Shown: positions 1-64,000 of the stretch, one piece after another
Layout of the letters: the number at the start of each line of letters is the position of its first letter
Position numbering within the stretch: the stretch's first letter is position 1
NCBI GenBank assembly: GCA_963714605.1
Contig: CAVQOW010000010.1
Location: 55,293 to 119,292, forward strand
Reading direction: 5' to 3'
DNA from: an uncultured Verrucomicrobiae bacterium
GTDB taxonomy: Bacteria; Verrucomicrobiota; Verrucomicrobiia; Limisphaerales; CAVQOW01
Length of the DNA stretch: 64,000 bases
The notes under the pieces: generated by a model
The model's database searches: none
Seen by the model: the letters and a program-made list of their open reading frames with translations, nothing else
Told to the model about the DNA's origin: nothing
Made by a program: the position numbers and the translations under genes

Positions 1-25
1 CGCAATCAAACTTTCCCCAAGGCTG

Positions 26-631
26 GTGCTTTTGGCGCTGCCGCTGCTGGGTTTAATGGTCTGCCTGGCGGGTTGTGAGCAGCCGAAGCCGGCCACCAAA
101 TCAACGGAGAGCGCGGCGGGAGCGACTCCGTATGCTTCTTCGGCGCTTCAGGAGGGAGACGTCATTCGGGTCAGCTTCGAAGGCAACACCAATTTGAACA
201 CGCTCGCGAAGGTGCAGCTCGACGGCTCGATTAGCATGCCGCTCGTGGGTGATGTCAAGGCCGCCGGCAAAACTTTGCCGGAACTCAAGACCGACCTGAC
301 GACTCGTTATGAACGTCTGCTCAAGGAAAGTGAAATCTCGGTCACGCTCGTTTCCAGTGCCGCGATTGTTTATGTTTCAGGCGCGGTGCTGAAACCGGGC
401 CGCTACCCAATGGATCGCCCGCTCACCGTGTTGGATGCGATCATGGAGGCCGGCGGGTTTGACTATAATCGGGCCAAGCTGAGTGAAGTGACTGTCTACC
501 GGCTGGAGAACGGCGTGCAACAATACTACACCGTGAATTTGAAACGCACCTTGCGGGGCGTTGATTCTTCGCCGTTCTACCTCAAACCGTTCGACACCGT
601 CCGCGTGCCCGAAAAGACATTTAATTTCTAG
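26..631 (+). CDS. polysaccharide export outer-membrane lipoprotein (Wza-like, Poly_export + SLBB)
   Basis: 201-aa ORF; lipobox LAGC after signal peptide; Poly_export-like motifs (GDVIRV...LDGSISMPLVGDV...KPGRYP...AGGF). Confidence 0.7.
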   Translation: MLLALPLLGLMVCLAGCEQPKPATKSTESAAGATPYASSALQEGDVIRVSFEGNTNLNTLAKVQLDGSISMPLVGDVKAAGKTLPELKTDLTTRYERLLKESEISVTLVSSAAIVYVSGAVLKPGRYPMDRPLTVLDAIMEAGGFDYNRAKLSEVTVYRLENGVQQYYTVNLKRTLRGVDSSPFYLKPFDTVRVPEKTFNF

Positions 632-857
632 GCATTGCCGGCGCACGCGCTCAAGAACGCATACCTTTCTCACGCCGGGTTGGTTTGCCGTCTGGTCTGC
701 GAGCTCGCGAAAAACATTTGAAGAACAATGCGTGTGCCTTAAGCTGCAAGGAATGTTTCGCAGCCTGTCAGTCAAATCGTGTGCGCAACCGTGTTGCATG
801 TACATGGTGCCGGTATGCGACGTGTGTTGCGGCGTTTGAGGCACGGATGAAAAAGAA

Positions 858-2870
858 TTGAGTATGAACGACACCCAACAGACCCAAAAGCCGACGGCGC
901 TCATTATAGGGGCCGTCATTATTATTGCAGCCGTGGCGCTGGGACTCGGAATCGCGGCCTGGCGGGTTCACGTCATCAAGGCGGAAGACGAACGCAATTA
1001 TCAGACCGCCCAAGAACTGATTGCAGCCGACCGTCCGATTGAAGCCTTGGCCGTCATTGAGGAGCACAACCGGTCAATCCTGAAGCCAACCGAGGAAAAC
1101 AAAGCCCGCTGGCTCGATCTGGAAATCACGGCGCGCGATCAGACCGGTCAGATATCGTGGCTGCAGGACCTCTATGCGCGATCGCCCAAGTCGTTTGACA
1201 GCCATGAAAACGCTGTGATTCACATCGGTCGCGCGATGCTGCCCGCCGCCGAATTCGACGCGTTTGACAAGCTGCGCGAAGCGTGGCGCAATCGCGGCAC
1301 GAATGCGGTGGGTTGGTTTGAGTTGGACGCGGACGCGCTGGTGTTGAAAGGCAAAAGAGAAGAGGCGAAAAACTTTCTGAATTCCCGCTCGTTTCCCGGC
1401 GCAGCAGACTCCGGGCGGCTTTTACGTCTTGCGTTCTTGGACATGTCCAGCGATCCAACGGCCGCATGGCAGAGTTTGGAACGCGCTGTGGCGGTGGACC
1501 CGCGCAACGCTGAAATTCGGTCCCTCCGGGGACAAATCCTGGAAAATTCCGGCAGGCGGCCTGAGGCCCACGTCGAATTCATGGCGGCATTTCTCACAGA
1601 CACCAACAATCCGGTCTTGCGCGACCAACTCGCCGAGTTTTACCGGCGTGGAGGTAACTTCAATCTCGCCGTGCGGACATGGGCTGGCGGGCTGACCGAC
1701 GGTCCGTCCTCGGGTGTGATCTGGCTCAAGACGTATTTCTGGTCGCATGTCTCCCACACGGTCAACTTCGACTGGCGCTCCGCCCAGCCGCCGGCGGGCA
1801 TTTTGCACCCGTTTGTCAGTTATCTGCTGAATCTCCCGCCAGGAAAATTTTGGGATGAGGCCGCCTTTGAAAAACTCCCCGAGGCGCGCCGCTATGAACA
1901 ACAGTTGCAAGAAACATTTTGGCTCAAACTGCTGTCTGCTCTGAACGACGGCACCGAAGACCAGGCTCTCAACATGCTTCAAACCAACAGCTTCCGCCAG
2001 AATTCGTGGTACTTGGAATTGGAAAGCGTGCTGATGCGGGTGCTGGAATACCGCCGGACCGGCGAAATGAAATTCCCGCCGGGCGTGTCCATCCGGCTGA
2101 GCGATGCCCCACCCAAAACCCGACATCAATTATTCGAGCAGATTGACGAAAGCACGCGTGATCCGAAACAGCCGCTTCCCGCCGACACCGACCGGTTGTT
2201 GCGCAGCAAAGACGCTTTTGCGGCGCTGTTCCTTGCCGCCGACTGGCCCGAGGCCGCGCTGACGCTTCCCCACAGCGAGGTGGTGCCCGAAGATTATCCC
2301 GAGTGGGTTGCGTACGGTTTCACGCAGGCTCATCGGTTTAATCGCGGCGCCCGCGACGCAGTGGCTTTCGCCGCCAAACAGAAGGCATCGCCGAAATTGG
2401 AATTGTTGACCGGCGAAATTCTTTTGTCCGGCGACAACATGGGCGAGGGTCTCATCAAATTAAGTGAACTGGCCAAATCCGATTCGGACCTCGGGGCGCA
2501 GGCGGCACAGATGGTCGCCCAAACTTACGCCCACTTGAAACAATACAACGAGGCGCGGGCGGCAATCGAGGCGCAACCGCGGTTGCGGCAAAGTGTCATC
2601 GGGCAGGAAATGCTTGCCCGCCTCGCATTGTCGCAGGAAGACAAGGCATCGGCTGAAAAGATTTATCAGGCCATTGAAGCGGACTCCGACGAAGCAAAAG
2701 AATTTCTGGCCAAGATTGCCTTCGAGCGGAAGGACTGGCCACGTGCCCGCGCGCTCACAGAACAACTCCTGAAAAAACATCCTGACAGCGGCCAACTTCG
2801 AACCGATCTCGAGCAAATTGCCAGGGCCAGGCGGGTCAATGAGCGGTTGATTTTTACCGACGCCATTTGA
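858..2870 (+). CDS. TPR-repeat protein with N-terminal membrane anchor
   Basis: 670-aa ORF; hydrophobic N-terminus; helical TPR-like repeats throughout; follows the wza-like gene. Confidence 0.55.
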   Translation: MSMNDTQQTQKPTALIIGAVIIIAAVALGLGIAAWRVHVIKAEDERNYQTAQELIAADRPIEALAVIEEHNRSILKPTEENKARWLDLEITARDQTGQISWLQDLYARSPKSFDSHENAVIHIGRAMLPAAEFDAFDKLREAWRNRGTNAVGWFELDADALVLKGKREEAKNFLNSRSFPGAADSGRLLRLAFLDMSSDPTAAWQSLERAVAVDPRNAEIRSLRGQILENSGRRPEAHVEFMAAFLTDTNNPVLRDQLAEFYRRGGNFNLAVRTWAGGLTDGPSSGVIWLKTYFWSHVSHTVNFDWRSAQPPAGILHPFVSYLLNLPPGKFWDEAAFEKLPEARRYEQQLQETFWLKLLSALNDGTEDQALNMLQTNSFRQNSWYLELESVLMRVLEYRRTGEMKFPPGVSIRLSDAPPKTRHQLFEQIDESTRDPKQPLPADTDRLLRSKDAFAALFLAADWPEAALTLPHSEVVPEDYPEWVAYGFTQAHRFNRGARDAVAFAAKQKASPKLELLTGEILLSGDNMGEGLIKLSELAKSDSDLGAQAAQMVAQTYAHLKQYNEARAAIEAQPRLRQSVIGQEMLARLALSQEDKASAEKIYQAIEADSDEAKEFLAKIAFERKDWPRARALTEQLLKKHPDSGQLRTDLEQIARARRVNERLIFTDAI

Positions 2871-3015
2871 ACTTTGAAGCCGTCGAGAGTAAAGTCTCTG
2901 TGCTGATATTTCGCGCTGTGTTGTATGTGAAAAAAGTTTTGTTTCCACTCTTGACGGGGACGGAGGTGCTTTCCATATTTCACGCCCGTTCTCAAAAAGA
3001 GAATCCTAGCGTCCA

Positions 3016-4866
<1,851 letters not shown>

Positions 4867-4957
4867 CGGATTGGCACCAAGCTCAAAACCGCCGTTCCGC
4901 TCGACGGCGAATTCCTGTGCAACAACGACCACTATTCTTCAGGCCAATTATCTTGAA

Positions 4958-6151
4958 ATGAAACTTCGCACCGCCACCGCGTTGCGTTTCGCCGCACGGA
5001 CCGTTTCGCTGGCCGTTTTTTCGTTGTTGCTTGCCTTTACGCTGGCGCGCGGCGAATCCTCCAAGGCCGATTTCGCCTCGCCGCGCTTCTCCATCATCGT
5101 GCCGGGGCTGGAATACGCCCATGTGAGCGATCCTGCCAGGCCTTTGTCCATTCACATCGCCCGGCTTGACCGTGCCCGCCGCGAGTTCGATGTCATTACA
5201 ACTCTCGGCCGGGAAAAAATCCAAGGTCTCAGGACACTCTCGGAGCAGGCTGCATCCGTGTCACCGGCCATCGGGCAGCCGTTGGCCGCCGTGAACGGCA
5301 GTTTTTTCGTCCTTGACCCCGGCCCGTATCAGGGTGTTCCGGGAGGACTGCAGATCTTGAACGGCGGACTTGTCACGGCGCCGGACGGCCATTCGTTTTG
5401 GACCGAACCCGACGGACAACTTCGCATTGACACTGTTTATACCGAGTTCGAAGTCATCTGGCCCGGCGGCGAGAAGACACCAATGGGTCTGAACCAACCG
5501 CCAAAACCTGATGGCGTCACCCTGTTCACGCCCATTTTTGGCGATTCCACCCAGGCGAGCAATTCCATCGAACTCGTGCTCGAAAAAGTCGAGGGTCATA
5601 CATGGTTGCCCTTGCGCCCCAACCAGACCTATCCGGCCCGCGTGCGAGAAATCCGGCCACTGGGCAATACGCCGCTCGCACCTGACATCGCCATCCTCTC
5701 CGGGAACGGCAAAGTGACGAACCTTTTCGCAGTGATCAAACCCGGAGCGATCCTCCAACTATCCACTGGCATGAGCAAAGACCTTGACAGCGCACACAGT
5801 GCCATCGGCGGCAGTGCGCAACTCCTCCACAACGGCACACAGCCCGCTCTCCCGCCTGAGCGAGGCCTTAACGGCCTGCTGTTTCCGCGTAATCCGCGGA
5901 CAGCGTTGGGATTTAATAGCCGCTACTTTTACGTTGTCGTCGTGGATGGCAGGCAGAAAGAGTTGTCCGCCGGGATGAGTCTTGAGGAGTTGGTCGCATT
6001 CATGAAACGCCTTGGCTGCACCGACGCGTTGAATCTCGACGGCGGTGGCTCGACGACATTCTGGCTGAATGGGAAGGTGGTGAATTCGCCTTCGGAACAA
6101 CATGAGCGCCCGATTGCCAACGCAATCGTCATTGTGCGCAAGCCAGAATAG
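4958..6151 (+). CDS. secreted phosphodiester glycosidase family protein (NAGPA-like)
   Basis: ATG at 4958 followed by signal peptide; NGSFF and LDGGGS motifs typical of the family. Confidence 0.55.
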   Translation: MKLRTATALRFAARTVSLAVFSLLLAFTLARGESSKADFASPRFSIIVPGLEYAHVSDPARPLSIHIARLDRARREFDVITTLGREKIQGLRTLSEQAASVSPAIGQPLAAVNGSFFVLDPGPYQGVPGGLQILNGGLVTAPDGHSFWTEPDGQLRIDTVYTEFEVIWPGGEKTPMGLNQPPKPDGVTLFTPIFGDSTQASNSIELVLEKVEGHTWLPLRPNQTYPARVREIRPLGNTPLAPDIAILSGNGKVTNLFAVIKPGAILQLSTGMSKDLDSAHSAIGGSAQLLHNGTQPALPPERGLNGLLFPRNPRTALGFNSRYFYVVVVDGRQKELSAGMSLEELVAFMKRLGCTDALNLDGGGSTTFWLNGKVVNSPSEQHERPIANAIVIVRKPE

Positions 6152-7192
6152 CGGTTCCGGCGCATCCTTCACGAATTGACAGAAGGCCTCTCACACGTCC
6201 AAACTCGCACAGATTTTACGCGTGAAGTCCATCTCGTCCACGCCATCGTTGCATCCATCGAAAAAATGACATGAAATCCGCGGTGTCAGAGCGAATGCGG
6301 CTCAACGTTCGCGTTCGCGGCGCCGTGCAGGGAGTTGGTTTTCGTCCGTTCGTTTTCCGGCTCGCCACCGAACTCGACCTCGCGGGCTGGGTCAACAACT
6401 CGCCACAAGGCGTTTTCATCGAAGTCGAAGGATCGCGCGATGCCATTGAAAAATTCCTCCTCCGGCTTGAAGTCGAAAAACCGCCGCGTAGTTTCATTCA
6501 AAGCCTCGAAGCATCCTGGCTCGATGCTGTTGGCCACGTTCATTTTAAAATCCGCGAAAGCGAAACCGGCGGCGACAAGACCGCGCTCGTGCCGCCGGAC
6601 ATCGCGACCTGCGCCGATTGCTTCCGCGAAATCTTCGATCCAACCAACCGTCGCTATCATTACCCGTTCACGAACTGCACCCATTGCGGCCCGCGTTTCA
6701 GCATCATCGAATCGCTGCCTTATGATCGGGAGAACACCTCGATGAAGGCGTTCACAATGTGCCCGCAATGCCGGGCCGAGTACGACGACCCGGGCGACCG
6801 CCGCTTCCACGCCCAGCCCAACGCCTGTCCTGTTTGCGGCCCGCAGATCGAACTTTGGGATGGTGGTCGCGCTTGTAAAATCGCGGAAAGTGGGGATGCG
6901 ACAGGACGTCCGCGTTCTCACGAGCGCGGCTACGATGCTTTATTGGCAGCAGTGGATGCCATCCGTCGCGGCCAAATCGTCGCGGTGAAGGGCTTGGGCG
7001 GTTTCCATTTGATGGTGGACGCGCGCAACGACGAAGCCGTCCGCCGACTCCGGGAGCGAAAGCACCGCGAAGAAAAACCCTTCGCACTCATGTTTCCGTC
7101 GCTGGAGAGCGTAAAAGCTGACTGTGAAGTTTCGCCGCTGGAAGAACGACTGCTGCGCTCGCCCGAAGCACCGATCGTTCTCCTTTGGCAAG

Positions 7193-7220
7193 TCCGAAAT
7201 CCGAAACCTGAAATCCGAAA
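7193..7220. repeat. (TCCGAAA)x4 heptamer tandem array inside hypF, encoding ...VRNPKPEIRN...
   Basis: direct reading: tccgaaa tccgaaa cctgaaa tccgaaa. Confidence 0.8.
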
Positions 7221-7518
7221 TTCCTGTGCTCCCGGCAACCCATGCCTCGGTGTCATGCTCCCTTACACACCGCTTCATCACCTGCTTCTGGCTGAGCTCG
7301 GATTTCCCATTGTCGCCACCAGCGGCAATCTGAGCGATGAGCCGATTTGCATTGACGAGCGTGAAGCGATCGAACGTCTCGGCGGCTTCGCCGACGTTTT
7401 TCTCGTTCACAACCGTCCCATCGTTCGCCATGTGGACGATTCCGTCGTGCGCGTGATGCTCGGTCGCGAACTGGTTTTGCGTCGGGCGAGAGGGTTTGCC
7501 CCGTTGCCAATTACTTTT

Positions 7519-7553
7519 AAATCGAAAATCGAAAATCGAAAATCGAAAATCGT
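7519..7553. repeat. (AAATCGA)x4 + AAATCGT heptamer tandem array inside hypF, encoding ...FKSKIENRKSKI...
   Basis: direct reading of five 7-nt units. Confidence 0.85.
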
Positions 7554-8312
7554 CTTGGCCGTCGGCGCGCATTTGAAAAACGCCGTTGCCCTCTCGGTCG
7601 GCGACCAGGTTTTCATCAGCCAGCACATCGGCGATTTGGAGACAGAACAGGCATTTGCCGCCTTCCGCCGGGTCATTGCGGATTTTGAAAAACTCTACGG
7701 GGCGAAATCGCGAAATAATCGCTGCTGATTTGCACCCGGATTACCTTTCGACGAAATTGCGAGAGTGGCGCGCGAAGGCAAGAGTACGCATCTTGAGGCC
7801 GGAAACCTGCGCTACATAAGTGTCCAGCACCATATTGCACACGTTCTGTCATGCATGGCGGAAAATGAGTTATCGCCGCCAGCGCTCGGTGTGTCGTGGG
7901 ACGGCACGGGCTACGGCTTGGACGGAACGGTTTGGGGCGGAGAATTTTTTCTTGTCACCGACAAAAGCGTCGAGCGCGTTGCACATTTCCGCCCGTTTCG
8001 GTTGCCTGGCGGAGACAAGGCCGTCAAAGAACCGCGCCGCGCGGCGGCAGGATTGCTTTACGAGATGTTTGGTGCGGCAGTGTTTGAACGAAAAGAGTTA
8101 GCGCCCGTCGCGGCATTTTCGCCCGGTGAACTATCCACACTGAAAGCAATGCTCGCGCGTAATCTTAACTCGCCTTTTTGTTGCAGCGTCGGCCGGTTGT
8201 TTGACGCCGTCGCTTCGCTGACAAATTTCCGCCAGCAAATCCGCTTCGAAGGGCAGGCCGCAATGGAACTGGAGTTCGCGCTGGAGGGAATCGAAACTGA
8301 CGAAGCTTATGA

Positions 8313-8389
8313 ATTGCGGATTGCGGATTGCGGATTGCCGGAATCGTCGCTCGACGGAAATCCGAAATCCGAAATCCGAAATCCGCAAT
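8313..8389. repeat. 77-nt palindromic element: (ATTGCGG)x3 ATTGCCG, 17-nt spacer, (AAATCCG)x4, inside hypF
   Basis: inverted heptamer arrays able to fold as a hairpin; the hypF frame switches from 1 to 0 exactly here (77 mod 3 = 2). Confidence 0.8.
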
Positions 8390-8706
8390 TATCTTGGACT
8401 GGTCGCCGATGATGGAAGCGATGCTGGCCGACATGCAAAGCGGCATTTCCGTCGGCAAATTTCCGCCAAGTTTCACAACGCTTTGGTCGGAAGGCATCAT
8501 CGCCGTCGCCAAACGTGCCGGCCAAACGCGGTGGTGCTTTCAGGCGGCTGTTTTCAGAATCGTTATCTTACTGAGCGCGCGGTGCGACGACTGCAGGTGG
8601 AGGGATTCCGTCCCTATTGGCATCAGCGCGTGCCGCCCAACGACGGCGGCATTGCCTTGGGCCAAGTCATTGCCGCGCGGCGCGAGAAGGGGTAGAATGA
8701 CAAGAC

Positions 8707-8965
8707 ATGTGTCTGGCCATTCCAGGAAAAATTGAAAGCATCAGCGGCGATGAGCCGCTGTCGCGCACGGGCAAGATCAATTTCGGCGGCATCCTCAAGG
8801 AAGCCTGTCTCGCCTACGTGCCCGAAGCGAAGGTCGGCGATTATGTCATCGTCCACGTCGGCTTCGCCCTCAGCCGGGTGGACGAGGACGAGGCGCACAA
8901 GGTTTTCGAGTACTTGAAGGAGATGGAGGAACTCGGCGAGCTGGGAGATGGAATCCGGCCCATGA
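8707..8965 (+). CDS. hypC: hydrogenase maturation factor HypC; runs through into hypD in this sequence, probably a 1-nt indel near its 3' end
   Basis: MCLAIPGKI... N-terminus typical of HypC/HupF; an out-of-frame TGA at 8963-8965 forms a canonical ATGA overlap with the hypD start. Confidence 0.6.
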
Positions 8966-10065
8966 AATATCTCGACGAATATCGCGACGGGGAGCTAGCG
9001 CAACAATTCGCGCGGGAGATCCATCGCGTCACGACCCGGCCGTGGAACATCATGGAAGTCTGCGGCGGCCAGACGCACGCCATCGTCAAGTTCGGCATCG
9101 ATGAATTGCTGCCCAAAGCCATCACGCTGATTCACGGTCCGGGCTGCCCGGTCTGCGTGACGCCGTTGGAAATGATCGACAAGGCGCTGGAGATCGCGGC
9201 GCGGCCCGGCGTGATTTTTGCCTCGTTCGGCGACATGCTGCGCGTGCCCGGCAGCACGACGGATCTGCTTTCGGTCAAAGCCAAGGGCGGCGACGTGCGA
9301 ATCGTTTATTCGCCGCTGGATGCGGTGAAGATGGCGGAACAAAATCCGGCCAAGGAGGTGGTTTTCTTCGGTGTCGGTTTTGAAACCACCGCGCCGGCAA
9401 CCGCGATGGCGGTTTATCAGGCTGCGCAGAAAGGCCTGAAGAATTTTTCGATGCTCATTTCGCACGTGCTCGTGCCGCCGGCGATCGAAGCGCTGATGTC
9501 GTCGCCGAACTGCAAGGTGCAGGGATTTCTTGCCGCCGGGCACGTCTGTGCCGTGATGGGCTACGAGGAATACCCGCCCATTGCGGCGAAATATCACGTA
9601 CCGATTGTCGTCACCGGTTTCGAGCCACTCGATATTTTGCAGGGCGTGCTGATGGTGGTGCAGCAACTGGAATCCGGCCGGGCCGAGGTTGAAAATCAAT
9701 ACACCCGCGCCGTGCGCCGCGAAGGCAACCAGCCGGCGCAGGAGCTGATCCGCAAGGTTTTCAAGGTCGTGCCCCGCAAGTGGCGCGGCGTCGGCGAAAT
9801 TCCGCAGAGCGGCCTCGGTTTGAACGACGCCTATGCCGCGTTCGACGCCGAAAAAAAATTCGGCCTGGCCGACCATCACGTTGACGAACCGGCCGAATGC
9901 CTCAGCGGCCTGGTTTTGCAGGGACAAATCAAACCGCACGAATGCCCGGCCTTCGGCACGCGCTGCACGCCGGAGCATCCACTCGGCGCGACGATGGTGT
10001 CATCCGAAGGCGCGTGTGCGGCGTATTACCGCTACCGGAGGCAACCGGCTGAAGCTGGAAAATGA
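8962..10065 (+). CDS. hypD: hydrogenase maturation factor HypD
   Basis: MKYLDEYRD... start; GPGCPVCV and other conserved HypD Cys motifs. Confidence 0.85.
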
Positions 10066-10079
10066 ATTATTTATGCGGG

Positions 10080-10181
10080 AACATCGAACATTGAACATCG
10101 AACATCGAACATCCAATTTCATTTGGATGGTCGGGGACAAGACATTCGATGTTGGGCGTTGGGCGTTGGATGTTGGATGTT
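10080..10181. repeat. about 100-nt palindromic element between hypD and hypE: (AACATCG)x4 AACATCC, 32-nt spacer, CGATGTT (GGGCGTT)x2 (GGATGTT)x2
   Basis: inverted heptamer arrays read directly; located in the 130-nt hypD-hypE spacer. Confidence 0.8.
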
Positions 10182-10197
10182 TTCATTTTTGAATCTT

Positions 10198-11241
10198 ATG
10201 GAATTCAATTCCACCTGCCCCATTCCCATCTCGCAATACCCGCACGTTCTGATGGCGCACGGCGGCGGCGGCAAGCTGATGCACCAGCTCATCGGCAAAA
10301 TGTTTCTGTCGGCATTCAACAACCCGCTGCTGGAAACGCAGCATGATTCGGCTGTGGTCGAATGGACCGGCAAAAAACTGGCTTTCACGACCGATTCCTA
10401 CGTTGTGCGCCCGATTTTTTTTCCTGGCGGCGACATCGGTTCGATGGCCGTCCACGGCACGGTGAACGACCTCGCCATGAGCGGCGCGCGGCCGCTTTAC
10501 CTCAGCAGCGCGTTCATTCTGGAGGAGGGTCTGCCGATGGAAACGCTCTGGCGGGTTGTCTGCTCGATGCGCGACGCGGCCCAGCGTTGCGGTGTGCAAA
10601 TCATCACCGGCGACACCAAGGTCGTGGACAAAGGCAAGGGCGACGGCCTGTTCATCAACACCGCCGGCATCGGTGTGATTGAACACCCGCTCACCATCGG
10701 GCCAAAAAGCGTCCAGCCTGGCGATGCCGTGCTCGTAAGCGGCGATTTGGGCCGGCACGGCATGGCGATCATGGCCGTGCGGGAAGGGCTGCAATTCGAA
10801 AGCGCCATCGAAAGTGACTCCGCGCCGGTGGCGGATTTGATTTTGGAACTGCTCCGCGCCGGAATCGAAATCCACTGTCTGCGCGACCTGACCCGCGGCG
10901 GCCTGGCCAGCGCGCTGAACGAAATTGCTGAAGACGCCGGCGTCCGCATCGCCGTCGATGAAAAATTGATTCCTGTGCGCGAAGACGTTCACGCCGCGTG
11001 CGAGATGCTCGGCCTTGATCCGCTGCACGTGGCCTGCGAAGGCCGGTTTGTGATGTTTGTCGCGGTGAAAGATGCGGAACGCGCCCTGCAAATCATGCGT
11101 GGGCACGAGTTGGGCGTGGCTGCGGCGTTGATTGGCAAAGTCGGCGAACATTCCTCGCCGCTCGTCACGTTGAAAAGTGCGATAGGTGCGAGCCGGATTC
11201 TTGACATGCCAAGCGGCGAGCAGTTGCCGAGGATTTGTTAA
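10198..11241 (+). CDS. hypE: hydrogenase maturation factor HypE
   Basis: AIR-synthase-like fold motifs and C-terminal ...PRIC typical of HypE. Confidence 0.85.
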
Positions 11242-11276
11242 GGACGGGCAGCGCGCACAATGAGGGGTAATTGACA

Positions 11277-11320
11277 ACAAACCGCTCTTCCCGCATTGGC
11301 GGGACAGAGCGGCTTTGTTG
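11277..11320. terminator. long near-perfect hairpin between convergent hypE and ppdK; candidate bidirectional terminator
   Basis: caaaccgctcttcccgcattggcgggacagagcggctttgttg; second small hairpin gtcgaggctgcggctcgac follows. Confidence 0.5.
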
Positions 11321-11373
11321 TAGTGTCGAGGCTGCGGCTCGACACGCATTCGACCGCAGGCCGAATGCTAAAC

Positions 11374-14159
11374 TTACTTTTTCTTCGCGTTCTTGGCGGC
11401 CTCTTCTTCGAGGGCTGCTTGTGCCGCTGCCAAGCGGGCAACGGGGACGCGGAACGGTGAGCAACTCACGTAGGTTAACCCGAGACGATGGCAGAACTTC
11501 ACGGACTCGGGATCGCCACCGTGTTCGCCACAGATGCCCAGCTTGATGCCAGGACGGGTCTTGCTCCCTTTCTCTACCGCAATCTTCATCAACTGACCCA
11601 CGCCCGTCTGGTCAATCGTGGCAAACGGATTCTTCTTGATGATCTCGTGTTCCTGATACGGTCCAAGGAACGAGCCGGAATCGTCGCGGCTCATTCCCAG
11701 GCAGGTTTGCGTAAGATCGTTCGTGCCGAAGCTGAAGAACTCGGCGGTCTGCGCGATTTCGTCAGCGGTCAACGCCCCGCGCGGAACTTCGATCATCGTG
11801 CCGACGAGGTAATTCAGCTTTACGCCTTTTTCCTTCATCACTTCCTGCGCGACGCGATGGACGACTTCGACCTGGAGATCAAGTTCCTTCTTGAACCCGA
11901 CAAGCGGGATCATGACTTCGGGCTTCACCTTGATGCCGGCCTTCTGCACTTCGGCGGCAGCTTCAAAGACGGCGCGGGCCTGCATCTCGGAAATTTCGCT
12001 GTGAACGATGCCGAGTCGGCAGCCGCGGAAACCGAGCATCGGATTGAATTCGTGCAGTTCCTTCACGCGCTGTTTAATCTTTTCAACGGGCACACCCATC
12101 TTCTTCGCGAGGTCCTGCTGCGCTGCGTCCTCGTGTGGGAGGAACTCATGCAACGGCGGATCGAGGAAACGGATGGTGGCCGGATAACCTTTCAGCGCCT
12201 TGAAGATACCGACGAAATCTTCTTTCTGGTAGGGCAGAATCAGCGCCAGTGCCTTCTTCCGATCCGCCAGGTTGTCAGCAAGAATCATTTCGCGCATGGC
12301 ATCAATGCGGTTGCCCTCGAAGAACATGTGCTCGGTTCGGGTGAGGCCGATACCGGTCGCGCCGAACGCGACGGCGTTCTCGGTCTGCTCCGGCGTGTCG
12401 GCGTTGGTGCGCACTTGGAGCTTGGTGACTTTGGAGCACCAGTTCATCAAGGTGGCGTACATGCCGTAAGTCTCGCTCTGCTTCGGATCAAGCGTCTTGT
12501 CAACCAACACCTGGACGATCTCCGACGGTGCGGTCGGAAGCTGTCCGCCATAAACATTGCCGACGGTACCGTTGATGGACAGAAAATCTCCTTCCTTGAA
12601 AGTCTGGCCACCGGCAGTGACGGTCTTGGCGTTATAGTCAATCTGCAATGCGGCAGCGCCGCACACGCAAACCTTGCCCATCTGACGGGCGACGAGCGCC
12701 GCGTGTGAACTGACGCCACCTTTGGCGGTCAGGATGCCTTCCGAGGCGATCATGCCGCGCAGGTCTTCGGGCGACGTCTCATTTCGGACGAGCAAAACCT
12801 TTTCGCCCTTGGCCGCAGCAGCGTCCGCACGGTCAGCATTAAGATAGAGCTTGCCGCAGGCGGCGCCGGACCGGCCGGGAGGCCCGTGGCGATAACTTTC
12901 GCGGCCTTCTCAGCTTTCTGGTCAAAAATCGGAGCCAACAATTGGTCGAGCTGGTCGGCTGGGTTGCGGCGAATGGCCGTCTTCCAGTCAATGAGCTTTT
13001 CCTTGTTCATGTCCATGGAGAACTTGAGCGCGGCCATAGCCGTGCGCTTGCCGTTGCGGGTCTGGAGCATGAACACCTTGCCGTCCTGGATCGTAAATTC
13101 GAAATCCTGCACGTCCTTGAAGTGCGTCTCCAAAGTCTTGCGGATGTTGTCCAGTTCTTTGTAGGCGGCGGGCATTTGCTTCGCCAATTGCGCGACGGGT
13201 TCGGGTGTGCGGACGCCGGCGACGACGTCTTCGCCCTGGGCGTTGATGAGAAATTCGCCGTAGAACTCTTTCACGCCGTTGGCCGGGTTGCGCGTGAACG
13301 CGACACCGGAACCGGAGGTGTCACCGGTGTTGCCATAGACCATGGCCTGCACGTTGACAGCCGTTCCCCATTCAGAGGGAATGCCATACTTGCGGCGATA
13401 CACGATGGCACGATCGTTCATCCACGAACCGAACACGGCGCCGGCAGCGCCCCAAAGCTGCTTCCACGGGTCCTGCGGAAATTCCTTGCCGGTGCGCTCC
13501 TTGATCAGCGCCTTGAAACGCGTGACGAGCTCCTGCTGGTCGGCGGCGGTGAGCTTGGAGTCTTCGATGTCCGTATGATACTTCTCATGCTTGAAACTGT
13601 GGATGACAACTTCAAACGGCTCGTGATCCTCGTCTTTAGTCTTCTGGACACCCATGACGACGTCGCCATACATCTGCACGAAACGACGGTAACAATCCCA
13701 CGCGAAACGCTCGTTCTTCGTCGCGGCGACAAGCGCGAGCACAGTTTCGTCGTTGAGACCAAGATTGAGAATCGTGTCCATCATACCGGGCATTGAGTCG
13801 CGCGCGCCGGAGCGGACGGAGACGAGCAACGGCATCTCGCTCTTGTCGCCAAACTTCGTGCCCATGATGTTCTCGATGAACGCCACACCGGCTTTGACCT
13901 GCGGGTCGAGTATCTTGGGATAGGTTTTCTTGTTCTGGTAATAATAGGTGCAGACCTCGGTGGTCATGGTGAAGCCCGGAGGCACGGGCAGCCCGATGCG
14001 GCTCATTTCGGCGAGATTGGCGCCCTTGCCGCCGAGCAGCGGCTTCATACCGCCGTTGCCGTCGGCCTTTTTGTTTCCGAAAACGTAAACGTATTTGTTC
14101 GATTTCAATGCTTTAGCCATAAATGTTTGTTTTCCAAATAATCTTGGTGATGCTCTCAA
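11374..14159 (-). pseudogene. ppdK: pyruvate, phosphate dikinase; one frame break near 12800-12850
   Basis: N-terminal ATP-grasp part (12750..14159) and central phospho-His plus PEP-utilising C-terminal part (11374..12795) on the same strand; break in a G/C-rich run (…LPAGPGAASGKLY… restored by one base). Confidence 0.85.
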
Positions 14160-14412
14160 TTCGTAGCGAGAAAACCGCAGAAAAGAAGCGGCGGGAATCT
14201 AACAGAGACGGGTTAAGTGTCAACGAATCAGTCGCCCCGGCGACCCGAAAGGCAAAAAACGCGCAATCAAAACCAAAATCCGTGGAAAAATAGGTTAAAC
14301 CACGAATTCACACGAACGAATTTCACCGCAGAGACGCCAAGACGCGGAGTCAAACCGCGAAATACACGAACCACACGAAATCTTTGACGCGAATTGTGAA
14401 CAACCCAAGCTT

Positions 14413-15689
14413 GTGTCTGGTAAGATGCTTCGTTATCCTGGCGTCGTGTTGCGGGCGTCGAAAGCTAATCGTGGTGCGGCGATAACAGCGAGACAGCGCG
14501 TGATTGTGCCTGATTCTCTGGTCGCCGCCGTGTCCAACTCGGGACAAGGTTACGGGCGCACCTCACGATTTCTACCGCTATCCCGCCAGATTCTCGCCGG
14601 TCTTCGCGCGCGAGGCGATCAGAACATTTCACCAAGCCAGGTGACTTTGTTCTCGATCCATTTTGCGGCGGTGGCACAACGCTGGTGGAAGCATTGTCGC
14701 TTGGTCGTCGTGCCGCCGGAATGGATGTAAGTTCGCTCGCCGCTTTTCTGGCGCGGACAAAGACGACGCCGATTTCAGTGCGCGACAAGCGGGAAATTGC
14801 CGAATGGCTCGCCACTTTGGAAAAGGAAAATCCGAGGGCAAATCTTGATTCTTACGAAGCCGTTGACGCCGAGACTTATTATTATCTCCGCAATCTACCT
14901 GATGAAGCGCGAGCTTTTTTCTTCTGGGTCTTTGAACGTCTGACGAATTTACCAACATTGAGGCAGCAAAAATTTGTGCGGCTTGTTCTTCTTGGCGCTG
15001 GGCAATGGGGGCTGGATTGTAAGAACAAAGTGCCGACGACTGCTGAATTCAAAGCCGAGTTCTGCCAACGTCTCAACGCCGCAACCAACGATTTCTTTGA
15101 TTACGTTTCAGCCATCGCAGCCGCGAACGAACTGCCACGTTGCCAGTTGTCATCAATGCGGCGCGTCATTAATCGCTCGTCTGAAAAATGCGGTGAGGAT
15201 GGGCGGATTCCAGAGTCGTGGCTTCCGGCCAAACTCGTTTTGACTTCGCCGCCGTATCCGGGTGTTCACGTGGTTTACCATCGCTGGCAGATTCTTGGGC
15301 GCAAGGAAACGCCTGCTCCGTTCTGGTTGGCGAACCAGCGCGATGGTGCGGGCGAATCGCATTATCTTCTTGGCCCGCGTGATGAAGATGAGTTGGTGAC
15401 TTACTACGCGCGGCTCAAGTCCGTGTTTTCGTCGGTTCGGGCGTTGCTCGACGAAAATTCCATCGTTGTGCAACTTGTCGCGTTTTCAGACCCGGTGTGG
15501 CAATTAAAGACCTACCTCGAAACAATGAAAGAAGCCGGTTTCATCGAGGCGGAAGCAGATTGCGTCGCGTCAGCCAAAGTGCACGGACGAATTTGGCGGG
15601 AAGTTCCCGGTCGCAAGTGGTATGCGAATAAGCGCGGCGAGATTCCAGCGAGTAAAGAAGTGATGCTCTTGCACAAACTCGCAACGTAA
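14413..15689 (+). pseudogene. alpha-class DNA amino-methyltransferase; frame break near 14645
   Basis: motif I DPFCGGGTT (in frame only after a 1-nt correction) and motif IV TSPPYPG in the 14685..15689 ORF; N-terminal 80 aa in the adjacent frame. Confidence 0.6.
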
Positions 15690-15692
15690 GCC

Positions 15693-16823
15693 TCACGTTG
15701 CTTCGCCTGATGCCGAACCAGCAGCGACCTTTTCTTCATCAAGCGCACCCAGCGCATCAATCATCGGTAAAAGAAATGGCGCGAACGCCTTTGTTACTTC
15801 GGCCACACGCTGTTCGATGCTTTGCTTGGACGCAGCATCTTCATCCTCTTTCTGGGCGGCTTGTTCCTTGCGTTCAAGATTGTCTTGGTAAATCAACGCC
15901 AGACCGGTGAGCATCATTCCCAATTCAAAACGCGACCTGGCAACCTTGTCGTCTTCGCCGCTACGGAGTTCATACTTCAGAAACCGTTGAAGATGGATGT
16001 TGTCGGCATTGATGAAAAAATCATACACGACTTTGTCTGGCTCACCGTTCCCCGTATCCGCGCCCTTACCGCTGTCTTTCACGATAAGCGCTGTGTGTTT
16101 GTCGAACGGTGGACTTTGATTGCTCCACTGATCTTCTGTGATGCGAATACATTCCGGCAATTCAAGTCCGCCGGGCATTTCGCGCTCATCGCCTTCATCT
16201 CCTTTGGGCGGCCTTTTCCGCTCACCTTTGCCTCCGGCTGACTCGGCCGGCTTCTGAAGCAAAACGGAAAATGTGTTCTCGAATGGTTGTAGTTGCGTTG
16301 CGTCGTCCACGACTGCGACGAATTTCACCTTGTCGCCGACCTTGCAGCTTTCGGGAAACTTTATACTCAAGTTCGCAATGCCATTTTGAAGATTCACATT
16401 GCTTGCGAAGTCCAAATCCTTCACCGGACGTTGCTCCGCTCCGTCGAGGACATAAAGTGTGAACGTACCTGGGTCAATGCTGCGGCTGAAATAATCATTC
16501 ACAGCGTCCGTCTCAAACGCAATGCGGCAACGCATGTTAATGTGCGCTTCGCGGGCGAGTTCGCTGCCGTGATCTCTGCCTTTGAATTTAAAATAGGTGG
16601 GATAAGTTTTGCCTTCGTATGGTTTTTCTCCTGCGCCCGCTTTGGCTTGCTTAAAGGGATTTGATGCGTGCTTACCGAACAGGAACAGATTGGCCAGCGT
16701 CGGAGAATGTTTTAGAAGTGACTCCAGAATCTGTTCAAGAGGCTTTGAGTCTTCCATCCGTGATTCAATTTCTTCCCGCCGCCGGCGTTCGCGCAGAGCT
16801 TTTAGTCCCGGCTGATTTTTCAA
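15693..16823 (-). CDS. uncharacterised acidic protein, translationally coupled (ATGA overlap) to the upstream GHKL ATPase gene
   Basis: 376-aa ORF; no recognisable catalytic motif; overlaps the 16820 gene by 4 nt. Confidence 0.45.
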   Translation of the reverse strand: MKNQPGLKALRERRRREEIESRMEDSKPLEQILESLLKHSPTLANLFLFGKHASNPFKQAKAGAGEKPYEGKTYPTYFKFKGRDHGSELAREAHINMRCRIAFETDAVNDYFSRSIDPGTFTLYVLDGAEQRPVKDLDFASNVNLQNGIANLSIKFPESCKVGDKVKFVAVVDDATQLQPFENTFSVLLQKPAESAGGKGERKRPPKGDEGDEREMPGGLELPECIRITEDQWSNQSPPFDKHTALIVKDSGKGADTGNGEPDKVVYDFFINADNIHLQRFLKYELRSGEDDKVARSRFELGMMLTGLALIYQDNLERKEQAAQKEDEDAASKQSIEQRVAEVTKAFAPFLLPMIDALGALDEEKVAAGSASGEAT

Positions 16824-18226
16824 AAATCTTCAAGCTCCTGTTCAAGTTGTTTGCGGAGTTCGCCATCCCGCAGCCGATCACGGCTGTTCATGAAAAGCAA
16901 TTCACGCCCACGGCCAGTAATCTTTGTGCAGTCAACAATTACTAAAACCGAATCAGCGAGATATGAAAGCCCAACTCGTGTTCGCCGGAAAAAATCCAGT
17001 GTGAGATACCCATGCGTCTGTCCATTCACTGTAAAAATGATGCCCTCGGATTTGCGATACGTCTCTGCCCGACCTTTTTTGAAAGCGAAAATTGTCGCAG
17101 TCATCGGCTCACCAGCGCAGGTCATCTCGACAGAAACGGGAAAATCCGGTTCAAGATTATCACCTTTGCCTTGTTCGAGGCGGATGGCAAAGCCAGCAAG
17201 ATTGGTTTCATAACTGCGATCTTCATCACCGCGATATGCCGCTCTACATTCGTGGAGTCGAATGGGCAAAGCAGGTTCAGGAATCAAAACTTCCAAACGT
17301 GCCAGAAGGCCACTTTTGCGCAGGATGTGCGAGCGGTGTCCGGGCATCAAATACTCATAGAGTTTGATGAGCGAGCCAAATTCGGCTTCGCGGGCATAAG
17401 GATTCGCGCCATCGGGGAAGATTGGCATCGTGTCAGATGCGAAAGTGAGAACCTCGCCTTGCTGCGGTCTTTCATCCGCGCCGACTGGCGCAAGAAAGGT
17501 ATAGGAAGAACTCCGGCGATTTCCAGAAGGGTCTTCTCGGCGCACTATGGTAAATCCCCATTCGTCATCGGTAGGGTGAGCAAAATTGCCGTTAAGAATT
17601 CGCGGACTGCGACGGCTTAAAATCAGTTGTAAATTCTTATGTCCGCAAAATTCCAAAACGCCTGTGCCGCCCATGTTGAATTTACCCTGAACAAAAGGAA
17701 TGCGAAGTTTGTTAGACTTTTCCAACGAGAGAAACGTATCAGGAAATTTGCGAGGAGTCTGACCTTCGCCCCAATCAGCAATTGTGATGCAAGGATCGCC
17801 GTCTTGAACTTTCATGCCAGTTGCGGCGAGAGTGATACCGCGAGCGACGTCGCGACGCTTTTCATTATCCCACGCGCTGATTTGTCCACCGAAGATGCTG
17901 CCGCTAGCGCTTCTGTCTTCAAAAAACCGCGCTACTGCTTCGCGAATGCTCTGTGGTGCAGTTGGTGATTCTGGATTATTGCCGCGAGCCAAACACTCAT
18001 GCATCAGTCGTGCATCTACCGAATTGACCAACTTTTCAACGAGAGCGGCGTCTGGCCTGTTTTGTTGGTTGCCGATGGTGCTGAAATTATTTTCTCTGTC
18101 GCCGTAGAGCCGCCAAACACGCTTGTTATTCCAATAGCCAGCCTCAGTTAGGATGCGGACAATTTCCGCTTCGCTGTCCGCTTGCATGAGCGCAAGACAA
18201 AGTTCCTTCTTCTGATTGTTGTTCAT
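16820..18226 (-). CDS. GHKL-superfamily ATPase, MutL/MORC/Hsp90-like
   Basis: Bergerat-fold motifs: N box aLvEkLvNSvDA, G1 ITIADWGEGQT, G2 GKFNMGGTGV; 468 aa. Confidence 0.6.
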   Translation of the reverse strand: MNNNQKKELCLALMQADSEAEIVRILTEAGYWNNKRVWRLYGDRENNFSTIGNQQNRPDAALVEKLVNSVDARLMHECLARGNNPESPTAPQSIREAVARFFEDRSASGSIFGGQISAWDNEKRRDVARGITLAATGMKVQDGDPCITIADWGEGQTPRKFPDTFLSLEKSNKLRIPFVQGKFNMGGTGVLEFCGHKNLQLILSRRSPRILNGNFAHPTDDEWGFTIVRREDPSGNRRSSSYTFLAPVGADERPQQGEVLTFASDTMPIFPDGANPYAREAEFGSLIKLYEYLMPGHRSHILRKSGLLARLEVLIPEPALPIRLHECRAAYRGDEDRSYETNLAGFAIRLEQGKGDNLEPDFPVSVEMTCAGEPMTATIFAFKKGRAETYRKSEGIIFTVNGQTHGYLTLDFFRRTRVGLSYLADSVLVIVDCTKITGRGRELLFMNSRDRLRDGELRKQLEQELEDF

Positions 18227-18241
18227 CGTTTCCCTGCGTTG

Positions 18242-18646
18242 TTATTTCAGCCAGTTGATTTTGATTTCCTTTTCCAATGCCTTGAATTCCGGGTCGCCGG
18301 TGACGAGTTCGACTTTCTTTTCCTTCGCCAGTGCAGCCGCAAAGGCATCGGCCAGGCTGATTTTGTAGCAGGCTTTGAATTCGGCGGCGAGGTCGGCCAA
18401 CCGGCGGGTTGCCGGATGAAATTCGATGGGCGCGGTTTTCAGTTCATTGGCGATGATGGCCCACGCTGCGTCGCCGTCCTTGCGCCGGATGATGTATTGC
18501 ACTTCGGCGTAGTTGACCTCGGTCATGTGGACGGGCTGGTCGCGCTGGCCCGCGCGTTCGAGGATGAGGGACACGCTCTCTCCGCCCGGTTCATCCCGGA
18601 GCAAAGCCAGCAGCGCGTAACTATCGAGAACCGGTGCTGCGGGCAT
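18242..18646 (-). CDS. vapC: PIN-domain toxin VapC
   Basis: 134 aa; acidic PIN residues (LDSYALLAL..E, LADAF); overlaps the upstream small antitoxin gene. Confidence 0.75.
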   Translation of the reverse strand: MPAAPVLDSYALLALLRDEPGGESVSLILERAGQRDQPVHMTEVNYAEVQYIIRRKDGDAAWAIIANELKTAPIEFHPATRRLADLAAEFKACYKISLADAFAAALAKEKKVELVTGDPEFKALEKEIKINWLK

Positions 18647-18914
18647 ACTTGGCTTCCTCCAGTTGTTTTTCCTCGCGCTTGTGTTCGGCCATCTGCTCGG
18701 CGAAAGGCTTTTCGCCCGGCTTGCGTTTCAGGATGCCGCGCAGCCGCCGGATGCTGGTGGCGGTGACGGGCTTGATGAGAATGCCTTCCGGCGTGCCCTC
18801 AACGTAAGCCCGCGTGCCTTCTTCGATTTCAAATTCTTTTCGCAAACGTCGGGGAATGACCACCTGGCCTTTGACCGAAAAACAAACCGTTTCTACCTTT
18901 AGTGCTACGCTCAT
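18621..18914 (-). CDS. vapB: AbrB/SpoVT-type antitoxin VapB
   Basis: 97 aa; swapped-hairpin-like N-terminus (VKGQVVIPRRLRKEF); 26-nt overlap with vapC. Confidence 0.65.
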   Translation of the reverse strand: MSVALKVETVCFSVKGQVVIPRRLRKEFEIEEGTRAYVEGTPEGILIKPVTATSIRRLRGILKRKPGEKPFAEQMAEHKREEKQLEEAKYARSTGSR

Positions 18915-19081
18915 GTCTAAATCCTACATAAAATAAAAAGTAAGGCAAGAACTATTTTGTTGGAAGTTATTCACAGTGTTGCCGTGACTTCTATTGTCAA
19001 AACCCTCGAATATCAACTACATATCATCGTATCAAGATGCGTTGATTTTTTATTTGCCTTCCAGAAAGCTTTCCGTTAGTT

Positions 19082-22000
19082 TTGCGCCGGTTAATTTGCA
19101 TTCAACCGATGCCGGACAGAATCGAACATCTGCAACACCTGTTGCGCGAACGCATCGTCATCCTTGACGGCGCGATGGGCACGATGATCCAGCAACGCAA
19201 GCTGGATGAGGCGGCGTTTCGCGGCGCGCGGTTCGCGGACTGGCGCGGCAAAGACCTAAAAGGGTGCAATGACCTCCTCAATCTCACCCAGCCGCAAATC
19301 ATCGAGGACATCCATCGCCAATATCTCGAAGCCGGCGCGGATATCATCGAGACCAACACGTTCAACTCGCAGTCCATCTCGCTTGCGGATTACGGGCTGG
19401 AATCGCTCGCCTACGAGCTGTCGAAAGCCGGCGCGGAATGCGCGCGTCGCGCTGCCGACAAAGTCATGGCCGCGCAACCGATGCGCGTCTGTTTCGTCGC
19501 CGGCGCGATTGGACCTACAACAAAAACCTCTTCCATCTCGACCGATGTCAACAATCCCGCCGCTCGCGGGACGACTTACGACAAACTGGTCACTGTGTAC
19601 GGCGAACAGATCCGCGGTCTGCTTGACGGCGGCGCGGACTTGCTGTTCGTCGAAACCATTTTCGACACACTGAATGCGAAGGCGGCGTTCTTTGCGATCC
19701 TAAAGTTTTCGAGGATCGCGGCGTCGAGCCGTTCTCTTTTTCCGCCGGAGTTGCTCAATCTCAAATCTCAAATCGCATATCGCAAATTCCAGTGCTCGCA
19801 TCTGTCACATTCATCCAAGCCGGAAGCAATCGCGGTGTTACCGGGCAAACCGTCGAAGCGTTTTGGAATTCCATCTCACACGTGCCGCTATTGAGCGTCG
19901 GCATGAATTGCGCACTTGGGCCGAAAGAATTGCGTCCGCTGATCGAGGAGCTTTCCGGCATTGCGCCGATTTACGTCAGCGCATATCCAAACGCCGGACT
20001 GCCGAATCCGCTCTTGCCGACGGGTTTTCCCGAAACACCGGAAACGCTCGCGCCCCAGTTGCGCGAGTGGGCGCAGAACGGCTGGTTGAACATCGTCGGT
20101 GGTTGTTGCGGCACAACGCCGTCGCATATCAAAGCAATCGCCGGCGCCGTAAAAAATTTGTCGCCGCGCAAAGTTCCGGCGGTTGAGCCTTACCTGCGAT
20201 TGAGCGGGCTGGATGCACTAACCGTGCGTCCGGATTCCAATTTCCTCAACATCGGCGAGCGCACGAACGTCGCCGGATCACCGAAGTTCGCCCAGCTCAT
20301 CAAGGCCGGCGATTACGAAGCCGCGCTGACGGTTGCACGGCAGCAGGTCGAGAACGGCGCGCAGGTCATTGATGTCTGCATGGACGAAGGGATGATAGAC
20401 GGTGTCGCGGCGATGACGCGCTTTCTCAACCTCATCGCCTCCGAACCGGACATCTGCAAAGTGCCGGTCATGGTGGATTCCTCGAAATGGGAAGTCATTG
20501 AGGCCGGATTGAAATGTCTTCAAGGCAAAGGCATCGTCAACTCGATAAGCCTGAAGGAAGGCGAGGAAAAGTTTTTGCATTATGCGAAACTCGTCCGTCG
20601 CTACGGTGCTGCGGTCGTCGTGATGGCGTTTGACGAACGCGGCCAGGCCGATTCGTTCCAGCGTCGCACGGAAGTCTGCAAACGCGCTTACGATTTGCTC
20701 GTCGGTAAAGTTGGTATCCCGCCGCAGGACATCATTTTTGATCCGAACGTGCTGACCGTCGGCACGGGCATGGAGGAACACGCGAATTACGCCGTGGATT
20801 TCATCCGCGCGACAAAGTGGATCAAGGAGAATCTACCTCATGCGAAAGTCAGCGGCGGCATCAGTAATGTTTCTTTCTCATTTCGCGGCAACAACGCCGT
20901 GCGCGAGGCGATGCACAGCGCGTTTCTTTTTCACGCCATCAAGGCCGGACTCGACATGGGCATCGTCAACGCCGGGATGCTGGCGGTCTATGAGGAAGTT
21001 CCGAAAGAGTTTTTGGAATTGGTCGAAGACGTTTTGCTGAATCGCAAACCCGACGCCACCGAGCGGCTCATCAAATTTGCCGAATCGGTGAAGCAAAAAG
21101 GTAAAACCAAAGTCGTCGAGGACGAATGGCGCAAGGGCACGGTTGAGGAACGGCTCAGCCACGCGCTCGTAAAAGGAATCGTGGATTTCATTGATGCCGA
21201 TGTGGAAGAGGCGCGTCAGAAATACGCGAAGCCGCTACTCGTCATCGAAGGCCCGCTCATGGCGGGCATGAATGTCGTCGGCGATTTGTTCGGAGCTGGC
21301 AAAATGTTTCTACCGCAGGTCGTCAAAAGCGCCCGCGTGATGAAGAAAGCCGTCGCTTATCTCCAGCCGTTCATGGAAGCAGAAAAGAAAGCCGCAGGCG
21401 GCACGCACAAAAATGCCGGCAAAATCCTTATGGCTACTGTCAAAGGCGACGTGCATGACATCGGCAAGAACATTGTCGGCGTTGTGCTGGCGTGCAACAA
21501 CTACGAGGTGATTGACCTCGGCGTGATGGTGCCGTGCGAAAAAATCCTCGCCGCCGCCCGCGAACACAAGGTCAACATCATCGGCCTCAGCGGACTCATC
21601 ACGCCGTCGCTCGACGAAATGGCGCATGTCGCCCACGAGATGGAACGCCAAGGTCTGAAGCTGCCGTTGCTCATCGGCGGCGCGACGACGAGCAAAGCGC
21701 ACACTGCGGTGAAGATTGCACCCGGTTACAATCAACCGGTGGTCCATGTCATTGATGCGAGCCGAGCCGTGCCGGTGGTTAGCAATTTGATTAGCACCGA
21801 GCAAAAACCGAAGTTCGCCGCGCGAATCCGCGACGAATACGACCGCGTTCGCGCCCAACACGGTGGTCAAACGGCAAAATTGGTTTCGATTGAGGAAGCT
21901 CGCGCCAACGCGCCGAAACTGAAGTTCGACGATTTGCCAAAGCCGGAGTTCACCGGCGCGCGAAAACTTTGTTCCGATATAGGCACAATTTCGCTGGCCG

Positions 22001-22945
22001 ACCTTGTTCCTTTCATTGACTGGTCGCCGTTCTTCCACACTTGGGAACTGCGCGGTGTTTATCCGAAAATTCTCCAGCACGAAAAGCACGGCGAAGAAGC
22101 GCGCAAACTTTTCGCCGACGCCCAGAAGCTGCTCGACAAGATTGTGACCGGGAAACTCCTCAGCGCCTGTGGCGTGTACGGCTTCTTCCCTGCCAATCGC
22201 GTCGGTGACGACGTGGAACTTTACGCGGATGAATTGCGTTCGATAGTTTTGACGACGTTTCACTTCCTCCGGCAGCAAATCGAGAAGGGCGACGGTTCGC
22301 CGAACTGGTGTCTGGCCGATTTTATTGCGCCCCAAAATGCGCGGCATCACGTGCCACGTGTCATGTGTCACGATTATATTGGCGCGTTCGCCGTCACGAG
22401 CGGGCATGGGCTCGCCGAACTTGTCAAAAAGTTCAAGGCCGACCACGACGATTACAACGCCATCATGGCCGAAGCGCTGGCCGACCGGTTGGCGGAGGCA
22501 TTCGCCGAATTCCTGCACAAGCGCGTCCGGGAAGAATGGGGCTTCGGCAAATCCGAAAAGCTGGCGACTGAAGACCTCATTGAAGAAAAGTATCGCGGCA
22601 TCCGCCCGGCGGCGGGTTACCCAGCGTGCCCCGACCACACCGAGAAAGGAACTTTGTGGAAGTTGCTCGACGTGGAGAAAAACACAGGCATCAAGCTTAC
22701 GGAAAGTTTTGCGATGTGGCCTGGCAGTTCATGTGAGCGGACTTTATTTCGCACACCCGAATTCAAAATACTTCGCCGTTGGCAAGCTGGGTCAAGACCA
22801 ACTGCTCGATTACCACCTCCGCAAAGCAATGAACTTGCAGGAAGTCGAGAAATGGCTTGGGCCATACTTGAATTACGATCCGACCAAAGTCGACAGCCCC
22901 GGAAACGCCACGTCCAAGTGCTCGTGTGGCGTGGCTCATCGTTGA
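19082..22945 (+). pseudogene. metH: cobalamin-dependent methionine synthase MetH; frame breaks near 19700 and 22735; carries a 60-nt in-frame heptamer-repeat insertion
   Basis: Hcy S-methyltransferase, pterin-binding, B12-binding (DxHxxG ... GGATTSKAH) and AdoMet-activation domains all recognisable; C-terminus continues in ORF 22325..22945. Confidence 0.9.
19757..19790. repeat. heptamer array AATCTCA AATCTCA AATCGCA TATCGCA AATTCC inside metH
   Basis: direct reading; part of a 60-nt segment encoding [20 protein letters not shown] between the conserved GVE and PVLASV segments. Confidence 0.8.
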
Positions 22946-23057
22946 CGGAGTAGTCTTCTATATTCCAGACGGAATTCATTACAGGCTGTAGGCGATAAAG
23001 CGCTCGACAGGGAATGAGTTTTTGCTTAAAAGAGACATCGTCGCAGAAGGGAGAACT

Positions 23058-23306
23058 ATGACGACGCAAGTTCAAGCAGTCAAAATGGTGCCGGTGGACG
23101 CGAAATTCATCGAGGCCGTGGGTTACGTGGAGTCCACCCGTCAGTTGTACATCAAATTTCTGAACTCGCACACGCTCTGCATGAACAACGTGCCGGGCTT
23201 TCGTTATCAGGGACTGATGGCCGCGCCACGCATTGACGCCTATTACAACGCCTACATCAAAGAGCGATTTCTGACGAAGCAAGTGGAACTGCCGTCGCTG
23301 ATTTGA
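23058..23306 (+). CDS. KTSC-domain protein
   Basis: about 80 aa, MTTQVQAVKMVPVDAKFIEAVGY... resembles the small KTSC domain family. Confidence 0.4.
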   Translation: MTTQVQAVKMVPVDAKFIEAVGYVESTRQLYIKFLNSHTLCMNNVPGFRYQGLMAAPRIDAYYNAYIKERFLTKQVELPSLI

Positions 23307-23419
23307 AAAGTTTCGGTCGAGGGAAGAAGCTGCCATTCAATTGGCCGAAAACTGCGTGATGTCGTTCGCTGGTGGGATGTTCCGGCTTCATCGGTATGAA
23401 CGCCGAATTGCAGTGTTGT

Positions 23420-24249
23420 TTACCCTCGTGGCCAAAAGCGCAGCCAGAAACGTTGCGGCGATTGAATGAGGATTTCCCGCAGCAAATCCTCCATGCTCAC
23501 AGCTTCAGGTTCGTCGAGCCGTCGCGCAAGAACCAAGGCGACCAGATATGCCACTGCCGCCGCTCCAAAGAAAACCGTGTAGTGATTCCATTCCAAACCC
23601 AGCCACGTCGTTTGCCAGGAGCCGATGGCGTCGATGAGCATCCCCAAAATGATGGGAGCGACGCCGAGTGTCACGTTGCCCACGACCGAGTAGATCGCGA
23701 ATCACCGGCAAGGCACGCCGCTGCAATCAGAAACGTGACAAAGCTGCCAAGATTCATTACGGCGGCCTCGCGCGAAAGGTATTTACCGCGCAAGGTTGGC
23801 GGGACGAGTGTCGCGATCCACGGCAACCAAGCACAGCTCGAAATGCCGCGGGAAAGATTGAAGCAAAACAGCAGAAGCAACATCAAAGAGAGCCGGGCCA
23901 TCGGATTGAGCAGAGGCGAAAATAGCGGCACGACGGCCATCCCGAAAATAAACATGACGCGCGTGCTCCAGCCGGCAAGGACAAATCTTTTGTAGCCGTG
24001 GCGCCGCACGTACGAGGCGGCTGGGATTTGGAAGATGACCAGCAGCGGCATCATGCCGGCGATGATTCCGAGGACGGTGGCGCTGGCATCGAGCGTTTTG
24101 GCGTAAAGCACCATCGGACTGCCCAGCACGATTTGAAACGACAGCGCGTTGAAGACCACAAACAGAAAGGCGTTGTGCATGCCGTGAGGGAACTTCACCG
24201 TTCCCACAGGCTCTTCGGCAACACCGGTTGTAATTGTTCGGTCCATCAA
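23420..24249 (-). pseudogene. MFS transporter; frame break near 23690
   Basis: two adjacent minus-strand ORFs with multiple TM helices and MFS-like loops. Confidence 0.5.
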
Positions 24250-24435
24250 GCTGACAACGCATCAGGTGCACTGCGAGCGGGGAGCACTATCCTGTCCTAG
24301 TTTGGAGATTGTCCAGCAGATTTGCGGAAACGCGATGCCGAAATCTCCCGGTGTTGGTCTTCCGGGATTCGCCCGACGGGGTTCGGGATTTTTTTTGAAT
24401 GGAATTTCCTGATTTTTGTCTTATACTAACGATGA

Positions 24436-24720
24436 GTGAAGCGGGCAATGCCAGACCGAAGCAAGGCAACAAGCCAATGCGGGTGGGGCAAGATCAAGGT
24501 AAGGCCACAGGTGTTGACCGCGCTAAACAAACTCCTAACTGTAAATAAATCCATGACCAAGACGTTAGATTCCATCACCGAGGCCATTCGAGACACAAAA
24601 CATCCGTTCCGGAAGGTGGATCATCAGCCCAAGAAGGCGCTGAAACACCGTTACGAGCGGAGGAAAATCAAGGAATTCCTTCACTTGACCGATTGGCAGA
24701 CACAAGAAATAACCGTTTGA
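24436..24720 (+). CDS. small basic hypothetical protein (true start may be the internal MTKTL...), low-GC
   Basis: ORF is followed 20 nt downstream by a strong hairpin terminator; K/R-rich C-terminus. Confidence 0.3.
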   Translation: MKRAMPDRSKATSQCGWGKIKVRPQVLTALNKLLTVNKSMTKTLDSITEAIRDTKHPFRKVDHQPKKALKHRYERRKIKEFLHLTDWQTQEITV

Positions 24721-24742
24721 CCCGTTTTCAAAACAGAGAAAG

Positions 24743-24775
24743 AAAGGCCACGCATCCGCGTGGCCTTTCCTTTTG
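24743..24775. terminator. perfect 11-bp-stem hairpin with flanking T-runs; bidirectional terminator for the small plus-strand gene and rpsR
   Basis: aaaggccacgc atcc gcgtggccttt cctttt. Confidence 0.6.
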
Positions 24776-24828
24776 GAAATTCGATTGCTGACAAATTAGG
24801 CAACCCAGCGTGGTGGCGGAGCAGAGGA

Positions 24829-25087
24829 TTACTTCATCAACAACGCCTGGCGGGCGCGTTTGATCGCGCGGTTCAGCCGGCGCTGGTAGTGCGCGGGCAA
24901 GGCCGTGTATTTGCGCGGCAGGATGCGCCCCTGGTCGGTGACGAATTGCCTGAGCAGGTTGATGTTCTTGAAATCGAGCGCGTCCACGGTGAAGTCGATC
25001 TTGGGTTTGGTCGGGGCGTGCGCGTTTCGCCATAACCACGGCGCGTGCCGCGCCGGTCCGGTTTGTCAGTATGGGTCTTGCGAGGCA
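24829..25087 (-). pseudogene. rpsR: 30S ribosomal protein S18; 1-nt frame break in an A-run
   Basis: MPRKTHTDKPDRRGTRRGYG in one frame, ...KPKIDFTVDALDFKNINLLRQFVTDQGRILPRKYTALPAHYQRRLNRAIKRARQALLMK in the next. Confidence 0.7.
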
Positions 25088-25090
25088 TAA

Positions 25091-25258
25091 CTTATTTGAT
25101 TTCGCGATGCAACGTGTGGCGGCGCAGGGACGGATTAAACTTCATGATTTCCAGCTTTTCCGTCTTGGTCTTTTTGTTGCGGGTTGTCGTGTAGCGTGAC
25201 GGAGACTTGCCCTGCTTGCGCGCCTCCGTGCATTCGATGGTGATGATTTCGCGAGGCA
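25091..25258 (-). CDS. rpmG: 50S ribosomal protein L33 (55 aa; below the ORF-track length cutoff)
   Basis: manual translation: [55 protein letters not shown]. Confidence 0.85.
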
Positions 25259-25262
25259 TAAA

Positions 25263-25841
25263 TTATTCTTTCTCCTTGGCCTTTTCTTCCGGTTCCTCTT
25301 CCTCCTCGACCTCGGCCACGCCCGTGCTGTCCACGGTGCCAAGTTGTCCCAAGCGGCGCGAGCGCAAAGCGCCTTCGCGCTCCAGTTGCGCCTGGGCATT
25401 CACGGTGAATCGCGTCCACGGGATCGCCTCCAAACGCGCCTTGGGAATCGTTTTGCCGGTCAATTCACAAACGCCGTAGGTGTTCCGCTCAATGCGTTTG
25501 AGCGCTTCCTCAATTTCATAAATTGCGTCCTGATCGGAAGAAAGAAGGCTCAGCGCGAAATCGCGGTCGAAATTATCCGTGCCTGAGTCGGCCATGTGAA
25601 GGCTGTAGCCGGGAATCTCCTGCGCCGATTCCTTGGCCAGACCGGTTACTTGGCATTGCAACTGCTCGCGCAGTTCCAACAAACGAAAGTAATACTTTTG
25701 CCACTCCGGCTTGATTCGCTTTGGTTTGCTGTCGTCGCGGTTCTTGGCCACGGGCCGGCCAAGAATTGCCGCGGCCGTCGTCAGGCCTTGCTGCGTATTC
25801 CGAAATGATGTTTTTTTTGCCACAGTTTTCTTCGTAATCAC
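25263..25841 (-). CDS. DksA/TraR-family regulator (single Cys, no canonical C4 finger) with acidic C-terminal tail
   Basis: ...NTYGVCELTGKTIPKARLEAIPWTRF... resembles the DksA C-terminal region; immediately upstream of rpmG-rpsR. Confidence 0.5.
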   Translation of the reverse strand: MITKKTVAKKTSFRNTQQGLTTAAAILGRPVAKNRDDSKPKRIKPEWQKYYFRLLELREQLQCQVTGLAKESAQEIPGYSLHMADSGTDNFDRDFALSLLSSDQDAIYEIEEALKRIERNTYGVCELTGKTIPKARLEAIPWTRFTVNAQAQLEREGALRSRRLGQLGTVDSTGVAEVEEEEEPEEKAKEKE

Positions 25842-26013
25842 TACTCAAAAATCCGACTTTTTAACTTCAAATTCCGCCCACTCAACGTCGCGCATGTGCA
25901 CGGTTCCCAAAAGGGTGCGGGAATGTAGCAAACGAAACTGGATAATCCACTAAAATCTTTGAGAATTTTCGCTTTTGCCACGCAACAGCCCATAAAACCG
26001 CACCCGGCAGCGT

Positions 26014-26851
26014 TTATCCCTTCTCAATGCAGGCGTAGGCGTTGTGGTTGTGGATGCTTTCCTGGTTTTCCGCCTCGACCTTGTACCAAACCACATCCGG
26101 ATGAGCATTGAGCTTCAGCGCGATGTTGCGGACCAAATCCTCGACGAACACTGGATTGTCATACGCGCGCTCGGTGACGGCCTTTTCGTCCTCCCGCTTG
26201 AGCAAGGCGAACAACTCGGAACTGGCCGAACTCTCGATGATCTCAATCAAATCCTCGATCCAGATGGGCTTGCGAAAACGCACTTGCACCGGTCACTTCG
26301 CCGCGCTGGTTGTGCGCGCCGCGGGCGCTGATGGCTTTCGAGCACGGACAAAGCGTCGTTACGTTCGCCTTGACCGTCAGCAGAAATGCGATTTCCTTCT
26401 CGCACGCTGCCGCGTCGAAGCGCGCCGTGTAATCCATCACACTTTCTTTGCCCGACACTGGCGATCTCTTCACCATGAAATACGGGAACTCCATTTCCAG
26501 ATGCGACGTGGCCGCATGAAACTTCTCCTGCATTGCGTAAAGGATGTCCGGTATGTTTTCCACGTGCATGACGCTGCCATGCGCGTTGAGCACCTCGATG
26601 AACCGGCTCATGTGCGTCCCTTTGAACTCCTTGGGCAAATCCACGAACATCCCGATGGTCGCCACCGTGTTCTGCACGCTGTGCGCCTTGTCTCGGACCT
26701 GAATTGGAAACCGCAATCCGCGCACGCCAACCTTGTCAATGCGCAGTTCGCGATGGTCGCGCTCGCTTTGCTTGTCGTGGAGTTTGGGACGGCGTTTGCC
26801 GCCAGGATCACGAACAGCCGCTGACGCTTTGCTGTGGGTCAGTTTTGCCAT
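26014..26851 (-). pseudogene. folE2: GTP cyclohydrolase FolE2/MptA; frame break near 26285
   Basis: CPCSKAIS...GAHNQR motif in the 26243..26851 ORF; conserved C-terminus in the 26014..26289 ORF. Confidence 0.75.
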
Positions 26852-26981
26852 GGCTAGAAGTTAGCAAGAGGGTTCTGTTTTGCAAAAAATATCGCCTCGC
26901 CCTGTCGTCCTGCTTTTCCAGGACAATCCACGTGGTCAGTTGGATTTTGACTTGTGGACGCATGATGTTTATTACGCATCC

Positions 26982-27920
26982 ATGAATTTGAAATCGCTGT
27001 CGGTCGGTCTTGTCATCCGTTTCACGACCGCGCTTTTTTGTTCAAGCCTGGCCGCAGCCGAAACTTTCCGCGTCGCCACATACAACGTCGAAAATTATCT
27101 CGACCAAACCACCGAAACGCGACACGAGGTCAAATCCCCAGAAGCCAAAGCCAAAATCCGCCAAACCCTCCACGCCGCAAATCCCGATGTGATCGCCTTC
27201 GAGGAAATGGGCCAGCCCAGCGCGCTCATGGAACTGCGCAGTTCGCTCAAAACCGAGGGACTTGACTATCCTTATTGGGAATACGTCACTGGGTATGATA
27301 CGAACATCCATGTCGCCGTGCTCAGCAAATTCCCCATCATTGCGCGCCGACCCCATACGAACGACAATTTTCTTCTCAGCGGACGCCGCTTCCAGGTCAG
27401 CCGCGGATTTGCCGAGGTGGACATCAAGGTCAATCCGGCATATCAATTCACGCTCATCGCAGCCCATCTGAAATCGCGCCGCCCGATTCCGGAAGCCGAC
27501 GAAGACGAGTTGCGGCGGGAAGAAGCCAAGCTCCTGCGCGAAATCGTCAATGCGCGCCTTGAAGCAAATCCCAACGCCAACATCGTCGTGCTCGGCGATT
27601 TCAACGACGTGAAGGACTCGCGTTCGACGAAAGAAATCATCGGGAAAGGCAAATTCAAACTCGTGGACACACGCCCCGCCGAGCGCAATGGCGACAACCA
27701 ACCCAACCCGACAAACCCGAAATGGGAACCGCGCAACGTCACATGGACTTACTACTACGGCGTCGAAGACACCTACAGCCGGATTGATTACATCCTGCTC
27801 AGCCCCGGCATGGCGCGCGAGTGGGAGCCGAACGAAACCTACATTCCCACAATTTCAAACTGGGGCATCGGGTCGGACCACCGGCCCATCGTGGCGACAT
27901 TCACTGCCACCGACAAATAG
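26982..27920 (+). CDS. secreted endonuclease/exonuclease/phosphatase (EEP) family protein
   Basis: signal peptide; TYNVEN, VLGDFND and GSDHRPI motifs. Confidence 0.65.
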   Translation: MNLKSLSVGLVIRFTTALFCSSLAAAETFRVATYNVENYLDQTTETRHEVKSPEAKAKIRQTLHAANPDVIAFEEMGQPSALMELRSSLKTEGLDYPYWEYVTGYDTNIHVAVLSKFPIIARRPHTNDNFLLSGRRFQVSRGFAEVDIKVNPAYQFTLIAAHLKSRRPIPEADEDELRREEAKLLREIVNARLEANPNANIVVLGDFNDVKDSRSTKEIIGKGKFKLVDTRPAERNGDNQPNPTNPKWEPRNVTWTYYYGVEDTYSRIDYILLSPGMAREWEPNETYIPTISNWGIGSDHRPIVATFTATDK

Positions 27921-27950
27921 CCGCCACGCAACCGAAGCATCGTAGCACGA

Positions 27951-28871
27951 TTACTTTTTGCCTCTCGTAAAACCCGGCCGTGGACGGATCGGTGGCGGAA
28001 TGGGAATGCGCTTGGGCGGCAACGTTGGTGTGGACGGAGACGCCGTCGGCGGCGTGACCGAAGACTGTGGCCAGTTTTTCTGGGCAAGTTCCACGACTTG
28101 ACTGGCAACATTGGCGGCAGGTGATTCCGAAACCTTTGTCCCGATTGTTTCAATTCCTTTTGCCAGCCAATCCTCGGCCTTCGTCACCGTCTCGCCGATT
28201 TTCGTTTCGGGAAATTTCATCTCGCCGATCTGAAAATCGGTAAGCGACTTGAGTTTGTCCACGGTTTCACCCGCGGTTCTGACGACTTCAGTCCAACGGT
28301 CGCCCACTGTCGCCAACGTATCGTACCCGTTCACAATCCAATCGAGTTTGCCCGTCTGGATATCCACGACCAAACCGTGCACCGGCACTTTCGGACCGAT
28401 GAGCGGACTGTGCCGGACAATGTCGCACGCCTTGATGACGTTCTGCCGCTCGCTGCCGAACATGCCGAAGTAATCATTGATGTTCTCCGGCAACACGCGC
28501 CGTTCCACGCCCAGCGCCTTCAGCTTGTCGAGCAACTGCGTCGTCGTCGTCTTGCACACCTGACAATCCGTGTGGCCGATGATGGCGATTTCCTTGCCGC
28601 CCTTGACCGCGCACGCCAGCGCCAGCGACCGCATCGTGCTGCTGAGCGGCGCGGTGATGATGTTGCCCGCATTGCGCAACCAGATGAAACTCTCTTCCGG
28701 AACTCCGAGCACGCCCGGCATGAGCCGATTCAGTCGCGGGTCAACGCACGTCAGCGCCACGACCGGCAATTCGCTCTCGAACTCCGCCACATGGACTCCG
28801 GCGTTTTGATCGCCCGCAACCGCGCGACTGTTCGCTTCGATAATGGCTTCAAAAAGGCGCATGGCTGGCAT
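27951..28871 (-). CDS. beta-class carbonic anhydrase with Pro-rich C-terminal extension
   Basis: CVDPR and GHTDCQ zinc-ligand motifs. Confidence 0.8.
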   Translation of the reverse strand: MPAMRLFEAIIEANSRAVAGDQNAGVHVAEFESELPVVALTCVDPRLNRLMPGVLGVPEESFIWLRNAGNIITAPLSSTMRSLALACAVKGGKEIAIIGHTDCQVCKTTTTQLLDKLKALGVERRVLPENINDYFGMFGSERQNVIKACDIVRHSPLIGPKVPVHGLVVDIQTGKLDWIVNGYDTLATVGDRWTEVVRTAGETVDKLKSLTDFQIGEMKFPETKIGETVTKAEDWLAKGIETIGTKVSESPAANVASQVVELAQKNWPQSSVTPPTASPSTPTLPPKRIPIPPPIRPRPGFTRGKK

Positions 28872-28915
28872 GGAATTATCCCTCTTGCCTCAATTGGTCA
28901 AACAATGAATCAAAA
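28798..28915. repeat. native copy of about 118-nt repeat (first 25 codons of the carbonic anhydrase gene plus about 45 nt upstream)
   Basis: matches 30082..30199 at about 92% identity and 29523..29578 partially. Confidence 0.8.
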
Positions 28916-28990
28916 GGCCGCCTCTGCCGGTCAGTTTCGAGGTCGCCCTTTTTGTTTGCAGTTGCGGCCCAGGCAAGTTCAACTCTGGTC

Positions 28991-29272
28991 ATGCTGACTT
29001 TTGAATGGAACGCGAACAAGGCCGGATCAATTCTGGCCAAGCACGGTGTCAGCTTTGAAGAAGCGGCGACGGTTTTTGGCGATCCCGCTTCAATAACAAT
29101 TCCAGACCCGGCGCACTCGCAAATGGAAACGCGATTCGTCATCTTGGGCCGTTCGCATCAAGGAAGATTGTTGGTTGTCATCCACACCGAACGCGGCGAT
29201 AATATCCGCATCATCAGCGCGCGGCACGCGAGCCGGCGCGAAAGAAAAAGCTATGAAGAAACCATCGGCTAA
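28991..29272 (+). CDS. brnT: BrnT-like toxin (DUF497)
   Basis: MLTFEWNANKAGSILAKHGVSFEEAATVF... typical of the BrnT family. Confidence 0.65.
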   Translation: MLTFEWNANKAGSILAKHGVSFEEAATVFGDPASITIPDPAHSQMETRFVILGRSHQGRLLVVIHTERGDNIRIISARHASRRERKSYEETIG

Positions 29273-29474
29273 ACCGGCGGTTAAAGATATGCGGGCGGAA
29301 TATGATTTTTCGCGCGGCGTGCGCGGCAAACATTTCCGACGCTACCATCGCGGCGCGAACGTGGTGGTCTTGGGGCCGGACGTGGCCAAGGTTTTTTCCA
29401 ATGCCGAAACCGTGAACGATTCTCTCCGCGCGCTGGCGGGCATCATCCGCCGACAAAAAGCGGTAGCGAGATAA
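29253..29474 (+). CDS. brnA: BrnA-like antitoxin
   Basis: small ORF overlapping the brnT 3' end; ...EYDFSRGVRGKHF... C-terminus. Confidence 0.5.
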   Translation: MKKPSAKPAVKDMRAEYDFSRGVRGKHFRRYHRGANVVVLGPDVAKVFSNAETVNDSLRALAGIIRRQKAVAR

Positions 29475-29522
29475 TTTCCTTCTCCGCGCTGGGGAGAAGG
29501 TGGCCGGAGGCGGGATGAGGTG

Positions 29523-29578
29523 GATCGCCGGCAACCGCGCGACTGTTCGCTTCAATAATGGCTTCAAAAAGGCGCATG
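29523..29578. repeat. partial (56-nt) copy of the carbonic-anhydrase 5' repeat
   Basis: encodes ...MRLFEAIIEANSRAVAGD... out of context. Confidence 0.8.
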
Positions 29579-29584
29579 CCGGCT

Positions 29585-29803
29585 TTACTTCATTTCCCGT
29601 AGGAAATCCTCAATCTCTACTCCGCCATCACGCAATGCACCTTTCAGCGTGAAGCGGTCAACTTCGTCGTGAAAAGGAAACACGATCAACCTTCCATCGG
29701 GATGCTTCATCTTCACGTGACTGCCTTTGCGATGAATCTCCTGAAAACCCAGGCGCTGCAAAGCGGTCAACACCTGTCTGCCGGACAGGAGCGGCAATTT
29801 CAT
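29585..29803 (-). CDS. hicA: HicA mRNA-interferase toxin
   Basis: 72 aa; ...GFQEIHRKGSHVKMKHPDGRLIVFPFH... Confidence 0.75.
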   Translation of the reverse strand: MKLPLLSGRQVLTALQRLGFQEIHRKGSHVKMKHPDGRLIVFPFHDEVDRFTLKGALRDGGVEIEDFLREMK

Positions 29804-29997
29804 ACCGTCAATTCGACCACTTCGCGTTTGCCTGCCAGTTCTTCGGGCGATGGTTCAAGATAGAGATCAATCGCTTCCCGGATATTTATCAAAGCCTCCT
29901 CGCGTGTCTTGCCCTGTGACCAGCAACTCTTCAGCGACGGACAATGCGCCACGAAGTAGCCGTCCTCACCGGGTTCAATTATCACTTTCAAGTTCAT
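29800..29997 (-). CDS. hicB: HicB antitoxin (UPF0150)
   Basis: MNLKVIIEPGEDGYFVAHCPSLKSCWSQGKTREEALINIREAI...; ATGA overlap with hicA. Confidence 0.7.
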   Translation of the reverse strand: MNLKVIIEPGEDGYFVAHCPSLKSCWSQGKTREEALINIREAIDLYLEPSPEELAGKREVVELTV

Positions 29998-30081
29998 GCC
30001 ATTTGCCTTTCGTTCACGGGTGCAATGTAAACCGGCCAAAATCGAAAAGCCAGTTCATCGGCAAACTCCGTCGGATGCAAA

Positions 30082-30199
30082 CCGGCGTTTTGATCGCCGG
30101 CAACCGCGCGACTGTTCGCTTCAATGATGGCTTCAAAGAGGCGCATGGCTGACATGGAATTATCCCTCTTGCCTCAATTGGTCAAACACTGAATCAAAA
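30082..30199. repeat. third copy of the carbonic-anhydrase 5' repeat, pseudo-start MSAMRLFEAIIEANSRAVAGDQNAG...
   Basis: about 92% identical to 28798..28915. Confidence 0.8.
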
Positions 30200-30311
30200 T
30201 GCCGCTTGCGCGCAGTTCAACTCCGCAAATGCGAAGTTCGTGACCGACTACAAGAATGCCCGCATTATTGTGGATTCAACCGGCCGTAGCGCGAGAACTT
30301 ACTTTGCTCTT

Positions 30312-30683
30312 TTAATTGTGAGTTGAATTGATCGAATTTGTGCAACTGTTTGAATTCGTAGCTGCCAGATTCAAGTGGGTAATGCTTATTATTGCTTCAC
30401 GGCGAATTTCGTAAACAGTTGGTTTGTTCGTACTGCCCCTCCATTCTGCCGGCCCACCGGCTTCATTGGTCGAAGCGAGAAGAACAATACTACTATTCGC
30501 ATCAAGCAAAATCATACGGTTTGCTAAAAGTCCATTTACCACGTTTGTTGGTATTGAATTTAAAAATCTAGCGTCAAAATCTAATCGAACGGGATGAGAC
30601 ATTGTATAATCCCCACCACCTTTCGCCAGCCCGCCGCAGACTCCAGCGACCTGTCGGTCATCGCGTGAACGGCTGAGGTTCAT
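30312..30683 (-). CDS. hypothetical protein with PspC-like N-terminal motif, no TM segment
   Basis: RSRDDRQVAGVCGGLA resembles the PspC domain core; remainder unassignable. Confidence 0.25.
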   Translation of the reverse strand: MNLSRSRDDRQVAGVCGGLAKGGGDYTMSHPVRLDFDARFLNSIPTNVVNGLLANRMILLDANSSIVLLASTNEAGGPAEWRGSTNKPTVYEIRREAIISITHLNLAATNSNSCTNSINSTHN

Positions 30684-30688
30684 GTTGA

Positions 30689-30742
30689 ATTTACGATTTA
30701 CGATTTGCGATTTGCAATTGCGATTGCGATTTTCGATTCACG
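30689..30742. repeat. array of about 8 ATTTACG/ATTTGCG/ATTGCG units, abutting the stop of the four-helix-bundle gene
   Basis: direct reading. Confidence 0.8.
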
Positions 30743-31097
30743 CGCGGTTGGAAGTGCGGGCGGTTTTTGCCGATGAGACGACGATGGCCAGGATTTCATC
30801 GGATTCTTTCATCAAATCTCGAAGCAGCGATTCCTTGATATAATTGTTTTCCACCAGCAGTTCCATCCAGAACAATGATTCATCGCATTCTTCTTCAACA
30901 ATGCGAAGCTTGTTGATGAAGTCCGCGCCGGATTTCGCCCGACAGACAGCGCGGTAATTCGCACCCACAGAAGTCCCGCTACGAAGAAGCTGTTTTCCGA
31001 GTGTTTGCGCAACCCAATCACCCGGCAACGCAGAGCAGAGCTTCACGACACGATTGGCGTAAGTCTTCGTCCGATCTTTCATTTCCTCGCGCGTCAT
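30738..31097 (-). CDS. four-helix-bundle protein (23S rRNA intervening-sequence protein / Avd-like family)
   Basis: ...LGKQLLRSGTSVGANYRAVCRAKSGADFINKLRIVEEECDESLFWMELL... matches the family core. Confidence 0.8.
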   Translation of the reverse strand: MTREEMKDRTKTYANRVVKLCSALPGDWVAQTLGKQLLRSGTSVGANYRAVCRAKSGADFINKLRIVEEECDESLFWMELLVENNYIKESLLRDLMKESDEILAIVVSSAKTARTSNRA

Positions 31098-31100
31098 AGG

Positions 31101-31238
31101 ATTTACGATTTACGCGCGCCTTTTGATCTCGTCATCTGTGACATGAGCGTTGCGCATCTGTTTTCGTTTGAGTTCACAACAACCCAGCAGGCATGGATTT
31201 TCGACAGACTCGTAAATCGTATATCGTAAATCGTCAAT
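31101..31238. repeat. inverted heptamer arrays (ATTTACG x2 ... CGTAAAT CGTATAT CGTAAAT CGTCAAT) flanking a 96-nt core; between the four-helix-bundle gene start and the flotillin stop
   Basis: direct reading. Confidence 0.8.
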
Positions 31239-32762
31239 TTATTCGTCTTTTTTGCCCATCGCCTTTTTAAGTGCGGGGACTTGTTCCAGCAATTTCTCAA
31301 ACTTTACGCCGGTCAAACTTTCCAACACCGGCGGCAACTGGCTGATGATGGTCGTCACGTCGCCGGTGAGCTTGCTCGCGCCGCCGCCCGGCCCGTTGCC
31401 GGAATTGATGATGACCATCTTCTCAGTCTTGCTGAGCGGCTCGCTGATCTTGCCAGCGACTTCCGGCAGCACGCGCACAATCATTTCGATGACGGCGGCC
31501 TCGTTGTATTGCTTGAAGCTTTCGGCTTTGTTCTTCATCGCCTCGGCAGTCGCCTTGCCTTGCGCTTCGATGACGGCGGCTTCGGCCAGACCACGCGCTT
31601 TGTTCGCTTCGGCTTCGGCGATACCGGTGGCCTTGGCGACATCCGCGTTGGCAAAACCTTTGGCCTTGGCGGCGGATGCAGCGCCAGCGGCTTCGGTTTC
31701 GAGTTGGAACTTCGTGGCGTTGGCGAGCGTCTCGACTTTGTAGCGTTCGGCGTCGGCGGGTTTCTGGACGTTGGCTTCCAGTTCGCGCTGCTTTCGTTGA
31801 ATTTCCTGCTGTTGCAGCTCGATTTGCTTCTGCTTCTCGATGATTTGCACCTGCACTTCTTCCGCTTTCACCAACTGGCCGGTCTTGAATTTCTGCAAAT
31901 CATACGCGAGGTCGGCCTCGGCTTTCTTCTGATTCACCGCGGCCTGATATTGCGCGACGTTGGATTGATAATCGCGTTGCGCCTCGGCGACCTTGGTGTC
32001 GGCGGCAAACTTCGCTTCCTGTCCAGCCTGCGTGGCTTGTGACGACTTGATCATCGCGTCGCGGTCGGCTTCGGCCTGCGCGATCTGCGCGTCGCGTTTG
32101 ACCTGCGCGATACGCGGTTTGCCGAGCGCTTCGAGGTAACCCTGGCTGTCGCGAATGTCCTTGATCGTGAAGCTGACGATGCCGAGACCCATGTTGGCCA
32201 TGTCGCCCGCGGCGACTTCCTGAACCTTGGAAGCGAAGGCATCGCGGTTCTGATAAATGTCCTCGACGGTCATCGTGCCGAGGATGGCGCGAAGATGGCC
32301 TTCAAGCGTTTGCATCGCGACCCCTTTGATTTCATCGGTCGTTTTGCTGAGGAATTGCTCGGCGGCGGTGGCGATTGAAACGTCATCTCCTTTGACCTTG
32401 ATTTGCGCCACGCCATCCACGCGCACCGGCACGCCCTTGCTGGTATAGACATCCTGCTCCTGCTGCACGTCAATGGTGAGCAGTTCGAGCGACAGAATGT
32501 CCACCTTTTCAAAGACCGGCCACACGAAGACGCCGCCGCCTTTGACAATGCGGAAGCCGACGTCGCGCGCCGCGCCGTCCGGATCCACGATGCGGTGTTT
32601 GCGCCCGGAAATGACGAGCACCTGGTTCGGGCCGACCTTGGTGTAGCGGCTCGCCCAAATACCGGCGAAGATGAAGAAGACCAGCATGAGCGCGCCCACG
32701 CCCATGATGACGGTCAGCCATGGAATTTCGCCTGCAACGGCAAGAATAGGAGTCAGGTTCAT
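31239..32762 (-). CDS. flotillin-like SPFH/band-7 protein
   Basis: N-terminal TM, SPFH domain, long EA-rich coiled-coil (FloT/YuaG-like). Confidence 0.85.
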   Translation of the reverse strand: MNLTPILAVAGEIPWLTVIMGVGALMLVFFIFAGIWASRYTKVGPNQVLVISGRKHRIVDPDGAARDVGFRIVKGGGVFVWPVFEKVDILSLELLTIDVQQEQDVYTSKGVPVRVDGVAQIKVKGDDVSIATAAEQFLSKTTDEIKGVAMQTLEGHLRAILGTMTVEDIYQNRDAFASKVQEVAAGDMANMGLGIVSFTIKDIRDSQGYLEALGKPRIAQVKRDAQIAQAEADRDAMIKSSQATQAGQEAKFAADTKVAEAQRDYQSNVAQYQAAVNQKKAEADLAYDLQKFKTGQLVKAEEVQVQIIEKQKQIELQQQEIQRKQRELEANVQKPADAERYKVETLANATKFQLETEAAGAASAAKAKGFANADVAKATGIAEAEANKARGLAEAAVIEAQGKATAEAMKNKAESFKQYNEAAVIEMIVRVLPEVAGKISEPLSKTEKMVIINSGNGPGGGASKLTGDVTTIISQLPPVLESLTGVKFEKLLEQVPALKKAMGKKDE

Positions 32763-32793
32763 AGGATGATTTATTGGTTTGGGTTTGGATGAT

Positions 32794-33351
32794 TTACTTC
32801 ACAAGTTCCACGAAAAATTGAGTGCCGACGACACGCGTGATTTTGACCGTCGCCCCGGCGGGAACGGCGACGCCTTTCTCGGAACGCGCGGGCGCGGTAT
32901 AACGGGTGCTGGATTGCACGTAGGCGATTTCGCCAACGCCGTTCTCAGGAATCGGCGTAACGATGGAGGCGGCCTGGCCAACCAAGGTCGCCACTCGGGA
33001 TTCGCTGGAGCTTTGCGTCTTGCTGAACATCGTGTTGAACAGCCAGAACGCAGCCCGAGCGATGCAAAGGCCGCCGACGATCGAAAGCGGCGCGCTGACC
33101 CAGCCGCTCGAAGTCGGCTCAATCCGGCTGAAAATGATGCCCAACGCGCCAAATGCGGTGACGAATGTGGCGAGCACCGTGGGGCTGAAAAAAGAAATCC
33201 CCGGCATGCCGCTGTGATCAAAGCCCGCTTCGGCGTGTCCGCCCGTTCCAACGTCAACGTGGCCGTCATGGCCGCCGAAGAAGTGGCCGGCGACGGCGCT
33301 AATGAGAGTGAAAAGAAGACCGACGACCAGACAGATTGCGTAAATTATCAT
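32794..33351 (-). CDS. NfeD-family membrane protein (YuaF-like), operon partner of flotillin
   Basis: 2-3 TM helices and C-terminal OB-fold-like region; conserved nfeD-floT gene order. Confidence 0.7.
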   Translation of the reverse strand: MIIYAICLVVGLLFTLISAVAGHFFGGHDGHVDVGTGGHAEAGFDHSGMPGISFFSPTVLATFVTAFGALGIIFSRIEPTSSGWVSAPLSIVGGLCIARAAFWLFNTMFSKTQSSSESRVATLVGQAASIVTPIPENGVGEIAYVQSSTRYTAPARSEKGVAVPAGATVKITRVVGTQFFVELVK

Positions 33352-33484
33352 AAGCCCTCGCTGAGTTCGTTTTGTTGGCCAAAGTTAAAGGCCAACGCGC
33401 ACTGTAGGCAAGCAGGAATGCGTCTTTCCCCAACAGAAGGAAAAACCAGTTTGACAATTTTGCGCGGCCTGACTGAATGAAGCC

Positions 33485-33871
33485 ATGACGAATGTTCCTG
33501 CGGATTTAAAATACACCAAGTCGCACGAGTGGGTGCGGGTCAGCGGCGCCACTGCGGTCGTCGGCATCACCGACCACGCGCAGCATGAATTGACCGACGT
33601 GGTGTTTGTGGAGCTGCCTGAAGTGGGGCGCAAAGTGAAGGCGGGCGACGCCTGCGCGGTCGTCGAATCCGTGAAAACGGCCTCTGATATTTATTCGCCC
33701 GTCAGCGGCGAAATTTTGGAAGCGAACAAGTTGGTTGTGGAAGACCCGGCTTTGGCGAACAGCGAGCCGTACGCGAGCGGCTGGTTCTTCAAAATCAAAC
33801 TTTCCAATCTTGCCGAGTTGGACGGACTCCTGACGCCTGTCAAGTATTCGGCACAAATAAATCCGGCGTAA
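33485..33871 (+). CDS. gcvH: glycine cleavage system H protein
   Basis: lipoyl-Lys motif region ...[20 protein letters not shown]... Confidence 0.9.
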
Positions 33872-33920
33872 AGTGCTGCTGACCTCTTGCAATTTTCCCG
33901 CCCTCCACGAGAGTCTAATC

Positions 33921-34193
33921 GTGAAATCGAAACAGGTCCGATTGTTTGTGAAGCTTTACTGTCCGTGGTGTCATCGCGCAATGCAGTGGCTCGACAACCA
34001 CGGCATCGAATACGAGAGAATTGACGTGATGGCGAACGAAGCAGCGTATGCGGAGATGATCCAGCTTTCCGGCCAGGAACTTGCGCCGGTGATTGAAGTG
34101 GATGGAAAAGTGCTTGCCGATTTCGGCCCGGAACAATTGGCCGTGTTTTGGAAGCAATGGGAAGAAAAGCATGTCCCCGCCGACTCTCGCTGA
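33921..34193 (+). CDS. glutaredoxin-like protein (CPWC active site), GTG start
   Basis: VKLYCPWCHRA..., about 90 aa. Confidence 0.5.
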   Translation: MKSKQVRLFVKLYCPWCHRAMQWLDNHGIEYERIDVMANEAAYAEMIQLSGQELAPVIEVDGKVLADFGPEQLAVFWKQWEEKHVPADSR

Positions 34194-35067
34194 ACCGCCC
34201 GCGCGTCCCCGTTTGCCGGAATGGCTGCGCATCAAGCTGCCCACCTCCGATTCCTTCGGTCGAACGTGCAGCCTGCTTGACGAACTGAAGCTCCACACGG
34301 TCTGCGAAAGCGCGAAATGCCCGAATCACTGGGAATGCTGGAGCAAAGGCACGGCCACGTTCATGATTGGCGGCGACCGCTGCACGCGCGCCTGCGGCTT
34401 TTGCGCCGTGACAACGGCCAAACCGTTCGCGCTCGACCCGGACGAGCCGAAGCGTGTTGCGGAAGCCACACGGCGGATGCGGTTGCGGCACGTCGTCATC
34501 ACCGGTGTCGCGCGTGATGATTTGGCGGACGGCGGCGCAAATCATTTTCGCGAGACGATTGAAGCCGTTCGCGGGTTGAATCCTCGCACTGTCATCGAGG
34601 TGCTCGTGCCGGATTTCAACGACCGCGATGCTTCGATTGACACCGTGCTTTCGGCAAATCCGCACATCTTCAATCACAACCTCGAAACCGTGCGTCGGCT
34701 CACGCCTGCCGTGCGTTCGCGGGCGACCTACGACCGTTCGCTGAGCGTGCTCGGCAAAGTGAAGACAAAACGCGGCGATTCGGTTTACACGAAATCCGGC
34801 ATGATGTTCGGTTTGGGTGAAACCGAAGAGGAGGTGCTGACGGCGATGCAGGACTTGCGCGCCGTCGGTTGTGAGATTCTCACGTTGGGCCAGTATTTGC
34901 AGCCCACATTACGACACTTGCCCGTGAGGGAATTTATTACGCCGGCGAAATTCGCGGAATATGGCGGCTTGGCGCGGGCGATGGGTTTCATGCACGTGGC
35001 AAGCGGGCCGGTGGTCCGCAGTTCCTATCATGCCGATGAATTTATGCTGCCGTCAGTGCGGGGGTAG
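34171..35067 (+). CDS. lipA: lipoyl synthase
   Basis: CESAKCPNHWEC and CTRACGFC radical-SAM cysteine clusters. Confidence 0.9.
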   Translation: MSPPTLAEPPARPRLPEWLRIKLPTSDSFGRTCSLLDELKLHTVCESAKCPNHWECWSKGTATFMIGGDRCTRACGFCAVTTAKPFALDPDEPKRVAEATRRMRLRHVVITGVARDDLADGGANHFRETIEAVRGLNPRTVIEVLVPDFNDRDASIDTVLSANPHIFNHNLETVRRLTPAVRSRATYDRSLSVLGKVKTKRGDSVYTKSGMMFGLGETEEEVLTAMQDLRAVGCEILTLGQYLQPTLRHLPVREFITPAKFAEYGGLARAMGFMHVASGPVVRSSYHADEFMLPSVRG

Positions 35068-35679
35068 GCCGGGCGGTTTGTGTGTCAGCATCAGGTAAAA
35101 CGCCGCTCCAGCGATCAAAAGAGCGATCAGCACACTGGCGCACGATCAAAATCATTCTCAACTTGCGGGCTTGTTCGATCGTTTGCTGGGCTGACATCTT
35201 TTCAGTTTCCGCAAACAACGCGAACTCCTTGTCGAGTGAGGCAACGGCTTCGTCGCTTTTCAGTTGTAACGTCAGCCATCCCGATGCGGCCTTGTCCCAC
35301 ATCGTCGGCAATCGCTGCAACGTGTCGGCGTTTGCGGGCTGAAGGCCGATGCGATTCCAGAATGGGGCGTTTTCGCGCGTCCAAAGCCGGGCCGTCCCGT
35401 GATTCTGGGTGAGGGATTGAATCGGTTCCAAAGCAGAACGCGCAGTTGGTCGGCCTCGGCGAAGTCTGCAAAGGCCTCGCTGTGAATGCAGGCGTGCCGT
35501 CCAACAATCTGCAATCCCACTCCGCCAAGGACTTTGCCCTCGGCGTTTTCGACCACTTGAAATTCGGTGAGGCGCTTTTCCAAATCCTGCGTTGGAAGAC
35601 GCAAGGACTCCCATATTGTTTTCAACGTGCCAAGGTCTTCGACGGTGGCGCGGCGCGCATGATAGTTCTGTGAACTCAT
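35042..35679 (-). pseudogene. GNAT-family N-acetyltransferase; frame break near 35400
   Basis: N-terminal 93 aa in ORF 35272..35679; C-terminal part (...RLWTRENAPFWNRIG...) in the adjacent minus frame. Confidence 0.35.
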
Positions 35680-35798
35680 CCGGCTCGTATCTTAAGTACA
35701 GACCGGCAAAATTCAAATTAGAAAAATTGGGTGCATTCCGGGAAAGCATTCCCAGCAAAAGCTTGCGGCAACGGCACGGCTGCTTGTATGAATGGCGT

Positions 35799-36431
35799 AT
35801 GAATGGCGGGCGCAAATTCCGGTTGGGCGTGCTCGGTTCCGGCAAGGGATCGAACTTCGTCGCCATTGCCGATGCCTGTGCCGCCGGGAAGATTCCCGCC
35901 GAGGTCGCGCTGGTCGTCAGCGACGTGGACGGCGCGGGAATTTTGGAACACACCCGCCAGCGCAAACTGCCGGCGCAGTTCATTCCACCCGGCAAGTTTC
36001 GCACGAAGCTCGACGAGGACGCGGAGCGCGTTTACGTCGCCACATTGCGGAAAGCGCAGGTGGACTTGATCGTGCTCGCCGGTTACATGCGGGTTTTGAA
36101 AGGGGAATTTCTCCGCGCGTTTGAAGACCGGATTGTGAACATCCATCCGTCGCTGTTGCCGTCGTTCCCCGGTTTGGAAGCGTGGAAGCAGGCGTTGGAT
36201 CATGGCGTGAAGGTGACGGGCTGCACGGTGCATTTCGTGGACGCGGGCGTGGATGCCGGGCCGATCATCGGGCAGCAGACCGTGCCGTTACTGGACAACG
36301 ACACGCCGGAGACGCTACATCAGCGGATTCAGGTGGCAGAGCACGAGCTTTATCCGAAATGCGTGGCGGCGATTGCGCGAGGCGAGATTTTGGTTCAAGG
36401 GCGGCGGGTAATTTGGAAAAAGCAGGCGTGA
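35799..36431 (+). CDS. purN: phosphoribosylglycinamide formyltransferase
   Basis: GVLGSGKGSN... N-terminus and formyl-transferase motifs (HPSLLP, D..VD.G). Confidence 0.85.
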   Translation: MNGGRKFRLGVLGSGKGSNFVAIADACAAGKIPAEVALVVSDVDGAGILEHTRQRKLPAQFIPPGKFRTKLDEDAERVYVATLRKAQVDLIVLAGYMRVLKGEFLRAFEDRIVNIHPSLLPSFPGLEAWKQALDHGVKVTGCTVHFVDAGVDAGPIIGQQTVPLLDNDTPETLHQRIQVAEHELYPKCVAAIARGEILVQGRRVIWKKQA

Positions 36432-36901
36432 AACCGGAACGTTTAATTGCTTTTGCAGCATTGTTCGGTTTGCTGGCCGGTTGCATTAGCGGGCAATACG
36501 CTGAAAAGCCCAGCGGCCAGAAACTGGAAGATACCGACGAATTCAAAATTGACGCCGTTGTCTATGCCTATCTCCTGCAGCGGCACGACTGGAATGCAGG
36601 CGGCTACACCGCGATTTTTCTCAAAGGCAGCGACGCAGAAGTCGCACGGATGATGCGGATTTTTTCTGATCACGTTCCGCCCATCAAATCCAGCGAACGG
36701 GCTGAGCTTCATCCGACTTGGGCTCCGATTGACAGAGACACGGGCAAGTCAGCGGTGATTTTGAGTGTGGACGCCATGGATTCCACGAATGGAATGGTCG
36801 AAGCCATCGGCCGGTGGTATGCGGGCGTTTTAATGTCTGGCTTTCACGTTTTTGAACTGGGAAAAATTGACGGCGAGTGGAAGGTCCAAAGCGTGAAGTG
36901 A
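36429..36901 (+). CDS. hypothetical lipoprotein
   Basis: GTG start overlapping the purN stop; lipobox LLAGC. Confidence 0.4.
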
Positions 36902-37019
36902 AGAAAAAGTTCGCTTTACCGCGCCGAACTTGGCAAATCAATCCAGTGACGCGCGTGAAGGGATCGGCGAGGGCATATTCGCGACCGTGCAGCAAAAGCG
37001 ATCTGCGGAAAGATTTTGA

Positions 37020-37895
37020 ATGAGCAGAAAATTAAGATTTGGTTTGCCGAAAGGCAGTTTGCAGGAAGCCACCATCCAGAAAATGGCCAAGGCCGGATTC
37101 AACATCCAGGTCAGCAGCCGCTCCTACGTTCCGTACGTGGACGATGACGAGCTGGAAATCCGGCTGATCCGCGCGCAGGAAATCAGCCGCTACGTCGAGC
37201 ACGGCTATCTCGATTGCGGCATCACGGGGCACGACTGGATCGTGGAAAACGGGTCGAACGTGCACGAGGTCGGCGAGTTTTTGTTCAGCAAAGCGACACG
37301 CCAGCCGGCGCGGTGGGTGTTGTGTGTGCCGGAAAATTCCCCGATTAGATCGGTCAAGGATTTGAAGGGCAAACGCATCGCGACCGAAGTCGTCAATCTG
37401 ACGAAAAAATATCTCAAAAAACATGGCGTGAAGGCGGCTGTGGAATTTTCGTGGGGCGCGACGGAAGTCAAGGCGCACGAACTGGTGGACGCCATCGTGG
37501 AATTGACCGAGACCGGTTCGTCGCTGCGCGCGAATAAACTGCGTATCGTGGACACGCTGCTGGCTTCGACGCCGCGGCTCATCGCCAATCACACGGCTTG
37601 GAAGGACAAATGGAAACGGCGCAAGATCGAGACGCTCGCGTTGCTGCTTAAGGGTGCGCTGGAAGCGGAGGCCAAAGTAGGCGTGAAGATGAACATCGCC
37701 GAAAAGGATTTGGCGAAGTTGCTTCAAAGTTTGCCAGCGCTGCGGAATCCGACGATTTCCGCCTTGAGCCAGAAAGGCTGGGTCGCAGTCGAGACGATCA
37801 TTGACGAGCATGTCGTACGGGAGTTGATTCCGAAGCTCAAGATGGCGGGCGCGGAAGGAATTATTGAATATCCGTTGAACAAAGTGGTATACTGA
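37020..37895 (+). CDS. hisG: ATP phosphoribosyltransferase, long form
   Basis: 291 aa with C-terminal regulatory domain. Confidence 0.9.
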
Positions 37896-37906
37896 ACGCG
37901 AAACCT

Positions 37907-38008
37907 ATGGGTTCACTCAAAAAACGTCGTAAAGCAAAAATCAACAAGCACAAGCGGCGCAAGAAGCTGCGTCTGCATCGTCACAAGAAGCGCACTTGGC
38001 AGAAATAA
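37907..38008 (+). CDS. 33-aa highly basic protein resembling ribosomal protein bS22
   Basis: [33 protein letters not shown]; followed by a long hairpin. Confidence 0.4.
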
Positions 38009-38036
38009 GCCTCGCTGCCGGGCTTCCTTGATTCAC

Positions 38037-38078
38037 ACCCACGCCAGCGGCGCAGTTTCCTCGCCGCCGAGCGTGGGT
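38037..38078 (+). terminator. 17-bp-stem hairpin after the small basic ORF
   Basis: acccacgccagcggcg ... cgccgccgagcgtgggt followed by a weak T-rich tail. Confidence 0.4.
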
Positions 38079-38080
38079 TA

Positions 38081-39796
38081 TTGTTCTGCATGAAGCATCG
38101 TTATTGCATCTTGATGGCGGGATTTGCCGTGAGCGTTCTGCTCGTGGTCGGGTGTCGGATTGCGCCTTCGGATCACCCGGTGCGGAGTTCCAGCAATTCA
38201 GAGAATGCCGGGAATTCCAGACAGACAGAACGAACGTCCGAAGCCGCGCTAGAGATACGTGCCGCAGCCCATGCCCATTACGCTGCGGGCGTCATCCATG
38301 ACCTGAACAACGAGACGGCCTTGGCATTGGAGGAATACTGCAAGGCAGCCCGCAACGATCCGGAGGACGAATCACTCATCATGGAAGTCTCAGGCCGATT
38401 GCTGGAAAACAATCAACCTCAAAAGGCGCTGGAGGTGTTGCTTCCCGCCGCGTCAGGGCCGAATGCCTCCGGGAGGATTTTTGCGCGGCTGGGCGTTGCT
38501 TATCTGCAGCTTGGCCAGGACAAACAGGCGATTGAGGCGAACCGCATGGCCATCAAACGGTCGCCGCGCTCACTCGCGGGGTATCAAAACCTTTTCCTCG
38601 CTTTTCTCCAAAACAAGCAACCGAAGGATGCGCTGCGAATTCTTGACGAAGCGGCAAAACAACCGAACGCCGACGCGGAATTTCTCATCGGCATCGGCGA
38701 GCTGTACACGAACTACATGCTTCAATATCCGAGCCAGCGTGAAACTGTCCGAAACAGCGCCCTGACAGCGCTGGCCCACGCCGAAAAATTGGAGGTCACC
38801 AGCCCTCAACTCCGCCTCAAACTGGCCGACGGTTTTTTCTTGCTCGAGGACTACCAGAAGGCTTCCGCGCTTTATCTGAAGTTGGTGGACCAGTTAAACG
38901 ATTTTCCCTTCCTGCGCGAGGCCGTTCGCGCCCGGCTCGCGGACCTCTACCTGCGCGCACAAGACCGCAAGCATGCCATGGAACAACTTGAAGCCATCGT
39001 GCGCAGCGATCCGTCGAACGCGCAAGCCTACTACTACCTCGGCAGCATCGCTTTTGACGACAAACGGTGGGCGGACGCCGCGGAATTTCTGAAGCAGGCG
39101 TTGCTGTTCAGCCCGGATTTGGAACCGGCATATTATGACTTGGCCAGCGCACAAATTGCGGAGGATCGGGCTGCTGACGCGATGGCAACACTGGCTGCGG
39201 CGCGCGGCAAATTTCCACAAAACTTCCTGAACGAATTTCTGACCGGCATCGCCTGTTCACAGCAAAAGGATTACACCAACGCCATCAACCATTACACCGC
39301 CGCCGAGGTCATCGCACAGACCACGGAGCCGGAGCGGCTGACCGCGGCATTTTACTGTCAGGTGGGTGCCGCCTTCGAACGCGAAGGCGACCGTGGCAGC
39401 GCGGAAAAATACTTTCAGAAAAGTCTGGAGCTTGATCCTGATGATGCCGAGGCGCTGAACTACCTCGGTTACATGTGGGCCGAGCACGGCGTGAATCTGG
39501 ACAAGGCGCGCGTGCTGATCGAAAGGGCGCTGAAAATCGAACCGAAAAACGGGGCCTACCTCGACAGCATGGGCTGGGTGTTGTTCAAGCTCAACCAACC
39601 CGCCGAAGCGCTCGACTACGTCCTCAAGGCGGTTGAATTGATCAAAAAACCGGAAGCGATACTTTACGATCATCTTGGCGACATTTACGCTGCGCTTCAC
39701 CAAATGGACAAAGCCCGCGAAGCCTGGCAAAAGTCGCTGGCCCTTGAACCAAACGGCCAAATCCGGCAGAAGCTGGAATCAAACAAACCGAAATGA
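38081..39796 (+). CDS. TPR-repeat lipoprotein
   Basis: lipobox LLVVGC; TPR repeats throughout. Confidence 0.6.
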   Translation: MFCMKHRYCILMAGFAVSVLLVVGCRIAPSDHPVRSSSNSENAGNSRQTERTSEAALEIRAAAHAHYAAGVIHDLNNETALALEEYCKAARNDPEDESLIMEVSGRLLENNQPQKALEVLLPAASGPNASGRIFARLGVAYLQLGQDKQAIEANRMAIKRSPRSLAGYQNLFLAFLQNKQPKDALRILDEAAKQPNADAEFLIGIGELYTNYMLQYPSQRETVRNSALTALAHAEKLEVTSPQLRLKLADGFFLLEDYQKASALYLKLVDQLNDFPFLREAVRARLADLYLRAQDRKHAMEQLEAIVRSDPSNAQAYYYLGSIAFDDKRWADAAEFLKQALLFSPDLEPAYYDLASAQIAEDRAADAMATLAAARGKFPQNFLNEFLTGIACSQQKDYTNAINHYTAAEVIAQTTEPERLTAAFYCQVGAAFEREGDRGSAEKYFQKSLELDPDDAEALNYLGYMWAEHGVNLDKARVLIERALKIEPKNGAYLDSMGWVLFKLNQPAEALDYVLKAVELIKKPEAILYDHLGDIYAALHQMDKAREAWQKSLALEPNGQIRQKLESNKPK

Positions 39797-40218
39797 GCCT
39801 CCCCGCCTGCGATGTCGCAGACGTTCTTGACGACATGGAATACCAATTTGAAAAGCACTACACGCGCGATGAGGCGCGGGCGTTGTTGCCCCAGCTCCGT
39901 CAATGGCTGCAGCAGCTTGACCATCTTCATCGGCGGCTTGATCATTACGACAAGCGTCTCAATTCGCTGATGAGCGCCGGTCATGATGCTGGGGGAAATC
40001 TTGTCAACGACTGGATCCGGAACTTGGCCGACATGCAGGAGATCTTGTCGGAATTTCAGAAACGTGAAATTCTCATCAAAGATTTGGAACGGGGACTGGT
40101 GGATTTTCCGGCCATCATCGGCGGCAAGGAAGTGTTTCTTTGCTGGGAAAAAGACGAGCCGGATGTCGAATTCTGGCATGACCTCGACACGGGTTTCACC
40201 GGACGCGAACGCCTGTAG
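39793..40218 (+). CDS. hypothetical protein (DUF2203-like)
   Basis: 141-aa ORF with 4-nt overlap to the upstream gene. Confidence 0.35.
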   Translation: MSLPACDVADVLDDMEYQFEKHYTRDEARALLPQLRQWLQQLDHLHRRLDHYDKRLNSLMSAGHDAGGNLVNDWIRNLADMQEILSEFQKREILIKDLERGLVDFPAIIGGKEVFLCWEKDEPDVEFWHDLDTGFTGRERL

Positions 40219-40248
40219 CACCAGTTCCACGCATGGGCATAATCCGCC

Positions 40249-40650
40249 TCAACTCGTCGCCGGGCTTGCCGAAGCCAGACGTGTTCCACACGAAAAACAG
40301 AAATTGGAATGCGGCGGGCACGACTGTCCGCAGCCCGGGCAGTCCATGTGCGCCATCGCGTGGCGATGGTGGATGATGAGGTTGCGGATGTACGGAATCC
40401 ACGTGAACACGTAGGCAAAAATGATCACGTAATGTTTGTCGTAAAAAACGGCGAACAGCAGCAACAGCAGCGAGCCGATGAGGCTCAACCACCAAAATGC
40501 CATCGGCACCACCACGCGTTTGAGTTTCTCAGTCGCATACCATTGCACAAAGAAGCGCGAGAAAAAGACGGCGTTGCCCGACCAGCCAACCACATTCCAG
40601 AAAACATCCCAGGAGTTCCAGTCGTGCCCAAAAAGATTTTTCAACGAATC
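40249..40650 (-). CDS. lipid-A-disaccharide synthase N-terminal-domain (LAB_N) membrane protein with C-terminal zinc-ribbon
   Basis: 3 TM helices; C-terminal CPGCG...CFSCG. Confidence 0.45.
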   Translation of the reverse strand, partial: DSLKNLFGHDWNSWDVFWNVVGWSGNAVFFSRFFVQWYATEKLKRVVVPMAFWWLSLIGSLLLLLFAVFYDKHYVIIFAYVFTWIPYIRNLIIHHRHAMAHMDCPGCGQSCPPHSNFCFSCGTRLASASPATS

Positions 40651-40777
40651 CATGGGCAAAATTAAGCCCCAGTTGCGCCCGGCTGACAAATCAAATCACG
40701 ACTTCTCCTGGTTGAGATGAATTGTTCGCGCCGGGTTTTCGCTTTCGTTCCCCTGACTGAATTGCTACAAACGCGTC

Positions 40778-41602
40778 ATGCCTTCCAAGCTTACAATCGG
40801 TTTTCTCGGCGCGGGCAAAATGGCGACCGCGCTGGCGGCGGGCTTCATCCGCGCTGGACTGGTCAACGCCAGGCAAATCATCGCCAGCGACCCGTTCGAC
40901 GGGGCGCGGAAAAATTTTGCGAAACAAGTCGGTGTTCCGCAGGGTGGTATCACGACAACCAACGTGGCGGTGGCGAAGTTCGCGAGCGTACTGGTGCTCG
41001 CGGTGAAGCCGGACCAAACGGGCGCCGTTCTATCAGAAATTCGCGGGCATTTCACACAGGCGCATTTGCTCATTTCCATCGCGGCGGGTGTGCCCATCGC
41101 CAAATTGGAGAGTGCCTTGCCCGCCGGCGCACGGGTGATCCGCGTCATGCCCAACACGCCCGCGCTCGTCGGCGCCTCGGCCACGGGATTTGCCCTCGGC
41201 AAATCCGCCACCATTGCGGACGGCGAACTGGTAAAGAAACTTTTCTCCGCCGTCGGCGTGGCGTTTCCGCTCAAGGAATCGCTGCTCGACGCGGTGACGG
41301 GTTTGAGCGGCAGCGGCCCGGCGTATGTTTATCAATTCATCGAAGCGTTGAGCGATGGCGGCGTGGCGGCGGGATTGCCGCGCGACGTGGCCACGAAACT
41401 GGCCGCGCAAACCGTGCTCGGCGCGGCGAAGATGGTTCTGGAAACCGGCCAGCATCCCGGAGCGTTGAAGGATCAAGTCACCAGCCCCGGCGGCACGACG
41501 ATTGAAGGCTTGCACGAATTGGAAAAAGGCAAACTGCGCGGCACCGTGATGAGCGCCGTCCGCGCCGCGACGGAAAAATCGAAGAAGCTGGGGCAAAGTT
41601 GA
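40778..41602 (+). CDS. proC: pyrroline-5-carboxylate reductase
   Basis: GFLGAGKMA Rossmann motif and ProC C-terminal dimerisation domain. Confidence 0.9.
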   Translation: MPSKLTIGFLGAGKMATALAAGFIRAGLVNARQIIASDPFDGARKNFAKQVGVPQGGITTTNVAVAKFASVLVLAVKPDQTGAVLSEIRGHFTQAHLLISIAAGVPIAKLESALPAGARVIRVMPNTPALVGASATGFALGKSATIADGELVKKLFSAVGVAFPLKESLLDAVTGLSGSGPAYVYQFIEALSDGGVAAGLPRDVATKLAAQTVLGAAKMVLETGQHPGALKDQVTSPGGTTIEGLHELEKGKLRGTVMSAVRAATEKSKKLGQS

Positions 41603-41644
41603 GAACACTTTTGCGCCCTGTGTTGTTCAATTCAAATTAATTCT

Positions 41645-42673
41645 ATGGAAGACGAATCTAAAAATAATTTGAACGACCCCGAGCGATTAACGGCAATTCA
41701 TGACAACCAAACAACCAACCAAAATTTCCAACCCAAGCCATGCCATTTAGCTATTGCCCTCGCTGGTTTAACTGTTTTTTTGTCTTTTTTTGGATCCTCA
41801 TTTTTTGGGCGCCATACAGAATCAGTTGCCATGTATTTCTTCTGGCCCTTGTATTGGTTCGCACAACATTTTTATCCTCGAGGTGGAGGTGCTTGGTGGA
41901 TTCTGTTCGTCATTACTGTTTTTTTTATCTACGCGTATTTAGTTTGGTGGCTGCTAATTTTTGGCCTCATCAAATCGTCAAAGCATTTTCGATGGACTTT
42001 GGTTATGTGCGCTCTTTGTGCCGTAGGTTTGTTCTTGTCGCTAAAATCCTACCGATCGCAAGTGGACTGGACTTCGCGAGGATTGAACCCCAACCGACTT
42101 GGTTACAAACCTTCCGTCGTGCTACTGGCTGGAACAGTGGATTATCGTTTTACTGATTCGGAAACGCACTGGGTTCGTGCTGGAACAGCACGATTTGAAA
42201 TTCGGATGTGTGGATACGACCGTTACTATGAAATGCTCTGGACAGGTAACAGCCGAACCTACAACACATTTGCGTTTACGCGCATTGCGCTGACTAATTT
42301 TTACGGAACCTGGAATCGAAGTTTTGCAGGTTCAGGTCATCATGGGCGTGGTGGCAGTAGTGAAGGTGCTTACACGGGACTATTGCCGGGGCGCAGGCTA
42401 TGGAATGGCAACGAATTTGTTGGCGTCACTGACGAATTGACCGTCACCAATAAAAACCAGTCCGAAATATTCGCTAAATTTCAACAATTTGGCTCATACA
42501 AAATCCCTGGCGAGATTGAATTTATAGAAGGCGACCACCATGAGCTTTTTGTAGTGCGAAGGGTGGAATTTTTGCCGCAGCCAAACGAGGAATGGTTTGA
42601 TTTGGTTCGCGAAAAATATTTTGGAAACGACCAAAAGTTGAGAGGAATGGACTTGGGCGAGCCGGTTTGGTGA
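41645..42673 (+). CDS. hypothetical polytopic membrane protein in a low-GC (about 40%) segment
   Basis: 4 TM helices; composition deviates strongly from neighbours. Confidence 0.4.
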   Translation: MEDESKNNLNDPERLTAIHDNQTTNQNFQPKPCHLAIALAGLTVFLSFFGSSFFGRHTESVAMYFFWPLYWFAQHFYPRGGGAWWILFVITVFFIYAYLVWWLLIFGLIKSSKHFRWTLVMCALCAVGLFLSLKSYRSQVDWTSRGLNPNRLGYKPSVVLLAGTVDYRFTDSETHWVRAGTARFEIRMCGYDRYYEMLWTGNSRTYNTFAFTRIALTNFYGTWNRSFAGSGHHGRGGSSEGAYTGLLPGRRLWNGNEFVGVTDELTVTNKNQSEIFAKFQQFGSYKIPGEIEFIEGDHHELFVVRRVEFLPQPNEEWFDLVREKYFGNDQKLRGMDLGEPVW

Positions 42674-42855
42674 AATTTCAACTCCGCATCGTCCACACAT
42701 CCACCGCTTCCATGCCAGCGGCGTGAATGGCTTGCATTCCCAAATCCGCGTCTTCGTAAGCGCGGCAGAATTGCGGCAGAACTGCTGTTTCGCAGGTTGT
42801 CAGACGCCGCATCTCCAGATAAATTCAAAGGCGTTGTTTTGTCCGATTTTGAATT

Positions 42856-44246
42856 ATGACCGTTTGGAACATCATTTACATCGTTGTCGCTGTTATTGTC
42901 CTTTTCGGGGCGGCGGTTTTCGTCCACGAATTCGGCCATTACTGGATGGCGTTGCGACGCGGGCTGAAGGTGGAGAAATTCGCCATCGGCTTCGGCCCGA
43001 AAATTTTTGGCTGGACGAAGAACGGCATCGAGTATGCCTGGCGGTTGATTCCCGCCGGCGGGTTCGTGGCGCTGCCGCAGATGGTCACGGCGGAGGCGCT
43101 CGAAGGGAAATCCGATTCCGCCGAACCGCTGCCGCCGATTTCACCGCTCTCGAAGATTCTCGTGTCGTTCGCCGGACCGTTCATGAACGTGGTGTTCGCG
43201 TATGTCATCGCGACGCTGCTGTATTTCATCGGCCTGCCGGTGCCGGTCAGCCCGCCGATCGTCGGGCATGTGGACCCGGCGTCGCCCGAAGGCCAGATGG
43301 GCATCCGCGAGGGAGACCGGGTGGTAATGCTGGACCACAAGCCCATCAAGTCGTGGGAGGAGATCATGGAATACACCATGATGGCCCGCACGAATGTGAT
43401 CCCGGTGGTGATGGTGCGGGGGAACGTCACTAACACTTACAACCTGACGACCAAGGTGAGCGAGGTCATCGGCTTGAAGATGTTGAACCTCGATCCGCGC
43501 GAACATCCGGTGGTCGGCGAGGTGGAGAACGGCATGCCGGCGGCGGCGGCGGGCATCCAGCCCGGCGACAAAATCCTGTCGGTGGGCGGGATTCCGGTCC
43601 CAGCAAGGACCGGATGATCGAGCTGATCTCCAAGGCGGCAGGCAAGCCGTGCGAGATTGTGTTTGTCCGCCAGAATGAGCAGAAGCGCGTGACGGTCACG
43701 CCGCGCTACGATCCCGTCAACAAACGCGCCCGCATTGGGGTGATTTTCGGCACGGGCGTTTACGAGGTGCAGCATCCGACGCCGTGGGCGCAGGTCAACG
43801 ATGTCGTTAACAAGATGGTCAGCACATTCGCGGCACTGCTGCATTCCAAACAAACCGGCGTGGGGGCGAAGGATTTGTCCGGGCCGGTGGGCATCTTCGC
43901 CATGCTGGCCGCGGAGGTGAACAGCGACTACCGGCTCGCGTTGAGCTTCCTAGTGCTGCTCAACATCAACCTGGCGTTCATCAACCTGCTGCCGGTGCCG
44001 GTGCTGGACGGCGGCCACATCACCATGGCCGTCCTGGAGCGCATTCGCGGCAGGGCGTTGAGCGCAAAGTTCGTGGAATACCTCACCACCGTTTTCGCCA
44101 CATTGCTCATCTCGTTCATCCTTTACGTGACGTTCTTCGACATCAAGCGCATCTCCCTGTTCCGCTATATGTTCAATTCGAAGCCGCAAATCCAGCAGCA
44201 GGAAACCGGCAACCCCGCCGTCGCGCCCGCTCCCAGCAAGCCATGA
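42856..44246 (+). pseudogene. rseP: RIP zinc metalloprotease RseP; frame break near 43610
   Basis: HEFGH motif, PDZ domain, second motif LPVPVLDGGH in the downstream ORF. Confidence 0.8.
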
Positions 44247-46018
44247 GATACTGCGAATCGCCCTACTTTTACAAACGCCGAAAAACGCGCGAGATCGTCG
44301 TTGGCGATCCCAACAACGGCGGCTTTGTCATGGGCGGCAACCATCCTGTCGTCATGCAATCCATGCTCACGTGCGACACGATGGACACGGCGGAGTGCGT
44401 GAAGCAAACGCTCGACCTTGTGGCCGTCGGCTGCCAGCTCGTACGCATCACCGCCCCGACGGTAAAGGACGCGGCGAATTTGCAGAATATCGTCGCCGAA
44501 TTGCGGAAGCGTGGATGTAATGTGCCGATTGTCGCCGACATCCATTTCAAGCCTGACGCCGCGATGGAAGCCGTGAAATGGGTTGAGGTCGTGCGCGTGA
44601 ATCCCGGCAATTATGCCGATTCGAAAAAATTCGCAACCAAGGAATACACCGACGAGCAATACGCCGCCGAGTTGAAGCGCATTGAGGAAAAATTTGCGCC
44701 GCTCGTGCTGGAAGCGAAACGGTTGAAGCGTTGCCTTCGCATCGGCACGAACCACGGCTCGCTTAGCGACCGCATCATGAACCGGTATGGCGACACGCCG
44801 CTGGGCATGGTCGAGAGCGCGCTGGAGTTTGCCCGCATCTGCCGCAAGCACGACTTTCACAACTTCAAATTCTCGATGAAGGCGAGCAACCCGAAGGTGA
44901 TGATCGAGTGCTATCGGTTGCTCGTCGCGCGGCTGGAACAGGAAGGGCCGGACTGGAATTATCCGATTCACCTCGGCGTCACCGAGGCGGGCGAAGGCGA
45001 GGATGGCCGAATCAAATCCGCCATCGGCATCGGTTCGCTACTTTGCGACGGTTTGGGCGATACGATTCGCGTTTCGCTTACGGAAGATTCGCCCCGTGAG
45101 ATTGAAGTGTGCCGCGACTTGCTGACGCAAATTCCGAGCCTTGCCAATCTGCAGCCTTCGACCTTCAATCTTCAACCTTCGTTTGACCCTTTTCACTTCG
45201 AGCGACGTGAGACGCCGGAAATCGAACTCGCTCTCGGCGTGAAATGCGGCGGCGAGCAACTCATCCGCGTCGTCGTCACGCACGCGACGTGGGACAAAGT
45301 CGCACCGAAGATTCGTCCCAAGGACGACGTGAAGCCGGAGGCGGTCTATGAAGACCTGAACGTCGCGGAAATTGATCCGATGCAGAACTTCGACATCAAC
45401 TGTGACACGCAACTCGTTACCGTGAAAGACGGCGTCCCGCATTGCGGGATTACCGCATTTCGCTTGCTCGCGGCAAAGTTGAAACACCTGGGACGGAAAA
45501 ACCCGATTCTGCTGAAAGATTGTCTAAGCTTCGATCCGACACCGCTCGAACCGAAAATCGCCTTGCTCCGCGCGTCGGTGGTCATTGGCTCGCTACTGGC
45601 GGATGGAATCGGCGACGCGATTTTGATTCGCGGAGAAAGCGGGGCGGGCCAATCGCTGCGGCTGGCTTACAACATTTTGCAGGCGGCGGGTTGCCGTTCG
45701 TTCAAGACCGATTACGTCGCGTGCCCGTCGTGCGGGCGAACGCTGTTCAACTTGCAGACTGTCACGGCGCGCATCAAGACGCGAACGGAGCATCTCAAAG
45801 GCGTGAAGATCGCGATCATGGGCTGCATCGTGAACGGCCCCGGCGAAATGGCCGATGCGGACTTCGGTTACGTGGGCGGCGCGCCCGGCAAGATCAATCT
45901 CTACGTCGGCAAGACGCCCATCAAATTCAATATTCCCGAAGCCGAAGCCGTGGAACGCCTCGTGGATTTGATTCGCGAACACGGAAAATGGGTTGAGCCG
46001 GAAATGGTGAATGCCTAA
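44243..46018 (+). CDS. ispG: 4-hydroxy-3-methylbut-2-enyl diphosphate synthase IspG, long form with internal insert
   Basis: 591 aa; TIM-barrel N-terminal part and CPSCGRT...GC...NG 4Fe-4S C-terminal part. Confidence 0.9.
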   Translation: MRYCESPYFYKRRKTREIVVGDPNNGGFVMGGNHPVVMQSMLTCDTMDTAECVKQTLDLVAVGCQLVRITAPTVKDAANLQNIVAELRKRGCNVPIVADIHFKPDAAMEAVKWVEVVRVNPGNYADSKKFATKEYTDEQYAAELKRIEEKFAPLVLEAKRLKRCLRIGTNHGSLSDRIMNRYGDTPLGMVESALEFARICRKHDFHNFKFSMKASNPKVMIECYRLLVARLEQEGPDWNYPIHLGVTEAGEGEDGRIKSAIGIGSLLCDGLGDTIRVSLTEDSPREIEVCRDLLTQIPSLANLQPSTFNLQPSFDPFHFERRETPEIELALGVKCGGEQLIRVVVTHATWDKVAPKIRPKDDVKPEAVYEDLNVAEIDPMQNFDINCDTQLVTVKDGVPHCGITAFRLLAAKLKHLGRKNPILLKDCLSFDPTPLEPKIALLRASVVIGSLLADGIGDAILIRGESGAGQSLRLAYNILQAAGCRSFKTDYVACPSCGRTLFNLQTVTARIKTRTEHLKGVKIAIMGCIVNGPGEMADADFGYVGGAPGKINLYVGKTPIKFNIPEAEAVERLVDLIREHGKWVEPEMVNA

Positions 46019-46572
46019 ACCAATGTGTTAAGCCCCCATTCCTTGCTTGACATATAACGAGTAGAAATGCGCAAAAAATCCACTTTTGACATTTGAAGCA
46101 ATATTTCGCCACCGATTTTGAGCGCTTCGGTTAATTTTTCCCTCGGCTCATCTTTCATCAACTCTGGATTGTGAATAAAAATCCATGTTTTGAGCGTCGT
46201 AAATAAAGGCACCGCTTCACGAGTTAAGGCTTCGTAAGTTATAACTGCATCAAGTAAAAATCCTTGCGGAGCTTCGGGGTTAAAATCCAATAAACCTTCA
46301 GGGTCTTTGTCCGCATGCTTAAAGAAATTCTCGTATCGGTTTATGGTCTCTCTCACCCTTTTTTCGTATCCTGGTCGAATACCTTCAATATCGCGAAGCA
46401 TAGATGGAGCACCCCGCGTTTTCCCAATATCGTGAAGTATTTGGTGGGCAGCGGCTGCTAGCGTATGTATGGAAACAGGGTCTTGAGAAAAAAACCACAA
46501 GCGAATGGCTGTTTCCAGTCGCCTTTTCGCAGCGTCTGTTTTGCTAACCTTTATCGTTGGGCGTTTATCCAT
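46015..46572 (-). CDS. hypothetical protein in a low-GC islet; possible HEPN-like Rx6H motif
   Basis: about 42% GC; RYENFFKH motif; no confident family assignment. Confidence 0.3.
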   Translation of the reverse strand: MDKRPTIKVSKTDAAKRRLETAIRLWFFSQDPVSIHTLAAAAHQILHDIGKTRGAPSMLRDIEGIRPGYEKRVRETINRYENFFKHADKDPEGLLDFNPEAPQGFLLDAVITYEALTREAVPLFTTLKTWIFIHNPELMKDEPREKLTEALKIGGEILLQMSKVDFLRISTRYMSSKEWGLNTLV

Positions 46573-46619
46573 GTTTGATTGATTAGATTGAACACTATTT
46601 GCGATATTCTGGCCCGTCT

Positions 46620-46875
46620 AGAGGAATAATTGGCCAATGAATCTCAACGGGATTTAATCCTTCAGCCCAGGGTTGCGTCGCAGACGCTACCCTGGGTCAA
46701 CCATCCAAAACAAATCCAACCCCAACGGGGTTGAATCATCATTCATCCGCCATGGATTCAACCCTTTCAGGGTTGATGAATTGTTTCCCTTTTCCCCGGT
46801 GTAGCCGATTTCATCGGCAACACCGGGCTGAATGATGCAATCCCTTCGGGATTGGGAAACCATTTGATTTCCCGT
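46620..46875. repeat. cluster of five short stem-loops (GGGTTG/CAACCC-type stems, several TTC loops)
   Basis: cccagggttg..ccctggg; caaccccaacggggttg; tcaaccctttcagggttga; ccccggtgtagccgatttcatcggcaacaccggg; caatcccttcgggattg. Confidence 0.6.
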
Positions 46876-46876
46876 T

Positions 46877-47089
46877 CTAGAAAGGTTTCGCGCCTACGGT
46901 GCTTCGTTGACGGAGTTTGATTTTCCGGCCAATTTTTATCATTCGGCCGTGTGGCCAATCGGGGTGTTTTTGTTTGACTAATTCGCCCAAAATGTCCAGC
47001 CGCTGTTCCGGGGTGAGGGACAAATAATATTCCCGATCTGCCTTGTCGGCTTCAGCAAAGGAGCTAAAGATGCGAGCCACTTTTTCCAC
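46877..47089 (-). CDS. small hypothetical protein (GTG start)
   Basis: 70-aa ORF ...FAEADKADREYYLSLTPEQRLDILGEL... Confidence 0.25.
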   Translation of the reverse strand: MEKVARIFSSFAEADKADREYYLSLTPEQRLDILGELVKQKHPDWPHGRMIKIGRKIKLRQRSTVGAKPF

Positions 47090-47198
47090 GCCAGAAGTTT
47101 ATCACTTGGTCGGGATTACGGACGGGAAATTTTGAGCGTATTGGACAGCCCGATTTGAAAGTCAGCACCACCGGCTGTTGAGCGGTTTCAGGACTTGA

Positions 47199-48371
47199 TC
47201 AAAAGCCGGTTTGCACGCAGCCCGTGTGTTGCGGGTTTGCCCGAAACATCGGCCAGGAACTTCGGGCGAGCGGTTCAGTTCCTTTGACGGCATACAACCC
47301 TTTGGCGGGATCCCAGCTTAACACGTACACGGTTCCGTCCGGCCCAATGACCGGCGACGAAGCCGACGCGTAAACCAAAAACACATTCCAGAGAAATTTC
47401 CCATCCGGCCCAAGCGCGAAGAGATGGCGGTCGTCTGAGGAAAAGAAGCTGGTCCCGTCCGCTGCAATTGCACCCGACGAGTCAATCTCGTCGCTGGGGG
47501 AGGCTTGCCAGATGGTGTATCGCCACGTCATCCGCCCGTCGCGGGTGATCGCGCAATAATTGCTGTTGATGCCGACATAAATGGTGCCGTCCGGGCCGAG
47601 CACAGGAGAGGATTCCGTGATGCCGCCGGTGTGGAGTTGCCATCGTTTCGTACCGTCAGGATTCAACGCGTAAAATTTGCCGTCCACCGAGGTGAAGTAG
47701 ATCGTGCCTTCGGGGCCGATGGCGGGCGAAGAGATGATTTGTCCGCCGGTTGCAAACTCCCAACGCTTGGTGCCGTCCGGATTCAGCGCGTAAAGTTTTT
47801 TGTCGTGAGAACCGAAATAAATCGCACCGTCCGTTCCGATGGCAGGCGACGAAACGATCGGGCCGCCAGTGGTAAAATCCCATTTTTTGAATCCGTCCGG
47901 CGAAAGCGCGTAAAATTTTCCGTCCCACGAACCGAAATAGATTGTGCCGTCAACACCAAGGGCTGGCGAGGAATCCACCCAGCCGCCGGTTTTGTATTCC
48001 CATTTCTGTTTCCCGTCGGGACGGACCGCATGAAGTTTGTGGTCGCGACACCCGACATAGACCGTTCCGTCGGCGCCGATGGCTGGAGACGATTTCATTT
48101 CAAAGCCAGTGGAAAACGTCCACCGTACCGTCGAGTCCGGATTGATCGCCCAAAGTTTCCCACGGTAGGTCGAAAAGTAAATCACCCCGTTGGTGCCCAC
48201 TGCGGGCGAAGCATCGCTGTAAGGTCCAATTTGAAGCGACCAAAGAATCGTGCCTTCGGGGTGGGCGACGAGGTTGCTGAAAGGCACAAGCAGCAGCCAG
48301 GCGGTCAGGAGAGGAAAGACAGCGTTCAAGTTGAGATGGATGTCATTCCGGCGGCGCGCCGACTTGTTCAT
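47199..48371 (-). CDS. PQQ-like beta-propeller repeat protein (BamB-like), secreted
   Basis: signal peptide; about 8 repeats of ...SSPAIG.DGTIYFGS.DGKLYAL.PDG..KW... Confidence 0.65.
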   Translation of the reverse strand: MNKSARRRNDIHLNLNAVFPLLTAWLLLVPFSNLVAHPEGTILWSLQIGPYSDASPAVGTNGVIYFSTYRGKLWAINPDSTVRWTFSTGFEMKSSPAIGADGTVYVGCRDHKLHAVRPDGKQKWEYKTGGWVDSSPALGVDGTIYFGSWDGKFYALSPDGFKKWDFTTGGPIVSSPAIGTDGAIYFGSHDKKLYALNPDGTKRWEFATGGQIISSPAIGPEGTIYFTSVDGKFYALNPDGTKRWQLHTGGITESSPVLGPDGTIYVGINSNYCAITRDGRMTWRYTIWQASPSDEIDSSGAIAADGTSFFSSDDRHLFALGPDGKFLWNVFLVYASASSPVIGPDGTVYVLSWDPAKGLYAVKGTEPLARSSWPMFRANPQHTGCVQTGF

Positions 48372-48494
48372 GCCCCGAAAGTAAAGTCGTGACGCGCTCA
48401 TTCCGCAATGACAAATCGCAACAGACGGAAATCGCCGCGATTCAAAACGCGGCGCTTGTCAAGGGCCGCCGCCGTCACTAACTTTCGCCCGTCT

Positions 48495-49424
48495 ATGGAA
48501 AGAGTTGTCATCATCGGATCGGGCTGTTCGGGTTGGACAGCGGCGCTGTATGCCGCGCGGTCGAATTTGCAGCCGCTGGTTCTGACTGGCGCGCAGCCGG
48601 GCGGCCTGCTCACAACCACGACCATCGTGGAAAATTTCCCCGGCTTCCCCGACGGCATTGATGGTTACGAACTGATGACCCGGATGCAAAAACAGGCCGA
48701 GCGATTCGGCGCGCGCGCCAAATTCGGCACCGTCGAGGCCGCGGATTTTTCCAAGCGACCGTTTGTCCTGACGGTGGACGGCGAACCGGTGGAAGCCCGG
48801 ACCGTCATCATTGCCACGGGCGCGAGCCATCGCCACCTTGGACTTGAAAGCGAAGCAAAGCTTGAAACCAAAGGCGTGACTTACTGCGCCACATGCGACG
48901 GCGCTTTGCCGGTTTTCCGCAATCAGCCGCTGGTCGTCGTGGGCGGCGGCGATTCCGCGTGCGAAGAAGCGCTTTATCTCACGCGCTTCGGATCGGTGGT
49001 TTATCTCATTCACCGCCGCGATAGTTTGCGCGCCTCCAAGATCATGGCCGGGCGGACGCTCTCAAATTCCAAGATCAAACCGATCTGGGATTCGGTGATG
49101 ACGGAGATCCTCGACGTAAAGCAGGACAAAGTCACGGGCGTGCGTCTGAAAAACTTGAAGACGAATGCTGAAAGCATGTTGGATTGCGCGGGGGTTTTCA
49201 TCGCCGTCGGGCACACGCCGAACACGCAGATTTTCAGAGGGGTGATCGAAATGGACGAAAACGGTTACATCATCCCCAAAAAAGGCACGATGACCAACGT
49301 GTCGGGCGTGTTCGTGGCGGGCGACTGCGCGGACCACGTTTATCGCCAGGCGATCACGGCTGCAGGCGCGGGATGTGCCGCGGCAATCGATGTGGAGCGC
49401 TACTTGGCCGCGCAAAACCAGTAA
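48495..49424 (+). CDS. trxB: thioredoxin-disulfide reductase
   Basis: GSGCSG FAD motif, redox CATC, GGGDSA NADPH motif. Confidence 0.85.
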   Translation: MERVVIIGSGCSGWTAALYAARSNLQPLVLTGAQPGGLLTTTTIVENFPGFPDGIDGYELMTRMQKQAERFGARAKFGTVEAADFSKRPFVLTVDGEPVEARTVIIATGASHRHLGLESEAKLETKGVTYCATCDGALPVFRNQPLVVVGGGDSACEEALYLTRFGSVVYLIHRRDSLRASKIMAGRTLSNSKIKPIWDSVMTEILDVKQDKVTGVRLKNLKTNAESMLDCAGVFIAVGHTPNTQIFRGVIEMDENGYIIPKKGTMTNVSGVFVAGDCADHVYRQAITAAGAGCAAAIDVERYLAAQNQ

Positions 49425-49542
49425 TAAGAACCGCCTGGTACCAGAAGCGGTTTACGTGTCATTGACTTGTCCAGATGGTCCCTTTCGCGGATTTCGTGAA
49501 GACCAAAAGCGGCAGAGCCCGTGTTACTTGATGAGAAGTTGG

Positions 49543-51318
49543 TTAGCTTGGCGTTGGTTTATCCGGTTTGGAATTCAGCATTTTATCCTTCTGCGGCTCA
49601 ACGTCCAATGGATGTTCCTCTTCATGCCAATGCTTCGAGACGCGGCCATCCCAGCAAGCCATATTCAGGGGATACACATCGGGATCAAAAATAACGTGGT
49701 AGAAGTGCCACACAACAATCGCCAGGCACGCCAGAACGGCTTCGTAATAATGAATCGTCAGTGCCACGTCCACCGCCCAGCGCGGCAGCCATTGCGTCAC
49801 GTCCATCTTGAACCAGATCATCAGTCCCGTAATGCCCATGATGATCGTGCCCCACACGACCGCCCAGTATTCCATTTTTTCCGCGTAACCAAATCTGCCG
49901 AGCTTTGGCTTTTCCTTGCTTAACCCGACGAGATAACGAATCGCGGTCCATACATCGGCCAAATCCTTTTTTACGGGGAACAAATCCATCACCAGCTTGC
50001 GCCCGTCCTTTGATGCGAGAATATAAATCACGTGATAAGCGCCGACCGCAAGCAATACAATGCCGGCAATACGATGACTCCAGCGCCGGAACGGTTCGCT
50101 CGAACCGAGCAGCCTCGCCACCCCTGAATCGGGAAACTTCAATGCAAATCCCGTGATCGCCAGCGTGACAAAACTCAAAGCAAGCACCGCATGTTGCCAA
50201 CGCTGCGCAAGGCTCATGCGCAAGACCGGTCTCCCGCTGGAACGCATGTGTGCGCTGACTTTCTTGAGAAACAACAGGAGGTTGTGCACAAACATCGCGC
50301 CAACCACACCGACGATCAGCATCAGATAAATCCGGCGCACCCACCAGTTGATCTGGTCGCCAATATCGGGCCCGCTTTTTGTGGCAGTGATGTCTGTGTG
50401 AATTTTGCCGAAAGCGAATTTCTCGTTGGCGCCGGGATGACATTTCCCGCATGTCTCGACAATATGGGCTTTGTTGATCGTTGAGTCCGGATCGGAGGAA
50501 GGCAGAATTTTGTGATAGCCGTGGCAGCTTGCGCAGTTGGCCGCAACCGTCGAACCGTAAGCAACCGCAAGACCGTGGTAGCTTTCAAAGAAGGTCTGCA
50601 CGCGGTCGGCAGGCAGATTGTACTTGGTATTGATTCGTTCCGACGCATGGCAGCGGCTGCATACGTCCTCGGAAATTTTCAATGAGGAATTCCCGCTCAA
50701 AGCCTGAATCTTGTGCTCCGAATGGCAGTCTGTGCAGGTCGGTGCCTCGCGTATGCCGGCTGCGGTCGCCTGGCCATGCACACTTTTCTCGACGTCGCGC
50801 GCTTCCTTCTCGTGGCACCGGCCGCAAGTTTCCGCAAGTCTGGAGAAGTAGAGTGGCGATTCAGGCGATGTCGGCGGCAGAAGTTCGTGCGAATCGTGGC
50901 AATCCACACACGTGGCCGAATCCAATTTCCCGGCGAGTATCGCCTGACCATGAATGCTTGCACCATAGGTTTCCGACTGCTTTGGGTGGCATTTGGCGCA
51001 AACAACTTTCTGCGCGGGCAGATTGTCGTCGGGATGCGTTGATTTGAGATCCGTGTGGCAGCTCGCGCAGGTATTCGTCCTGTGAACGGAAACTGCAAAT
51101 TTCGCTCCATCCACGAACAAGGAAACCTCTTTTCCCGCCGCGTTGGTCTTCGTGAGCGTTTTGTCGGAGTGACACTCCAGACAGTCGCTGTTCCTCATTG
51201 CATCAGCTGAAGTAACGTTCAGTGCAGCAACGGCTAAAAGGCCAAAAATGCCCTTCGCATTCAGACAGCATTTCGACAATTTCTGCATGACAATTTTCTT
51301 TCGCCTACGGGCCGGCAA
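49543..51318 (-). CDS. CbcL-like fusion: periplasmic 9-haem c-type cytochrome domain plus 5-TM dihaem b-type cytochrome (FdnI/HydC-like) domain
   Basis: nine CxxCH motifs; C-terminal TM helices with conserved His. Confidence 0.65.
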   Translation of the reverse strand: MPARRRKKIVMQKLSKCCLNAKGIFGLLAVAALNVTSADAMRNSDCLECHSDKTLTKTNAAGKEVSLFVDGAKFAVSVHRTNTCASCHTDLKSTHPDDNLPAQKVVCAKCHPKQSETYGASIHGQAILAGKLDSATCVDCHDSHELLPPTSPESPLYFSRLAETCGRCHEKEARDVEKSVHGQATAAGIREAPTCTDCHSEHKIQALSGNSSLKISEDVCSRCHASERINTKYNLPADRVQTFFESYHGLAVAYGSTVAANCASCHGYHKILPSSDPDSTINKAHIVETCGKCHPGANEKFAFGKIHTDITATKSGPDIGDQINWWVRRIYLMLIVGVVGAMFVHNLLLFLKKVSAHMRSSGRPVLRMSLAQRWQHAVLALSFVTLAITGFALKFPDSGVARLLGSSEPFRRWSHRIAGIVLLAVGAYHVIYILASKDGRKLVMDLFPVKKDLADVWTAIRYLVGLSKEKPKLGRFGYAEKMEYWAVVWGTIIMGITGLMIWFKMDVTQWLPRWAVDVALTIHYYEAVLACLAIVVWHFYHVIFDPDVYPLNMACWDGRVSKHWHEEEHPLDVEPQKDKMLNSKPDKPTPS

Positions 51319-51325
51319 TACCAGA

Positions 51326-53475
51326 TCAATGCGCCAAACGCGAAACCATTGCGTAAATGATCAGGATGAGCAGGATGACCCCAAGGCCGAAGAAGAAATA
51401 GCCAAAGGAGCGGGCGATGTTTTTCCAGCTCTCCCATTCGTCTTTGACGCGATGTTTGTCCAATCGGCCATCGGTCACGAGCCGGTCGTACCAACGTTTG
51501 CGGTCGTGAAGCATCTCGGTCTTCGAGATGCGACCGGAGAAGATGACCGTGTCCATCGGGAATTTTTCGATGCGGAAATGCGTGTTGAAGAAATGAATCG
51601 AGAAGATGAAGCCCGCCGCCAGCAATGCCTCGTCCGAGTGGATGATAAGCGCGATGTTGATGACCCAGCCCGGCAGAAATTTCGTGAAGAATACCGGAAA
51701 CCACATGATTAAACCCGACGTGCCTATGATGGCGACGCCCCAAAAGACGGCAAAGTAATCGAATTTTTCCCAATACGTCCAGCGGTCGAACATCGGTTTC
51801 CCGCCCTTGCCGAAAAACCATTTGTTGTGCGCAACGAAATCGCGCCAGTCCTGCCACGTCGGCATCATCGAATCCGGGCCAAACAAAACGCTCCACAAAC
51901 GTTTCAATTGCAACCTGCCGCTTGCAGGGTCGCGCAACCTGCTCTTGCCCTTCCATGCCTTGCCGATGAGCGACGCGACATGCAGACCGAAGTAAAGGAA
52001 CGTGATAATCGCGCCGAAGCGATGCAGCGTGCGCGCCGTTTCTGCGCCACCGATGACGTTGAAAAGCGCTTTGGCCCAGTCGGTGTAATAAAATTTGAGC
52101 GGCATGCCCGTGATGACCAGCAGCAGAAAGCTGGTCACAACCAGAAAATGCAGGAAACGCTCGAACGGCACGAAGCGCGTGAACCATTCGTCGTCTTCCT
52201 CAGTGCGCACCTTCGCCTCGCGGAATGTCTTCGTGTCGTGCAGATATAAATAAAACGCGCGGAACAGCCAGACGAGGGTGTGCAGTCCGAAAAACGTGAA
52301 CACACCAATCAGCAAGCCGGTCATGCCCAGAAAAACCGCGTGGAGGACCGGATAATTTTTCCCATCGAGCGGATTAGCGTGCGGCCGGTATTGCGTGAAA
52401 CCAATCGTCGCGCCCGGATGACATTGCTGGCATGTGGCCAGAATATTGGTTTTGGAAAGACGCGAACCCGGGTCTGATTGCGGCAGCACGTCGTGATAAC
52501 CGTGGCAGTCGTAACACGCGGCTACCGCCGGGGCTGCGTTCGGTTTGCCCAGCGCCATCGCCTTGCCGTGATACGTTTCGCGGTAGTGTGCCAGGCGGTC
52601 TTCGTGACATTTGCCGCACCGCTGATCGCTGATGGCCTTGAAGTTGTTGCCTTCGGGGTTCTCGATTTGGTGCGCCGTGTGACAGTCCGTGCAAACGGGC
52701 CCGCGCTTGTCGCCTTTGGCCAGAAGCTGCCCGTGGACGCTTTGATTGTAGGTTTCCTCGATGCCGACGTGGCACTTGCCGCAGGTCTTGGCGACGTTGG
52801 CGTGATTGATGGGTGAATCGCGATCCACGCCTCGTTTGATATCGTGGACACCATGGCAATCGTTGCACGACGGCGCGACAATGAGGCCCATCTTCAATAG
52901 CGCCTGCCCGTGGATGCTGTCCATGTATTGTGCCGCGGCCTCGGGATACTTCATTTCGTATTCCTTCGTTAGCCCCGGGTTGCTGTGACATTTCGCACAG
53001 GTCTGCGGCAGGTTGAGCTTGAACACCGGCGAGTTGGGATTTTTCACCGGCAAAATGTCATGCGAACCGTGGCAGTCGCAGCAATTGGCTGCGCCGGAGG
53101 CGTCCCAATGTATGACTCACACCGTGAATACTACCGGCGTAGTCCTCGGCCTCTTTCTCGTGGCAACCGACGCAATTCGGCGGCGGCAGTTTGCTTTCAT
53201 GAACGAGGTCTTTGATGCCCGTGTGACAATCCTGACACGACAGTTTGGCGTGAACCGACTTCGCAAATTGGTTCGTCGGAAAAACAGCCATTGGCACACT
53301 CTGCCCGTTGACCTTTCGCGAATTGCCCGGATCGGTATGGCAGTCGAGGCAGTCGGCGTTGGCGAATTTTTCCCCCGCGGGCTTTGGAAAATTGGCTGAA
53401 GCCAATGCACAGCAGCAAAGAGAAAATGACTTTGCACAATTTCCCCGGTGAAACGCGTGTTGTGGCCGGATTCAT
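51326..53475 (-). pseudogene. second CbcL-like multihaem c / cytochrome b fusion; frame breaks near 53060 and 53385
   Basis: signal peptide in one frame (KVIFSLLLCIGFSQFSKA), about 10 CxxCH across frames, b-type membrane domain in ORF 51326..53053. Confidence 0.6.
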
Positions 53476-53486
53476 AATCAATCCGT

Positions 53487-54968
53487 TCAGAACCCGCCCG
53501 TGTGACAATCGTTGCATGCCCCATCGACTTCATCCCCGGGATGTTTGAATTTCTGCCCGGCCGGGCTTAACAAATTGAGTTCTTCACCGCTGCCCTGCGC
53601 AAGAATGGTGTGGCAGGTGTTGCAATCGCTGGCCTTGATGCTGTGTTTGCCATCGGCGGTCATGTGCTTGCCGTCGTGACAGCGGAAACAGCCGGGCCAG
53701 TCCTTGTGCCCGATGTCGTTGGGATACTTGTCCCACGAAGCGTTCATTTCCGGGAAGAAGTTGTTTGTATAGATTTGTTGGACGGCATCAATGGCGGGTT
53801 TGATGCGCGGCTCGTCGGGATATTGTCGGGCGAGATGCGTGGCGATGCTTTGCAGCGCCTGAATTTCATTCGTGTACTTGCAGGTAAGCGTGTAAACCGC
53901 ATTCGTTTTGATCCACTTCAGATTCCGGTCAATCTTGCCCAGCGAAATCGCGAGGTCCACGGCATCGTTCGGTGATTGGTAGGTGTGCGACGGGCGATTG
54001 TGGCAGTCCATGCAATCCACCGTGCGAATCTGGCTTTCGGCGACGGTGTTGGTGAAAGTCTTCGTCCGGTATTCCGTGACGACGCCTTGTGCGTCCACAA
54101 CGCGCACCCATGGAATGGTCTGCCGCGCCTCGTCCGTGGCCACATACTGCACCTTGTTGCCGACGTTCATGTGCCAGTGAATGCCGCCCACCGGGCCGTG
54201 CGTCGGGTCGCCACCGCCGACTTTCATTGTCAGGCGGACGGAAAAAGGCGTGTTGGTTTCATCGCCGAGGAAATAGTTGTACGTCTTGTCGAGATTGCCG
54301 ACGAATTTCTTTGGCCAGTGACATTGCTCGCAAGTTTCCTGGGCGGGCCGCAGATTCTTGATCGGTGTCGGTATGGGCCGCGGATACTTGTTGAACGCCA
54401 CCGCATAAACCTGATACAAGCCGGAAATTTTGGCTTTGACGAACCATTCCGCGCCCGGGCCGATGTGACATTCCACACAAGCCACCCGCGCGTGCGGGCC
54501 GTGTTGATACGTCACAAGTTCCGGCTTCATCACTGTGTGACAGGCCTGGCCGCAAAACTGCACGGACTCGCTGTAATGATACGTGTGGTAGCTCAACACC
54601 GCTGTCACCAGCAGAAACAGCGCGCTCGCAACGAGAAAATAACCGAGCAATTTGCGGTCGCGCGGGCGGGCAAGATCAATTTGAAAAGCGGGAAGCGTCT
54701 CGGCGGCCAAGCCGGCCTTGTGCGCCTTGCGTCGGACCAGAAGGATGCCGAGCAATGTCAGCCCGCAACCGAGAAACAGGAACATCGGCGCGACGAGATA
54801 CGTGAGAATGCCGATGTACGGGTTCGAGAAATGCGCAAGCGAATCAACCAGCGAGAGAAGAATAAAGGCAAAGAGACTGCTCGCAACGAGCAGAATTCCC
54901 GACAGGCTCAGCCAGTTTCGGAAAATGCCCAGACGCGGCCCTCGTTGAGGCGCGGATTCTGTGCTCAT
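53487..54968 (-). CDS. ImcH-like membrane-anchored 7-haem c-type cytochrome (3 N-terminal TM helices)
   Basis: seven CxxCH motifs; 493 aa. Confidence 0.55.
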   Translation of the reverse strand: MSTESAPQRGPRLGIFRNWLSLSGILLVASSLFAFILLSLVDSLAHFSNPYIGILTYLVAPMFLFLGCGLTLLGILLVRRKAHKAGLAAETLPAFQIDLARPRDRKLLGYFLVASALFLLVTAVLSYHTYHYSESVQFCGQACHTVMKPELVTYQHGPHARVACVECHIGPGAEWFVKAKISGLYQVYAVAFNKYPRPIPTPIKNLRPAQETCEQCHWPKKFVGNLDKTYNYFLGDETNTPFSVRLTMKVGGGDPTHGPVGGIHWHMNVGNKVQYVATDEARQTIPWVRVVDAQGVVTEYRTKTFTNTVAESQIRTVDCMDCHNRPSHTYQSPNDAVDLAISLGKIDRNLKWIKTNAVYTLTCKYTNEIQALQSIATHLARQYPDEPRIKPAIDAVQQIYTNNFFPEMNASWDKYPNDIGHKDWPGCFRCHDGKHMTADGKHSIKASDCNTCHTILAQGSGEELNLLSPAGQKFKHPGDEVDGACNDCHTGGF

Positions 54969-55104
54969 ATCAAATTGTTTGATTCACTGTGTCCGCCTGC
55001 AATGCGACCCGCGGAAATAAAACACCCCGCTCCCGGCAGGTGAATGCGGGCACCAAACGCCTACCGCGTCAAATGACTGCAACCGCAATGGGAAACTCTT
55101 GGAC

Positions 55105-55434
55105 TTACTTCTTGAACGTCCGCATGTAAGCCACGAGACCCTTGATGTCGTCGTCGGAAAGGCCATCGGACGGCTTCATCAACGTTTTGCCGTCCTTGTC
55201 CTTCAGACCTTCCTTGATGGCTTTGAACGCGGCATCGTCTTTCAACTCAGCCTGGACTTTGGCGTCGGTGTAATCCTTGATACCGAGCTTGCTGCCCATC
55301 TTCGTGTCGCCTTTGCCGTCGGCACCGTGGCATTTGGCACAGTCCTTGGTGTAGTTTTCCTTCGCGTCTGCCGCGCTCGCGGACAAGGCCGAAGTTATGA
55401 TCATTGCGCAACCGAGTATTAACAGCTTTTTCAT
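55105..55434 (-). CDS. secreted class I monohaem cytochrome c
   Basis: signal peptide, single CAKCH, downstream Met ligand. Confidence 0.7.
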   Translation of the reverse strand: MKKLLILGCAMIITSALSASAADAKENYTKDCAKCHGADGKGDTKMGSKLGIKDYTDAKVQAELKDDAAFKAIKEGLKDKDGKTLMKPSDGLSDDDIKGLVAYMRTFKK

Positions 55435-55725
55435 ACGTGTTTCAGATTTTACTAGATACGATTTCATCTACATTTATTCGACAGATCGTTGGCTGGCATG
55501 CAGTCCGCCCTCACACTTAAAGTGTCAAACGAATCACTGCGCCTTGGCCACAATCTTATTCTCGTGACGCTGATGATGGCTGACAGTTCCAATCTTGGCA
55601 AAGGATAAACATTTATTGGCGGGCTTCGAGGCGCAACTTGACACTATCACCAGCCACATAGTGGCTCGACATGAATGGCGGTGGCGCGAAATTGCGCCCC
55701 GGCTTCCGCCGCCGGTTCATCGGGC

Positions 55726-56172
55726 TTATTTTTTCAACCGATAGAACCAGTTGCCCGTGGGTGGAGTGATGGTGACGCTCTTGGTCGTGCCGTCATCGTT
55801 GATTGTGCCGCCGTAAGCTGACCAGCCGTTGGTGTTGGACAAATCGGTGTTTTGTTGCAGCACAAAATCGGCGGAAGGTGACGGCCATGAGACGATGACG
55901 TCCTCGCCGCTGTGCGTGACGGTGAGCAACGGTGCGCCGGGCGTTTGCACGGCGGCGATGAGACTCCAGAAACCGCCGTCCAAAGAATAACTGCCACCGC
56001 TCATGGTTGCACCCGCGTCCGGCTGGCCGATAGTGCCGCTGACGGAATACACGCCACCAGTGCTTGTACAGCCACCACCGTCAATCGTGGACCAGTCAAT
56101 CGAATAGTTCTGCGCTGTGGCGCGAAGGCAGAAGGCAGAAGTAAGAATGAAGAAACAAAACCTCGCCAAGGG
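55726..56172 (-). CDS. small secreted protein ending in a conserved about 70-aa C-terminal domain shared with the giant beta-helix protein
   Basis: probable TTG start with signal peptide; C-terminus ...VSWPSPSADFVLQQNTDLSNTNGWS...TITPPTGNWFYRLKK. Confidence 0.4.
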   Translation of the reverse strand, partial: PLARFCFFILTSAFCLRATAQNYSIDWSTIDGGGCTSTGGVYSVSGTIGQPDAGATMSGGSYSLDGGFWSLIAAVQTPGAPLLTVTHSGEDVIVSWPSPSADFVLQQNTDLSNTNGWSAYGGTINDDGTTKSVTITPPTGNWFYRLKK

Positions 56173-56235
56173 CGAAAAATTCGTGCGGCAACATTTCCGG
56201 TTGTCAGCCCGCCCGTCAGCGGGCAGCTTGCGGAC

Positions 56236-56418
56236 ATGAGAAACCGCTACACGGCCGTGGTCCAGCGGGGTGGCAAATGGTTCATCGCCTTCCGCCCGGA
56301 AGTGCCGGAAGCCAACGGACAGGGCAAGACCCGAGAGGAATGTCTCGAAAGCCTGTCCACCGCAATTGAACTGGTTCTGGACTACCGGCGCGAGCATCGC
56401 CGCGCCGCTTTCCTTTGA
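56236..56418 (+). CDS. HicB-like antitoxin (60 aa), preceded by a degenerate 30-aa HicA-like ORF (56147..56239)
   Basis: MRNRYTAVVQRGGKWFIAFRPEVPEANGQGKTREECLESLSTAIELVL; upstream MKKQNLAKGEKFVRQHFRLS... Confidence 0.4.
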   Translation: MRNRYTAVVQRGGKWFIAFRPEVPEANGQGKTREECLESLSTAIELVLDYRREHRRAAFL

Positions 56419-56449
56419 CTTGCCGCTGCTTCTTCCGTATTCTACTTCC

Positions 56450-56653
56450 ATGATCGCCGTTGAAGAACGCCGCTTAAAAGGTCTGCTCAAAAGCGCTGTT
56501 GCGGAAGTCTTGGAGGAGCACCGCGACGTGCTGCGCGACGCCGTCCGCGAAAGTCTCGAGGATGTGGCCCTGATCCGCGCCATCCAACTCGGCGAAAAAA
56601 CTCCCCTCATCAGTCGCCGGAAAATCTTCCAAAGGCTCGAACGCGCGGCGTGA
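56450..56653 (+). CDS. putative antitoxin partner of the downstream RelE/ParE toxin
   Basis: 67 aa; 4-nt overlap with the toxin gene. Confidence 0.45.
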   Translation: MIAVEERRLKGLLKSAVAEVLEEHRDVLRDAVRESLEDVALIRAIQLGEKTPLISRRKIFQRLERAA

Positions 56654-56916
56654 ACACGCGCTTTCGGGAATCGTTTGACCGGGATCTGTCCGCCCTGACC
56701 GATGCCAGATTGCTGCGGCGAATCAAGCAGGTGCTTGAACAGGTGGAGGCCGCCCGCACTTTCCAGCAGATTCCCAACCTCAAGCGTCTTGACGCCAGGG
56801 GTAAATACTACCGCATCCGCGTGGGCGATTATCGAGTGGGCTTTGTCTTCGAGCATGGCGCGGTCACGTTCGTCCGCTGCCTCGACCGCAAGGAAATTTA
56901 CCGCTACTTTCCCTGA
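56650..56916 (+). CDS. RelE/ParE-family toxin
   Basis: ...GKYYRIRVGDYRVGFVFEHGAVTFVRCLDRKEIY. Confidence 0.7.
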   Translation: MNTRFRESFDRDLSALTDARLLRRIKQVLEQVEAARTFQQIPNLKRLDARGKYYRIRVGDYRVGFVFEHGAVTFVRCLDRKEIYRYFP

Positions 56917-57204
56917 ACTCCGGCGCGGTTGAAGCGGTGCCCCGCCATGCGGAGATTGGAAAACACCTTTCCCGCAAAATCTGTCGCCAACTTTCGGTGC
57001 CCGTACCTGCGGGAGCTTGACGGCGCTTTCAGAAAGCGACAAGTCTCCGCATTCCAAGACGCTGTGCACCTTCCGTCCGCCGTCTGCCAGCTTTGAGGTT
57101 CGCATTTTCATTTTGCAACTCCGCTGTTTTCTCTCACGACTGCCACAAGGCAGCCGCAAAATTGTAAAATTCATTTTTGCTTTTCATTGTGGTCAGTGCT
57201 GAAG

Positions 57205-58302
57205 CTAAAAAGCAAAGTTGGCCCACGGATTGGTGATGCTGAATGCAGGCCCGGGCGTACTAATTATCTGACCGTATGCTGTGTCACCGGCACCTGTAAC
57301 ATCAAAATCAAATCCACCGTTGCCCTTCGCGGTGTTGCGCACGATGAAGTTTCGGTGAGCGGTATTATCCACCAGAATTCCACGAAATAAATTGGTCACA
57401 ACATGGTTGCCGTCAATGCGGTTATTGTCACCTCGGGCATGGATGCCGGCGAAGGTGGCGTTGTTGGTTACGCCGTTGCCAGTGCAGGTGTTCCCAAGAA
57501 CCTGGCAGTTATTAAACACGACAATGCCATCGCCGCCGTTGTTGTTCGCCGTGCAGTCTTTTACGGTGCAGGCGTCATCTGTGAAAATGCCTGCGTAGCC
57601 ATTCCAACCATTGGCATCAACCAAACAGTCTGTGACGACGGACCTTTTTCCCACCATTATTCCGTTCTGATAGTTGGTCTGCGCTACGCAATTCTTAATC
57701 ATCACGCCGTTCCCGTTCGCCGCCAGAATGCCGTTGCCATTGTTGGTCCTCACAACGCATTCAACGACAAGACAGCCATCCTGCACTGCAATTCCGTTAT
57801 GATTTCTCTCAGCCACGCAATTTTTCACCGCGCTACCGGGGCCGATGTTTAATTCAGAGACGGCGTTGTCGGAAGCTCGCAACTGCTCGAATTGGCCGTT
57901 GCTCCAATAGACTGATTGAATGCCGTTTCGCCAGGAGCGTAAGGTGCCGTTGCGAACGCAGAGATTTCTCCCGCCGTTGGCATCCGCAGAAATGCCATCC
58001 AGCGCACCGGAGATGCCGGTCATGACGAAACCATTCAGATCCAGCGTCACATCGCTCGCGAAGATCGTAATTCCGTTTGTGCCGGCGACACCGATGAGAT
58101 TGGCGGTCAAATAATACGAGCCGGAGTTGGTGATATTGATCGGCAATGATGAAATGGGTGTGCGCGGTTGAATTTGGTCAAGCGTCTTCATAGTCGGCCC
58201 GGGCGGTCCCACTGGCGTGAGACTGCCTTGAGCCATTACCTGCATGCTGTTGCTGGCCAGCGCAATTACGCAGACCATTTGGATAAGGTGCTTCCTGTTC
58301 AT
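57205..58302 (-). CDS. secreted parallel beta-helix repeat protein (paralog A)
   Basis: signal peptide; N/G/T-rich beta-helix repeats. Confidence 0.6.
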   Translation of the reverse strand: MNRKHLIQMVCVIALASNSMQVMAQGSLTPVGPPGPTMKTLDQIQPRTPISSLPINITNSGSYYLTANLIGVAGTNGITIFASDVTLDLNGFVMTGISGALDGISADANGGRNLCVRNGTLRSWRNGIQSVYWSNGQFEQLRASDNAVSELNIGPGSAVKNCVAERNHNGIAVQDGCLVVECVVRTNNGNGILAANGNGVMIKNCVAQTNYQNGIMVGKRSVVTDCLVDANGWNGYAGIFTDDACTVKDCTANNNGGDGIVVFNNCQVLGNTCTGNGVTNNATFAGIHARGDNNRIDGNHVVTNLFRGILVDNTAHRNFIVRNTAKGNGGFDFDVTGAGDTAYGQIISTPGPAFSITNPWANFAF

Positions 58303-58337
58303 AAGGTGTCTTTCTTAAAATTAGACGTCTTAACTTT

Positions 58338-59417
58338 TCAAGGCATGTTGTATTTGTTGGCAACATTCAGGGCCGGACTCCCGGTTCCAACACAAGTATT
58401 GGCGATGGTGGCAGAAAGCCCTGTGCCACTGGAACTCTGCCCATAGCAGGAGTTGGCGACGTTGGCGGCGAGCCCGGTTCCGGTAGATGAAGCCCCGGTG
58501 CAGCCGGTTGCAATGCAGAAGGCGTTCAGTCCGATACCGCTGGAACTTTGCCCATAAGAACCAGTAGCGCTGGTCGCGAATAAACCGGTGTTTGTGGAAC
58601 TGATTCCATAGCAATTGTTGGCAACACCCGAAGATATACCCACCCCATTGACACTATAGCCACGGCAGTTGTTTGCCGTGGTGGCGTAAAGTCCATAGCT
58701 GTTGGAACTATATGCGTAGCAATTATCGGCGTTGGCAGTGTTTATACCGACATTTCTAGCACTGAAATTGGCGCAGTTTAATGCGGTGGATGAGTTGATG
58801 CCGGTATCTCCACAATTTATCACCGTTGAACCGCTTACCGATTGAGCAATAATTCCTGTGCCTCCAACCGTGTTGACGTTGCAGGACTCGACAATCGTCG
58901 AGGAAACGGTGAAAAGGTGGATTCCATTACTCAGGCATCCGGAAACAGAAACATGTGATACCCGCACGTTCGTGGGATTGCCGCCGGAATAGTAGATGCC
59001 ATAGCCGAAGCCGCTACCGCTATAGACGCCGGAATTATTGGTAACCCCGCCTGTGATAAAACCGTTAAAAATCGTGATATTTGCACGGCCACCGGCCAGC
59101 AAAATGCCCGTACCAGCGGCAGCAGGCGTGGTGGATAATATCGTGAAACCATTTAAATCCAGGCTGACATTGTTGGTGACGATGGTGATGCCATCGCCCG
59201 AACTGACGTTGATGTTGGTGATTAAATAATATGACCCGGAGTTTGTGATATTGATTGGCGCAGATGAAATGGGTGTGCGCGGTTGAATTTGGTCAAGCGT
59301 CTTCATAGTCGGCCCGGGCGGTCCCACTGGCGTGAGACTGCCTTGAGCCATTAACTGCGCGCTACTGCCGACCAGCGTAATTACGCAGACCGTTAAGCCG
59401 AGTTGTTGCTTGTTCAT
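58338..59417 (-). CDS. secreted beta-helix repeat protein (paralog B), N-terminal 55 aa nearly identical to paralog A
   Basis: 5' 135 nt about 92% identical to 58168..58302; divergent C-terminus. Confidence 0.6.
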   Translation of the reverse strand: MNKQQLGLTVCVITLVGSSAQLMAQGSLTPVGPPGPTMKTLDQIQPRTPISSAPINITNSGSYYLITNINVSSGDGITIVTNNVSLDLNGFTILSTTPAAAGTGILLAGGRANITIFNGFITGGVTNNSGVYSGSGFGYGIYYSGGNPTNVRVSHVSVSGCLSNGIHLFTVSSTIVESCNVNTVGGTGIIAQSVSGSTVINCGDTGINSSTALNCANFSARNVGINTANADNCYAYSSNSYGLYATTANNCRGYSVNGVGISSGVANNCYGISSTNTGLFATSATGSYGQSSSGIGLNAFCIATGCTGASSTGTGLAANVANSCYGQSSSGTGLSATIANTCVGTGSPALNVANKYNMP

Positions 59418-59429
59418 AAACGTCTCTTT

Positions 59430-62400
59430 CTATTTCATCAACCTAAAAAATAAATTCCCCGTGGGCGGACTGATGAGAATGCTCTTGATCGTGCCATTGT
59501 CGCCGGGCGTGTCGCCGCAAGGCGACCAGCCGTTCGGGTTGGCGAGGTTGCTGTTTTGCTGCAACACAAAACCCGTGGACTGTGACGGCCAGGAGAGAAT
59601 GACGTTCGCGCCAGATAAGACCACGCTCAACGTCGGCGGTGGCAGCGGCGCTTCATACGCGCCGATGTCCACGTGCGCGCCAATTTGCCGGGACTGACCG
59701 CGTTGGTCGAAAATTACAAAAGGAGAGGAGGTCAGCACCACATCATCGCCTGCATCAATGGCCGGACTGCCGGTTAGCAACGCCATCGTCGGCGTCGGGC
59801 CGCCGTTGTCCTGCAACGGGCCAAGCAGCGGGTTGAGCGGCGCATTGGTGCTGCCCATCAAATTGCTCGCCAGCCAGCCGCTGCTGCCGTTGGTCGCGCC
59901 GATGAGGTTGTAGCCGGCGATCAAGATCGTGCCGCTGACATCCGGGCTGCCGCCACCGCTGTTGGCGGCGATGATGGTGTTGATGAAGCCTGCCACGTTC
60001 GTGAAAGTATAAACCCCGCCGCCCAGCGTCTGACCCAGCGCACCGTCGTTGCCGTAAATGAAACCGCCATCACCATCAGCGACCACGGCACCGGCCCCGC
60101 CAAAGCCGCCCACCGCCGTGTTGCTGCTCACGGTGCAATCATACAGCGTCAGAATGCCGAGATTCTCAATCGCGCCGCCCGTGCCATCGCCGCCGTTGCC
60201 GCCGTTGGCGGGCGGATACACCGCCGCACCATCGCCGCCGAACCCGCCGTTGACGGTGTTGCCCCAGAAGGTGCAGTTCACCGTATCCACCCGGCCCGCG
60301 TTGTAAACCGCGCCGCCCGCCGCAAATCCACCGTTGCCGCCATCAAATGGATTGGAAGAAAAAATGCCATCCGCGCCCTGCGCGCCAATGGCGGCATTGG
60401 TCTGGAACGTGCAGCCGTAAAGCCACAGGTGCCCGCCGTTGTAAATCGCGCCGCCCGCCGCACCCCAGCCCGGACAAGCCGGGCAGGAAGCCGCGCCGCC
60501 GCCGGCCACATTGCCGCGCAGGATGCAATTGGTGAGATTCAAGTTTCCCAGAGTGAAAATGCCGCCGCCCTGACCGTCGCTGCCCGGTGCGCCCGCGTTC
60601 CGGCCATTGGCGATGGTCAAACCGGAAATGCCCGCCGTGACGCCGCTGGCGATGTTGAAGACCCGGTTGGAGTTGTTGCCGCTGACCATCAGGTTCGTTG
60701 CGCCGAGGCCGATGATGGTTATGTTATTGCCAATCGCTACCTCGCCGTTCGTTAAAACGATGTCTCCGTTGACAGCAAAGCTGAGCGTGTCGCCGGATTG
60801 AGATGCTGATACAAGGTCGCGCAAAGTGCCAGGCCCATGGTCGTGGAGGTCGGAAACCATGAGAAAAAGCGGCCCATATTCATAAGCCCCGATGTCCACG
60901 TGCGCGCCTTTATCACGGGGCTGTCCTCGCTGATCGGTTGTCAAACTGGTCGGGGCGTTCATCACACTGTCATCCCCGGCGTCAATTGCCACGCTGCCGG
61001 GAAGCAGGGCAAGAGTCGGCGTGGGGCCACTGTTATTTTGCAGAGGTCCCAACGATGGATTCAACGGAGTTCCAATTACCCCGTGCTGATCAGTTCCCGT
61101 CCAGCCGCTGCTTCCGTTTGTCGCGCCGATGAGATTGTGTCCCTGACTCGTAAATGTTCCGCCGACATCTGGACTCGATCCAGTATTTCCAGCGACGAGA
61201 GTATTCCAAATGGTGACGGTTCCGCCCGGAGACATGTGAATCCCTCCGCCCAGCGCCGTTCCGTTTGTTCCATTGAGAGCTTGAGTTGGCGGCCCAACTT
61301 GGGAACCACCCGTCCCTCCATTGCCGAGAGTCGTGGTGTTGTTTGCAATGGTGCAGTTGATCAAAGTGCAACTACCGGATGTCTCGATTGCTCCGCCGAG
61401 ACCGCTACCGCCATTGCCCCCTTTTCCTCCCGGACCATAACTTCCACCGGACCCGCCATTCCCACCGGCTCCGCCTTGGGCGTTATTACCGGAAAACGTG
61501 CATTTCAGGGCAGTCATCGCTCCACTGTTGTAAATTGCGCCGCCCGCCGCCGTCGAGCCGGGAGTTCCATCACCCGCCGGCGAGTAAGTTCCTGTAGCAT
61601 TGACTCCAGAAGACCCAATGCTTCCTGTCAGCGAATTCCCGCTGAAGGCGCAGCCGATCAGTCGCAGGGTGCCTGTATTCAATATCGCTCCGCCGCGTGG
61701 TCCCCAACCTTGTTCCGAGTTTCCAGTAAAGATACAGTTGGAGACGGTTAAATTGCCGCCGTTTGCGATGCCCGCGCCGCCTGTAGGAAAGCCGCTCTCA
61801 AAGCCGCTGGAGATCGTAAGACCGGAAAGGCTGCTGGTCGCTCCGAGTGATGTGACAAAAATCTGGCAGGCATTGTTGCCGCTGATTGTTAGATTGGTTG
61901 TTCCTGATCCGATGATTGCGATGTTTCGGACAATCGCCAACGGGCCGCTCACAGTGAGAGTTCCCGTCAAACCGGGAGTGAAGTTGATTGTGTCGTCAGA
62001 AGCAGCTATCGAGAGCAGATACCGTAGTGTGCCAGGTCCGTTATCGGCCAGCGATGTGACGATGAAGGTTGCTGGCGATGTGCCGAACGCAACGTCGGGA
62101 CCGTAGTTCGTCTCCGAGCCAGTGTGCCGCACAACTCTAAAGTGATACCAAAACCCTTGTGAAAGTCCCGACAGGACGGCACTGACCGGGACAGACGAGG
62201 TTCCGCTTCCTATATCTACAACGGTTGTCGTGTTGCCGCAACTCGTGGTCTGTCCCCACTCAAACCACGCTGTGCTGGATACACCGCCGGGGAGGACGCT
62301 GCCATTCAGGGTTGCGCTGGTGGCGGAGATGGCCGTCGCAGGCAGGGTGAAAACATTCGCGACGTAAAAGTTGAGAGTGAACCCTTGAACCTCGTAACCC

Positions 62401-62945
62401 GGCGTTGGGCCGAAAATGGTGGGAACGGGATATACGCTACCACCGACCAGAACATCTTGTGCAACGCTTGAAATGGTGAAATAGCCGCTCGGACCAGAAT
62501 TTGGGTTGCCGTTATTCCACCAAGCTTTGGCATCAGCGTAGGTGGTGCCAATATTGGTAGACCAACCGACAACGGCGAAGCTCGCAGCCTCCCCCGGCCC
62601 CCACCCGATAATATCAATACCTGGGTCTGTGGTGTAATTCCCGTTCATCAACCCAGGCGTCGCCGTGTTTGTCCCAGTATCATCCTCAAAAACCCAACCG
62701 CCAGCGTCGAGAGCAGTGCCGTTATCCAGAGTGGCGTCAATTGTGGCCGTGGTTGGCTCCGCCGCCAATATAGCAAAACGATATGTTCCCCCCGGGCCGT
62801 ACATCAATCCCGTTGCCGGTCCACCATGCACTGAATTCGTGTAAATCAGGGAGTTTTTAAAATTTTCGAAATCAACGATGCCTTGGCTAAAGGACAGAGA
62901 TGTTGCACCGAGGAGCGCGGCAGCAATTGTTAGCAGTTTGTTCAT
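59430..62945 (-). CDS. giant secreted beta-helix adhesin-like protein with two choice-of-anchor-Q-like modules (…HVDIGAYE) and the conserved C-terminal domain
   Basis: signal peptide MNKLLTIAAALLGATSLSFS; duplicated about 330-aa module; C-terminus ...ILSWPSQSTGFVLQQNSNLANPNGWS...ISPPTGNLFFRLMK. Confidence 0.6.
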   Translation of the reverse strand: MNKLLTIAAALLGATSLSFSQGIVDFENFKNSLIYTNSVHGGPATGLMYGPGGTYRFAILAAEPTTATIDATLDNGTALDAGGWVFEDDTGTNTATPGLMNGNYTTDPGIDIIGWGPGEAASFAVVGWSTNIGTTYADAKAWWNNGNPNSGPSGYFTISSVAQDVLVGGSVYPVPTIFGPTPGYEVQGFTLNFYVANVFTLPATAISATSATLNGSVLPGGVSSTAWFEWGQTTSCGNTTTVVDIGSGTSSVPVSAVLSGLSQGFWYHFRVVRHTGSETNYGPDVAFGTSPATFIVTSLADNGPGTLRYLLSIAASDDTINFTPGLTGTLTVSGPLAIVRNIAIIGSGTTNLTISGNNACQIFVTSLGATSSLSGLTISSGFESGFPTGGAGIANGGNLTVSNCIFTGNSEQGWGPRGGAILNTGTLRLIGCAFSGNSLTGSIGSSGVNATGTYSPAGDGTPGSTAAGGAIYNSGAMTALKCTFSGNNAQGGAGGNGGSGGSYGPGGKGGNGGSGLGGAIETSGSCTLINCTIANNTTTLGNGGTGGSQVGPPTQALNGTNGTALGGGIHMSPGGTVTIWNTLVAGNTGSSPDVGGTFTSQGHNLIGATNGSSGWTGTDQHGVIGTPLNPSLGPLQNNSGPTPTLALLPGSVAIDAGDDSVMNAPTSLTTDQRGQPRDKGAHVDIGAYEYGPLFLMVSDLHDHGPGTLRDLVSASQSGDTLSFAVNGDIVLTNGEVAIGNNITIIGLGATNLMVSGNNSNRVFNIASGVTAGISGLTIANGRNAGAPGSDGQGGGIFTLGNLNLTNCILRGNVAGGGAASCPACPGWGAAGGAIYNGGHLWLYGCTFQTNAAIGAQGADGIFSSNPFDGGNGGFAAGGAVYNAGRVDTVNCTFWGNTVNGGFGGDGAAVYPPANGGNGGDGTGGAIENLGILTLYDCTVSSNTAVGGFGGAGAVVADGDGGFIYGNDGALGQTLGGGVYTFTNVAGFINTIIAANSGGGSPDVSGTILIAGYNLIGATNGSSGWLASNLMGSTNAPLNPLLGPLQDNGGPTPTMALLTGSPAIDAGDDVVLTSSPFVIFDQRGQSRQIGAHVDIGAYEAPLPPPTLSVVLSGANVILSWPSQSTGFVLQQNSNLANPNGWSPCGDTPGDNGTIKSILISPPTGNLFFRLMK

Positions 62946-62967
62946 GGGCTGAATCTTTTGTTTCGAA

Positions 62968-64000
62968 TCACCAAGAGCGCAAATTGGCCTTTGCAGTTTC
63001 GACTGGTCTGGGTTTGAGTCGCACCGCATCGGCAAAGTGGGCGTTGGCTTCTGGAATCCTTCCGAGAGAGCGCAAGGCAATGCCCATGTTCAAATGCGCC
63101 TGGGCCAAATCCGGTCGGAGGCGCAACGCTTCGGCATATTGTTCCAGCGCTTCATCCCGCCGGCCGCGCATCCAGAGCAGCGCGCCCAGACTGGTGCGGG
63201 CTTGCGCGTGCCACGGCTGCAACCGGATCGCCGCTTGATATTGTTCTAGCGCTTCATCCTTCTTTCCGAGTGCGTATAAGGTGAATCCCATGTTGCAATA
63301 CGCGTCGGCATAATTCGGGTCGCACGCCAACGCCGCCCGGAAATGCGTCAAAGCCAGTTCGTATTTGCCTTGCTCTTCCAGTTCCGCGCCGACGTGATAG
63401 TGGGCCACGGCGTTGTCGCTGGTGACCGCCAGCGCATGATCGAAGAGCGTGAAATTATTTCGCCAGTATTCCACCTGCCGGTGAGTGGCAATGGCGCAAG
63501 CCACAATCACCAGCACACCCGCCGTGGCGAGCACCGGTTTTGCAAAGCGAGCGCCGGCAAGAAAATCAGAAGCGGCCCAAACAACGCAGATGAAGATACC
63601 GATCAAGGGAATGTAGGTGTAGCGGTCGGCCAGCGCTTGCCCGCCCACTTGCACGATTCCAATCACGGGCACGAGCGCGCCCAAATACCAGAACCAGCCG
63701 GTCGCGAACCAAGGCTGTCGTTTGCTGCGGAGCAAGGCAAAAGCGGAAACACCGGCCAGCAGCAGAGCGGCAGCGCAAATCTCCCAGCCCGGCCACTGGT
63801 TTGAAATTGGATAACGAATATCGGGGTGCGGATAGAAAACCGCCAAGTCCGCCGGCCAGATTGTTTTGCCGAGGTATTTCAAATAGGAAGCGATGGCATT
63901 GGCGACCCGCGAGACGAGCGGTAGTCCCACGGATACGTTGTGCCCTTTGGCCTGCGCTATGAAGGTGAAGACGCTCGAAATTGCGGCCAGGCAGAGGAAG
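62968..64000 (-). CDS. TMTC/DUF1736-like membrane protein with C-terminal TPR repeats; 5' end beyond the window
   Basis: reading frame stays open to position 64000; TPR repeats at the C-terminus. Confidence 0.5.
   Translation of the reverse strand, partial: FLCLAAISSVFTFIAQAKGHNVSVGLPLVSRVANAIASYLKYLGKTIWPADLAVFYPHPDIRYPISNQWPGWEICAAALLLAGVSAFALLRSKRQPWFATGWFWYLGALVPVIGIVQVGGQALADRYTYIPLIGIFICVVWAASDFLAGARFAKPVLATAGVLVIVACAIATHRQVEYWRNNFTLFDHALAVTSDNAVAHYHVGAELEEQGKYELALTHFRAALACDPNYADAYCNMGFTLYALGKKDEALEQYQAAIRLQPWHAQARTSLGALLWMRGRRDEALEQYAEALRLRPDLAQAHLNMGIALRSLGRIPEANAHFADAVRLKPRPVETAKANLRSW

Follow-up and report, generated by a model that had tools for sequence, protein, structure and literature searches.

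The hypF gene and its heptamer arrays

The region analysed here is the hypF gene of a Limisphaerales-type verrucomicrobial metagenome-assembled genome; "the window" denotes the whole 64-kb stretch of DNA in which it lies. Acylphosphatase, Zn-finger, YrdC-like and Kae1-like (HypF_C) domains were found together on one polypeptide using Pfam, also in the orthologues, and the domains PF00708, PF07503, PF01300 and PF17788 are recorded for P0001, the window's own 477-aa HypF call. The PDB matches of HypF are 3vth, 4g9i and 3tsp. As written, the gene does not form a single uninterrupted reading frame: it switches frame six times and its first stop, at 7726–7728, is reached after 485 codons. When the frames are joined, they cover residues 8–844 of P0002 (tblastn), and the repaired gene encodes an 809-aa protein without internal stop. 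The hypD and hypE genes are intact in the window (94–96% and 85–88% identity to relatives, respectively), and hypC is also intact and highly conserved. An Rfam scan of the whole window matched no RNA family. The gene and its repeats are the following:

6271–8695, + strand: hypF (carbamoyltransferase HypF), in frames 1/2/1/0/2/0/2 (position mod 3) as written
7193–7221, + strand: site-1 heptamer array, TCCGAAA x4.1, in the loop that follows PIVLL; in-frame translation QVRNPKPEIRNS, aligned at the DNA level, free of gaps, with 6 orthologues
7519–7552, + strand: site-2 heptamer array, AAATCGA x4.9 with 100% matches, in the loop that joins APLPI to LAVGAHLKN; in-frame translation KSKIENRKSKI
8313–8340, + strand: left arm of the site-3 hairpin, ATTGCGG x3 plus an irregular 8-nt unit (attgcCgg); RIADCGL in the upstream frame
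8338–8357, + strand: apex of the site-3 hairpin, ccggaatcgtcgctcgacgg, 20 nt, within which the frame 1 to 0 discontinuity (net -1 or +2) must fall
8357–8389, + strand: right arm of the site-3 hairpin, GAAATCC x4.7; KSEIRNPKSAI in the downstream frame

The initial annotation had placed the first two arrays at 7193..7220 and 7519..7553 and had given their in-frame translations as WQVRNPKPEIRNS and FKSKIENRKSKI. Both arrays exist, with the slightly different limits listed above, and both translations are correct. Its view that these two solo arrays are tolerated in frame within linkers is also borne out, as they lie in apparently indel-tolerant loops which are filled by 7-aa-periodic peptides in most of 113 HypF orthologues. 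In a sequence alignment the array loops coincide with the gaps relative to the solved HypF structures 3vth and 4g9i, and the length of the three sites is hypervariable across phyla. This alignment was used instead of an AlphaFold2 model of the orthologue P0011, which was built from a 48-sequence alignment and was unusable (pLDDT 42).

The third site differs in having two inverted arrays. The tandem array of the left arm (ATTGCGG x3.7) spans 8313–8338 according to TRF, and the inverted arms at 8312–8336 and 8366–8390 are 92% complementary. The element folds to -43.8 kcal/mol on either strand (z = -6.2 vs shuffles), and the hairpin region as a whole (8311–8393) corresponds by orthology to hairpins of about 70–100 nt that relatives read in frame. 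CsrA-type GGA motifs were considered as a function of the arrays and dropped, being present only in the left arm of the hairpin.

Period-7 arrays in HypF orthologues and at other loci

For comparison, 113 HypF proteins and 83 genomic loci were used, spanning at least 8 phyla. Period-7 DNA arrays occur at the hypF loops in 29 of the 83 loci, amounting to 50 strict arrays which fall at four points of the protein (P0011 residues 294–297, 402–406 and 689–696, and one at 502). The groups that carry them are Verrucomicrobiota, Ignavibacteria, Bacteroidota, Chlorobi, Acidobacteriota, Calditrichia, Chloroflexi and Cyanobacteria. Arrays are denser inside hypF (2.57 per 10 kb) than in its flanks (0.39), and lag-7 self-similarity, dominant at the three sites, is absent as a dominant signal in a control linker. 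In the DNA of the orthologues, differing units stand in frame at identical columns, and a single hypF frame runs through the arrays in 81 of the 83 loci. The array length is rather constant (about 31–35 nt across loci), and the same segment-length classes recur: site 1 is 37 aa long in 78 of the 113 proteins and site 2 is 30 aa long in 64. Length variants of plus or minus 7 aa were not seen among the 113 orthologues. A literature search for heptamer arrays in Verrucomicrobia, Planctomycetes or hypF retrieved no direct report.

The arrays of hypF are not isolated. The window contains 7 strict period-7 arrays, vs 0.0 in dinucleotide shuffles, and those detected by TRF have 3.7–4.9 copies with 81–100% matches; period 7 alone is enriched, no arrays of periods 6 or 8–12 being present in the window. 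Period 7 is likewise over-represented in 85 loci. The other arrays discussed here are:

10079–10181, + strand: element of the same class in the hypD–hypE spacer, GAACATC x5 facing GATGTTG x4.9, a hairpin of -45.8 kcal/mol (z = -6.1)
19757–19787, + strand: another array of this class, read in frame within metH in a stretch that the usual MetH loop lacks
45155–45180, + strand: weaker period-7 array inside ispG/gcpE, in frame as NLQPSTFNLQPS

The hypD–hypE spacer is variable among relatives: the window, L004, L006 and L009 have a heptamer hairpin there, L001 has a GC-rich palindrome instead, and the spacer of L002 holds neither. Beyond these genomes, the ATTGCGG array pattern was detected in at least 120 metagenome contigs, mostly in open reading frames and in no case in hypF. 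Among those matches, 117 of 136 arrays have 4–5 units and 64 have a partner array at most 200 nt away.

Frame breaks in hypF

Six 1-nt indels interrupt hypF, out of about 12 in the window, and the site-3 break is among them. The other five in hypF are:

7710–7712, + strand: indel 1, an extra g (cgc, g, aaat), frame 1 to 2, located by DNA alignment with L001, L002 and L004
7757–7760, + strand: indel 2, a missing base (ttg, cgag), frame 2 to 1, placed from the frames; an added g gives STKLARVAREGK...
8457–8462, + strand: indel 4, one base lost in aaattt, frame 0 to 2, located by orthologue DNA alignment
8489–8490, + strand: indel 5, an extra g (gtc, g, gaa), frame 2 to 0, located by orthologue DNA alignment
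8529–8531, + strand: indel 6, one base lost (cgcg,., gtggtg), frame 0 to 2, located by orthologue DNA alignment

Downstream of the hairpin, the initial annotation had counted four more frame changes within 150 nt, while we find three (8457–8462, 8489–8490 and about 8530), which lie within about 75 nt. It had also overlooked, upstream of the hairpin, an extra base at about 7712 and a missing one at about 7759/7760 which compensate each other; the first stop is due to this pair. Outside hypF, at least 6 further 1-nt indels split metH, ppdK, folE2, rseP, an MFS gene and a large low-GC gene. This census combined a codon-score screen of ORF pairs with Pfam profile coordinates, and its counts are lower bounds; a GC3-based ORF filter, which missed low-GC genes and hypF fragments, was replaced. 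The indels of the window are mostly found at short homopolymers, and the extra g at 7712 and that at 8489 lie outside classic long homopolymers. The assembly shows about one single-base indel per 5–10 kb. Six indels fall in the 2.4 kb of hypF, vs about 1 per 10 kb in the rest of the window, a strong clustering which weighs against assembly error.

At site 3, homologous hairpins occur in frame at exactly the same position in L001, L007, L056, L008 and L006, relatives with 73–81% protein identity. The reading frame continues through the element in these five loci and in dozens of proteins, whereas the window as written has a net -1 in the apex. In L001, the closest relative, 75 nt separate the same anchor codons, and the unit count of both arms is identical to that of the window. 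Indeed, the arms of the window keep the orthologous reading frames (RIADCGL on the left; KSEIRNPKSAIILDW on the right). Since each arm holds the frame of its relatives, the break is internal (8338–8357) and does not result from the total length of the element; this localisation is derived from the frames of both arms compared with the orthologues. A single repair by deletion of the extra c of attgcCgg was rejected, because it yields frame 2 and not 0, and a comparison of both arms for symmetry did not pinpoint the missing base of the apex.

These observations bear directly on the earlier proposal that the element switches hypF from frame 1 to frame 0. Frame 1 is indeed read upstream and frame 0 downstream, but the switch is confined to the apex. 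Likewise, the arithmetic by which 77 mod 3 = 2 predicts the switch is correct, but the argument is circular, because the loss of any one nucleotide from an in-frame element of 78 nt leads to the same figure. The alignment to orthologues that the initial annotation had suggested supports the view that the loops tolerate arrays, but it also reveals that relatives already possess an in-frame hairpin at site 3.

The gene does not look decayed, as its repaired frame is free of stops and conserved residues are kept about as in the orthologues. Of 374 columns with a conservation of at least 97%, repaired HypF departs from 7, two of which are repair joints; orthologues deviate at 2.7 of these columns on average (95th percentile 6). 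The identity of the window's HypF to the orthologues (0.77–0.79) is slightly lower than that among orthologues (0.81–0.83), and it could reflect a slight relaxation of hypF; the HypC, HypD and HypE of the window are as close to L004 as the orthologues are to one another, or closer. The invariant motifs DLHPDYLST, FHNAL and VVLSGGCFQNRYL are perfectly retained in shifted frames. Because conserved motifs stay perfectly encoded across these shifts, the indels are most likely consensus errors. Furthermore, the arrays are old and normally in frame across many phyla, and therefore the hairpin did not break hypF by inserting. Overall, we consider it probable that the hairpin is an old component of the gene and not a gene-breaking insertion, that the indels are consensus errors of the long-read type introduced during assembly, and that the real gene is likely intact. 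Recent inactivation of the gene is a less likely reading, and disruption by an insertion an unlikely one.

According to the first of these alternatives, hypF would be a genuine, recently inactivated pseudogene in which most or all six indels are real, perhaps favoured by the repeats and the hairpin or by a lost need for hydrogenase maturation. The distribution of the indels speaks for it, as hypF holds 6 of the roughly 12 of the window in 4% of its length, and four of them fall within 200 nt, at or just past the hairpin. The HypF of the window is, in addition, slightly more divergent than HypC, HypD and HypE predict, and no hydrogenase, hypA or hypB gene was seen within the 64-kb window. On the other hand, tens of substitutions should presumably accompany six indels that arose neutrally, while the repaired frames are stop-free, the invariant motifs survive in shifted frames and the deviation at conserved columns is inside the orthologue range. 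Moreover, hypC, hypD and hypE have remained intact and highly conserved, and the same type of indel splits the housekeeping genes metH, rseP, ppdK and folE2. Inactivation thus has an appreciable but clearly minor chance of being correct.

Phase variation, in which slips of one heptamer (7 = 1 mod 3) would switch hypF and with it all [NiFe]-hydrogenase maturation, the window representing an OFF allele, appears very improbable. In its favour, the 7-nt unit is not divisible by 3, the arrays have few or no mismatches, one more unit (84 nt) would arithmetically restore the frame, and some homogenising slippage must presumably occur to keep the arrays perfect. Heptanucleotide tracts also reportedly drive phase variation elsewhere, as in neuO of E. 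coli K1 (PMC13001214). However, the unit counts of the arms equal those of L001 and the discontinuity lies in the non-repeated apex. Furthermore, the tracts have only about 4.5 units, their length is almost invariant among orthologues, 81 of 83 loci are in frame, and the five other hypF indels, which are outside repeats, would not be explained.

Finally, the model of the initial annotation, that a 77-nt palindrome (77 = 3x25+2) was inserted into an intact hypF and shifted its frame, fits the change from 1 to 0 across the element, the presence/absence polymorphism of the class elsewhere (e.g., in the hypD–hypE spacer) and the short 35-aa, hairpin-free form of site 3 in 41 of the 113 orthologues, but it is largely refuted by the in-frame hairpins at the identical site in relatives and by the upstream frame of the left arm and downstream frame of the right arm, the same as in those relatives, and it would still need a separate cause for the five other indels, so that we give it hardly any credence. 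As a matter of caution, hypF should not be called here a pseudogene or the victim of a mobile element without reads.

Maintenance of the arrays and likeness to known repeats

The following picture of the arrays is probable. In HypF, heptanucleotide arrays of about 4.5 units encode three loops whose sequence is unconstrained; one follows PIVLL, one follows APLPI, and the third, which lies between YEL and LDWSP, has two inverted arrays that form a hairpin. These arrays belong to a dispersed period-7 class, common in soil and sediment bacteria and located mostly within open reading frames, which persists where the protein tolerates any hydrophilic loop. Protein-level selection cannot hold a 7-nt periodicity, because each unit is read in all three frames. 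The periodicity must be kept at the DNA level, presumably by slippage, by conversion-type homogenisation or by replacement with related arrays, while selection would hold the total length and the frame.

It is also conceivable, though rather doubtful, that the arrays are ancient and, beyond mere tolerance, are upheld by a process acting on DNA or RNA in a horizontally spread HypF clade. The perfect 7-nt periodicity persists across at least 8 phyla and a protein divergence of 35–40%, with units replaced in concert at fixed length. If such maintenance were real, there would have to be either a function or some active mechanism that homogenises or targets the arrays; candidate functions are transient slippage that turns all [NiFe]-hydrogenase maturation ON and OFF, or a signal in the mRNA at domain boundaries, and the broken site-3 hairpin of the window could then be a real OFF state.

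In any case, the arrays themselves merit further study: in bacteria of many phyla, a single conserved enzyme has three loops whose coding DNA consists of 7-nt tandem arrays. Since protein selection cannot maintain their periodicity, the hypF arrays offer a clean natural system for two questions, namely why period 7 is the favoured long repeat in bacteria, and how repeats are homogenised inside a reading frame when each one-unit slip is a frameshift. To our knowledge, the preference for period 7 in bacteria has been noted since 2007 without explanation.

Among known systems, the nearest are the bacterial heptanucleotide simple sequence repeats (SSRs). Cyanobacterial STRR heptamers, the Xanthomonas GGGAATC and the Nostoc GGGGA(C/T)T repeats share with the hypF arrays the 7-nt unit, the period-7 excess and the number of about four units. 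Heptameric repeats are over-represented in bacteria, mostly with about 4 units and in part inverted (PMC4692102), and, like the hypF arrays, they form dispersed loci with some inverted pairs able to form stem-loops (PMC4692102). However, the described families are mainly intergenic and G-rich, whereas the hypF-type units are A-rich (AAnTCnn) and inside coding sequence; unlike those families, the hypF arrays are in frame, occupy the same three loops across phyla and change their units in concert between genomes. The units found here (TCCGAAA, AAATCGA, ATTGCGG and GAACATC) belong to a verrucomicrobial organism and are not known among the STRR units sensu stricto, which are those of heterocystous cyanobacteria.

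Rickettsia palindromic elements (RPE) are reportedly selfish palindromic DNA found in frame within protein-coding genes. The site-3 element resembles them in being a hairpin-forming palindrome within an open reading frame; in relatives it is translated as an extra, possibly surface-exposed segment which does not destroy the protein, and its class resembles them in occupying several unrelated genes and in the use of the same landing sites by different elements. The differences concern size, build and host range: RPE are unique palindromes of 100–150 nt in one genus, whereas the present element has about 70–100 nt, arms of tandem heptamers and a distribution over many phyla. The hypF arrays also add a case of selfish repeats within coding sequence outside Rickettsia.

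With phase-variable SSR genes such as neuO of E. coli K1, hypF shares a tract inside the reading frame whose unit is not a multiple of 3. Unlike in those contingency loci, the hypF tracts are short and show no copy-number polymorphism among orthologues, and the broken state does not differ from the in-frame one by whole units, the arms matching those of the in-frame L001. Finally, the elements recall REP, REPIN and MITE sequences in being short hairpins, in their presence/absence polymorphism in orthologous spacers and in the occurrence of different hairpin types at one spot. Terminal inverted repeats with a target-site duplication, or an associated transposase, were not noticed, and the arms of the heptamer elements, unlike those sequences, are internally tandem-repetitive.

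Heptamer arrays in hypF and its orthologues

The hypF gene starts at 6271 on the forward strand, and its last homologous codon lies just before the stop at 8693-8695. Tandem Repeats Finder locates period-7 arrays at three loops of the protein (sites 1 to 3).

Period-7 arrays in hypF
7193-7221: site 1, TCCGAAA, 4.1 units
7519-7552: site 2, AAATCGA, 4.9 units, perfect
8313-8338: site 3 left, ATTGCGG, 3.7 units
8357-8389: site 3 right, GAAATCC, 4.7 units

This program and frame reading confirmed the array coordinates and translations of the initial annotation. The two site-3 arrays are inverted (arms 8312-8336 and 8366-8390, complementarity 92%), and the resulting hairpin has a folding energy of -43.8 kcal/mol (z = -6.2) whichever strand is folded; in contrast, the solo arrays of sites 1 and 2 are unstructured (z > 0). 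The unit AAATCCG is common to site 1 and the right arm of site 3. In the whole window there are 7 strict period-7 arrays, as compared to 0.0 in dinucleotide shuffles, and zero arrays with any other period from 6 to 12; the enrichment is specific to period 7.

Apart from the window's own protein, the best matches are HypF proteins of Limisphaerales or Verrucomicrobiota (73-81% identity). The same three segments carry in-frame, 7-residue-periodic peptides in 113 full-length orthologues (e.g., IRNPKSEIRN, IANRKSQIAN, IGNRQSAIGN, LSTLNSQLST, KSKVQSPKSK and NPQPSTLNPQP), which supports and extends the earlier proposal that the arrays are tolerated in linkers. Self-match at these sites is dominated by lag 7, a dominance not seen in a control linker, and the prevailing lengths are 37 aa at site 1 (78/113 orthologues) and 30 aa at site 2 (64/113). 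The orthologous DNA holds period-7 arrays at identical columns, with units that differ. When site 1 is aligned, which requires no gaps, AAATC is the same in all units; the two other unit positions are CG in every unit of the window and of one relative's locus (L004), and GC or GT elsewhere. The units of a genome have thus changed in concert.

Overall, hypF carries strict arrays in 29 of 83 non-redundant genomic loci; the 50 arrays all map to residues 294-297, 402-406 and 689-696 of the orthologue P0011, except one at 502. Their density per 10 kb is 2.57 in hypF and 0.39 in the flanks. The solved HypF structures 3vth and 4g9i require alignment gaps at the same three points, where loop length differs between phyla (about 9 to 70 residues); in some genomes these loops hold other palindromic repeats. 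These comparisons show that the arrays are old and normally read in frame. The loci sampled belong to Verrucomicrobiota, Ignavibacteria, Bacteroidota, Chlorobi, Acidobacteriota, Calditrichia, Chloroflexi and Cyanobacteria, with HypF 59-78% identical to that of the window.

This cross-phylum identity (L001-L085; Verrucomicrobiota, Acidobacteriota, Ignavibacteria, Bacteroidota, Chloroflexi, Cyanobacteria) is unusually high, which suggests that the hyp cluster may have spread horizontally among soil and sediment bacteria. Within single genomes, sites 2 and 3 share the unit AATCCGC in L002 and AACTCCG in L056; such sharing (L002, L056, L008 and the window) hints at exchange between sites.

The site-3 hairpin and the frames of hypF

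With frame defined as position mod 3, hypF divides into seven segments.

Frame segments of hypF
6271 to ~7711: frame 1
~7711 to ~7759: frame 2
~7759 to ~8337: frame 1
~8358 to ~8456: frame 0
~8456 to ~8488: frame 2
~8488 to ~8529: frame 0
~8529 to stop at 8695: frame 2

The switch at the hairpin claimed by the initial annotation is therefore present among the six found; three further switches, rather than four, lie downstream of it, and frame reading adds the pair at ~7712 and ~7759 that had been overlooked. DNA alignment with three orthologues reveals single-base events: a surplus g between cgc and aaat, one base short at aaattt, a surplus g between gtc and gaa, and one base short between cgcg and gtg. 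From direct frame reading, we infer that an absent g between ttg and cgag explains the second switch.

At the same site, L001 carries a 75-nt in-frame stretch (ELRIADCGLRNGSKSEFRNPKSEIV) with arms as in the window, and the hairpins of L007, L056, L008 and L006 are longer or variant, every one in frame. The window's left arm continues the upstream frame (RIADCGL) and its right arm is in the downstream frame (KSEIRNPKSAIILDW), both in agreement with the relatives; the discontinuity is thus confined to the apex, 8338-8357 (ccggaatcgtcgctcgacgg). As compared to L001, the window's hairpin has one surplus c (attgcCgg), and its loop is 7 nt longer. Between the anchors MELEFAL and LDWSPMM lie 152 nt, that is, 51 codons minus one nt (47-58 codons in the in-frame relatives). 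Given hairpins already present in relatives, arms in frame and a break in the apex, the argument that an insertion of 77 nt (2 mod 3) caused the switch is circular: the 77-nt element (8313-8389) was most likely in place before the frame broke.

Origin of the indels and other genes of the window

In other genes, indels were located by combining Pfam profile coordinates with the reading frames; this census is a lower bound.

Single-base indels outside hypF
~12850: ppdK, ccggg to ccgg
~16800: large low-GC gene (~1100 aa)
~19700: metH, aagg to aag
~23700: MFS transporter gene, ttt to tt
~26285: folE2
~43590: rseP, cccc to ccc

Four of them (ppdK, metH, MFS gene, rseP) fall in homopolymers of 2-4 nt. 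Housekeeping genes split in this way indicate consensus errors of the assembly, and the lower-bound census suggests roughly one per 5-10 kb. Comparable breaks occur in two other loci: inside the site-3 hairpin insert of L047 (a long-read 'MFD' MAG), and at an A7 run just downstream in L038. Several truncated HypF calls of the protein database likewise carry frameshifts, in conserved, non-repeat parts. We consider assembly consensus errors the probable source of the hypF indels. A recent, real pseudogene is unlikely, although two observations count against pure error: hypF packs six indels into 2.4 kb where the window otherwise has about one per 10 kb, and its protein has diverged slightly further than HypC, HypD and HypE would predict. 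Six neutral indels would probably be accompanied by tens of substitutions. The evidence argues against decay: the repaired HypF is stop-free and deviates at 7 of 374 columns conserved at >=97% (2 of the 7 being repair joints; orthologue mean 2.7, 95th percentile 6), invariant motifs remain intact within the shifted frames, and neither hypD (94-96% identity to relatives) nor hypE (85-88%) is broken. Whole-unit slippage is very improbable; each arm of the window has the unit number of L001. Least probable is the disruptive insertion of the initial annotation, left unsupported by in-frame hairpins in L001, L007, L056, L008 and L006, while its arrays proved real and tolerated in linkers.

hypC and hypD are written as a single 452-codon ORF (8707-10065). 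Neither the stop of hypC nor the spacer of 36-85 nt found in L001, L002 and L004 is present (...GELGDGIRP followed by MKYLDEYRD...), which may represent either a genuine in-frame fusion or a deletion made in assembly. A low-GC island (~14200-18250), which escapes GC3-based gene finding, resembles an acquired island for defence or restriction-modification.

Genes of the low-GC island and its border
about 14400-15700, forward: DNA methyltransferase (DPFCGGGTT ... SPPY motifs)
within the island, reverse: unannotated gene, ~1100 aa
18245-18923, reverse: MazE/PIN toxin-antitoxin pair, adjoining the island

Each of two adjacent, paralogous ~600-aa genes (49546-53116, reverse) encodes a Ni_hydr_CYTB-type cytochrome b domain together with multihaem cytochrome c motifs (c7/c3, paired CXXCH). 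Hydrogenase structural genes, hypA and hypB were not found within the 64-kb window.

Dispersed heptamers and known systems

Scanning metagenome contigs for exact ATTGCGG x3.4 matched at least 120 contigs. Among the matches listed, none lies in hypF, the unit number is 4-5 in 117 of 136 arrays, and 64 of 136 have a partner array <=200 nt away; among ORFs that score well for coding, the sense strand is the A-rich one (peptide SAIRNPQ) 67 times and its complement (RIADCGL) 25 times, and a clear ORF is absent in 45 cases. Other members in the window include in-frame arrays of metH and ispG, a hairpin between hypD and hypE, and further intergenic arrays.

Intergenic members
30689-30738: ATTTRCG array, about 7 units, turning into its own near-complement
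31100-31114 and 31210-31238: GATTTAC and TCGTAAA, an inverted pair separated by about 95 nt

The latter pair sits downstream of a flotillin-like gene (31242-32798, reverse). In the hypD-hypE spacer, four orthologous loci carry a heptamer hairpin, L001 has an unrelated GC-rich palindrome instead (L001:13975-14115), and L002 has nothing. This GC-rich palindromic repeat also takes the heptamer landing site in hypF (site 1) in L007, L009, L011, L013, L014, L024 and L037, translating in frame as ...RPHPGPLPQERENxxP...CSLSPGERVRVRA...; its hosts are a Dongiaceae-labelled MAG, an Akkermansia-labelled MAG and Verrucomicrobiota.

Since heptamer units pass through all three frames in turn, selection on the protein cannot maintain a 7-nt periodicity. 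Homogenisation or replacement at the DNA level presumably keeps the period; array length is fixed, even though gaining or losing a single unit would shift the frame. Many bacteria are reported to have an excess of heptameric repeats, and the GGGAATC arrays of Xanthomonas mostly have four units and sometimes occur in inverted pairs; the footprint of the polymerase has been put forward as a possible link (PMC4692102). Our literature search found no reports of such arrays in hypF or Verrucomicrobia. The pattern worth following is that of cross-phylum, site-specific and concerted arrays in HypF. These arrays are a variant of two known kinds of element, bacterial heptanucleotide repeats and RPE-like in-frame palindromes.

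Follow-up and report, generated by a model that had tools for sequence, protein, structure and literature searches.

Tandem heptanucleotide arrays that bracket a four-helix-bundle gene suggest an intervening-sequence-like hairpin system in Verrucomicrobiota

The window analyzed here, a 64,000-nucleotide stretch of a contig from an uncultured, Limisphaerales/Pedosphaera-like Verrucomicrobiae bacterium (CAVQOW010000010.1), contains a true family of tandem heptanucleotide arrays. The arrays fall into three classes: arms of a cassette that bracket a gene for a four-helix-bundle (4HB) protein, hairpins that lack an open reading frame (ORF), and solo arrays that are read in frame within conserved genes. 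On balance, we favor the interpretation that they are the building blocks of a hairpin system resembling the intervening sequences (IVS) of 23S rRNA, the full form of which brackets the 4HB gene. By this analogy, the full form would be an RNase III-processed, IVS-like cassette located outside rRNA. The initial annotation, made from the sequence alone, had supposed that such a family was not described for this lineage, and we found no description of a heptamer array family for Verrucomicrobiota in the searchable literature. Our literature search also found no paper that links 4HB genes with heptamer arrays beyond the rRNA IVS.

Heptanucleotide arrays in the window

Ten period-7 arrays were identified by TRF between 7.2 and 31.2 kb, and their coordinates and units agree with those initially annotated. 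A periodicity scan of the window (cut-off score of at least 10) retained eight period-7 arrays, compared to a mean of 0.07 in the 30 first-order Markov simulations used as the null; at the same cut-off, no array was detected for periods 4–6, 8–10 or 12, and one was detected for period 11. The locations are also as described: the hypD/hypE spacer, both flanks of the PF05635 gene, and the interior of hypF and metH. Reading one strand, the sequence AAATC plus two bases is common to 7 of the 10 arrays, a convergence with a chance of about 1–2% for a random unit. The proposed AAATC consensus with two variable bases thus applies to these seven, and fails for the ATTGCGG array (CAATC) and for the AACATC/GATGTT pair. 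Similarly, the description of the arrays as mostly inverted pairs of 80–140 nt fits the two ORF-less hairpins (8311-8389 and 10079-10181), but not the arrays starting at 7193, 7519 and 19757, which are solo and unstructured.

A cassette built around a four-helix-bundle gene

The best-defined member of the family is a cassette of three arrays and one gene on the minus strand (30689-31238). The gene (30738..31097, minus strand) encodes a 119 amino acid, S23p/Avd-like protein assigned to PF05635 (‘23S rRNA-intervening sequence protein’) and TIGR02436. The protein matches PDB 2RLD (E 1.8e-20) and has thousands of homologues, the best 120 of which are 81–96% identical. This gene had been regarded as a mere neighbor of the repeats; it is instead the core of the cassette, and the arrays form conserved arms on its two sides, an arrangement that recurs at hundreds of loci and in other phyla. 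The 5' (upstream) arm (31210..31238, minus strand; TRF TCGTAAA x4.1) reads ATTGACG ATTTACG ATATACG ATTTACG on the gene strand and begins 1 nt past the stop codon of the upstream host gene, a FloT-like flotillin (31239..32762, minus strand). The 3' (downstream) arm (30689..30738, minus strand; TRF ATTTGCG x7.4) reads CGAAAAT CGCAAT CGCAATTG CAAAT CGCAAAT CGTAAAT CGTAAAT on the gene strand. It starts at the 4HB stop codon and stops 5 nt short of the ATG of the downstream host gene, which encodes a small PspC-domain protein (30312..30683, minus strand). Immediately ahead of the 4HB start codon lies a further short array (31100..31114, minus strand; TRF GATTTAC x2.1), which reads (CGTAAAT)2 on the gene strand. 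It is also present in loci L094, L108, L111 and L117, and it can form an alternative hairpin with the 5' arm. These two arrays correspond to the inverted pair first annotated at 31101..31238, which can indeed form and is only part of the three-array cassette. The flotillin junction also holds a cassette in loci L088, L089, L093 and L104.

The same arrangement recurs in a survey of 80 metagenome loci that carry this 4HB gene. We detected 67 period-7 arrays in these loci, nearly all of them at the 4HB gene, versus at most two at any other period. The upstream array, (ATTTACG)~4, ends about 30–50 nt before the 4HB ATG, and the downstream array, (CGTAAAT)~4, starts in the 4HB stop codon and abuts the ATG of the next gene. 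About a quarter of the 4HB loci are without detectable arms at the threshold used, and many of these are on truncated contigs. The cassette lies between co-directional host genes, namely cdsA/dxr (about 48 cases), flotillin/pspC (about 14 with flotillin) and fabZ/lpxA (about 6). The 28-nt upstream arm matches the consensus at 22 or more of 28 positions in 66 of 70 homologous loci. Arm conservation is 26/28, against about 33% identity in the adjacent leader and saturated synonymous sites (dS ~1.8); the dN/dS of the 4HB gene is 0.08. The 4HB protein is under strong purifying selection, and the arm sequence is kept far beyond neutral expectation.

The computed pairing shows that the 5' and 3' arms are complementary. 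In the subfamily with ATTTACG arms, two arms of one locus show no greater complementarity than arms taken from different loci (17.4 vs 17.0, p 0.28), so arm covariation is visible only between subfamilies or units. The strict conservation of the arm sequence exceeds the needs of a stem alone, and the arms may act at the DNA level (as a cruciform) or in protein binding instead of as an RNA stem. The L159, L161 and L164 4HB subfamilies have different, again mirrored arms, with AATCCGC/AAATCCG among the units used, and their C-terminal tails (NPQSAIANPK, NPQSAIRNPQ and NPKSEIRNPK) are translated arrays.

Beyond Verrucomicrobiota, we examined four replicon stretches (200 kb in total), three from Cyanobacteria and one from Chloroflexota. 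Within 200 nt of the six annotated 4HB genes lie 12 of the 20 arrays (p 3e-15), none of them in the Chloroflexota stretch at the cut-off used. Many other arrays have no 4HB gene nearby, and the arms of a Bernardetia 4HB locus are weak. Planktothrix uses the same ATTTACG/AAATCGT unit as the window cassette. Overall, the cassette design recurs in further 4HB subfamilies, with different units, and in Cyanobacteria and Chloroflexota.

Hairpins without an open reading frame

Folding of the inverted pairs, a check suggested by the initial annotation, confirmed that both ORF-less hairpins are strong. The first, in a HypF loop (site D, 8311..8389, plus strand; dG -43.8 kcal/mol, z -5.7), comprises a left arm (ATTGCGG)n at 8311-8338 (TRF ATTGCGG x3.7, 8313-8338) and a right arm (GAAATCC)n at 8355-8389 (TRF GAAATCC x4.7, 8357-8389). 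The insert between the conserved EAYEL and IILDW motifs is 71 nt as sequenced, and 72 nt would be in frame. The relative L050 has the same left arm at this site, and the units are those of the L159/L161-type 4HB cassette arms.

The second hairpin (10079..10181, plus strand; dG -45.8, z -4.8) fills the spacer between the hypD stop codon (10063-10065) and the hypE ATG (10199), with a left arm (GAACATC)5 at 10079-10113 (TRF x5.0) and a right arm (GATGTTG-like)5 at 10148-10181 (TRF GATGTTG x4.9). The orthologous spacers of L050, L002 and L005 adopt similar folds with AACATC, AAATCCG and ATTTACG units, and arm complementarity is retained with each of these three different units. The spacer is only 3–31 nt long in six other relatives.

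Arrays read in frame in HypF and MetH

The solo arrays in HypF and MetH, all on the plus strand, are free of stop codons in the sense strand and have hydrophilic translations located in variable surface loops or linkers. An AAATCCG-type array (TCCGAAA x4.1 by TRF, 7193..7221) lies in a variable loop of HypF (site A) directly behind the conserved PIVLL motif. It shares the frame of the hypF ORF 6271-7728 and encodes ..VRNPKPEIRNS..; array-coded peptides occur in the same loop in relatives, and folding of the array revealed no RNA structure (z +1.35). The perfect AAATCGA x4.9 array at site B (TRF, 7519..7552) encodes KSKIENRKSKI, in frame, in the linker that joins the YrdC-like domain of HypF to its Kae1-like domain. 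Verrucomicrobial relatives have an insert of the same length at site B, built from AAATCCG, AACTCTC, ACGCTCC or AAATCCA units, and the linker is about 8 amino acids shorter in most other phyla. Finally, the AATCGCA x4.4 array (AAATCTC/AAATCGC; TRF, 19757..19787) encodes, in frame, an 11-letter peptide that falls within a variable loop of the homocysteine-binding domain of MetH. This insert is absent in most taxa, and close relatives carry heptamer-coded peptides from other units at the site (NSKFKIQNSKF, SQISDFKFQI and NSQLSTFNSQL).

The comparison of hypF and metH orthologues therefore finds the same loops filled in close relatives, but the units differ and the arrays are not identical. The simple form of the earlier proposal, a mobile or expanding family, is not supported, as relatives share the array loops and the spacer, and cassettes recur at few host junctions. 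The opposite case, identical arrays at orthologous sites, is closely approached, although the orthologous arrays are not identical. These observations point to a history of long residence and unit turnover, plus presence or absence at the hypD/hypE spacer.

Proposed function and alternative explanations

In the full form that we propose, a strongly conserved 4HB gene (PF05635; S23p/Avd family) is enclosed by a pair of mirrored arrays, each about four heptamer units (28 nt) long, and the cassette occupies the gap from the stop codon of a host gene to the start codon of the following one, in the same orientation as both. Read-through of the host operon would transcribe the cassette, and base pairing between its two arms would give the RNA a stem of about 28 bp. 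By analogy with the S23p-containing IVS of 23S rRNA, RNase III would cut this stem, which would free the mRNA of the 4HB gene and would also uncouple, or tune, the cistrons on either side. The ORF-less hairpins of the hypD/hypE spacer and the HypF loop may be cassette stems without cargo that would serve as intercistronic RNA stem-loops in processing, stability or translational coupling. The solo arrays of HypF and MetH, tied to the cassettes by shared units, would belong to the same unit families and survive only where harmless. The arrays would probably be maintained and remodeled in place by slippage and inter-array conversion, processes that would yield orthologous sites of the same length with different units and would keep paralogous cassettes similar.

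The dispersal of the same unit families over unrelated sites, the presence or absence of the hypD/hypE hairpin among relatives and the in-frame palindromes in hypF could also reflect an active mobile palindromic family (MITE-, RPE- or REPIN-like) that inserts into spacers and in frame, possibly mobilized by the 4HB protein. The 4HB copies from different junctions resemble each other almost as closely as copies from one junction do (0.259 vs 0.231), the nearest relative of the window copy sits at cdsA/dxr, tandem partial duplications occur in L091, L146 and L160, and a role of the IVS ORF as a mobility factor was suggested in older work (PMC4990558). However, gene conversion through shared arms explains the similarity of paralogues equally well, and we found neither a transposase, nor a target-site duplication, nor defined ends beyond the arrays. 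The same handful of cassette junctions across many diverged genomes and the arrays in the same protein loops of relatives argue for old, vertically kept insertions, and ongoing mobility seems unlikely.

Conservation of the arm sequence beyond pairing alone and the pairing of different 4HB subfamilies with different units are consistent with arrays that act as candidate RNA or DNA binding platforms for a pentameric 4HB protein, one heptamer per subunit, with the stem secondary and with autoregulation or partner recruitment (e.g., of a reverse transcriptase) as the purpose. The typical array has 4–5 units, the 2RLD crystal has five chains, the Xanthomonas campestris S23p is a homopentamer (PMC4990558), and Avd, a homologue, handles nucleic acids as a cofactor of the DGR reverse transcriptase (PMC10053308). 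We nevertheless consider binding as the primary role quite unlikely, given that ORF-less hairpins and in-frame arrays occur far from any 4HB gene, unit-to-protein covariation is seen in few subfamilies only, and no reverse transcriptase is adjacent within the window.

Plain long simple-sequence repeats, generated by random slippage, kept where tolerated, functionless and unrelated to the 4HB gene, would account for the variation of copy number and units among relatives and for the confinement of in-frame arrays to variable loops. Heptanucleotides are the most abundant class of long simple-sequence repeats in many prokaryotes, and slippage has been proposed for them (Mrazek et al., as summarized in PMC4679880 and PMC4692102). 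Random slippage predicts unrelated units, whereas 7 of the 10 arrays share AAATC, and different genomes and phyla have the same few units. In addition, the arms are mirrored and complementary, their sequence is conserved at 26/28 despite saturated synonymous sites, and the arrays cluster at 4HB genes. As the whole story this explanation is disfavored, and we judge it improbable.

A 7-nt unit is not divisible into whole codons, heptamer copy number differs among Coxiella strains, and in the window hypF and metH seem to be frameshifted, as would be expected if gain or loss of units toggled the frame of either gene. As sequenced, hypF (6271..8695, plus strand) occupies several frames, with indel errors at about 7705, 7790, 8317-8387, 8455, 8487 and 8532, and metH (19082..22953, plus strand) is split by one frameshift near 19700, within ctaaagtttt. 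These breaks lie away from the arrays, about 55 nt upstream of array 19757 in metH and in at least five other places in hypF. Since rpoD and ppdK are likewise split, with indel errors throughout the window, we attribute the breaks to sequence errors and reject an effect of the arrays. Moreover, hypF is one intact frame in 80 of 80 relatives, both are housekeeping genes and most coding arrays are imperfect, making a phase-variation switch highly improbable. An assembly or sequencing artefact has a negligible probability and is refuted for the existence of the arrays because many independent assemblies, as well as finished cyanobacterial plasmids, have arrays at the same sites, although exact copy numbers may err by a base or a unit given the clear indel errors.

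Comparison with known systems

The IVS-like hairpin system that we favor shares with the S23p-bearing 23S rRNA IVS of Leptospira, Coxiella, Xanthomonas and Brucella a PF05635/TIGR02436 ORF in the loop of a terminal-inverted-repeat stem. The Coxiella IVS has an S23p ORF and a 28-bp terminal stem, the 5' arm of which contains 2–3 tandem heptamers (GACAGAT) in strain-variable number, and RNase III cleaves at the first heptamer repeat (PMC4990558); the arms described here are likewise 28 nt. In contrast, the cassettes described here are outside rRNA, between protein genes of operons and at several junctions per genome, and both of their arms are clean heptamer arrays that abut the stop and start codons of the host genes. 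Unlike the decaying Coxiella ORF, the 4HB ORF is strongly constrained. Excision by RNase III is demonstrated for the rRNA IVS and predicted by analogy for the cassettes.

The noted resemblance to cyanobacterial STRR heptamer hairpins is well founded. STRR 7-bp hairpins occur between hupS and hupL, where roles in stability or translational coupling were proposed (PMC2670836). Both systems consist of few-copy tandem 7-nt units in spacers, often as hairpins between co-transcribed genes, and both involve a hydrogenase gene cluster. The arrays studied here differ in lineage (Verrucomicrobiota), in their AAATCNN unit family and in their additional occurrence in frame in conserved proteins and as 4HB cassette arms. 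We did not find a 4HB link stated in the STRR literature; in the cyanobacterial loci examined here, 4HB genes are bracketed by arrays too.

The heptanucleotide long simple-sequence repeats (Mrazek et al. 2007), TAACTGA of Beggiatoaceae, Cyanobacteria and Bacteroidetes, and GGGNATC of Xanthomonas and Nostoc similarly show a period-7 excess, a preference for about four units, positions adjoining start or stop codons, and a unit common to distant phyla without a known transfer mechanism (PMC4679880, PMC4692102). Those repeats are presented as direct arrays, for which a role in translation or as G-quadruplexes is proposed, and the studies report neither inverted pairing nor a linked gene.

REP/REPIN elements with RAYT are also hairpin-forming doublets; they are dispersed over spacers whose neighboring genes are convergent or co-directional, and repeats characteristically flank one gene. 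Here the flanked gene encodes a four-helix bundle instead of an IS200/IS605-type transposase, and the arms are tandem 7-mers instead of a single palindromic REP. Rickettsia palindromic elements (RPEs) were reportedly described by Ogata et al. in 2000 as short palindromes in spacers and in frame in conserved genes, at surface-exposed, function-compatible places. The suggested likeness to RPEs holds for the short palindromes in spacers and for the arrays that lie in frame inside conserved genes. To our knowledge, RPEs have no sequence relationship to the window arrays, have no associated ORF and have arms that are not tandem heptamers; they belong to a different lineage. The likeness ends with the sites, which are strain-specific for RPEs and common to relatives here.

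Period-7 arrays in the window

We identified ten period-7 arrays in the window with Tandem Repeats Finder, with 2.1-7.4 copies each; exact copy numbers may be slightly off, since the window has the look of an assembly prone to errors, probably made from long reads. Both the program and reading of the sequence recovered the family of 7-nt tandem arrays described in the initial annotation, at the same places and with the same units. The ten arrays fall in 24 kb, between 7193 and 31238, and at an equal threshold none is found in the remaining 40 kb. The initial annotation had also proposed a genome-wide scan for 7-nt periodicity. Applied to the window, such a scan gave eight period-7 arrays at a score of at least 10; the chance expectation, averaged over thirty sequences simulated from the window with a first-order Markov model, was 0.07. 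Periods 4-6, 8-10 and 12 gave no array and period 11 gave one; period 7 is the sole enriched period. Arrays of this period are also present in the homologous loci of relatives (61 in the hypF set and 67 in the set built on the four-helix-bundle gene described below).

The proposed convergence of the units on AAATC holds for seven of the ten arrays, which carry this motif on one strand, and fails for ATTGCGG and for the AACATC/GATGTT pair. A telomere-like reading of the units, raised by CCCTAAT in one homologous locus (L063), was dropped as a coincidence. Three weak period-7 arrays lie outside the AAATC family, at 22347-22372 (TCACGTG, in metH), 45155-45180 (CCTTCAA) and 56124-56141 (GAAGGCA), and may be chance occurrences or decayed arrays.

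A four-helix-bundle gene bracketed by mirrored arms

A gene on the minus strand (30738-31097) encodes a four-helix-bundle (4HB) protein of the S23p/Avd-like family (PF05635/TIGR02436; Pfam E-value 1.8e-16; TIGR02436 score of 85 bits against a cut-off of 24), with PDB 2RLD as the nearest solved structure. The protein has thousands of close homologues, the best 120 being 81-96% identical, and PADLOC matched it to no defence system. In 80 metagenome loci carrying such genes, nearly all of the 67 period-7 arrays flank the gene, and no other period has more than two arrays.

The gene and its mirrored heptamer arms form a cassette, which is described here on the gene strand. A co-directional host stop codon is followed after 0-10 nt by a 5' arm of about four ATTTACG units (typically ATTTACG ATTTACG ATATACG ATTTACG), a variable leader (mostly 28-49 nt) and the ORF. 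The stop codon TAA of the ORF lies inside the first unit of a 3' arm of about four CGTAAAT units (typically CGTAAAT CGTATAT CGTAAAT CGTAAAT), and the last of these units runs up to the ATG with which the following host gene starts. Since variant units take mirrored positions in the two arms, a stem of ~28 bp can form between them. In the window, the minus-strand cassette has its 5' arm at 31238-31210, an extra (CGTAAAT)2 at 31114-31100 and its 3' arm at 30738-30689, and the distal arms are paired in both the MFE and the centroid folds. Nearly all loci with both flanks have complementary arms (14-34 bp, 0-4 mismatches).

The cassettes occupy a small set of host junctions: cdsA|dxr in ~48 loci, a flotillin gene in ~14 (the site used in the window), fabZ|lpxA in ~6, an sdh-like pair in ~4 and x|gnd in ~3. 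Purifying selection on the 4HB protein is strong (dN/dS 0.08, dS ~1.8). The upstream arm matches the consensus at 22 or more of 28 positions in 66 of 70 loci (median 26), while the adjoining leader is ~33% identical and synonymous sites are saturated, indicating that the arm sequence itself is maintained. Proteins from different junctions are almost as similar (distance 0.259) as those from the same junction (0.231), which suggests conversion or exchange between cassettes. Within the ATTTACG subfamily, arms of the same locus are no more complementary than arms of different loci (p 0.28), and we therefore claim arm covariation only between unit types.

Three loci (L091, L146 and L160) contain tandem partial duplications of the cassette, in which a second fragment of the 3' part of the 4HB ORF (..MKEADEILAIVVSSAKTAR..) follows the first array. 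One of them (L146) has a CGTAAAT array of nine units. These duplications are consistent with unequal recombination through the arrays.

Cassettes in other subfamilies and phyla

A gene 68% identical to that of the window (L159) lies between arms of different sequence (ATTTCGG ATTGGCG ATTGCGG ATTGCGG and CCGCAAT CCGCAAT CGCCAAT CCGAAAT) that form a perfectly mirrored 28-bp stem. Its units are those of the hairpin at site D, a variable loop of HypF, in the window. A search with the L159 protein recovered a subfamily of 127-129 amino acids with C-terminal tails such as NPQSAIANPK, NPQSAIRNPQ, NPKSEIRNPK and NPKSAIPNPKS, which are the translated downstream heptamer array (proteins P0121-P0240; positions 400-460 of L159). 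Some 4HB gene calls also begin inside the upstream array (IADCGL; LAISDCGL.., MVIADCGL..). Arms were confirmed at the DNA level in L161 and L164, the former with two 4HB cassettes in one MoxR-DUF58-BatA operon (positions 1-2890). The first of these two is followed by a degenerate array of ~100 nt made of GAAAACY/GAGAACT units.

Using tblastn, we found plasmid genes annotated as four helix bundle protein, 35-60% identical, in Planktothrix, Gloeocapsa, Nostoc, Chlorohelix and Bernardetia. Inverted heptamer arrays bracket the 4HB gene in five of the six plasmid loci examined, and the unit of the Planktothrix cassette is that of the window (ATTTACG/AAATCGT). As a control, we scanned four annotated replicon stretches, three cyanobacterial and one from Chloroflexota (200 kb in total). 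Of the 20 period-7 arrays they contain, twelve are no more than 200 nt away from one of the six 4HB genes annotated there, which take up 2.4% of the scanned length (binomial p 3e-15). At this cut-off no array came from the Chlorohelix stretch, and one pair without an ORF carries the unit of the neighbouring cassette.

In the Nostoc flagelliforme plasmid pNFSY08 (L174, 23124-23311), an inverted pair without an ORF (TAATTCG and CGAATTA, separated by 130 nt) is found at a distance of 1.5 kb from a 4HB cassette whose arms use that unit too. On pNPUN01 of Nostoc punctiforme PCC 73102, cassettes occupy 159.7-160.2 kb and 162.6-163.1 kb. Cassettes on Planktothrix, Gloeocapsa and Chlorohelix plasmids (L165-L168, L172 and L173) sit between co-directional genes of defence-type operons, at the junctions DISARM drmD|4HB|pglX and DUF1156|4HB|Swt1-family HEPN. 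A solo ATTTACG/ATTTATG array in Planktothrix exactly fills the DUF1998|drmA spacer.

Hairpins without an ORF

No further 4HB gene was detected near the arrays of 80 hypF loci by tblastn, a narrow HMM or Pfam searches of 10 small ORFs, and many arrays thus have no adjacent 4HB gene. Two inverted pairs without an ORF in the window, for which the initial annotation had proposed structure prediction, fold strongly: one inside hypF at site D (8311-8389; dG -43.8 kcal/mol, z -5.7) and one in the hypD|hypE spacer (10079-10181; dG -45.8 kcal/mol, z -4.8). Structure prediction gave no folding for the solo arrays of the window.

The comparison of hypD-hypE spacers that had been called for shows hairpins of differing units in three relatives: a degenerate AACATC hairpin in L050, AAATCCG/CGGATTT in L002 and ATTTACG/CGTAAAT in L005, all of which fold (z -3.1 to -5.8). 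The same spacer is merely 3-31 nt long in six other relatives. The unit thus differs between relatives and the complementarity of the arms is kept.

In-frame arrays in HypF and MetH

The initial annotation had placed arrays inside hypF and metH. We confirm that the solo ones are in frame and that the arrays lie at loops where relatives also carry arrays, of different units. In hypF, the array at 7193 encodes ..VRNPKPEIRNS.. and that at 7519 encodes ..KSKIENRKSKI... When array-coded residues are marked on an alignment of 80 HypF proteins, three loops stand out as variable: site A follows PIVLL, site B is the linker that joins the YrdC-like to the Kae1-like domain and follows RRARGYAPLPI, and site D follows EGQAAMELEF...AY. 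At site B, Verrucomicrobial relatives have an insert of equal length built from differing units (AAATCGA in the window, AAATCCG in L005, L008 and L030, AACTCTC in L001, ACGCTCC in L007 and AAATCCA in L012), and the linker is short in most other phyla. At site A, the peptides SEIRNPK and SAIRNPQ, typical of AAATCCG/AATCCGC arrays, are also found in Bacteroidota, Blastocatellia, Calditrichota and others. Arrays are fivefold denser in hypF (30 in 196 kb) than in the 10-kb flanks (31 in 1057 kb; p 1e-9), a figure open to selection bias because one search pattern was derived from an array. In MetH, the stretch from FEERG to VPILASVTF lacks an insert in most taxa, and in the closest relatives it is occupied by peptides encoded by heptamers of other units.

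All coding arrays are in the AAATC orientation on the sense strand, and arrays so oriented are predicted to give hydrophilic translations and to be free of stops in every frame. The coding arrays are therefore in frame and confined to permissive loops, with a position common to relatives and a variable unit.

The site A of four HypF proteins (L002, L004, L017 and L033) has another insert of ~40 amino acids (..PLPQERENxxP..CSLSPG) that is not heptamer-coded. Its carriers are MAGs labelled Verrucomicrobiae, Dongiaceae and Akkermansia, and its sharing may reflect mis-binning or transfer of hypF. Cyanobacterial HypF proteins (Oscillatoria, Coleofasciculus, Leptolyngbya) share 60-65% identity with the Verrucomicrobial protein, a value in the range of many Verrucomicrobia; this is a hint that hydrogenase-maturation genes have been exchanged between phyla that have heptamer units in common as well.

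The best relatives of the hypF product, among one-genome-per-species contigs, are uncultured Verrucomicrobiota (Limisphaerales, 'subdivision 3') with 74-76% identity. In the window, hypF (6271-8695) occupies three frames and switches between them at least six times, and one frameshift (in 'ctaaagtttt') is present in metH (19082-22953), so that arrays could be taken to break these genes, as pseudogenes or through phase variation or bypassing. We reject this reading: the metH frameshift is 55 nt ahead of the array, rpoD (3016-3705 and 4147-4866) and ppdK (12750-14159 and 11374-12795) are split too, and hypF has one intact frame in 80 of 80 relatives. We therefore read the frameshifts, several of which adjoin short homopolymers, as assembly indel errors unrelated to the arrays. 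The insert at site D of hypF is the only case of a frameshift within an array; it is 71 nt long as sequenced (72 nt would be in frame) in a window with indel errors, and a similar insert is in frame in L050. Nor do the arrays behave as a phase-variable contingency locus, as frameshifts occur window-wide and away from arrays and the frame is kept in the hypF relatives.

HypC (residues 1-70) and HypD (residues 97-444) are encoded by a single ORF (8707-10065) with no stop between them. One homologous locus (L003) aligns across the entire fused ORF; hypC and hypD are either truly fused or joined by a further sequence error.

Possible origin and role of the arrays

We interpret the window arrays as members of a hairpin system that resembles the intervening sequences (IVS) of 23S rRNA, with the 4HB cassette as its full form, the hairpins without an ORF as the same stems without cargo, and the solo arrays as members of the same unit families persisting in tolerant protein loops. 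By analogy with rRNA IVS, the cassette would be transcribed by read-through from the host operon, its arms would pair in the RNA and RNase III would cleave the paired arms. The flanking cistrons would be expected to change in stability and in translation; because the arms reach right up to the stop and start codons of the host genes, the passage of ribosomes and the formation of the stem would influence each other. Arm sequences so strictly conserved, and the use of different units by different 4HB subfamilies, leave room for specific recognition of the array by the (pentameric) 4HB protein. That units turn over at fixed sites favours slippage and in-place conversion over recent transposition.

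A far broader reading would be that the excess of heptamer repeats in many bacteria (STRR, the short tandemly repeated repetitive sequences of cyanobacteria, and related families) is largely the signature of S23p/Avd-like 4HB cassettes. Their pentameric product would recognize its own 7-nt arrays, and the cassettes would seed, homogenize and spread arrays by recombination or a retro-mechanism; this would give rise to hairpins without an ORF, to arrays inserted in frame in the loops of housekeeping proteins and to the classical IVS of 23S rRNA. We consider this reading improbable as a whole; if true, it would establish a novel class of elements, selfish or regulatory, whose repeat is specified by a protein.

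The finding holds and is not a trivial one. A family of heptamer repeats in one more lineage is of a known kind; what is new is the link to S23p-type cassettes in ordinary operons, across phyla. The data show that, in Verrucomicrobiota and in the loci sampled from Cyanobacteria and Chloroflexota, the repeats are conserved arms of 4HB cassettes. Two old loose ends thus meet, the heptamer tandem repeats and the small S23p four-helix-bundle proteins, and questions about both become experimentally testable through the cassette. The presence of these elements within ordinary operons (e.g., cdsA|dxr, fabZ|lpxA and hydrogenase maturation genes) suggests, by analogy with rRNA IVS, a general mechanism of intercistronic RNA processing. 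For annotation, peptides such as ..SEIRNPK.. and ..SAIRNPQ.. in proteins and gene tails should be recognized as derived from these repeats.

Comparison with known systems

Among repeat-associated genes, REPIN/RAYT systems do not fit, as the repeat-flanked window gene belongs to PF05635 and is not an IS200/IS605-like tyrosine transposase. S23p four-helix-bundle proteins were first found within 23S rRNA IVS and, with many copies per genome, rank among the most widespread uncharacterized proteins of bacteria; one of their relatives is Avd, a cofactor of diversity-generating retroelements. We rejected such a retroelement, in which Avd is next to a reverse transcriptase and template/variable repeats, given the flotillin and PspC neighbours in the window and the housekeeping neighbours in the 80 loci. 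Rickettsia palindromic elements are insertions of ~100-150 nt that keep the frame of conserved ORFs; in the window, the hairpin at 8311-8389 lies inside hypF with an insert of 71 nt as sequenced, and the lineage is Verrucomicrobiota.

Heptamer tandem repeats have been known in cyanobacteria since 1990, and it was for heterocystous cyanobacteria that STRR were first defined, CCCCAGT being one such unit. The window arrays resemble STRR and other long SSRs in their head-to-tail 7-nt units, several copies per array, but the window units are AAATCNN-type and the relatives are Verrucomicrobiota MAGs. In many prokaryotes, no class of long SSR is more abundant than heptanucleotide repeats; the TAACTGA and GGGNATC families are shared across phyla in a puzzling way and tend to form arrays of about four units (PMC4679880, PMC4692102). 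In filamentous cyanobacteria, 7-bp STRR hairpins lie between hupS and hupL (PMC2670836). Our search of mainly open-access literature found no paper tying PF05635 genes outside rRNA to heptamer arrays or to STRR.

The Coxiella 23S rRNA IVS consists of an S23p ORF and a 28-bp terminal stem, with two or three tandem heptamers, in strain-dependent number, ahead of the ATG, and RNase III cleaves the stem at the first repeat (PMC4990558). The window element shares with S23p IVS a PF05635/TIGR02436 ORF and inverted-repeat arms predicted to pair into a long stem around it, and with the Coxiella IVS the tandem heptamers in the 5' arm (PMC4990558). An Rfam search of the window matched no family, rRNA included. 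The cassette differs from S23p IVS in its location: it lies between a flotillin gene and a PspC-domain gene in the window, and at cdsA|dxr, fabZ|lpxA and other junctions elsewhere, rather than in a 23S rRNA helix.

Follow-up and report, generated by a model that had tools for sequence, protein, structure and literature searches.

Among long simple sequence repeats (SSRs) of bacteria, those with a heptanucleotide unit are over-represented (Mrazek et al. 2007, cited in PMC4692102 and PMC4679880), and the examples given in these sources include the STRR sequences of the cyanobacterium Calothrix, GGGAATC in Xanthomonas and TAACTGA in Beggiatoaceae (PMC4692102, PMC4679880). A heptanucleotide repeat that is translated in frame is also already known as a kind: NeuO, encoded by the E. 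coli K1 phage CUS-3, contains a coding (AAGACTC)n repeat of 3-53 perfect, hypermutable units, which serves as the ON/OFF switch of a contingency gene (PMC13001214). The Rickettsia palindromic elements (RPEs) and intragenic MITEs are short dispersed repeats that sit in frame at fold-compatible sites of unrelated metabolic genes, the RPEs being palindromes of ~150 bp with a conserved peptide (PMC10969869). Lastly, the intervening sequence (IVS) in the 23S rRNA of Coxiella burnetii holds an ORF of ~120 codons for a PF05635 protein between terminal inverted repeats (PMC4990558). In the literature that we could search, nothing specific or comparable came up on verrucomicrobial heptamer repeats or on repeat-flanked PF05635 genes.

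In this study, we analyzed heptamer arrays in a 64-kb stretch of verrucomicrobial DNA (hereafter the window), with emphasis on the one inside metH. Tandem Repeats Finder (TRF) reports 13 period-7 arrays in the window, compared with 1.33 expected per 64 kb from dinucleotide shuffles and a maximum of five among 30 shuffles; the next most frequent period, 9, accounts for six arrays. The pentamer AAATC is present at least twice in 7 of the 13. Like the bacterial heptamer SSRs portrayed in the sources cited above, these are short head-to-tail 7-nt arrays, many per genome and enriched for period 7, some of them forming inverted pairs, with units and lengths that vary between related genomes at one locus. 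Unlike those SSRs, which the same sources place overwhelmingly in intergenic DNA, seven of the 13 are translated within housekeeping genes (hypF four, metH two, ispG one), with no more than one stop triplet on the coding strand; in addition, the metH array keeps its position and a constant length across lineages and matches in part the arm of a cassette described below. In hypF (forward strand), an in-frame array of AAATCCG type (7193-7221) falls at a variable, gapped position relative to HypF 3VTH, a perfect in-frame array of AAATCGA (4.9 units, 7519-7552) adds four residues in the 3VTH alignment, and an inverted array pair (8312-8390; 25-nt arms, 92% complementary, 29 nt apart) falls where the match to the HypF_C_2 profile is interrupted, from position 142 to position 162. 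Another inverted pair, GAACATC/GATGTTG, was located by TRF, the sequence itself and a pair scan between hypCD and hypE (10079-10181), and an in-frame array of CCTTCAA type in ispG (45155-45180, forward strand), a gene recognized by its GcpE Pfam match, is translated as NLQPSTFNLQPS.

The metH gene (19109-22945, forward strand) encodes a cobalamin-dependent methionine synthase and is read across two single-base frame breaks. In phmmer searches against the PDB, its N-terminal half matches human MetH (E=8.8e-230, residues 7-659) and its C-terminal half E. coli MetH 1K7Y (E=2e-106), so that similarity to solved MetH extends over the full length, in keeping with a five-module architecture; the relatives carry the precomputed Pfam set of these modules, the Hcy-binding S-methyl_trans, Pterin_bind, B12-binding_2 plus B12-binding, and the AdoMet-binding Met_synt_B12. 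GMNCALGP, GGCCGTTP and GDVHDIGKN can be read directly in the ORF translation; by comparison with E. coli MetH, we take the first two to supply the cysteines that bind zinc in the Hcy domain, and the third to be the B12 motif DxHxxG. Once the two 1-nt indels are set aside, the protein shows 85-87% identity to its relatives, and it retains the catalytic motifs. Both breaks are most likely indels of a long-read assembly, given that rpoD, rseP and hypF are likewise split within the window and that fragmentation also affects metH, ftsH, holA and mnmE of the closest relatives, taken from ENA long-read assemblies; on the same grounds we rejected a reading of the breaks as the mark of a pseudogene. 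At the first (19700-19704, forward strand), found by frame comparison and the relatives' alignment, the reading frame lacks one base within or beside an AAA run (cct-aaa-gtt), and adding one A restores ..AILKVFEDRG.., aligned with ..AIQKIF.. in relatives. At the second (22730-22733, forward strand), three-frame translation and the 1K7Y alignment reveal one surplus base between ..WPGSS and VSGLYFAHP... The original prediction had put a break about 40 nt upstream of the insertion; the break is there, at a different distance, ~25 nt from the insert and ~55 nt from the array, and is most likely unconnected with the heptamer repeat.

The same prediction held that 20 extra residues follow the conserved ...FEDRGVE of MetH, that they are encoded by a discrete 60-nt insertion and that its 3' half is a heptamer array. 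The extra residues are indeed there (codons 19729-19788, forward strand, in the downstream metH frame), and alignment to human MetH 4CCZ/9SSP opens a gap of ~20 residues exactly at this point (phmmer). A short, insert-free loop occurs in 47 of the 120 best database homologues, and the segment does not occur in human MetH, in MetH of Nitrospira type or in many further members of the family. In the nearest verrucomicrobial MetH (80-87% identity) the loop is expanded here in all cases; the commonest extension among verrucomicrobial relatives is +14 aa, and the first ~8-10 residues of the insert (P-F/L-S/P-F/Y-S/G-A...) are homologous to the loop extension of nearly all of them. What stands, then, is an in-frame insertion with a heptamer array relative to the MetH family at large, and what falls is the discrete 60-nt insertion in this genome; on the evidence of these sequence comparisons, the extra 20 residues are real but old, neither private nor recent. 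The segment is confined to one phylum-level neighborhood and was not found in unrelated lineages, where its presence would have spoken for a lineage-independent loop. Its length, a multiple of 3, had been taken as a sign of selection for frame, an argument that we do not retain, any functional orthologue showing a multiple of 3. A rule of 21-nt multiples was also rejected at this site: loop lengths across homologues are unquantised, and +20 aa corresponds to 60 nt, not 63. Mapping onto the Hcy-binding barrel, which had been proposed as a check, places the segment in a surface loop that joins a helix to a strand: in the model that AlphaFold gives for the protein of a relative, P0077 (as distinct from that of the window), the equivalent residues 205-228 connect helix 187-204 to strand 229-234 at low confidence (pLDDT ~52-72). 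Together with the intact ORFs of relatives, this low-pLDDT loop marks a structurally permissive site for in-frame insertion. In other relatives the place is taken by unrelated palindromic elements or by a loop of +14 residues free of repeats, the true palindromic elements (inverted repeats/palindromic fold) being those of loci L084, L086, L009 and L003.

The array itself, as predicted, makes up the 3' half of the insert (19757-19787, forward strand) and is translated into 10 residues. TRF resolves it as period 7 with 4.4 head-to-tail copies, where three or more define a heptanucleotide SSR, 87% matches and a score of 41 (units AATCTCA, AATCTCA, AATCGCA and TATCGCA, then AAT). Such a score is not significant alone; it is the excess across the window, together with conservation at the same position in relatives, that puts the signal well beyond chance. 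A look at related genomes, also suggested beforehand, was informative: at least six metagenome lineages (L001, L081, L082, L083, L084 and L167) have heptamer arrays at the same position of metH, at least seven with the window included, and the array is therefore old and inherited. A segment length of 186 nt is common to five lineages, in which the repeat units differ (AAATTTC, AAATYTC, AAATCTC/AAATCGC, CAATCGG), and in the short-read assemblies P0005, P0008 and P0012 the ORFs run uninterrupted through the array.

A second heptamer array, of CACGTGY type (3.7 units by TRF, 22347-22372, forward strand), lies in frame within a +7-residue (+21 nt) insert of the AdoMet domain, seen as a 7-residue gap relative to E. 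coli 1K7Y. The baseline length at this second site is 69 nt in 41 loci, to which L003, L009 and L018 add 21 nt and L085 adds 42 nt; L003, L009 and L085 have other heptamer units here. Variation between genomes thus takes the form of changing units at constant length at the first site and of +21/+42 nt steps at the second. The 21-nt step equals three units or seven codons, and only at this second site does the 21-nt rule hold. This is the multiple-of-three arithmetic of NeuO (PMC13001214), with which metH also shares a translated 7-nt coding repeat; unlike NeuO, the metH arrays have ~4 imperfect units, a fixed length and a housekeeping enzyme as host. The metH case is a variant of that known kind. 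With the RPEs, our observations share the palindromic elements that MetH relatives have in the same loop and the inverted array pair of the window hypF; unlike an RPE, the window metH has a solo tandem array with neither an inverted partner nor a significant fold.

Overall, we think it probable that the segment is a hypervariable helix-strand loop of the MetH Hcy-binding (βα)8 barrel, where one verrucomicrobial clade has an inherited, translated heptamer array. The array may be kept up by slippage during replication, by conversion from one heptamer array to another, or by both. Since 7 is coprime with 3, consecutive units take up each of the three reading frames in turn; in an essential gene, only units devoid of coding-strand TAA, TAG and TGA would persist, and the frame would be kept only by net changes of three units (21 nt, seven codons). 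The loop peptide may be a tolerated, disordered linker with no catalytic role on the barrel's non-catalytic face, a placement that we assume from general TIM-barrel topology. In the window lineage, cassette-arm sequence was probably the source of the last two units, whether by overwriting or by derivation, with a C seemingly standing where a T would give an in-frame TAA.

The cassette in question (30688-31239, reverse strand) is centered on a PF05635 gene (23S_rRNA_IVP, four-helix-bundle; Pfam E=1.8e-16; 30738..31097) and bounded by inverted heptamer-array arms at 30688-30713 and 31214-31239, of 26 nt and 88% complementary in an inverted-repeat search, with a short extra array at 31100-31114. 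It resembles the Coxiella burnetii IVS in its ~120-codon PF05635 ORF, its terminal inverted repeats of ~28 nt and an element size of ~430-550 nt (PMC4990558), and differs from it in lying between protein-coding genes rather than in rRNA and in having arms of four heptamer units. Its architecture recurs in 80 metagenome loci and in at least five different genomic contexts; (CGTAAAT)~4 starts at the stop codon of the cassette gene in 72 of the 80 and an inverted array lies upstream in 62. The canonical arm unit CGTAAAT contains TAA. Within-locus complementarity of the arms (20.3/24) is close to that between loci (19.9/24); as the arms are conserved and do not co-vary, we claim no proven RNA stem, and the whole-cassette fold pairs the arms with an overall z of -1.26, which is not significant. 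Gene-less inverted array pairs also exist, one being the pair within hypF, and relative L082 has an intergenic solo array resembling an arm at 7156-7186.

The 3' half of the metH array, AAATCGCATATCGCAAAT, is the exact core of these inverted arms. The 18-nt match AAATCGYATATCGYAAAT (19770-19787, forward strand), part of an array of ~28 nt and four units as in an arm, recurs exactly in the window only at 31214-31231, with 0.03 matches expected even at up to two mismatches, and the core has 57 exact matches in 43 of the 80 cassette loci, being restricted to cassette arms among the loci retrieved. It is thus possible, in our judgment at odds well short of even, that metH has in its array a solo arm, or the footprint, of a mobile IVS-like cassette (PF05635 gene, 28-nt inverted heptamer-array arms), inserted or copied into the loop and surviving there through being in frame and stop-free. 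Such an account overlaps with that of an inherited array and differs from it on origin, element-derived instead of grown in place. The regular arms of the cassette loci, their diverse contexts, the gene-less pairs, the solo array of L082 and the recurrence of AAATC in the window arrays all point in its direction. However, the same-position arrays of relatives are AAATYTC or CAATCGG and the core has no match in 88 metH loci, so that the arm-like half is specific to the window lineage and secondary; the match is, moreover, three substitutions away from an AAATCTC array, and convergence is possible. The inverted partner and the PF05635 ORF between arms, both present at 30688-31239, were not found at metH: the only other matches to the array in the partner search fall in the cassette-arm region, and a tblastn search of all metH-related loci with the PF05635 protein detected no copy near metH in relatives. 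Neither a transposase nor a target-site duplication was identified, and the arm pairing shows no covariation beyond conservation.

Conservation of the array at the DNA level raises another explanation. Among five orthologues, array identity is 83%, versus 55% at third codon positions of the flanks and 67% for the loop outside the array, and similar to the 82% of the catalytic-barrel flanks, while the encoded residues change. This could reflect selection on nucleotides instead of neutral tolerance, in which case the array would be a functional DNA or RNA element, such as a translational pause or the binding array of a heptamer-reading protein (a cold-shock-type or PF05635 protein being candidate binders); post-transcriptional regulator sites were indeed proposed for the heptamer direct repeats of Beggiatoaceae (PMC4679880). 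We regard this as improbable: units vary by lineage at constant length (AAATTTC against CAATCGG), the RNA of 19690-19810 shows no structure (z = -0.28), a search of the whole window at gathering thresholds gave no Rfam match, and other relatives fill the loop with palindromic or non-repetitive sequence. Phase variation of the NeuO type, where metH would be turned off or on as a single 7-nt unit is lost or gained, has the precedent of a gene that is ON only at unit numbers divisible by 3 (PMC13001214), and the window metH is out of frame; yet the array is short and imperfect, not long and near-perfect, the nearby break, 55 nt upstream, is an indel of 1 nt and not a 7-nt change, the five lineages of 186 nt are fixed and in frame, and metH is a housekeeping gene among other essential window genes that are split as well, which makes such a switch very unlikely. 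Least credible, and largely refuted, is a recent private insertion in a metH that is decaying as a pseudogene, or an artefact of the assembly: the two frame breaks and the noisy assembly would fit, whereas independent assemblies, short-read ones included, have arrays at the same position with frames intact, the protein keeps its identity to relatives and its catalytic motifs outside the two indels, and rpoD and rseP are split too.

On a wider scale, we put forward, tentatively and as one joint proposal, that the short heptamer arrays of this and related Verrucomicrobiota might, unlike ordinary microsatellites, be the termini of small cassettes of an undescribed family, along with their dispersed solo or paired remnants. 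The arrays might spread or convert one another genome-wide, surface loops of MetH, HypF and IspG included. The cassettes might be built like 23S rRNA intervening sequences, with a PF05635 gene, or a toxin-antitoxin pair in one relative, inside inverted four-heptamer arms, and in enzyme loops the arrays might persist only as stop-free variants changing by 21-nt steps.

For MetH itself the result is modest: two loops, in the Hcy barrel and the AdoMet domain, tolerate 7-55 extra residues. For annotation it advises caution, both with SQISNLKFQI-like peptides of verrucomicrobial proteins, which are translated repeats and not functional motifs, and with frame breaks in this assembly, which are most likely errors and not pseudogenes. 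The locus also gives a clear natural case of the filtering that genes impose on a repeat whose unit length is coprime with three, leaving it stop-free in every frame and changing length by 21 nt. Finally, the heptamer arrays of cyanobacteria, Xanthomonas and Beggiatoaceae, long known but unexplained, may tie to IVS-like PF05635 cassettes; if the proposed cassette family is real, one mechanism would lie behind STRR-type repeats, in-frame insertions of the RPE kind and the multi-copy PF05635 genes, which are otherwise unexplained.

The heptamer array of metH, the gene for cobalamin-dependent methionine synthase (about 19109 to 22945, + strand), is inherited and translated, occupies a permissive loop of the protein, and belongs to a genome-wide family of heptanucleotide arrays; it is a known kind of repeat in variant form, not a new system. 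The gene was recognized by matches to human MetH over the N-terminal half of its product (E=8.8e-230) and to E. coli MetH over the C-terminal half (E=2e-106). As the original prediction of an in-frame, repeat-bearing insertion had it, 20 extra residues (19729-19788), mid-stretch in the downstream metH frame, have no counterpart in human MetH or in 47 of the best 120 homologues from the database, which have the short form, and Tandem Repeats Finder places 4.4 copies of a period-7 unit at 19757-19787. When related sequences were examined, all the closest homologues, Verrucomicrobiota metagenome proteins of 80-87% identity, carried extra residues at this point (+14, the commonest, to +55). Several share near-identical peptides just before (I)PV(L/M)ASVTF: SQISNFKSKI, SQISNLKFQI, SQISDFKFQI, FQISNFKFQI, and SQLSNFKFQI. 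This insert is not recent, nor is it private to the window genome. At the DNA level, six related metagenome loci (L001, L081, L082, L083, L084, and L167) hold a heptamer array at exactly the same metH position, and a segment length of 186 nt is common to five lineages (the window with its indel corrected, L001, L082, L083, and L167), with differing repeat units (AAATCTC/AAATCGC, AAATYTC, AAATTTC, CAATCGG). Given this shared position and length with differing units, the array looks inherited and in concerted evolution at constant length. DNA identity among five orthologues is 83% in the array, 67% in the rest of the loop, and 55% at flanking third codon positions. In short-read assemblies the ORFs pass through the array unbroken, and thus it is translated. 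Folding of the metH segment found no RNA structure, and an Rfam search of the window returned nothing.

Two reading-frame changes occur along the gene, at an AAA run (19700-19704, +), where adding one A gives ..FFAILKVFEDRG.. as in relatives, and near 22730-22733 (+), where one base is surplus. These two indels aside, the product is 85-87% identical to its relatives and retains the zinc and B12 motifs. Splitting into several ORFs also affects rpoD (3016-4866), rseP (42856-44246), and hypF (6271-8735), conserved or essential genes whose state is consistent with indel errors of long-read assembly; frame breaks in this window are not to be taken as signs of pseudogenes. Similar fragmentation, of metH, ftsH, holA, and mnmE, is seen in the nearest relatives, whose ENA assemblies have contigs named in the Flye style. 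We read the metH frame breaks as long-read assembly errors, independent of the repeat. Immediately upstream of metH lies a toxin-antitoxin pair, PIN-domain and MazE/AbrB-type respectively (18242-18914, -), and downstream a KTSC-domain gene (23022-23306), as in relatives.

In an AlphaFold model of the Hcy domain of a relative's MetH (P0077; mean pLDDT 83.9), the residues equivalent to the insert (205-228; pLDDT about 52-72) lie between a helix (187-204) and a strand (229-234). Helix-to-strand loops of TIM barrels lie away from the active site, on the opposite face, and from this general topology the insert loop would be placed there. The same loop also receives palindromic elements. In L084 one of 76 nt (639-714), with 12-bp perfect termini (CGGAGGGGCGAG...CTCGCCCCTCCG), adjoins the heptamer array; others, all in frame, are found at L085:10634-10709, L086:4791-4871, L009:6628-6685, and L003:1009-1063. 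They are REP/MITE-like and differ among relatives, and further copies of the L009 element (L009:9061-9118, L003:3269-3325, L081:437-511) mark it as a dispersed repeat. The pattern recalls the Rickettsia palindromic elements (PMC10969869).

A second hot spot is found in the AdoMet-binding domain, where the stretch from CLADF(I/V)AP to DY(I/L)GAF has a 69-nt baseline in 41 loci of many phyla. Here the arrays differ by lineage: the window (22347-22372; CACGTGY x3.7), L003 (3649-3738; AACATTC x4.7), L009 (9442-9531; AACATCC x5.3), and L018 each gain 21 nt, and L085 (13314-13424; GAGTCGG x3) gains 42 nt; L081 (7227-7357) is a further locus of this hot spot. The gain of 21 nt equals three heptamers or seven codons, a rule seen likewise in the NeuO coding repeat (PMC13001214).

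Across the window we found 13 period-7 arrays, against a mean of 1.33 and a maximum of 5 in 30 dinucleotide shuffles. They lie in frame in hypF (7193, 7519, 8313, 8357), metH (19757, 22347), and ispG (45155), as an inverted intergenic pair between hypCD and hypE (10079/10148), and around a PF05635 gene (30689, 31100, 31210); the thirteenth (56124-56141; 2.6 copies, within ORF 55726..57174, -) is marginal and may be due to chance. At least two copies of AAATC occur in 7 of the 13, and stop triplets are essentially absent from the coding strand of coding arrays. Those at hypF 7193-7221 and 7519-7552 and at ispG 45155-45180 are translated at variable loop positions, giving the peptides QVRNPKPEIRNS, KSKIENRKSKI, and NLQPSTFNLQPS. 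Within the coding region of hypF, two arrays form an inverted pair (8312-8390, +; 25-nt arms, 92% complementary, 29-nt spacer) where the HypF_C_2 profile has a gap; the gene changes frame twice over ~80 nt, around the pair and shortly beyond it, probably through assembly errors in the repeat. The hypCD-hypE pair (10079-10181) consists of GAACATC x5 and GATGTTG-type x4.9 arrays with a 35-nt spacer, and related AACATYC units occur within metH of L003 and L009. That heptanucleotide repeats are in excess in bacteria is known, with slippage of the polymerase given as the cause (Mrazek et al. 2007, cited by PMC4692102 and PMC4679880); a literature search for such arrays in Verrucomicrobia found nothing. 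At hypF ~6860-6920, there is a ~19-residue insert relative to HypF 3VTH (..KIAESGDATGRPRSHERGYD..); it includes a short palindrome (CCACGAGCGTGG by back-reading) and could likewise be a translated repeat. Direct repeats of 182 nt (55727-55908/59431-59612) and 213 nt (58092-58304/59207-59419), 74-85% identical, connect neighbouring large genes of the - strand at their ends and are probably paralogous domains.

The PF05635 gene (23S_rRNA_IVP four-helix-bundle protein; ORF 30738..31097, -; E=1.8e-16) is bounded by inverted heptamer arrays (30688-30713 and 31214-31239; 88% complementary). Among 80 metagenome loci encoding close homologues (66-90% identity), a (CGTAAAT)~4 array begins at the stop codon in 72, an inverted (ATTTACG)~4 array precedes the start codon by 30-77 nt in 62, and both are present in 56. 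These cassettes occur in at least five distinct flanking contexts, often directly upstream of dxr; inverted array pairs without a gene also occur. The arms are conserved and display no covariation. The layout, a ~120-codon PF05635 ORF inside a ~28-nt terminal stem, is that of the Coxiella 23S rRNA intervening sequence (PMC4990558), although the window cassette sits between protein-coding genes; a literature search for repeats flanking PF05635 genes found nothing. In L086, a toxin-antitoxin-like gene pair (Gp49/HTH_3) stands between inverted AAAGGCT-type arrays (2806-2837 and 3885-3915); cargo other than PF05635 genes may therefore be carried by array-bounded cassettes. In L096, L114, and L119 the gene immediately downstream of the cassette starts MRLFEA. 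In the window (27951-30205, -), a 303-residue gene starting MRLFEAIIEANSRAVAGD (27951..28862) has upstream of it, between gene and cassette, two truncated copies that comprise the leader and first 44-50 codons (starts 29577 and 30146).

Of the 80 cassette loci, 43 contain the arm core, AAATCGYATATCGYAAAT, in a total of 57 exact copies; the 88 metH loci contain no exact copy. In the window it is matched exactly at two sites only, 31214-31231 in the cassette arm and 19770-19787 in the metH array, with 0.03 matches expected even allowing two mismatches. The core's second Y has to be C in the metH frame because T would give an in-frame TAA. Relatives' metH arrays at the same position are without the core, and thus the arm-like half in the window is secondary and lineage specific. 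Its origin by conversion from an arm is plausible but not proven. What deserves following up is this possible tie of heptamer arrays to the IVS-like cassettes with PF05635 genes.

Follow-up and report, generated by a model that had tools for sequence, protein, structure and literature searches.

The stretch between a conserved NfeD-flotillin operon and the start codon of a beta-carbonic anhydrase (CA) gene appears to be a long-lived landing place for small cassettes, mostly toxin-antitoxin (TA) pairs trimmed to promoter-to-stop-codon units that lack mobility genes. In the 64-kb window (the whole stretch of DNA that was analyzed), copies of the CA gene start bracket two such pairs upstream of CA, one BrnT/BrnA-like and one HicB/HicA. 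The truncated copies, referred to here as relics, are probably scars that recombination, either homology-anchored and illegitimate or by a single crossover, has left at a persistent hotspot for accessory genes.

Copies of the carbonic anhydrase gene start

A repeat search of the window recovered a 142-nt direct repeat (28780-28921 vs. 30064-30205, 91% identity) and a three-copy family of 56 nt (28808-28863, 29523-29578, and 30092-30147; 93-96% identity). The core 23-mer had exactly three matches in the 64 kb, with 0.00 expected from shuffled sequence, and no fourth copy of the repeat was found within the window. Both analyses thus confirmed the three copies of the CA 5' end that an earlier note on this DNA had described. 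The repeat corresponds to the 5' end of the Pro_CA gene (27951..28871, minus strand; Pfam E = 7.6e-11), whose product scored 43 bits against the PF00484 cut-off of 25.7 over residues 38-176 and is thereby placed in that family. The conserved start is the ATG at 28862 (MRLFEAI), the same in all relatives, where the N-terminus reads M(R/H/K)L(F/L)EAI directly after the upstream gene; a second in-frame ATG lies at 28871. Repeat extents are counted relative to the ATG at 28862. The features of the locus are as follows.

27951..28862, minus strand: CA gene, intact beta-carbonic anhydrase (Pro_CA PF00484, E = 7.6e-11)
28780..28921, minus strand: copy A, the live CA gene from -59 to +83, which copy C repeats (repeat search)
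28940..29476, plus strand: BrnT/BrnA-like cassette, opposite to CA, including ~50 nt of its own upstream region (BrnT PF04365, 4e-29)
28991-29272, plus strand: brnT (PF04365, 4e-29, 101 bits)
29253-29474, plus strand: conserved 73-aa brnT partner gene, overlapping brnT by 20 nt
29477..29522, no strand: 46-nt spacer from the end of brnA to copy B (read from the sequence)
29523..29578, minus strand: copy B, CA-start relic, -1..+55, 96% identical to A and to C
29585..29997, minus strand: hicBA cassette (HicA PF07927, HicB_lk)
29585-29803, minus strand: hicA (PF07927, 1e-15, 57.9 bits)
29800-29997, minus strand: hicB (HicB_lk PF15919, 26.9 bits vs. a cut-off of 27)
29994..30155, minus strand: 53-aa pseudo-ORF opened by copy C (MSAMRLFEAIIEANSR...), its TGA stop overlapping the hicB ATG (ATGA)
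30024..30053, minus strand: promoter-like element CTGGCT-N18-TACATT, 26 nt before hicB, beginning where the CA homology of copy C ends
30051..30205, minus strand: copy C, CA-start relic, -59..+96 (repeat search and alignment)
30206..30683, minus strand: PspC-like scar, its first 21 codons (30621-30683) fused to AT-rich orphan DNA (30206-30620); Pfam match to PspC residues 2-21 only
30688..31239, minus strand: 23S_rRNA_IVP insertion (gene at 30738-31097) between 26-nt inverted repeats of TACGATT heptamers
31239-32762, minus strand: flotillin, conserved left flank (Band_7/Flot Pfam matches)
32794-33351, minus strand: NfeD-like gene, conserved left flank (NfeD-Flot-CA order kept in relatives)

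Along the locus the order is C (-59..+96), hicBA, B (-1..+55), brnAT, and A (-59..), with 6-50 nt between the cassettes and the repeat copies. Copy C is a mosaic, 94% identical to A over -59..+63 (head, 30084-30205; 115/122 positions) and 56% over +64..+102 (22/39 positions; Fisher p = 1.5e-7). Its CA-like tail (30051-30083) has only ~56% identity to A. The tail still codes for CA-like AGLHPTEFADEL and is nearer the CA genes of other species (36/42 for L029 and 34/42 for L079, vs. 29/42 for A). The pseudo-start attributed to copy C is present, as it opens the 53-aa ORF listed above (MSAMRLFEAIIEANSR..., 29994..30155). The palindrome ccggcg-ttttgat-cgccgg, reported earlier as a property of the repeat, holds in its perfect form for copy C only (30082-30100) and is imperfect in A and truncated in B; its source is two Ala-Gly codon pairs (GCCGG...GCCGG). 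Folded as single-stranded DNA, the copies did no better than shuffles (z +0.3 to -1.7), and this comparison revealed no attC-like hairpin in the repeats.

The two toxin-antitoxin cassettes

The ORF and Pfam content bore out the claim that the copies delimit a BrnT/BrnA and a HicA/HicB module. A brnT gene followed by a small overlapping gene is the arrangement of a type II BrnT/BrnA pair, and we predict such a pair here; the 73-aa partner had no Pfam or NCBIfam BrnA match, and its BrnA family is putative. The whole 537-nt cassette is 89% identical to L072 3376-3912, where it sits between rpsJ and an ApeA-HEPN gene, and 419 alignable nt (window 28990-29408) are 87% identical to L073, where the cassette sits between bipA and manC. 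A partner gene lies downstream of brnT in both (73 aa in L072, 85 aa in L073). A repeat flanking the L073 cassette was looked for and not found. Homology to L072 does not continue past 29476; the spacer that begins there contains an 8-bp inverted repeat (29478-29485/29493-29500) and ends in a novel junction with CA +55 at 29522/29523, where no microhomology could be demonstrated.

HicA next to a HicB-type antitoxin likewise makes hicBA a predicted type II TA pair, and 65-aa orthologs of this HicB carry precomputed PF15919 matches. The hicA stop lies 6-7 nt ahead of copy B and its ATG, and the nearest HicA homologs that we looked up (89-92% identical) are all encoded directly before a Pro_CA gene. 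The promoter-like element ahead of hicB is the sole match to the pattern [CG]TGG[CT][ATG]-N18-TAnnnT in the 64-kb window, and the pattern recurs at the same place in L017, L001, L078, L079, L080, L083, L018, and L056, from which we infer a promoter function. At the C-type junction CA has CTGCC and the cassette CTGGC, at most a short microhomology (CTG at +94..96). A sigma-54 reading of the related CTGGCA motif was rejected, the GC 10 nt past GG being absent. The two cassettes lie in opposed orientations, brnTA being inverted relative to hicBA and CA, and each has its own upstream region, conserved in relatives. The -59..-1 segment shared by copies A and C may carry a promoter ahead of the live CA gene; the sigma-70 scan called none in this segment, the 15-nt spacer of TTGACC-15 nt-GATAAT being out of range.

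The same interval in related genomes

The NfeD-flotillin-CA order is common to ~80 related Verrucomicrobiota loci, all of the comparison sequences being metagenome assemblies. The gap ahead of the CA start codon ranges from 55 nt to 3.1 kb at these loci and varies in content, with HicBA, DUF2281-PIN, MNT-HEPN, HNH, and Bro-N-like genes; the HicA, PIN, HEPN, HNH, and Bro-N-like genes end 1-25 nt from the CA ATG. The comparison of cassettes across relatives that the earlier note had proposed thus found varying content, not the same copies with the same cassettes throughout. Its view of the CA start as a recurrent place of insertion gained support, as relatives hold different cassettes and several have CA-start relics of their own.

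At least nine genomes have such relics, and their junctions, of which five or six are distinct, lie from +52 to +117. Besides the window, they occur in L001, L017 (two relics), L056, L018, L010 (inverted), L079, and L080-L085; this set includes six independent assemblies of one species. Every relic has an acquired cassette downstream of it, and none was found among the native small membrane genes. The relics end at +52/54, +55, +69, +72, +96, or +117, and thus all contain at least +1..+52; three of the junctions cluster at +52..+55. Relic homology begins at the ATG because conservation begins there, the upstream genes ending 1-25 nt before it. Tandem arrays are present in the window and L017. 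The structure relic-DUF2281-hicBA-CA was recovered from six independent samples and assemblers, and analogous relic structures were found in other studies. One relic/cassette junction is common to several genera. L001 and L080-L085 have the same relic/cassette junction. Relics are degenerate or frameshifted in L018 and L079, while L051, L057, and L078 carry the same cassettes without a relic, and L014 likewise has a cassette at the CA start without duplication. The inverted relic of L010 is, over +55..+99, 100% identical to the CA gene of L045 and 87% to its own.

Exact-sequence look-ups of CA (with two start choices), HicA, and BrnT retrieved no sister assembly of the same strain, and the nearest relative has a CA identity of 78%. 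No donor or intermediate genome was found, nor a sister with brnTA only or hicBA only.

The gap contains further foreign or damaged material. The PspC gene is intact and precedes CA in L003, L005, L007, L027, and L043, and the PspC-like fragment in the window is another scar within the same gap. The AT-rich DNA to which it is fused has a GC content of 43-45% and holds a 97-aa ORF without homolog or family match. The 23S_rRNA_IVP gene is absent from the gap in all relatives. No Rfam families were detected in 26000-35000.

Searches for mobility machinery

A Pfam search of the local small ORFs and of 40 ORFs (200 aa or longer) selected from the whole window turned up no integrase, transposase, or recombinase domain; the window is part of a longer contig, and several of its ORFs had no Pfam match. 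This agrees with the earlier remark that no integrase or attC is visible, and the check for a recombinase or intI suggested at that time came back negative for the window. Similarly, no recombinase was found between Flot and CA in the ~80 relative loci. The CA-start repeat and the whole module had no copy in the viral contigs, phages, and plasmids searched, and the repeat search found no terminal inverted repeats at the cassette ends.

Judged against known classes of element, the inserts (0.4-1 kb) hold TA genes only and no recombinase. No intI was found next to the array and no attC sites, and the cassettes are not promoterless units in one orientation; of the marks of a transposon or IS, neither a transposase nor terminal inverted repeats were found, and the repeats lack the fixed length of a target-site duplication. 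The relics share at least +1..+52, as an att core would, yet their ends range from +52 to +117. A diversity-generating retroelement was also considered and rejected, as reverse transcriptase is absent and the differences are not adenine-specific. What the locus does have is foreign DNA flanked by partial copies of the anchor gene, which stands intact on one side. The foreign character of the insert shows in the 87-89% identity of brnTA to cassettes at two unrelated loci and in content that differs among relatives.

Gene conversion and the age of the cassettes

Among 75 CA starts, AGT at codon 12 is exclusive to the three window copies. ATG at codon 8 is exclusive to both L001 copies, despite the junction that L001 has in common with L080-L085. 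Between copies, 22/27 differences fall at third codon positions. The mosaicism of copy C (94% head, 56% tail), together with these shared lineage-specific codons, points to gene conversion with the live gene, which would keep the relic heads similar to the CA start of their own genome. We had considered the relics to be foreign CA alleles on account of the synonymous bias, the tail similarity, and the L010-L045 match. This was dropped for most of the heads, because in L001 and in L080-L085 the orthologous relics match the lineage-specific codons of the genome in which they lie; a foreign origin is possible for the relic tails.

Judging from the degenerate relics of L018 and L079 and the relic-free cassettes of L051, L057, and L078, relics decay over time. 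The hicBA cassette appears old at the site since it has diverged like the flanking core genes (77-85% identity between genera, vs. 77-79% for CA and 81-84% for Flot), and brnTA appears newer since its identity to a cassette at an unrelated locus reaches 89%. With hicBA as diverged as the core flanks and one junction common to several genera, the hotspot appears to be slow, changing on the time scale of genera.

A model for the locus and its alternatives

In the model that we favor, incoming DNA would have been joined illegitimately within the first 52-117 nt of CA on several occasions, with a complete CA start retained or supplied downstream at each join. This could have occurred in two ways: a linear fragment with its anchor in CA may have undergone homology-facilitated illegitimate recombination, or a circularized fragment with a piece of the CA 5' end may have integrated by a Campbell-type single crossover (insertion-duplication). 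In E. coli, integration by a single crossover duplicated 109-950 bp at the end of the homologous gene and was much more common than true homology-facilitated illegitimate recombination (PMC3240628); sequential displacement by the latter has been proposed for T6SS and Rhs arrays (PMC5361080). By either route, every event would strand a truncated CA start upstream of the new cassette. An old event would have left copy C ahead of the promoter and hicBA, and a later one bringing brnTA would have left copy B. Behind the inverted brnTA, CA would be expressed only if a promoter-bearing -59..-1 segment stood ahead of the live gene, as in copy A. The relics would be non-functional scars, their first ~55-120 nt maintained by gene conversion until too much divergence lets them decay.

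The anatomy of the locus, its recurrence in relatives, the lack of recombinase and att features, the mosaicism, and the traces of gene conversion were read directly, and from them we infer the recombination route and the order of events, which stay conditional because donor, intermediate, and single-cassette sister genomes were not found. Several points count against a simple form of this model. Microhomology at the junctions is short or unclear, and five or six junctions within ~65 nt are more clustered than expected if illegitimate joining were purely random. Recombination by itself does not explain why cassette stop codons lie so close to the CA ATG, which needs selection or deletional trimming in addition. 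A recombinase acting in trans could also be encoded by one of the ORFs without a Pfam match or on the contig outside the window.

The clustering bears on a site-specific platform, integron-like or the remnants of integrative elements, which would have its recombinase elsewhere, its site in the first ~55 nt of CA, and copies resembling attL and attR. The earlier note had put forward a site-specific mechanism. The core held by all relics and the three junctions at +52..+55 speak for it, as do the different cassettes at the same spot in many lineages and the tandem arrays of the window and L017. Integration in the 5' end of a gene with supply of a new start is known from SXT/R391 in prfC, where the old 5' end stays upstream; elements of this type are large, bring a tyrosine recombinase gene with them, and have an att core that is short and fixed, features that were not seen at the locus. 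We nevertheless judge a platform unlikely, because searches of the window ORFs and of the Flot-CA gaps at ~80 loci yielded no integrase or recombinase domain, the relic ends spread from +52 to +117, brnTA occurs at another locus (L073) where no flanking repeat was found, the CA start was absent from the viral contigs, phages, and plasmids searched, and turnover is very slow, with hicBA diverging like the core flanks. The integron-like cassette accretion that had been suggested fares no better, given repeats without an attC hairpin, opposed orientations, cassettes with their own promoters, and distances of 6-50 nt between cassettes and repeats. The specific proposal that the first ~55 nt of CA are the attachment site of an undescribed cassette-capture system, with a recombinase elsewhere and the start regenerated at each insertion, is in our view distinctly unlikely; if true, it would describe a platform resembling an integron, whose att site is coding sequence and which is conserved throughout an order of Verrucomicrobiota.

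Duplication of the target in situ, by a transposition- or Cas1-like staggered cut and fill-in of 55-140 nt per insertion, would account for L001 and L056, which have a single relic and, taken by themselves, show the simple succession of relic, insert, and full gene. The earlier note had each event regenerating or duplicating its target, but the order C-hicBA-B-brnAT-A is incompatible with nested target-site duplications, whereas one homologous and one illegitimate join per event yields it. Moreover, copy B lacks -59..-1 although the downstream copy A has this segment, copy C reaches +96 while B stops at +55, and the tail of the mosaic copy C is nearer the CA genes of other species. Neither a transposase nor terminal inverted repeats were found, and the same cassettes stand at the site without duplication in L051, L057, L078, and L014. 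This explanation is largely refuted by the anatomy, and we hold it to be highly improbable. Compatible with any origin is the suggestion that relics are kept because they are useful, as translated leader ORFs that couple expression of the cassette to the upstream operon or as decoys for a CA regulator. The ATGA overlap of the copy C ORF with the hicB start, the mostly synonymous copy differences (22/27 at third positions), and persistence across genus-level divergence would fit such a role, but gene conversion accounts for both the synonymous bias and the persistence. The length of the ORF and the position of its stop differ in every genome, relics are frameshifted or degenerate in L079 and L018 and lost in L051, L057, and L078, and expression would not require the relic, given the predicted cassette promoter on its downstream side; a useful role is thus very unlikely. 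An assembly artefact, in which the assembler ran one strain variant into the next, each with its own cassette, by way of k-mers that they share, must be considered for a window and relatives that are all metagenome assemblies, but it is scarcely credible. The copies differ by 4-9%, and the 56-nt copy is shorter than the k = 141 named in the contig titles of several relatives (k141_..., not the window's own assembler). The junctions of CA +55 with the spacer and of CA +96 with the promoter would be absent from any simple variant, and relic-DUF2281-hicBA-CA came from six independent samples and assemblers, with analogs in other studies.

Relation to known systems and significance

Recombination anchored in the CA start, as we propose, has partial parallels elsewhere. 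Like V. cholerae T6SS effector-immunity and orphan Rhs/CDI arrays (PMC5361080), the locus has toxin/antidote modules placed repeatedly beside a conserved homology anchor, older material that is displaced and retained, including truncated pieces of a conserved gene, and no integrase. In those arrays, however, the repeated fragment comes from the toxin gene, and recombination with it can swap toxin tips (PMC5361080). At the CA locus the fragment, a relic without evident role, is the start of a housekeeping enzyme gene unrelated to the modules, which are type II TA pairs, each with its own promoter. Single-crossover insertion-duplication leaves the same succession of truncated gene end, insert, and complete gene; that work used an experimental plasmid system in E. 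coli with 109-950 bp (PMC3240628), while here natural genomes show 52-155 nt, no circular intermediate was observed, and relics have been remodeled by gene conversion and deletion. The P. aeruginosa hotspots cDHS1 and cDHS2 also occupy a fixed interval between conserved genes with variable defense or accessory content, and 29% of occupied cDHS1 and 47% of occupied cDHS2 sites had no detectable mobility gene, with exchange via homologous flanks proposed (PMC10250203). They span kb to hundreds of kb, have tRNA or tmRNA genes as neighbors, and change their content within a species (PMC10250203), in contrast to the 0.05-3 kb found here, with a start codon as the right edge, a genus time scale, and gene-start relics left behind. 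Chromosomal integrons are alike in their small tandem cassettes, often encoding TA pairs and separated by a repeat at one site, but at this locus intI was not found, the repeat is a coding 5' end without an attC hairpin, and the cassettes face both ways and have promoters of their own.

Small TA operons are clearly mobile without mobility genes, and how they enter chromosomes and persist there is poorly documented. The locus offers a readable natural record in which minimal cassettes accumulate at one conserved gene boundary across uncultivated Verrucomicrobiota genera. If a recombinase targets the site instead, it would be a new kind of cassette platform. As we read the record, stranded gene starts would mark single acquisition events, gene conversion would keep the scars legible, and the record supports ordinary recombination as a route of cassette gain; the number of relics and their junctions may serve as markers for tracing cassette turnover in metagenomes.

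Organization of the carbonic-anhydrase locus

The earlier note described three copies of the start of the beta-carbonic-anhydrase gene (Pro_CA; CA hereafter) delimiting two toxin-antitoxin (TA) cassettes, hicBA and brnTA, and our repeat search of the window bears this out. Copy A belongs to the live gene, while copies B and C are relics, that is, truncated copies of the CA start. In minus-strand order the region reads as follows, with positions such as +55 counted from the CA ATG at 28862.

32794-33351 (-): NfeD-like gene
31239-32762 (-): flotillin gene (Flot)
30688-31239 (-): 23S_rRNA_IVP gene between heptamer-built inverted repeats
30621-30683 (-): first 21 codons of a PspC-like gene, joined to AT-rich orphan DNA (30206-30620)
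30051-30205 (-): copy C, spanning -59..+96
29800-29997 (-): hicB
29585-29803 (-): hicA
29523-29578 (-): copy B, spanning -1..+55
28991-29474 (+): brnT/brnA-like pair, inverted relative to hicBA and CA
27951-28862 (-): intact Pro_CA gene, into which copy A runs straight from -59

Copies A and C form a direct repeat of 142 nt (91% identity), and a 56-nt core is present three times (93-96% identity); a 23-mer from this core occurs exactly three times, against an expectation of 0.00. The search for further copies proposed earlier yielded none within the 64-kb window, and relics in several relatives. Since the CA protein begins M(R/H/K)L(F/L)EAI, right after the preceding gene, in all relatives, the real CA start is the ATG at 28862. 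The palindrome noticed previously is perfect in copy C only and stems from two Ala-Gly codon pairs.

The 23S_rRNA_IVP gene, of a four-helix-bundle family, is flanked by 26-nt inverted repeats made of TACGATT heptamers; a partial third copy lies at 31097-31114. No such gene was found in the gap between Flot and CA of any relative, and the unit (30688-31239) looks like a small self-contained insert. The AT-rich DNA fused to the PspC start (30206-30683) has 43-45% GC, and none of 5.8 billion proteins is homologous to its longest ORF (97 aa); an intact PspC precedes CA in several relatives.

Three features were observed elsewhere in the window. The heptamer AATCGAA is repeated 4.5 times within the reading frame of hypF (7520-7552), and about 170 nt downstream (7700-7765) this gene is split into ORFs 6271-7728 and 7765-8412. 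Two compensating frameshifts seem to lie behind the split, which could reflect a pseudogene, a sequencing error or a slippage-prone tract. ARAGORN called an 82-nt tRNA-Ala(cgc) at 34515-34596, which is doubtful because Rfam gave no tRNA match at E<=0.1 over 26000-35000. Tandem paralogues at 57205-58302 and 58338-59417 (57205-59419 overall) have a 213-nt 5' segment in common (85% identity), with Pfam beta-helix/NosD matches in the former and none in the latter.

Cassettes and relics in related loci

Scanned against genomes and metagenomes, the CA protein brought up 71 loci, all from Verrucomicrobiota and none above 78% identity, and look-ups of HicA and BrnT homologues gave 14 more. The order NfeD-Flot-CA is conserved, with a Flot-CA gap of 55 nt to 3.1 kb. 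One kind of gap gene comprises small, apparently native membrane genes (PLDc_N, PspC, zinc-ribbon, TerB-like). The other consists of acquired cassettes, which always adjoin the CA ATG, the stop of the last cassette gene lying 1-25 nt ahead of it. These are HicBA (the window, L006/L080-85, L078, L079), the end of a HicA-like gene (L045, read by eye), DUF2281-PIN (L017, L035; a remnant in L014), MNT-HEPN (L018, L051, L056, L057), HNH (L001) and a Bro-N-like gene (L009). The proposal of a recurrent insertion site at the CA 5' end thus holds, as relatives carry differing cassettes there, several with relics of their own.

Relics are always located ahead of acquired cassettes. L001 has one; L017 has two in a window-like array; L056 and L018 have a common junction ahead of MNT-HEPN, the L018 relic being degenerate, as is that of L079; and L080-L085, six independent samples, read relic-DUF2281-hicB-hicA-CA. 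Homology of relics to the live gene starts at the ATG, a boundary that is merely where conservation begins, and ends at +52/54, +55, +69, +72, +96 or +117. Past the CA-homologous part, L001 and L080-85 have an identical junction and sequence in common, and L017 (its second relic, b), L079, L078 and window copy C show a looser likeness; hence at least one junction is old and common to several genera, and the cassettes behind it have been exchanged.

In L010 an inverted relic of 117 nt lies downstream of CA (9231-9348), and its +55..+99 portion is 100% identical to the CA of another lineage (L045). The 8 kb fetched upstream of the L010 CA showed no flotillin gene, which suggests that this CA gene was moved by inversion or translocation.

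The promoter-like pattern [CG]TGG[CT][ATG]-N18-TAnnnT is located either after the relic or ahead of the first cassette gene in L017, L001, L078, L079, L080, L083, L018, L056 and the window, where it is the sole match in 64 kb (30053-30024). Unrelated TA cassettes (hicBA, DUF2281-PIN, MNT-HEPN) have it at their upstream border, and it is probably a promoter type common to them.

Ages of the two cassettes

Nucleotide identity of hicBA to its counterparts (L079 85%, L080 79%, L078 77%) lies in the same range as that of CA (77-79%) and Flot (81-84%), so hicBA is an old resident of the CA start. Among the HicA homologues looked up, the nearest (89-92% identical) all adjoin a Pro_CA gene. The brnTA cassette was found at the CA site in the window only. 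Its 537-nt unit begins about 50 nt ahead of brnT and ends with the brnA stop. A counterpart with 89% identity lies between rpsJ and an ApeA-HEPN gene (L072), and another, 87% identical over 419 nt, between bipA and manC (L073), where no flanking repeat was found. Given these identities at unrelated loci, brnTA is a later arrival than hicBA, mobile as a minimal unit that runs from promoter to stop and lacks terminal repeats.

The L072 contig, which carries the closest brnTA cassette, also holds a 101-nt direct repeat (2032-2132 and 5288-5388, 83% identical), composed of a hairpin and a start (ATGGCAAAGAAAACC...). The repeat stands ahead of both an N6_N4 methyltransferase gene and an ApeA-HEPN gene, which flank rpsJ-rplC. 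It may be a further duplicated gene start beside acquired defence genes.

Sequence exchange between copies

Copy C is a mosaic. Its head (-59 to +63) is identical to A at 115/122 positions and its tail (+64 to +102) at 22/39 (Fisher p=1.5e-7). The tail still codes for CA-like AGLHPTEFADEL, and it resembles A less (29/42) than it does the CA genes of L029 (36/42) and L079 (34/42). CA-start copies group by genome: among 75 CA starts, codon 12 AGT is private to the three window copies, and codon 8 ATG is private to both L001 copies despite orthologous same-junction relics in L001 and L080-85. Of the 27 differences between copies in the first 54 nt, 22 affect the third codon position (p=8e-4 vs 0.5). 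Together, the mosaic, the grouping, the private codons and the third-position bias indicate that a live CA and its own relic swap sequence by gene conversion. Overly diverged relics decay (L018, L079) or get deleted (L051, L057, L078).

Origin of the relics

The integron-like or site-specific insertion suggested earlier found no support. The proposed search for a recombinase, run over the window, returned no integrase, transposase or recombinase among 40 selected ORFs of >=200 aa or among local small ORFs, which show housekeeping functions, and no recombinase-type gene was seen in any examined Flot-CA gap. The repeats fold no better than shuffles, the window repeat search gave no inverted-repeat ends for the cassettes, and the CA-start sequence was not found in viral contigs, phages or plasmids. 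A recombinase-mediated cassette platform at the CA start keeps a slim probability because junctions are clustered and cassettes abut CA exactly. Nested target-site duplication is ruled out by the order C(-59..+96)-hicBA-B(-1..+55)-brnAT-A(-59..), and an assembly artefact is unlikely, as the copies have diverged and the same structure was recovered independently.

We consider it fairly probable that the relics come from illegitimate joins in the CA start made by general recombination. Each relic would record one event, the illegitimate joining of incoming DNA to a point within the first ~50-120 nt of CA, with an intact CA start left downstream of every such join. A linear fragment anchored in CA could have entered by homology-facilitated illegitimate recombination, a route proposed for the T6SS and Rhs displacement arrays (PMC5361080), to which the CA locus is analogous. 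Alternatively, a circular fragment with a CA 5' piece could have integrated by a single crossover; in E. coli such integration gave duplications of 109-950 bp and was the commoner outcome (PMC3240628). A single homologous join plus a single illegitimate one, the latter at 29522/29523, between relatives of the hicBA type and the brnTA type would be enough to give the arrangement in the window. The -59..-1 segment before copy A presumably carries a promoter, which CA would need because the inverted brnTA severs it from upstream transcription; a promoter scan made no call in this segment. Tight operon packing and selection for an intact CA would account for surviving insertions lying at the ATG or carrying a duplicated start.

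The analysis therefore favours slow accretion by general recombination and gene conversion over a site-specific or integron-like system. The CA locus is a variant of two known phenomena, hotspots flanked by core genes (PMC10250203) and sequential-displacement arrays.
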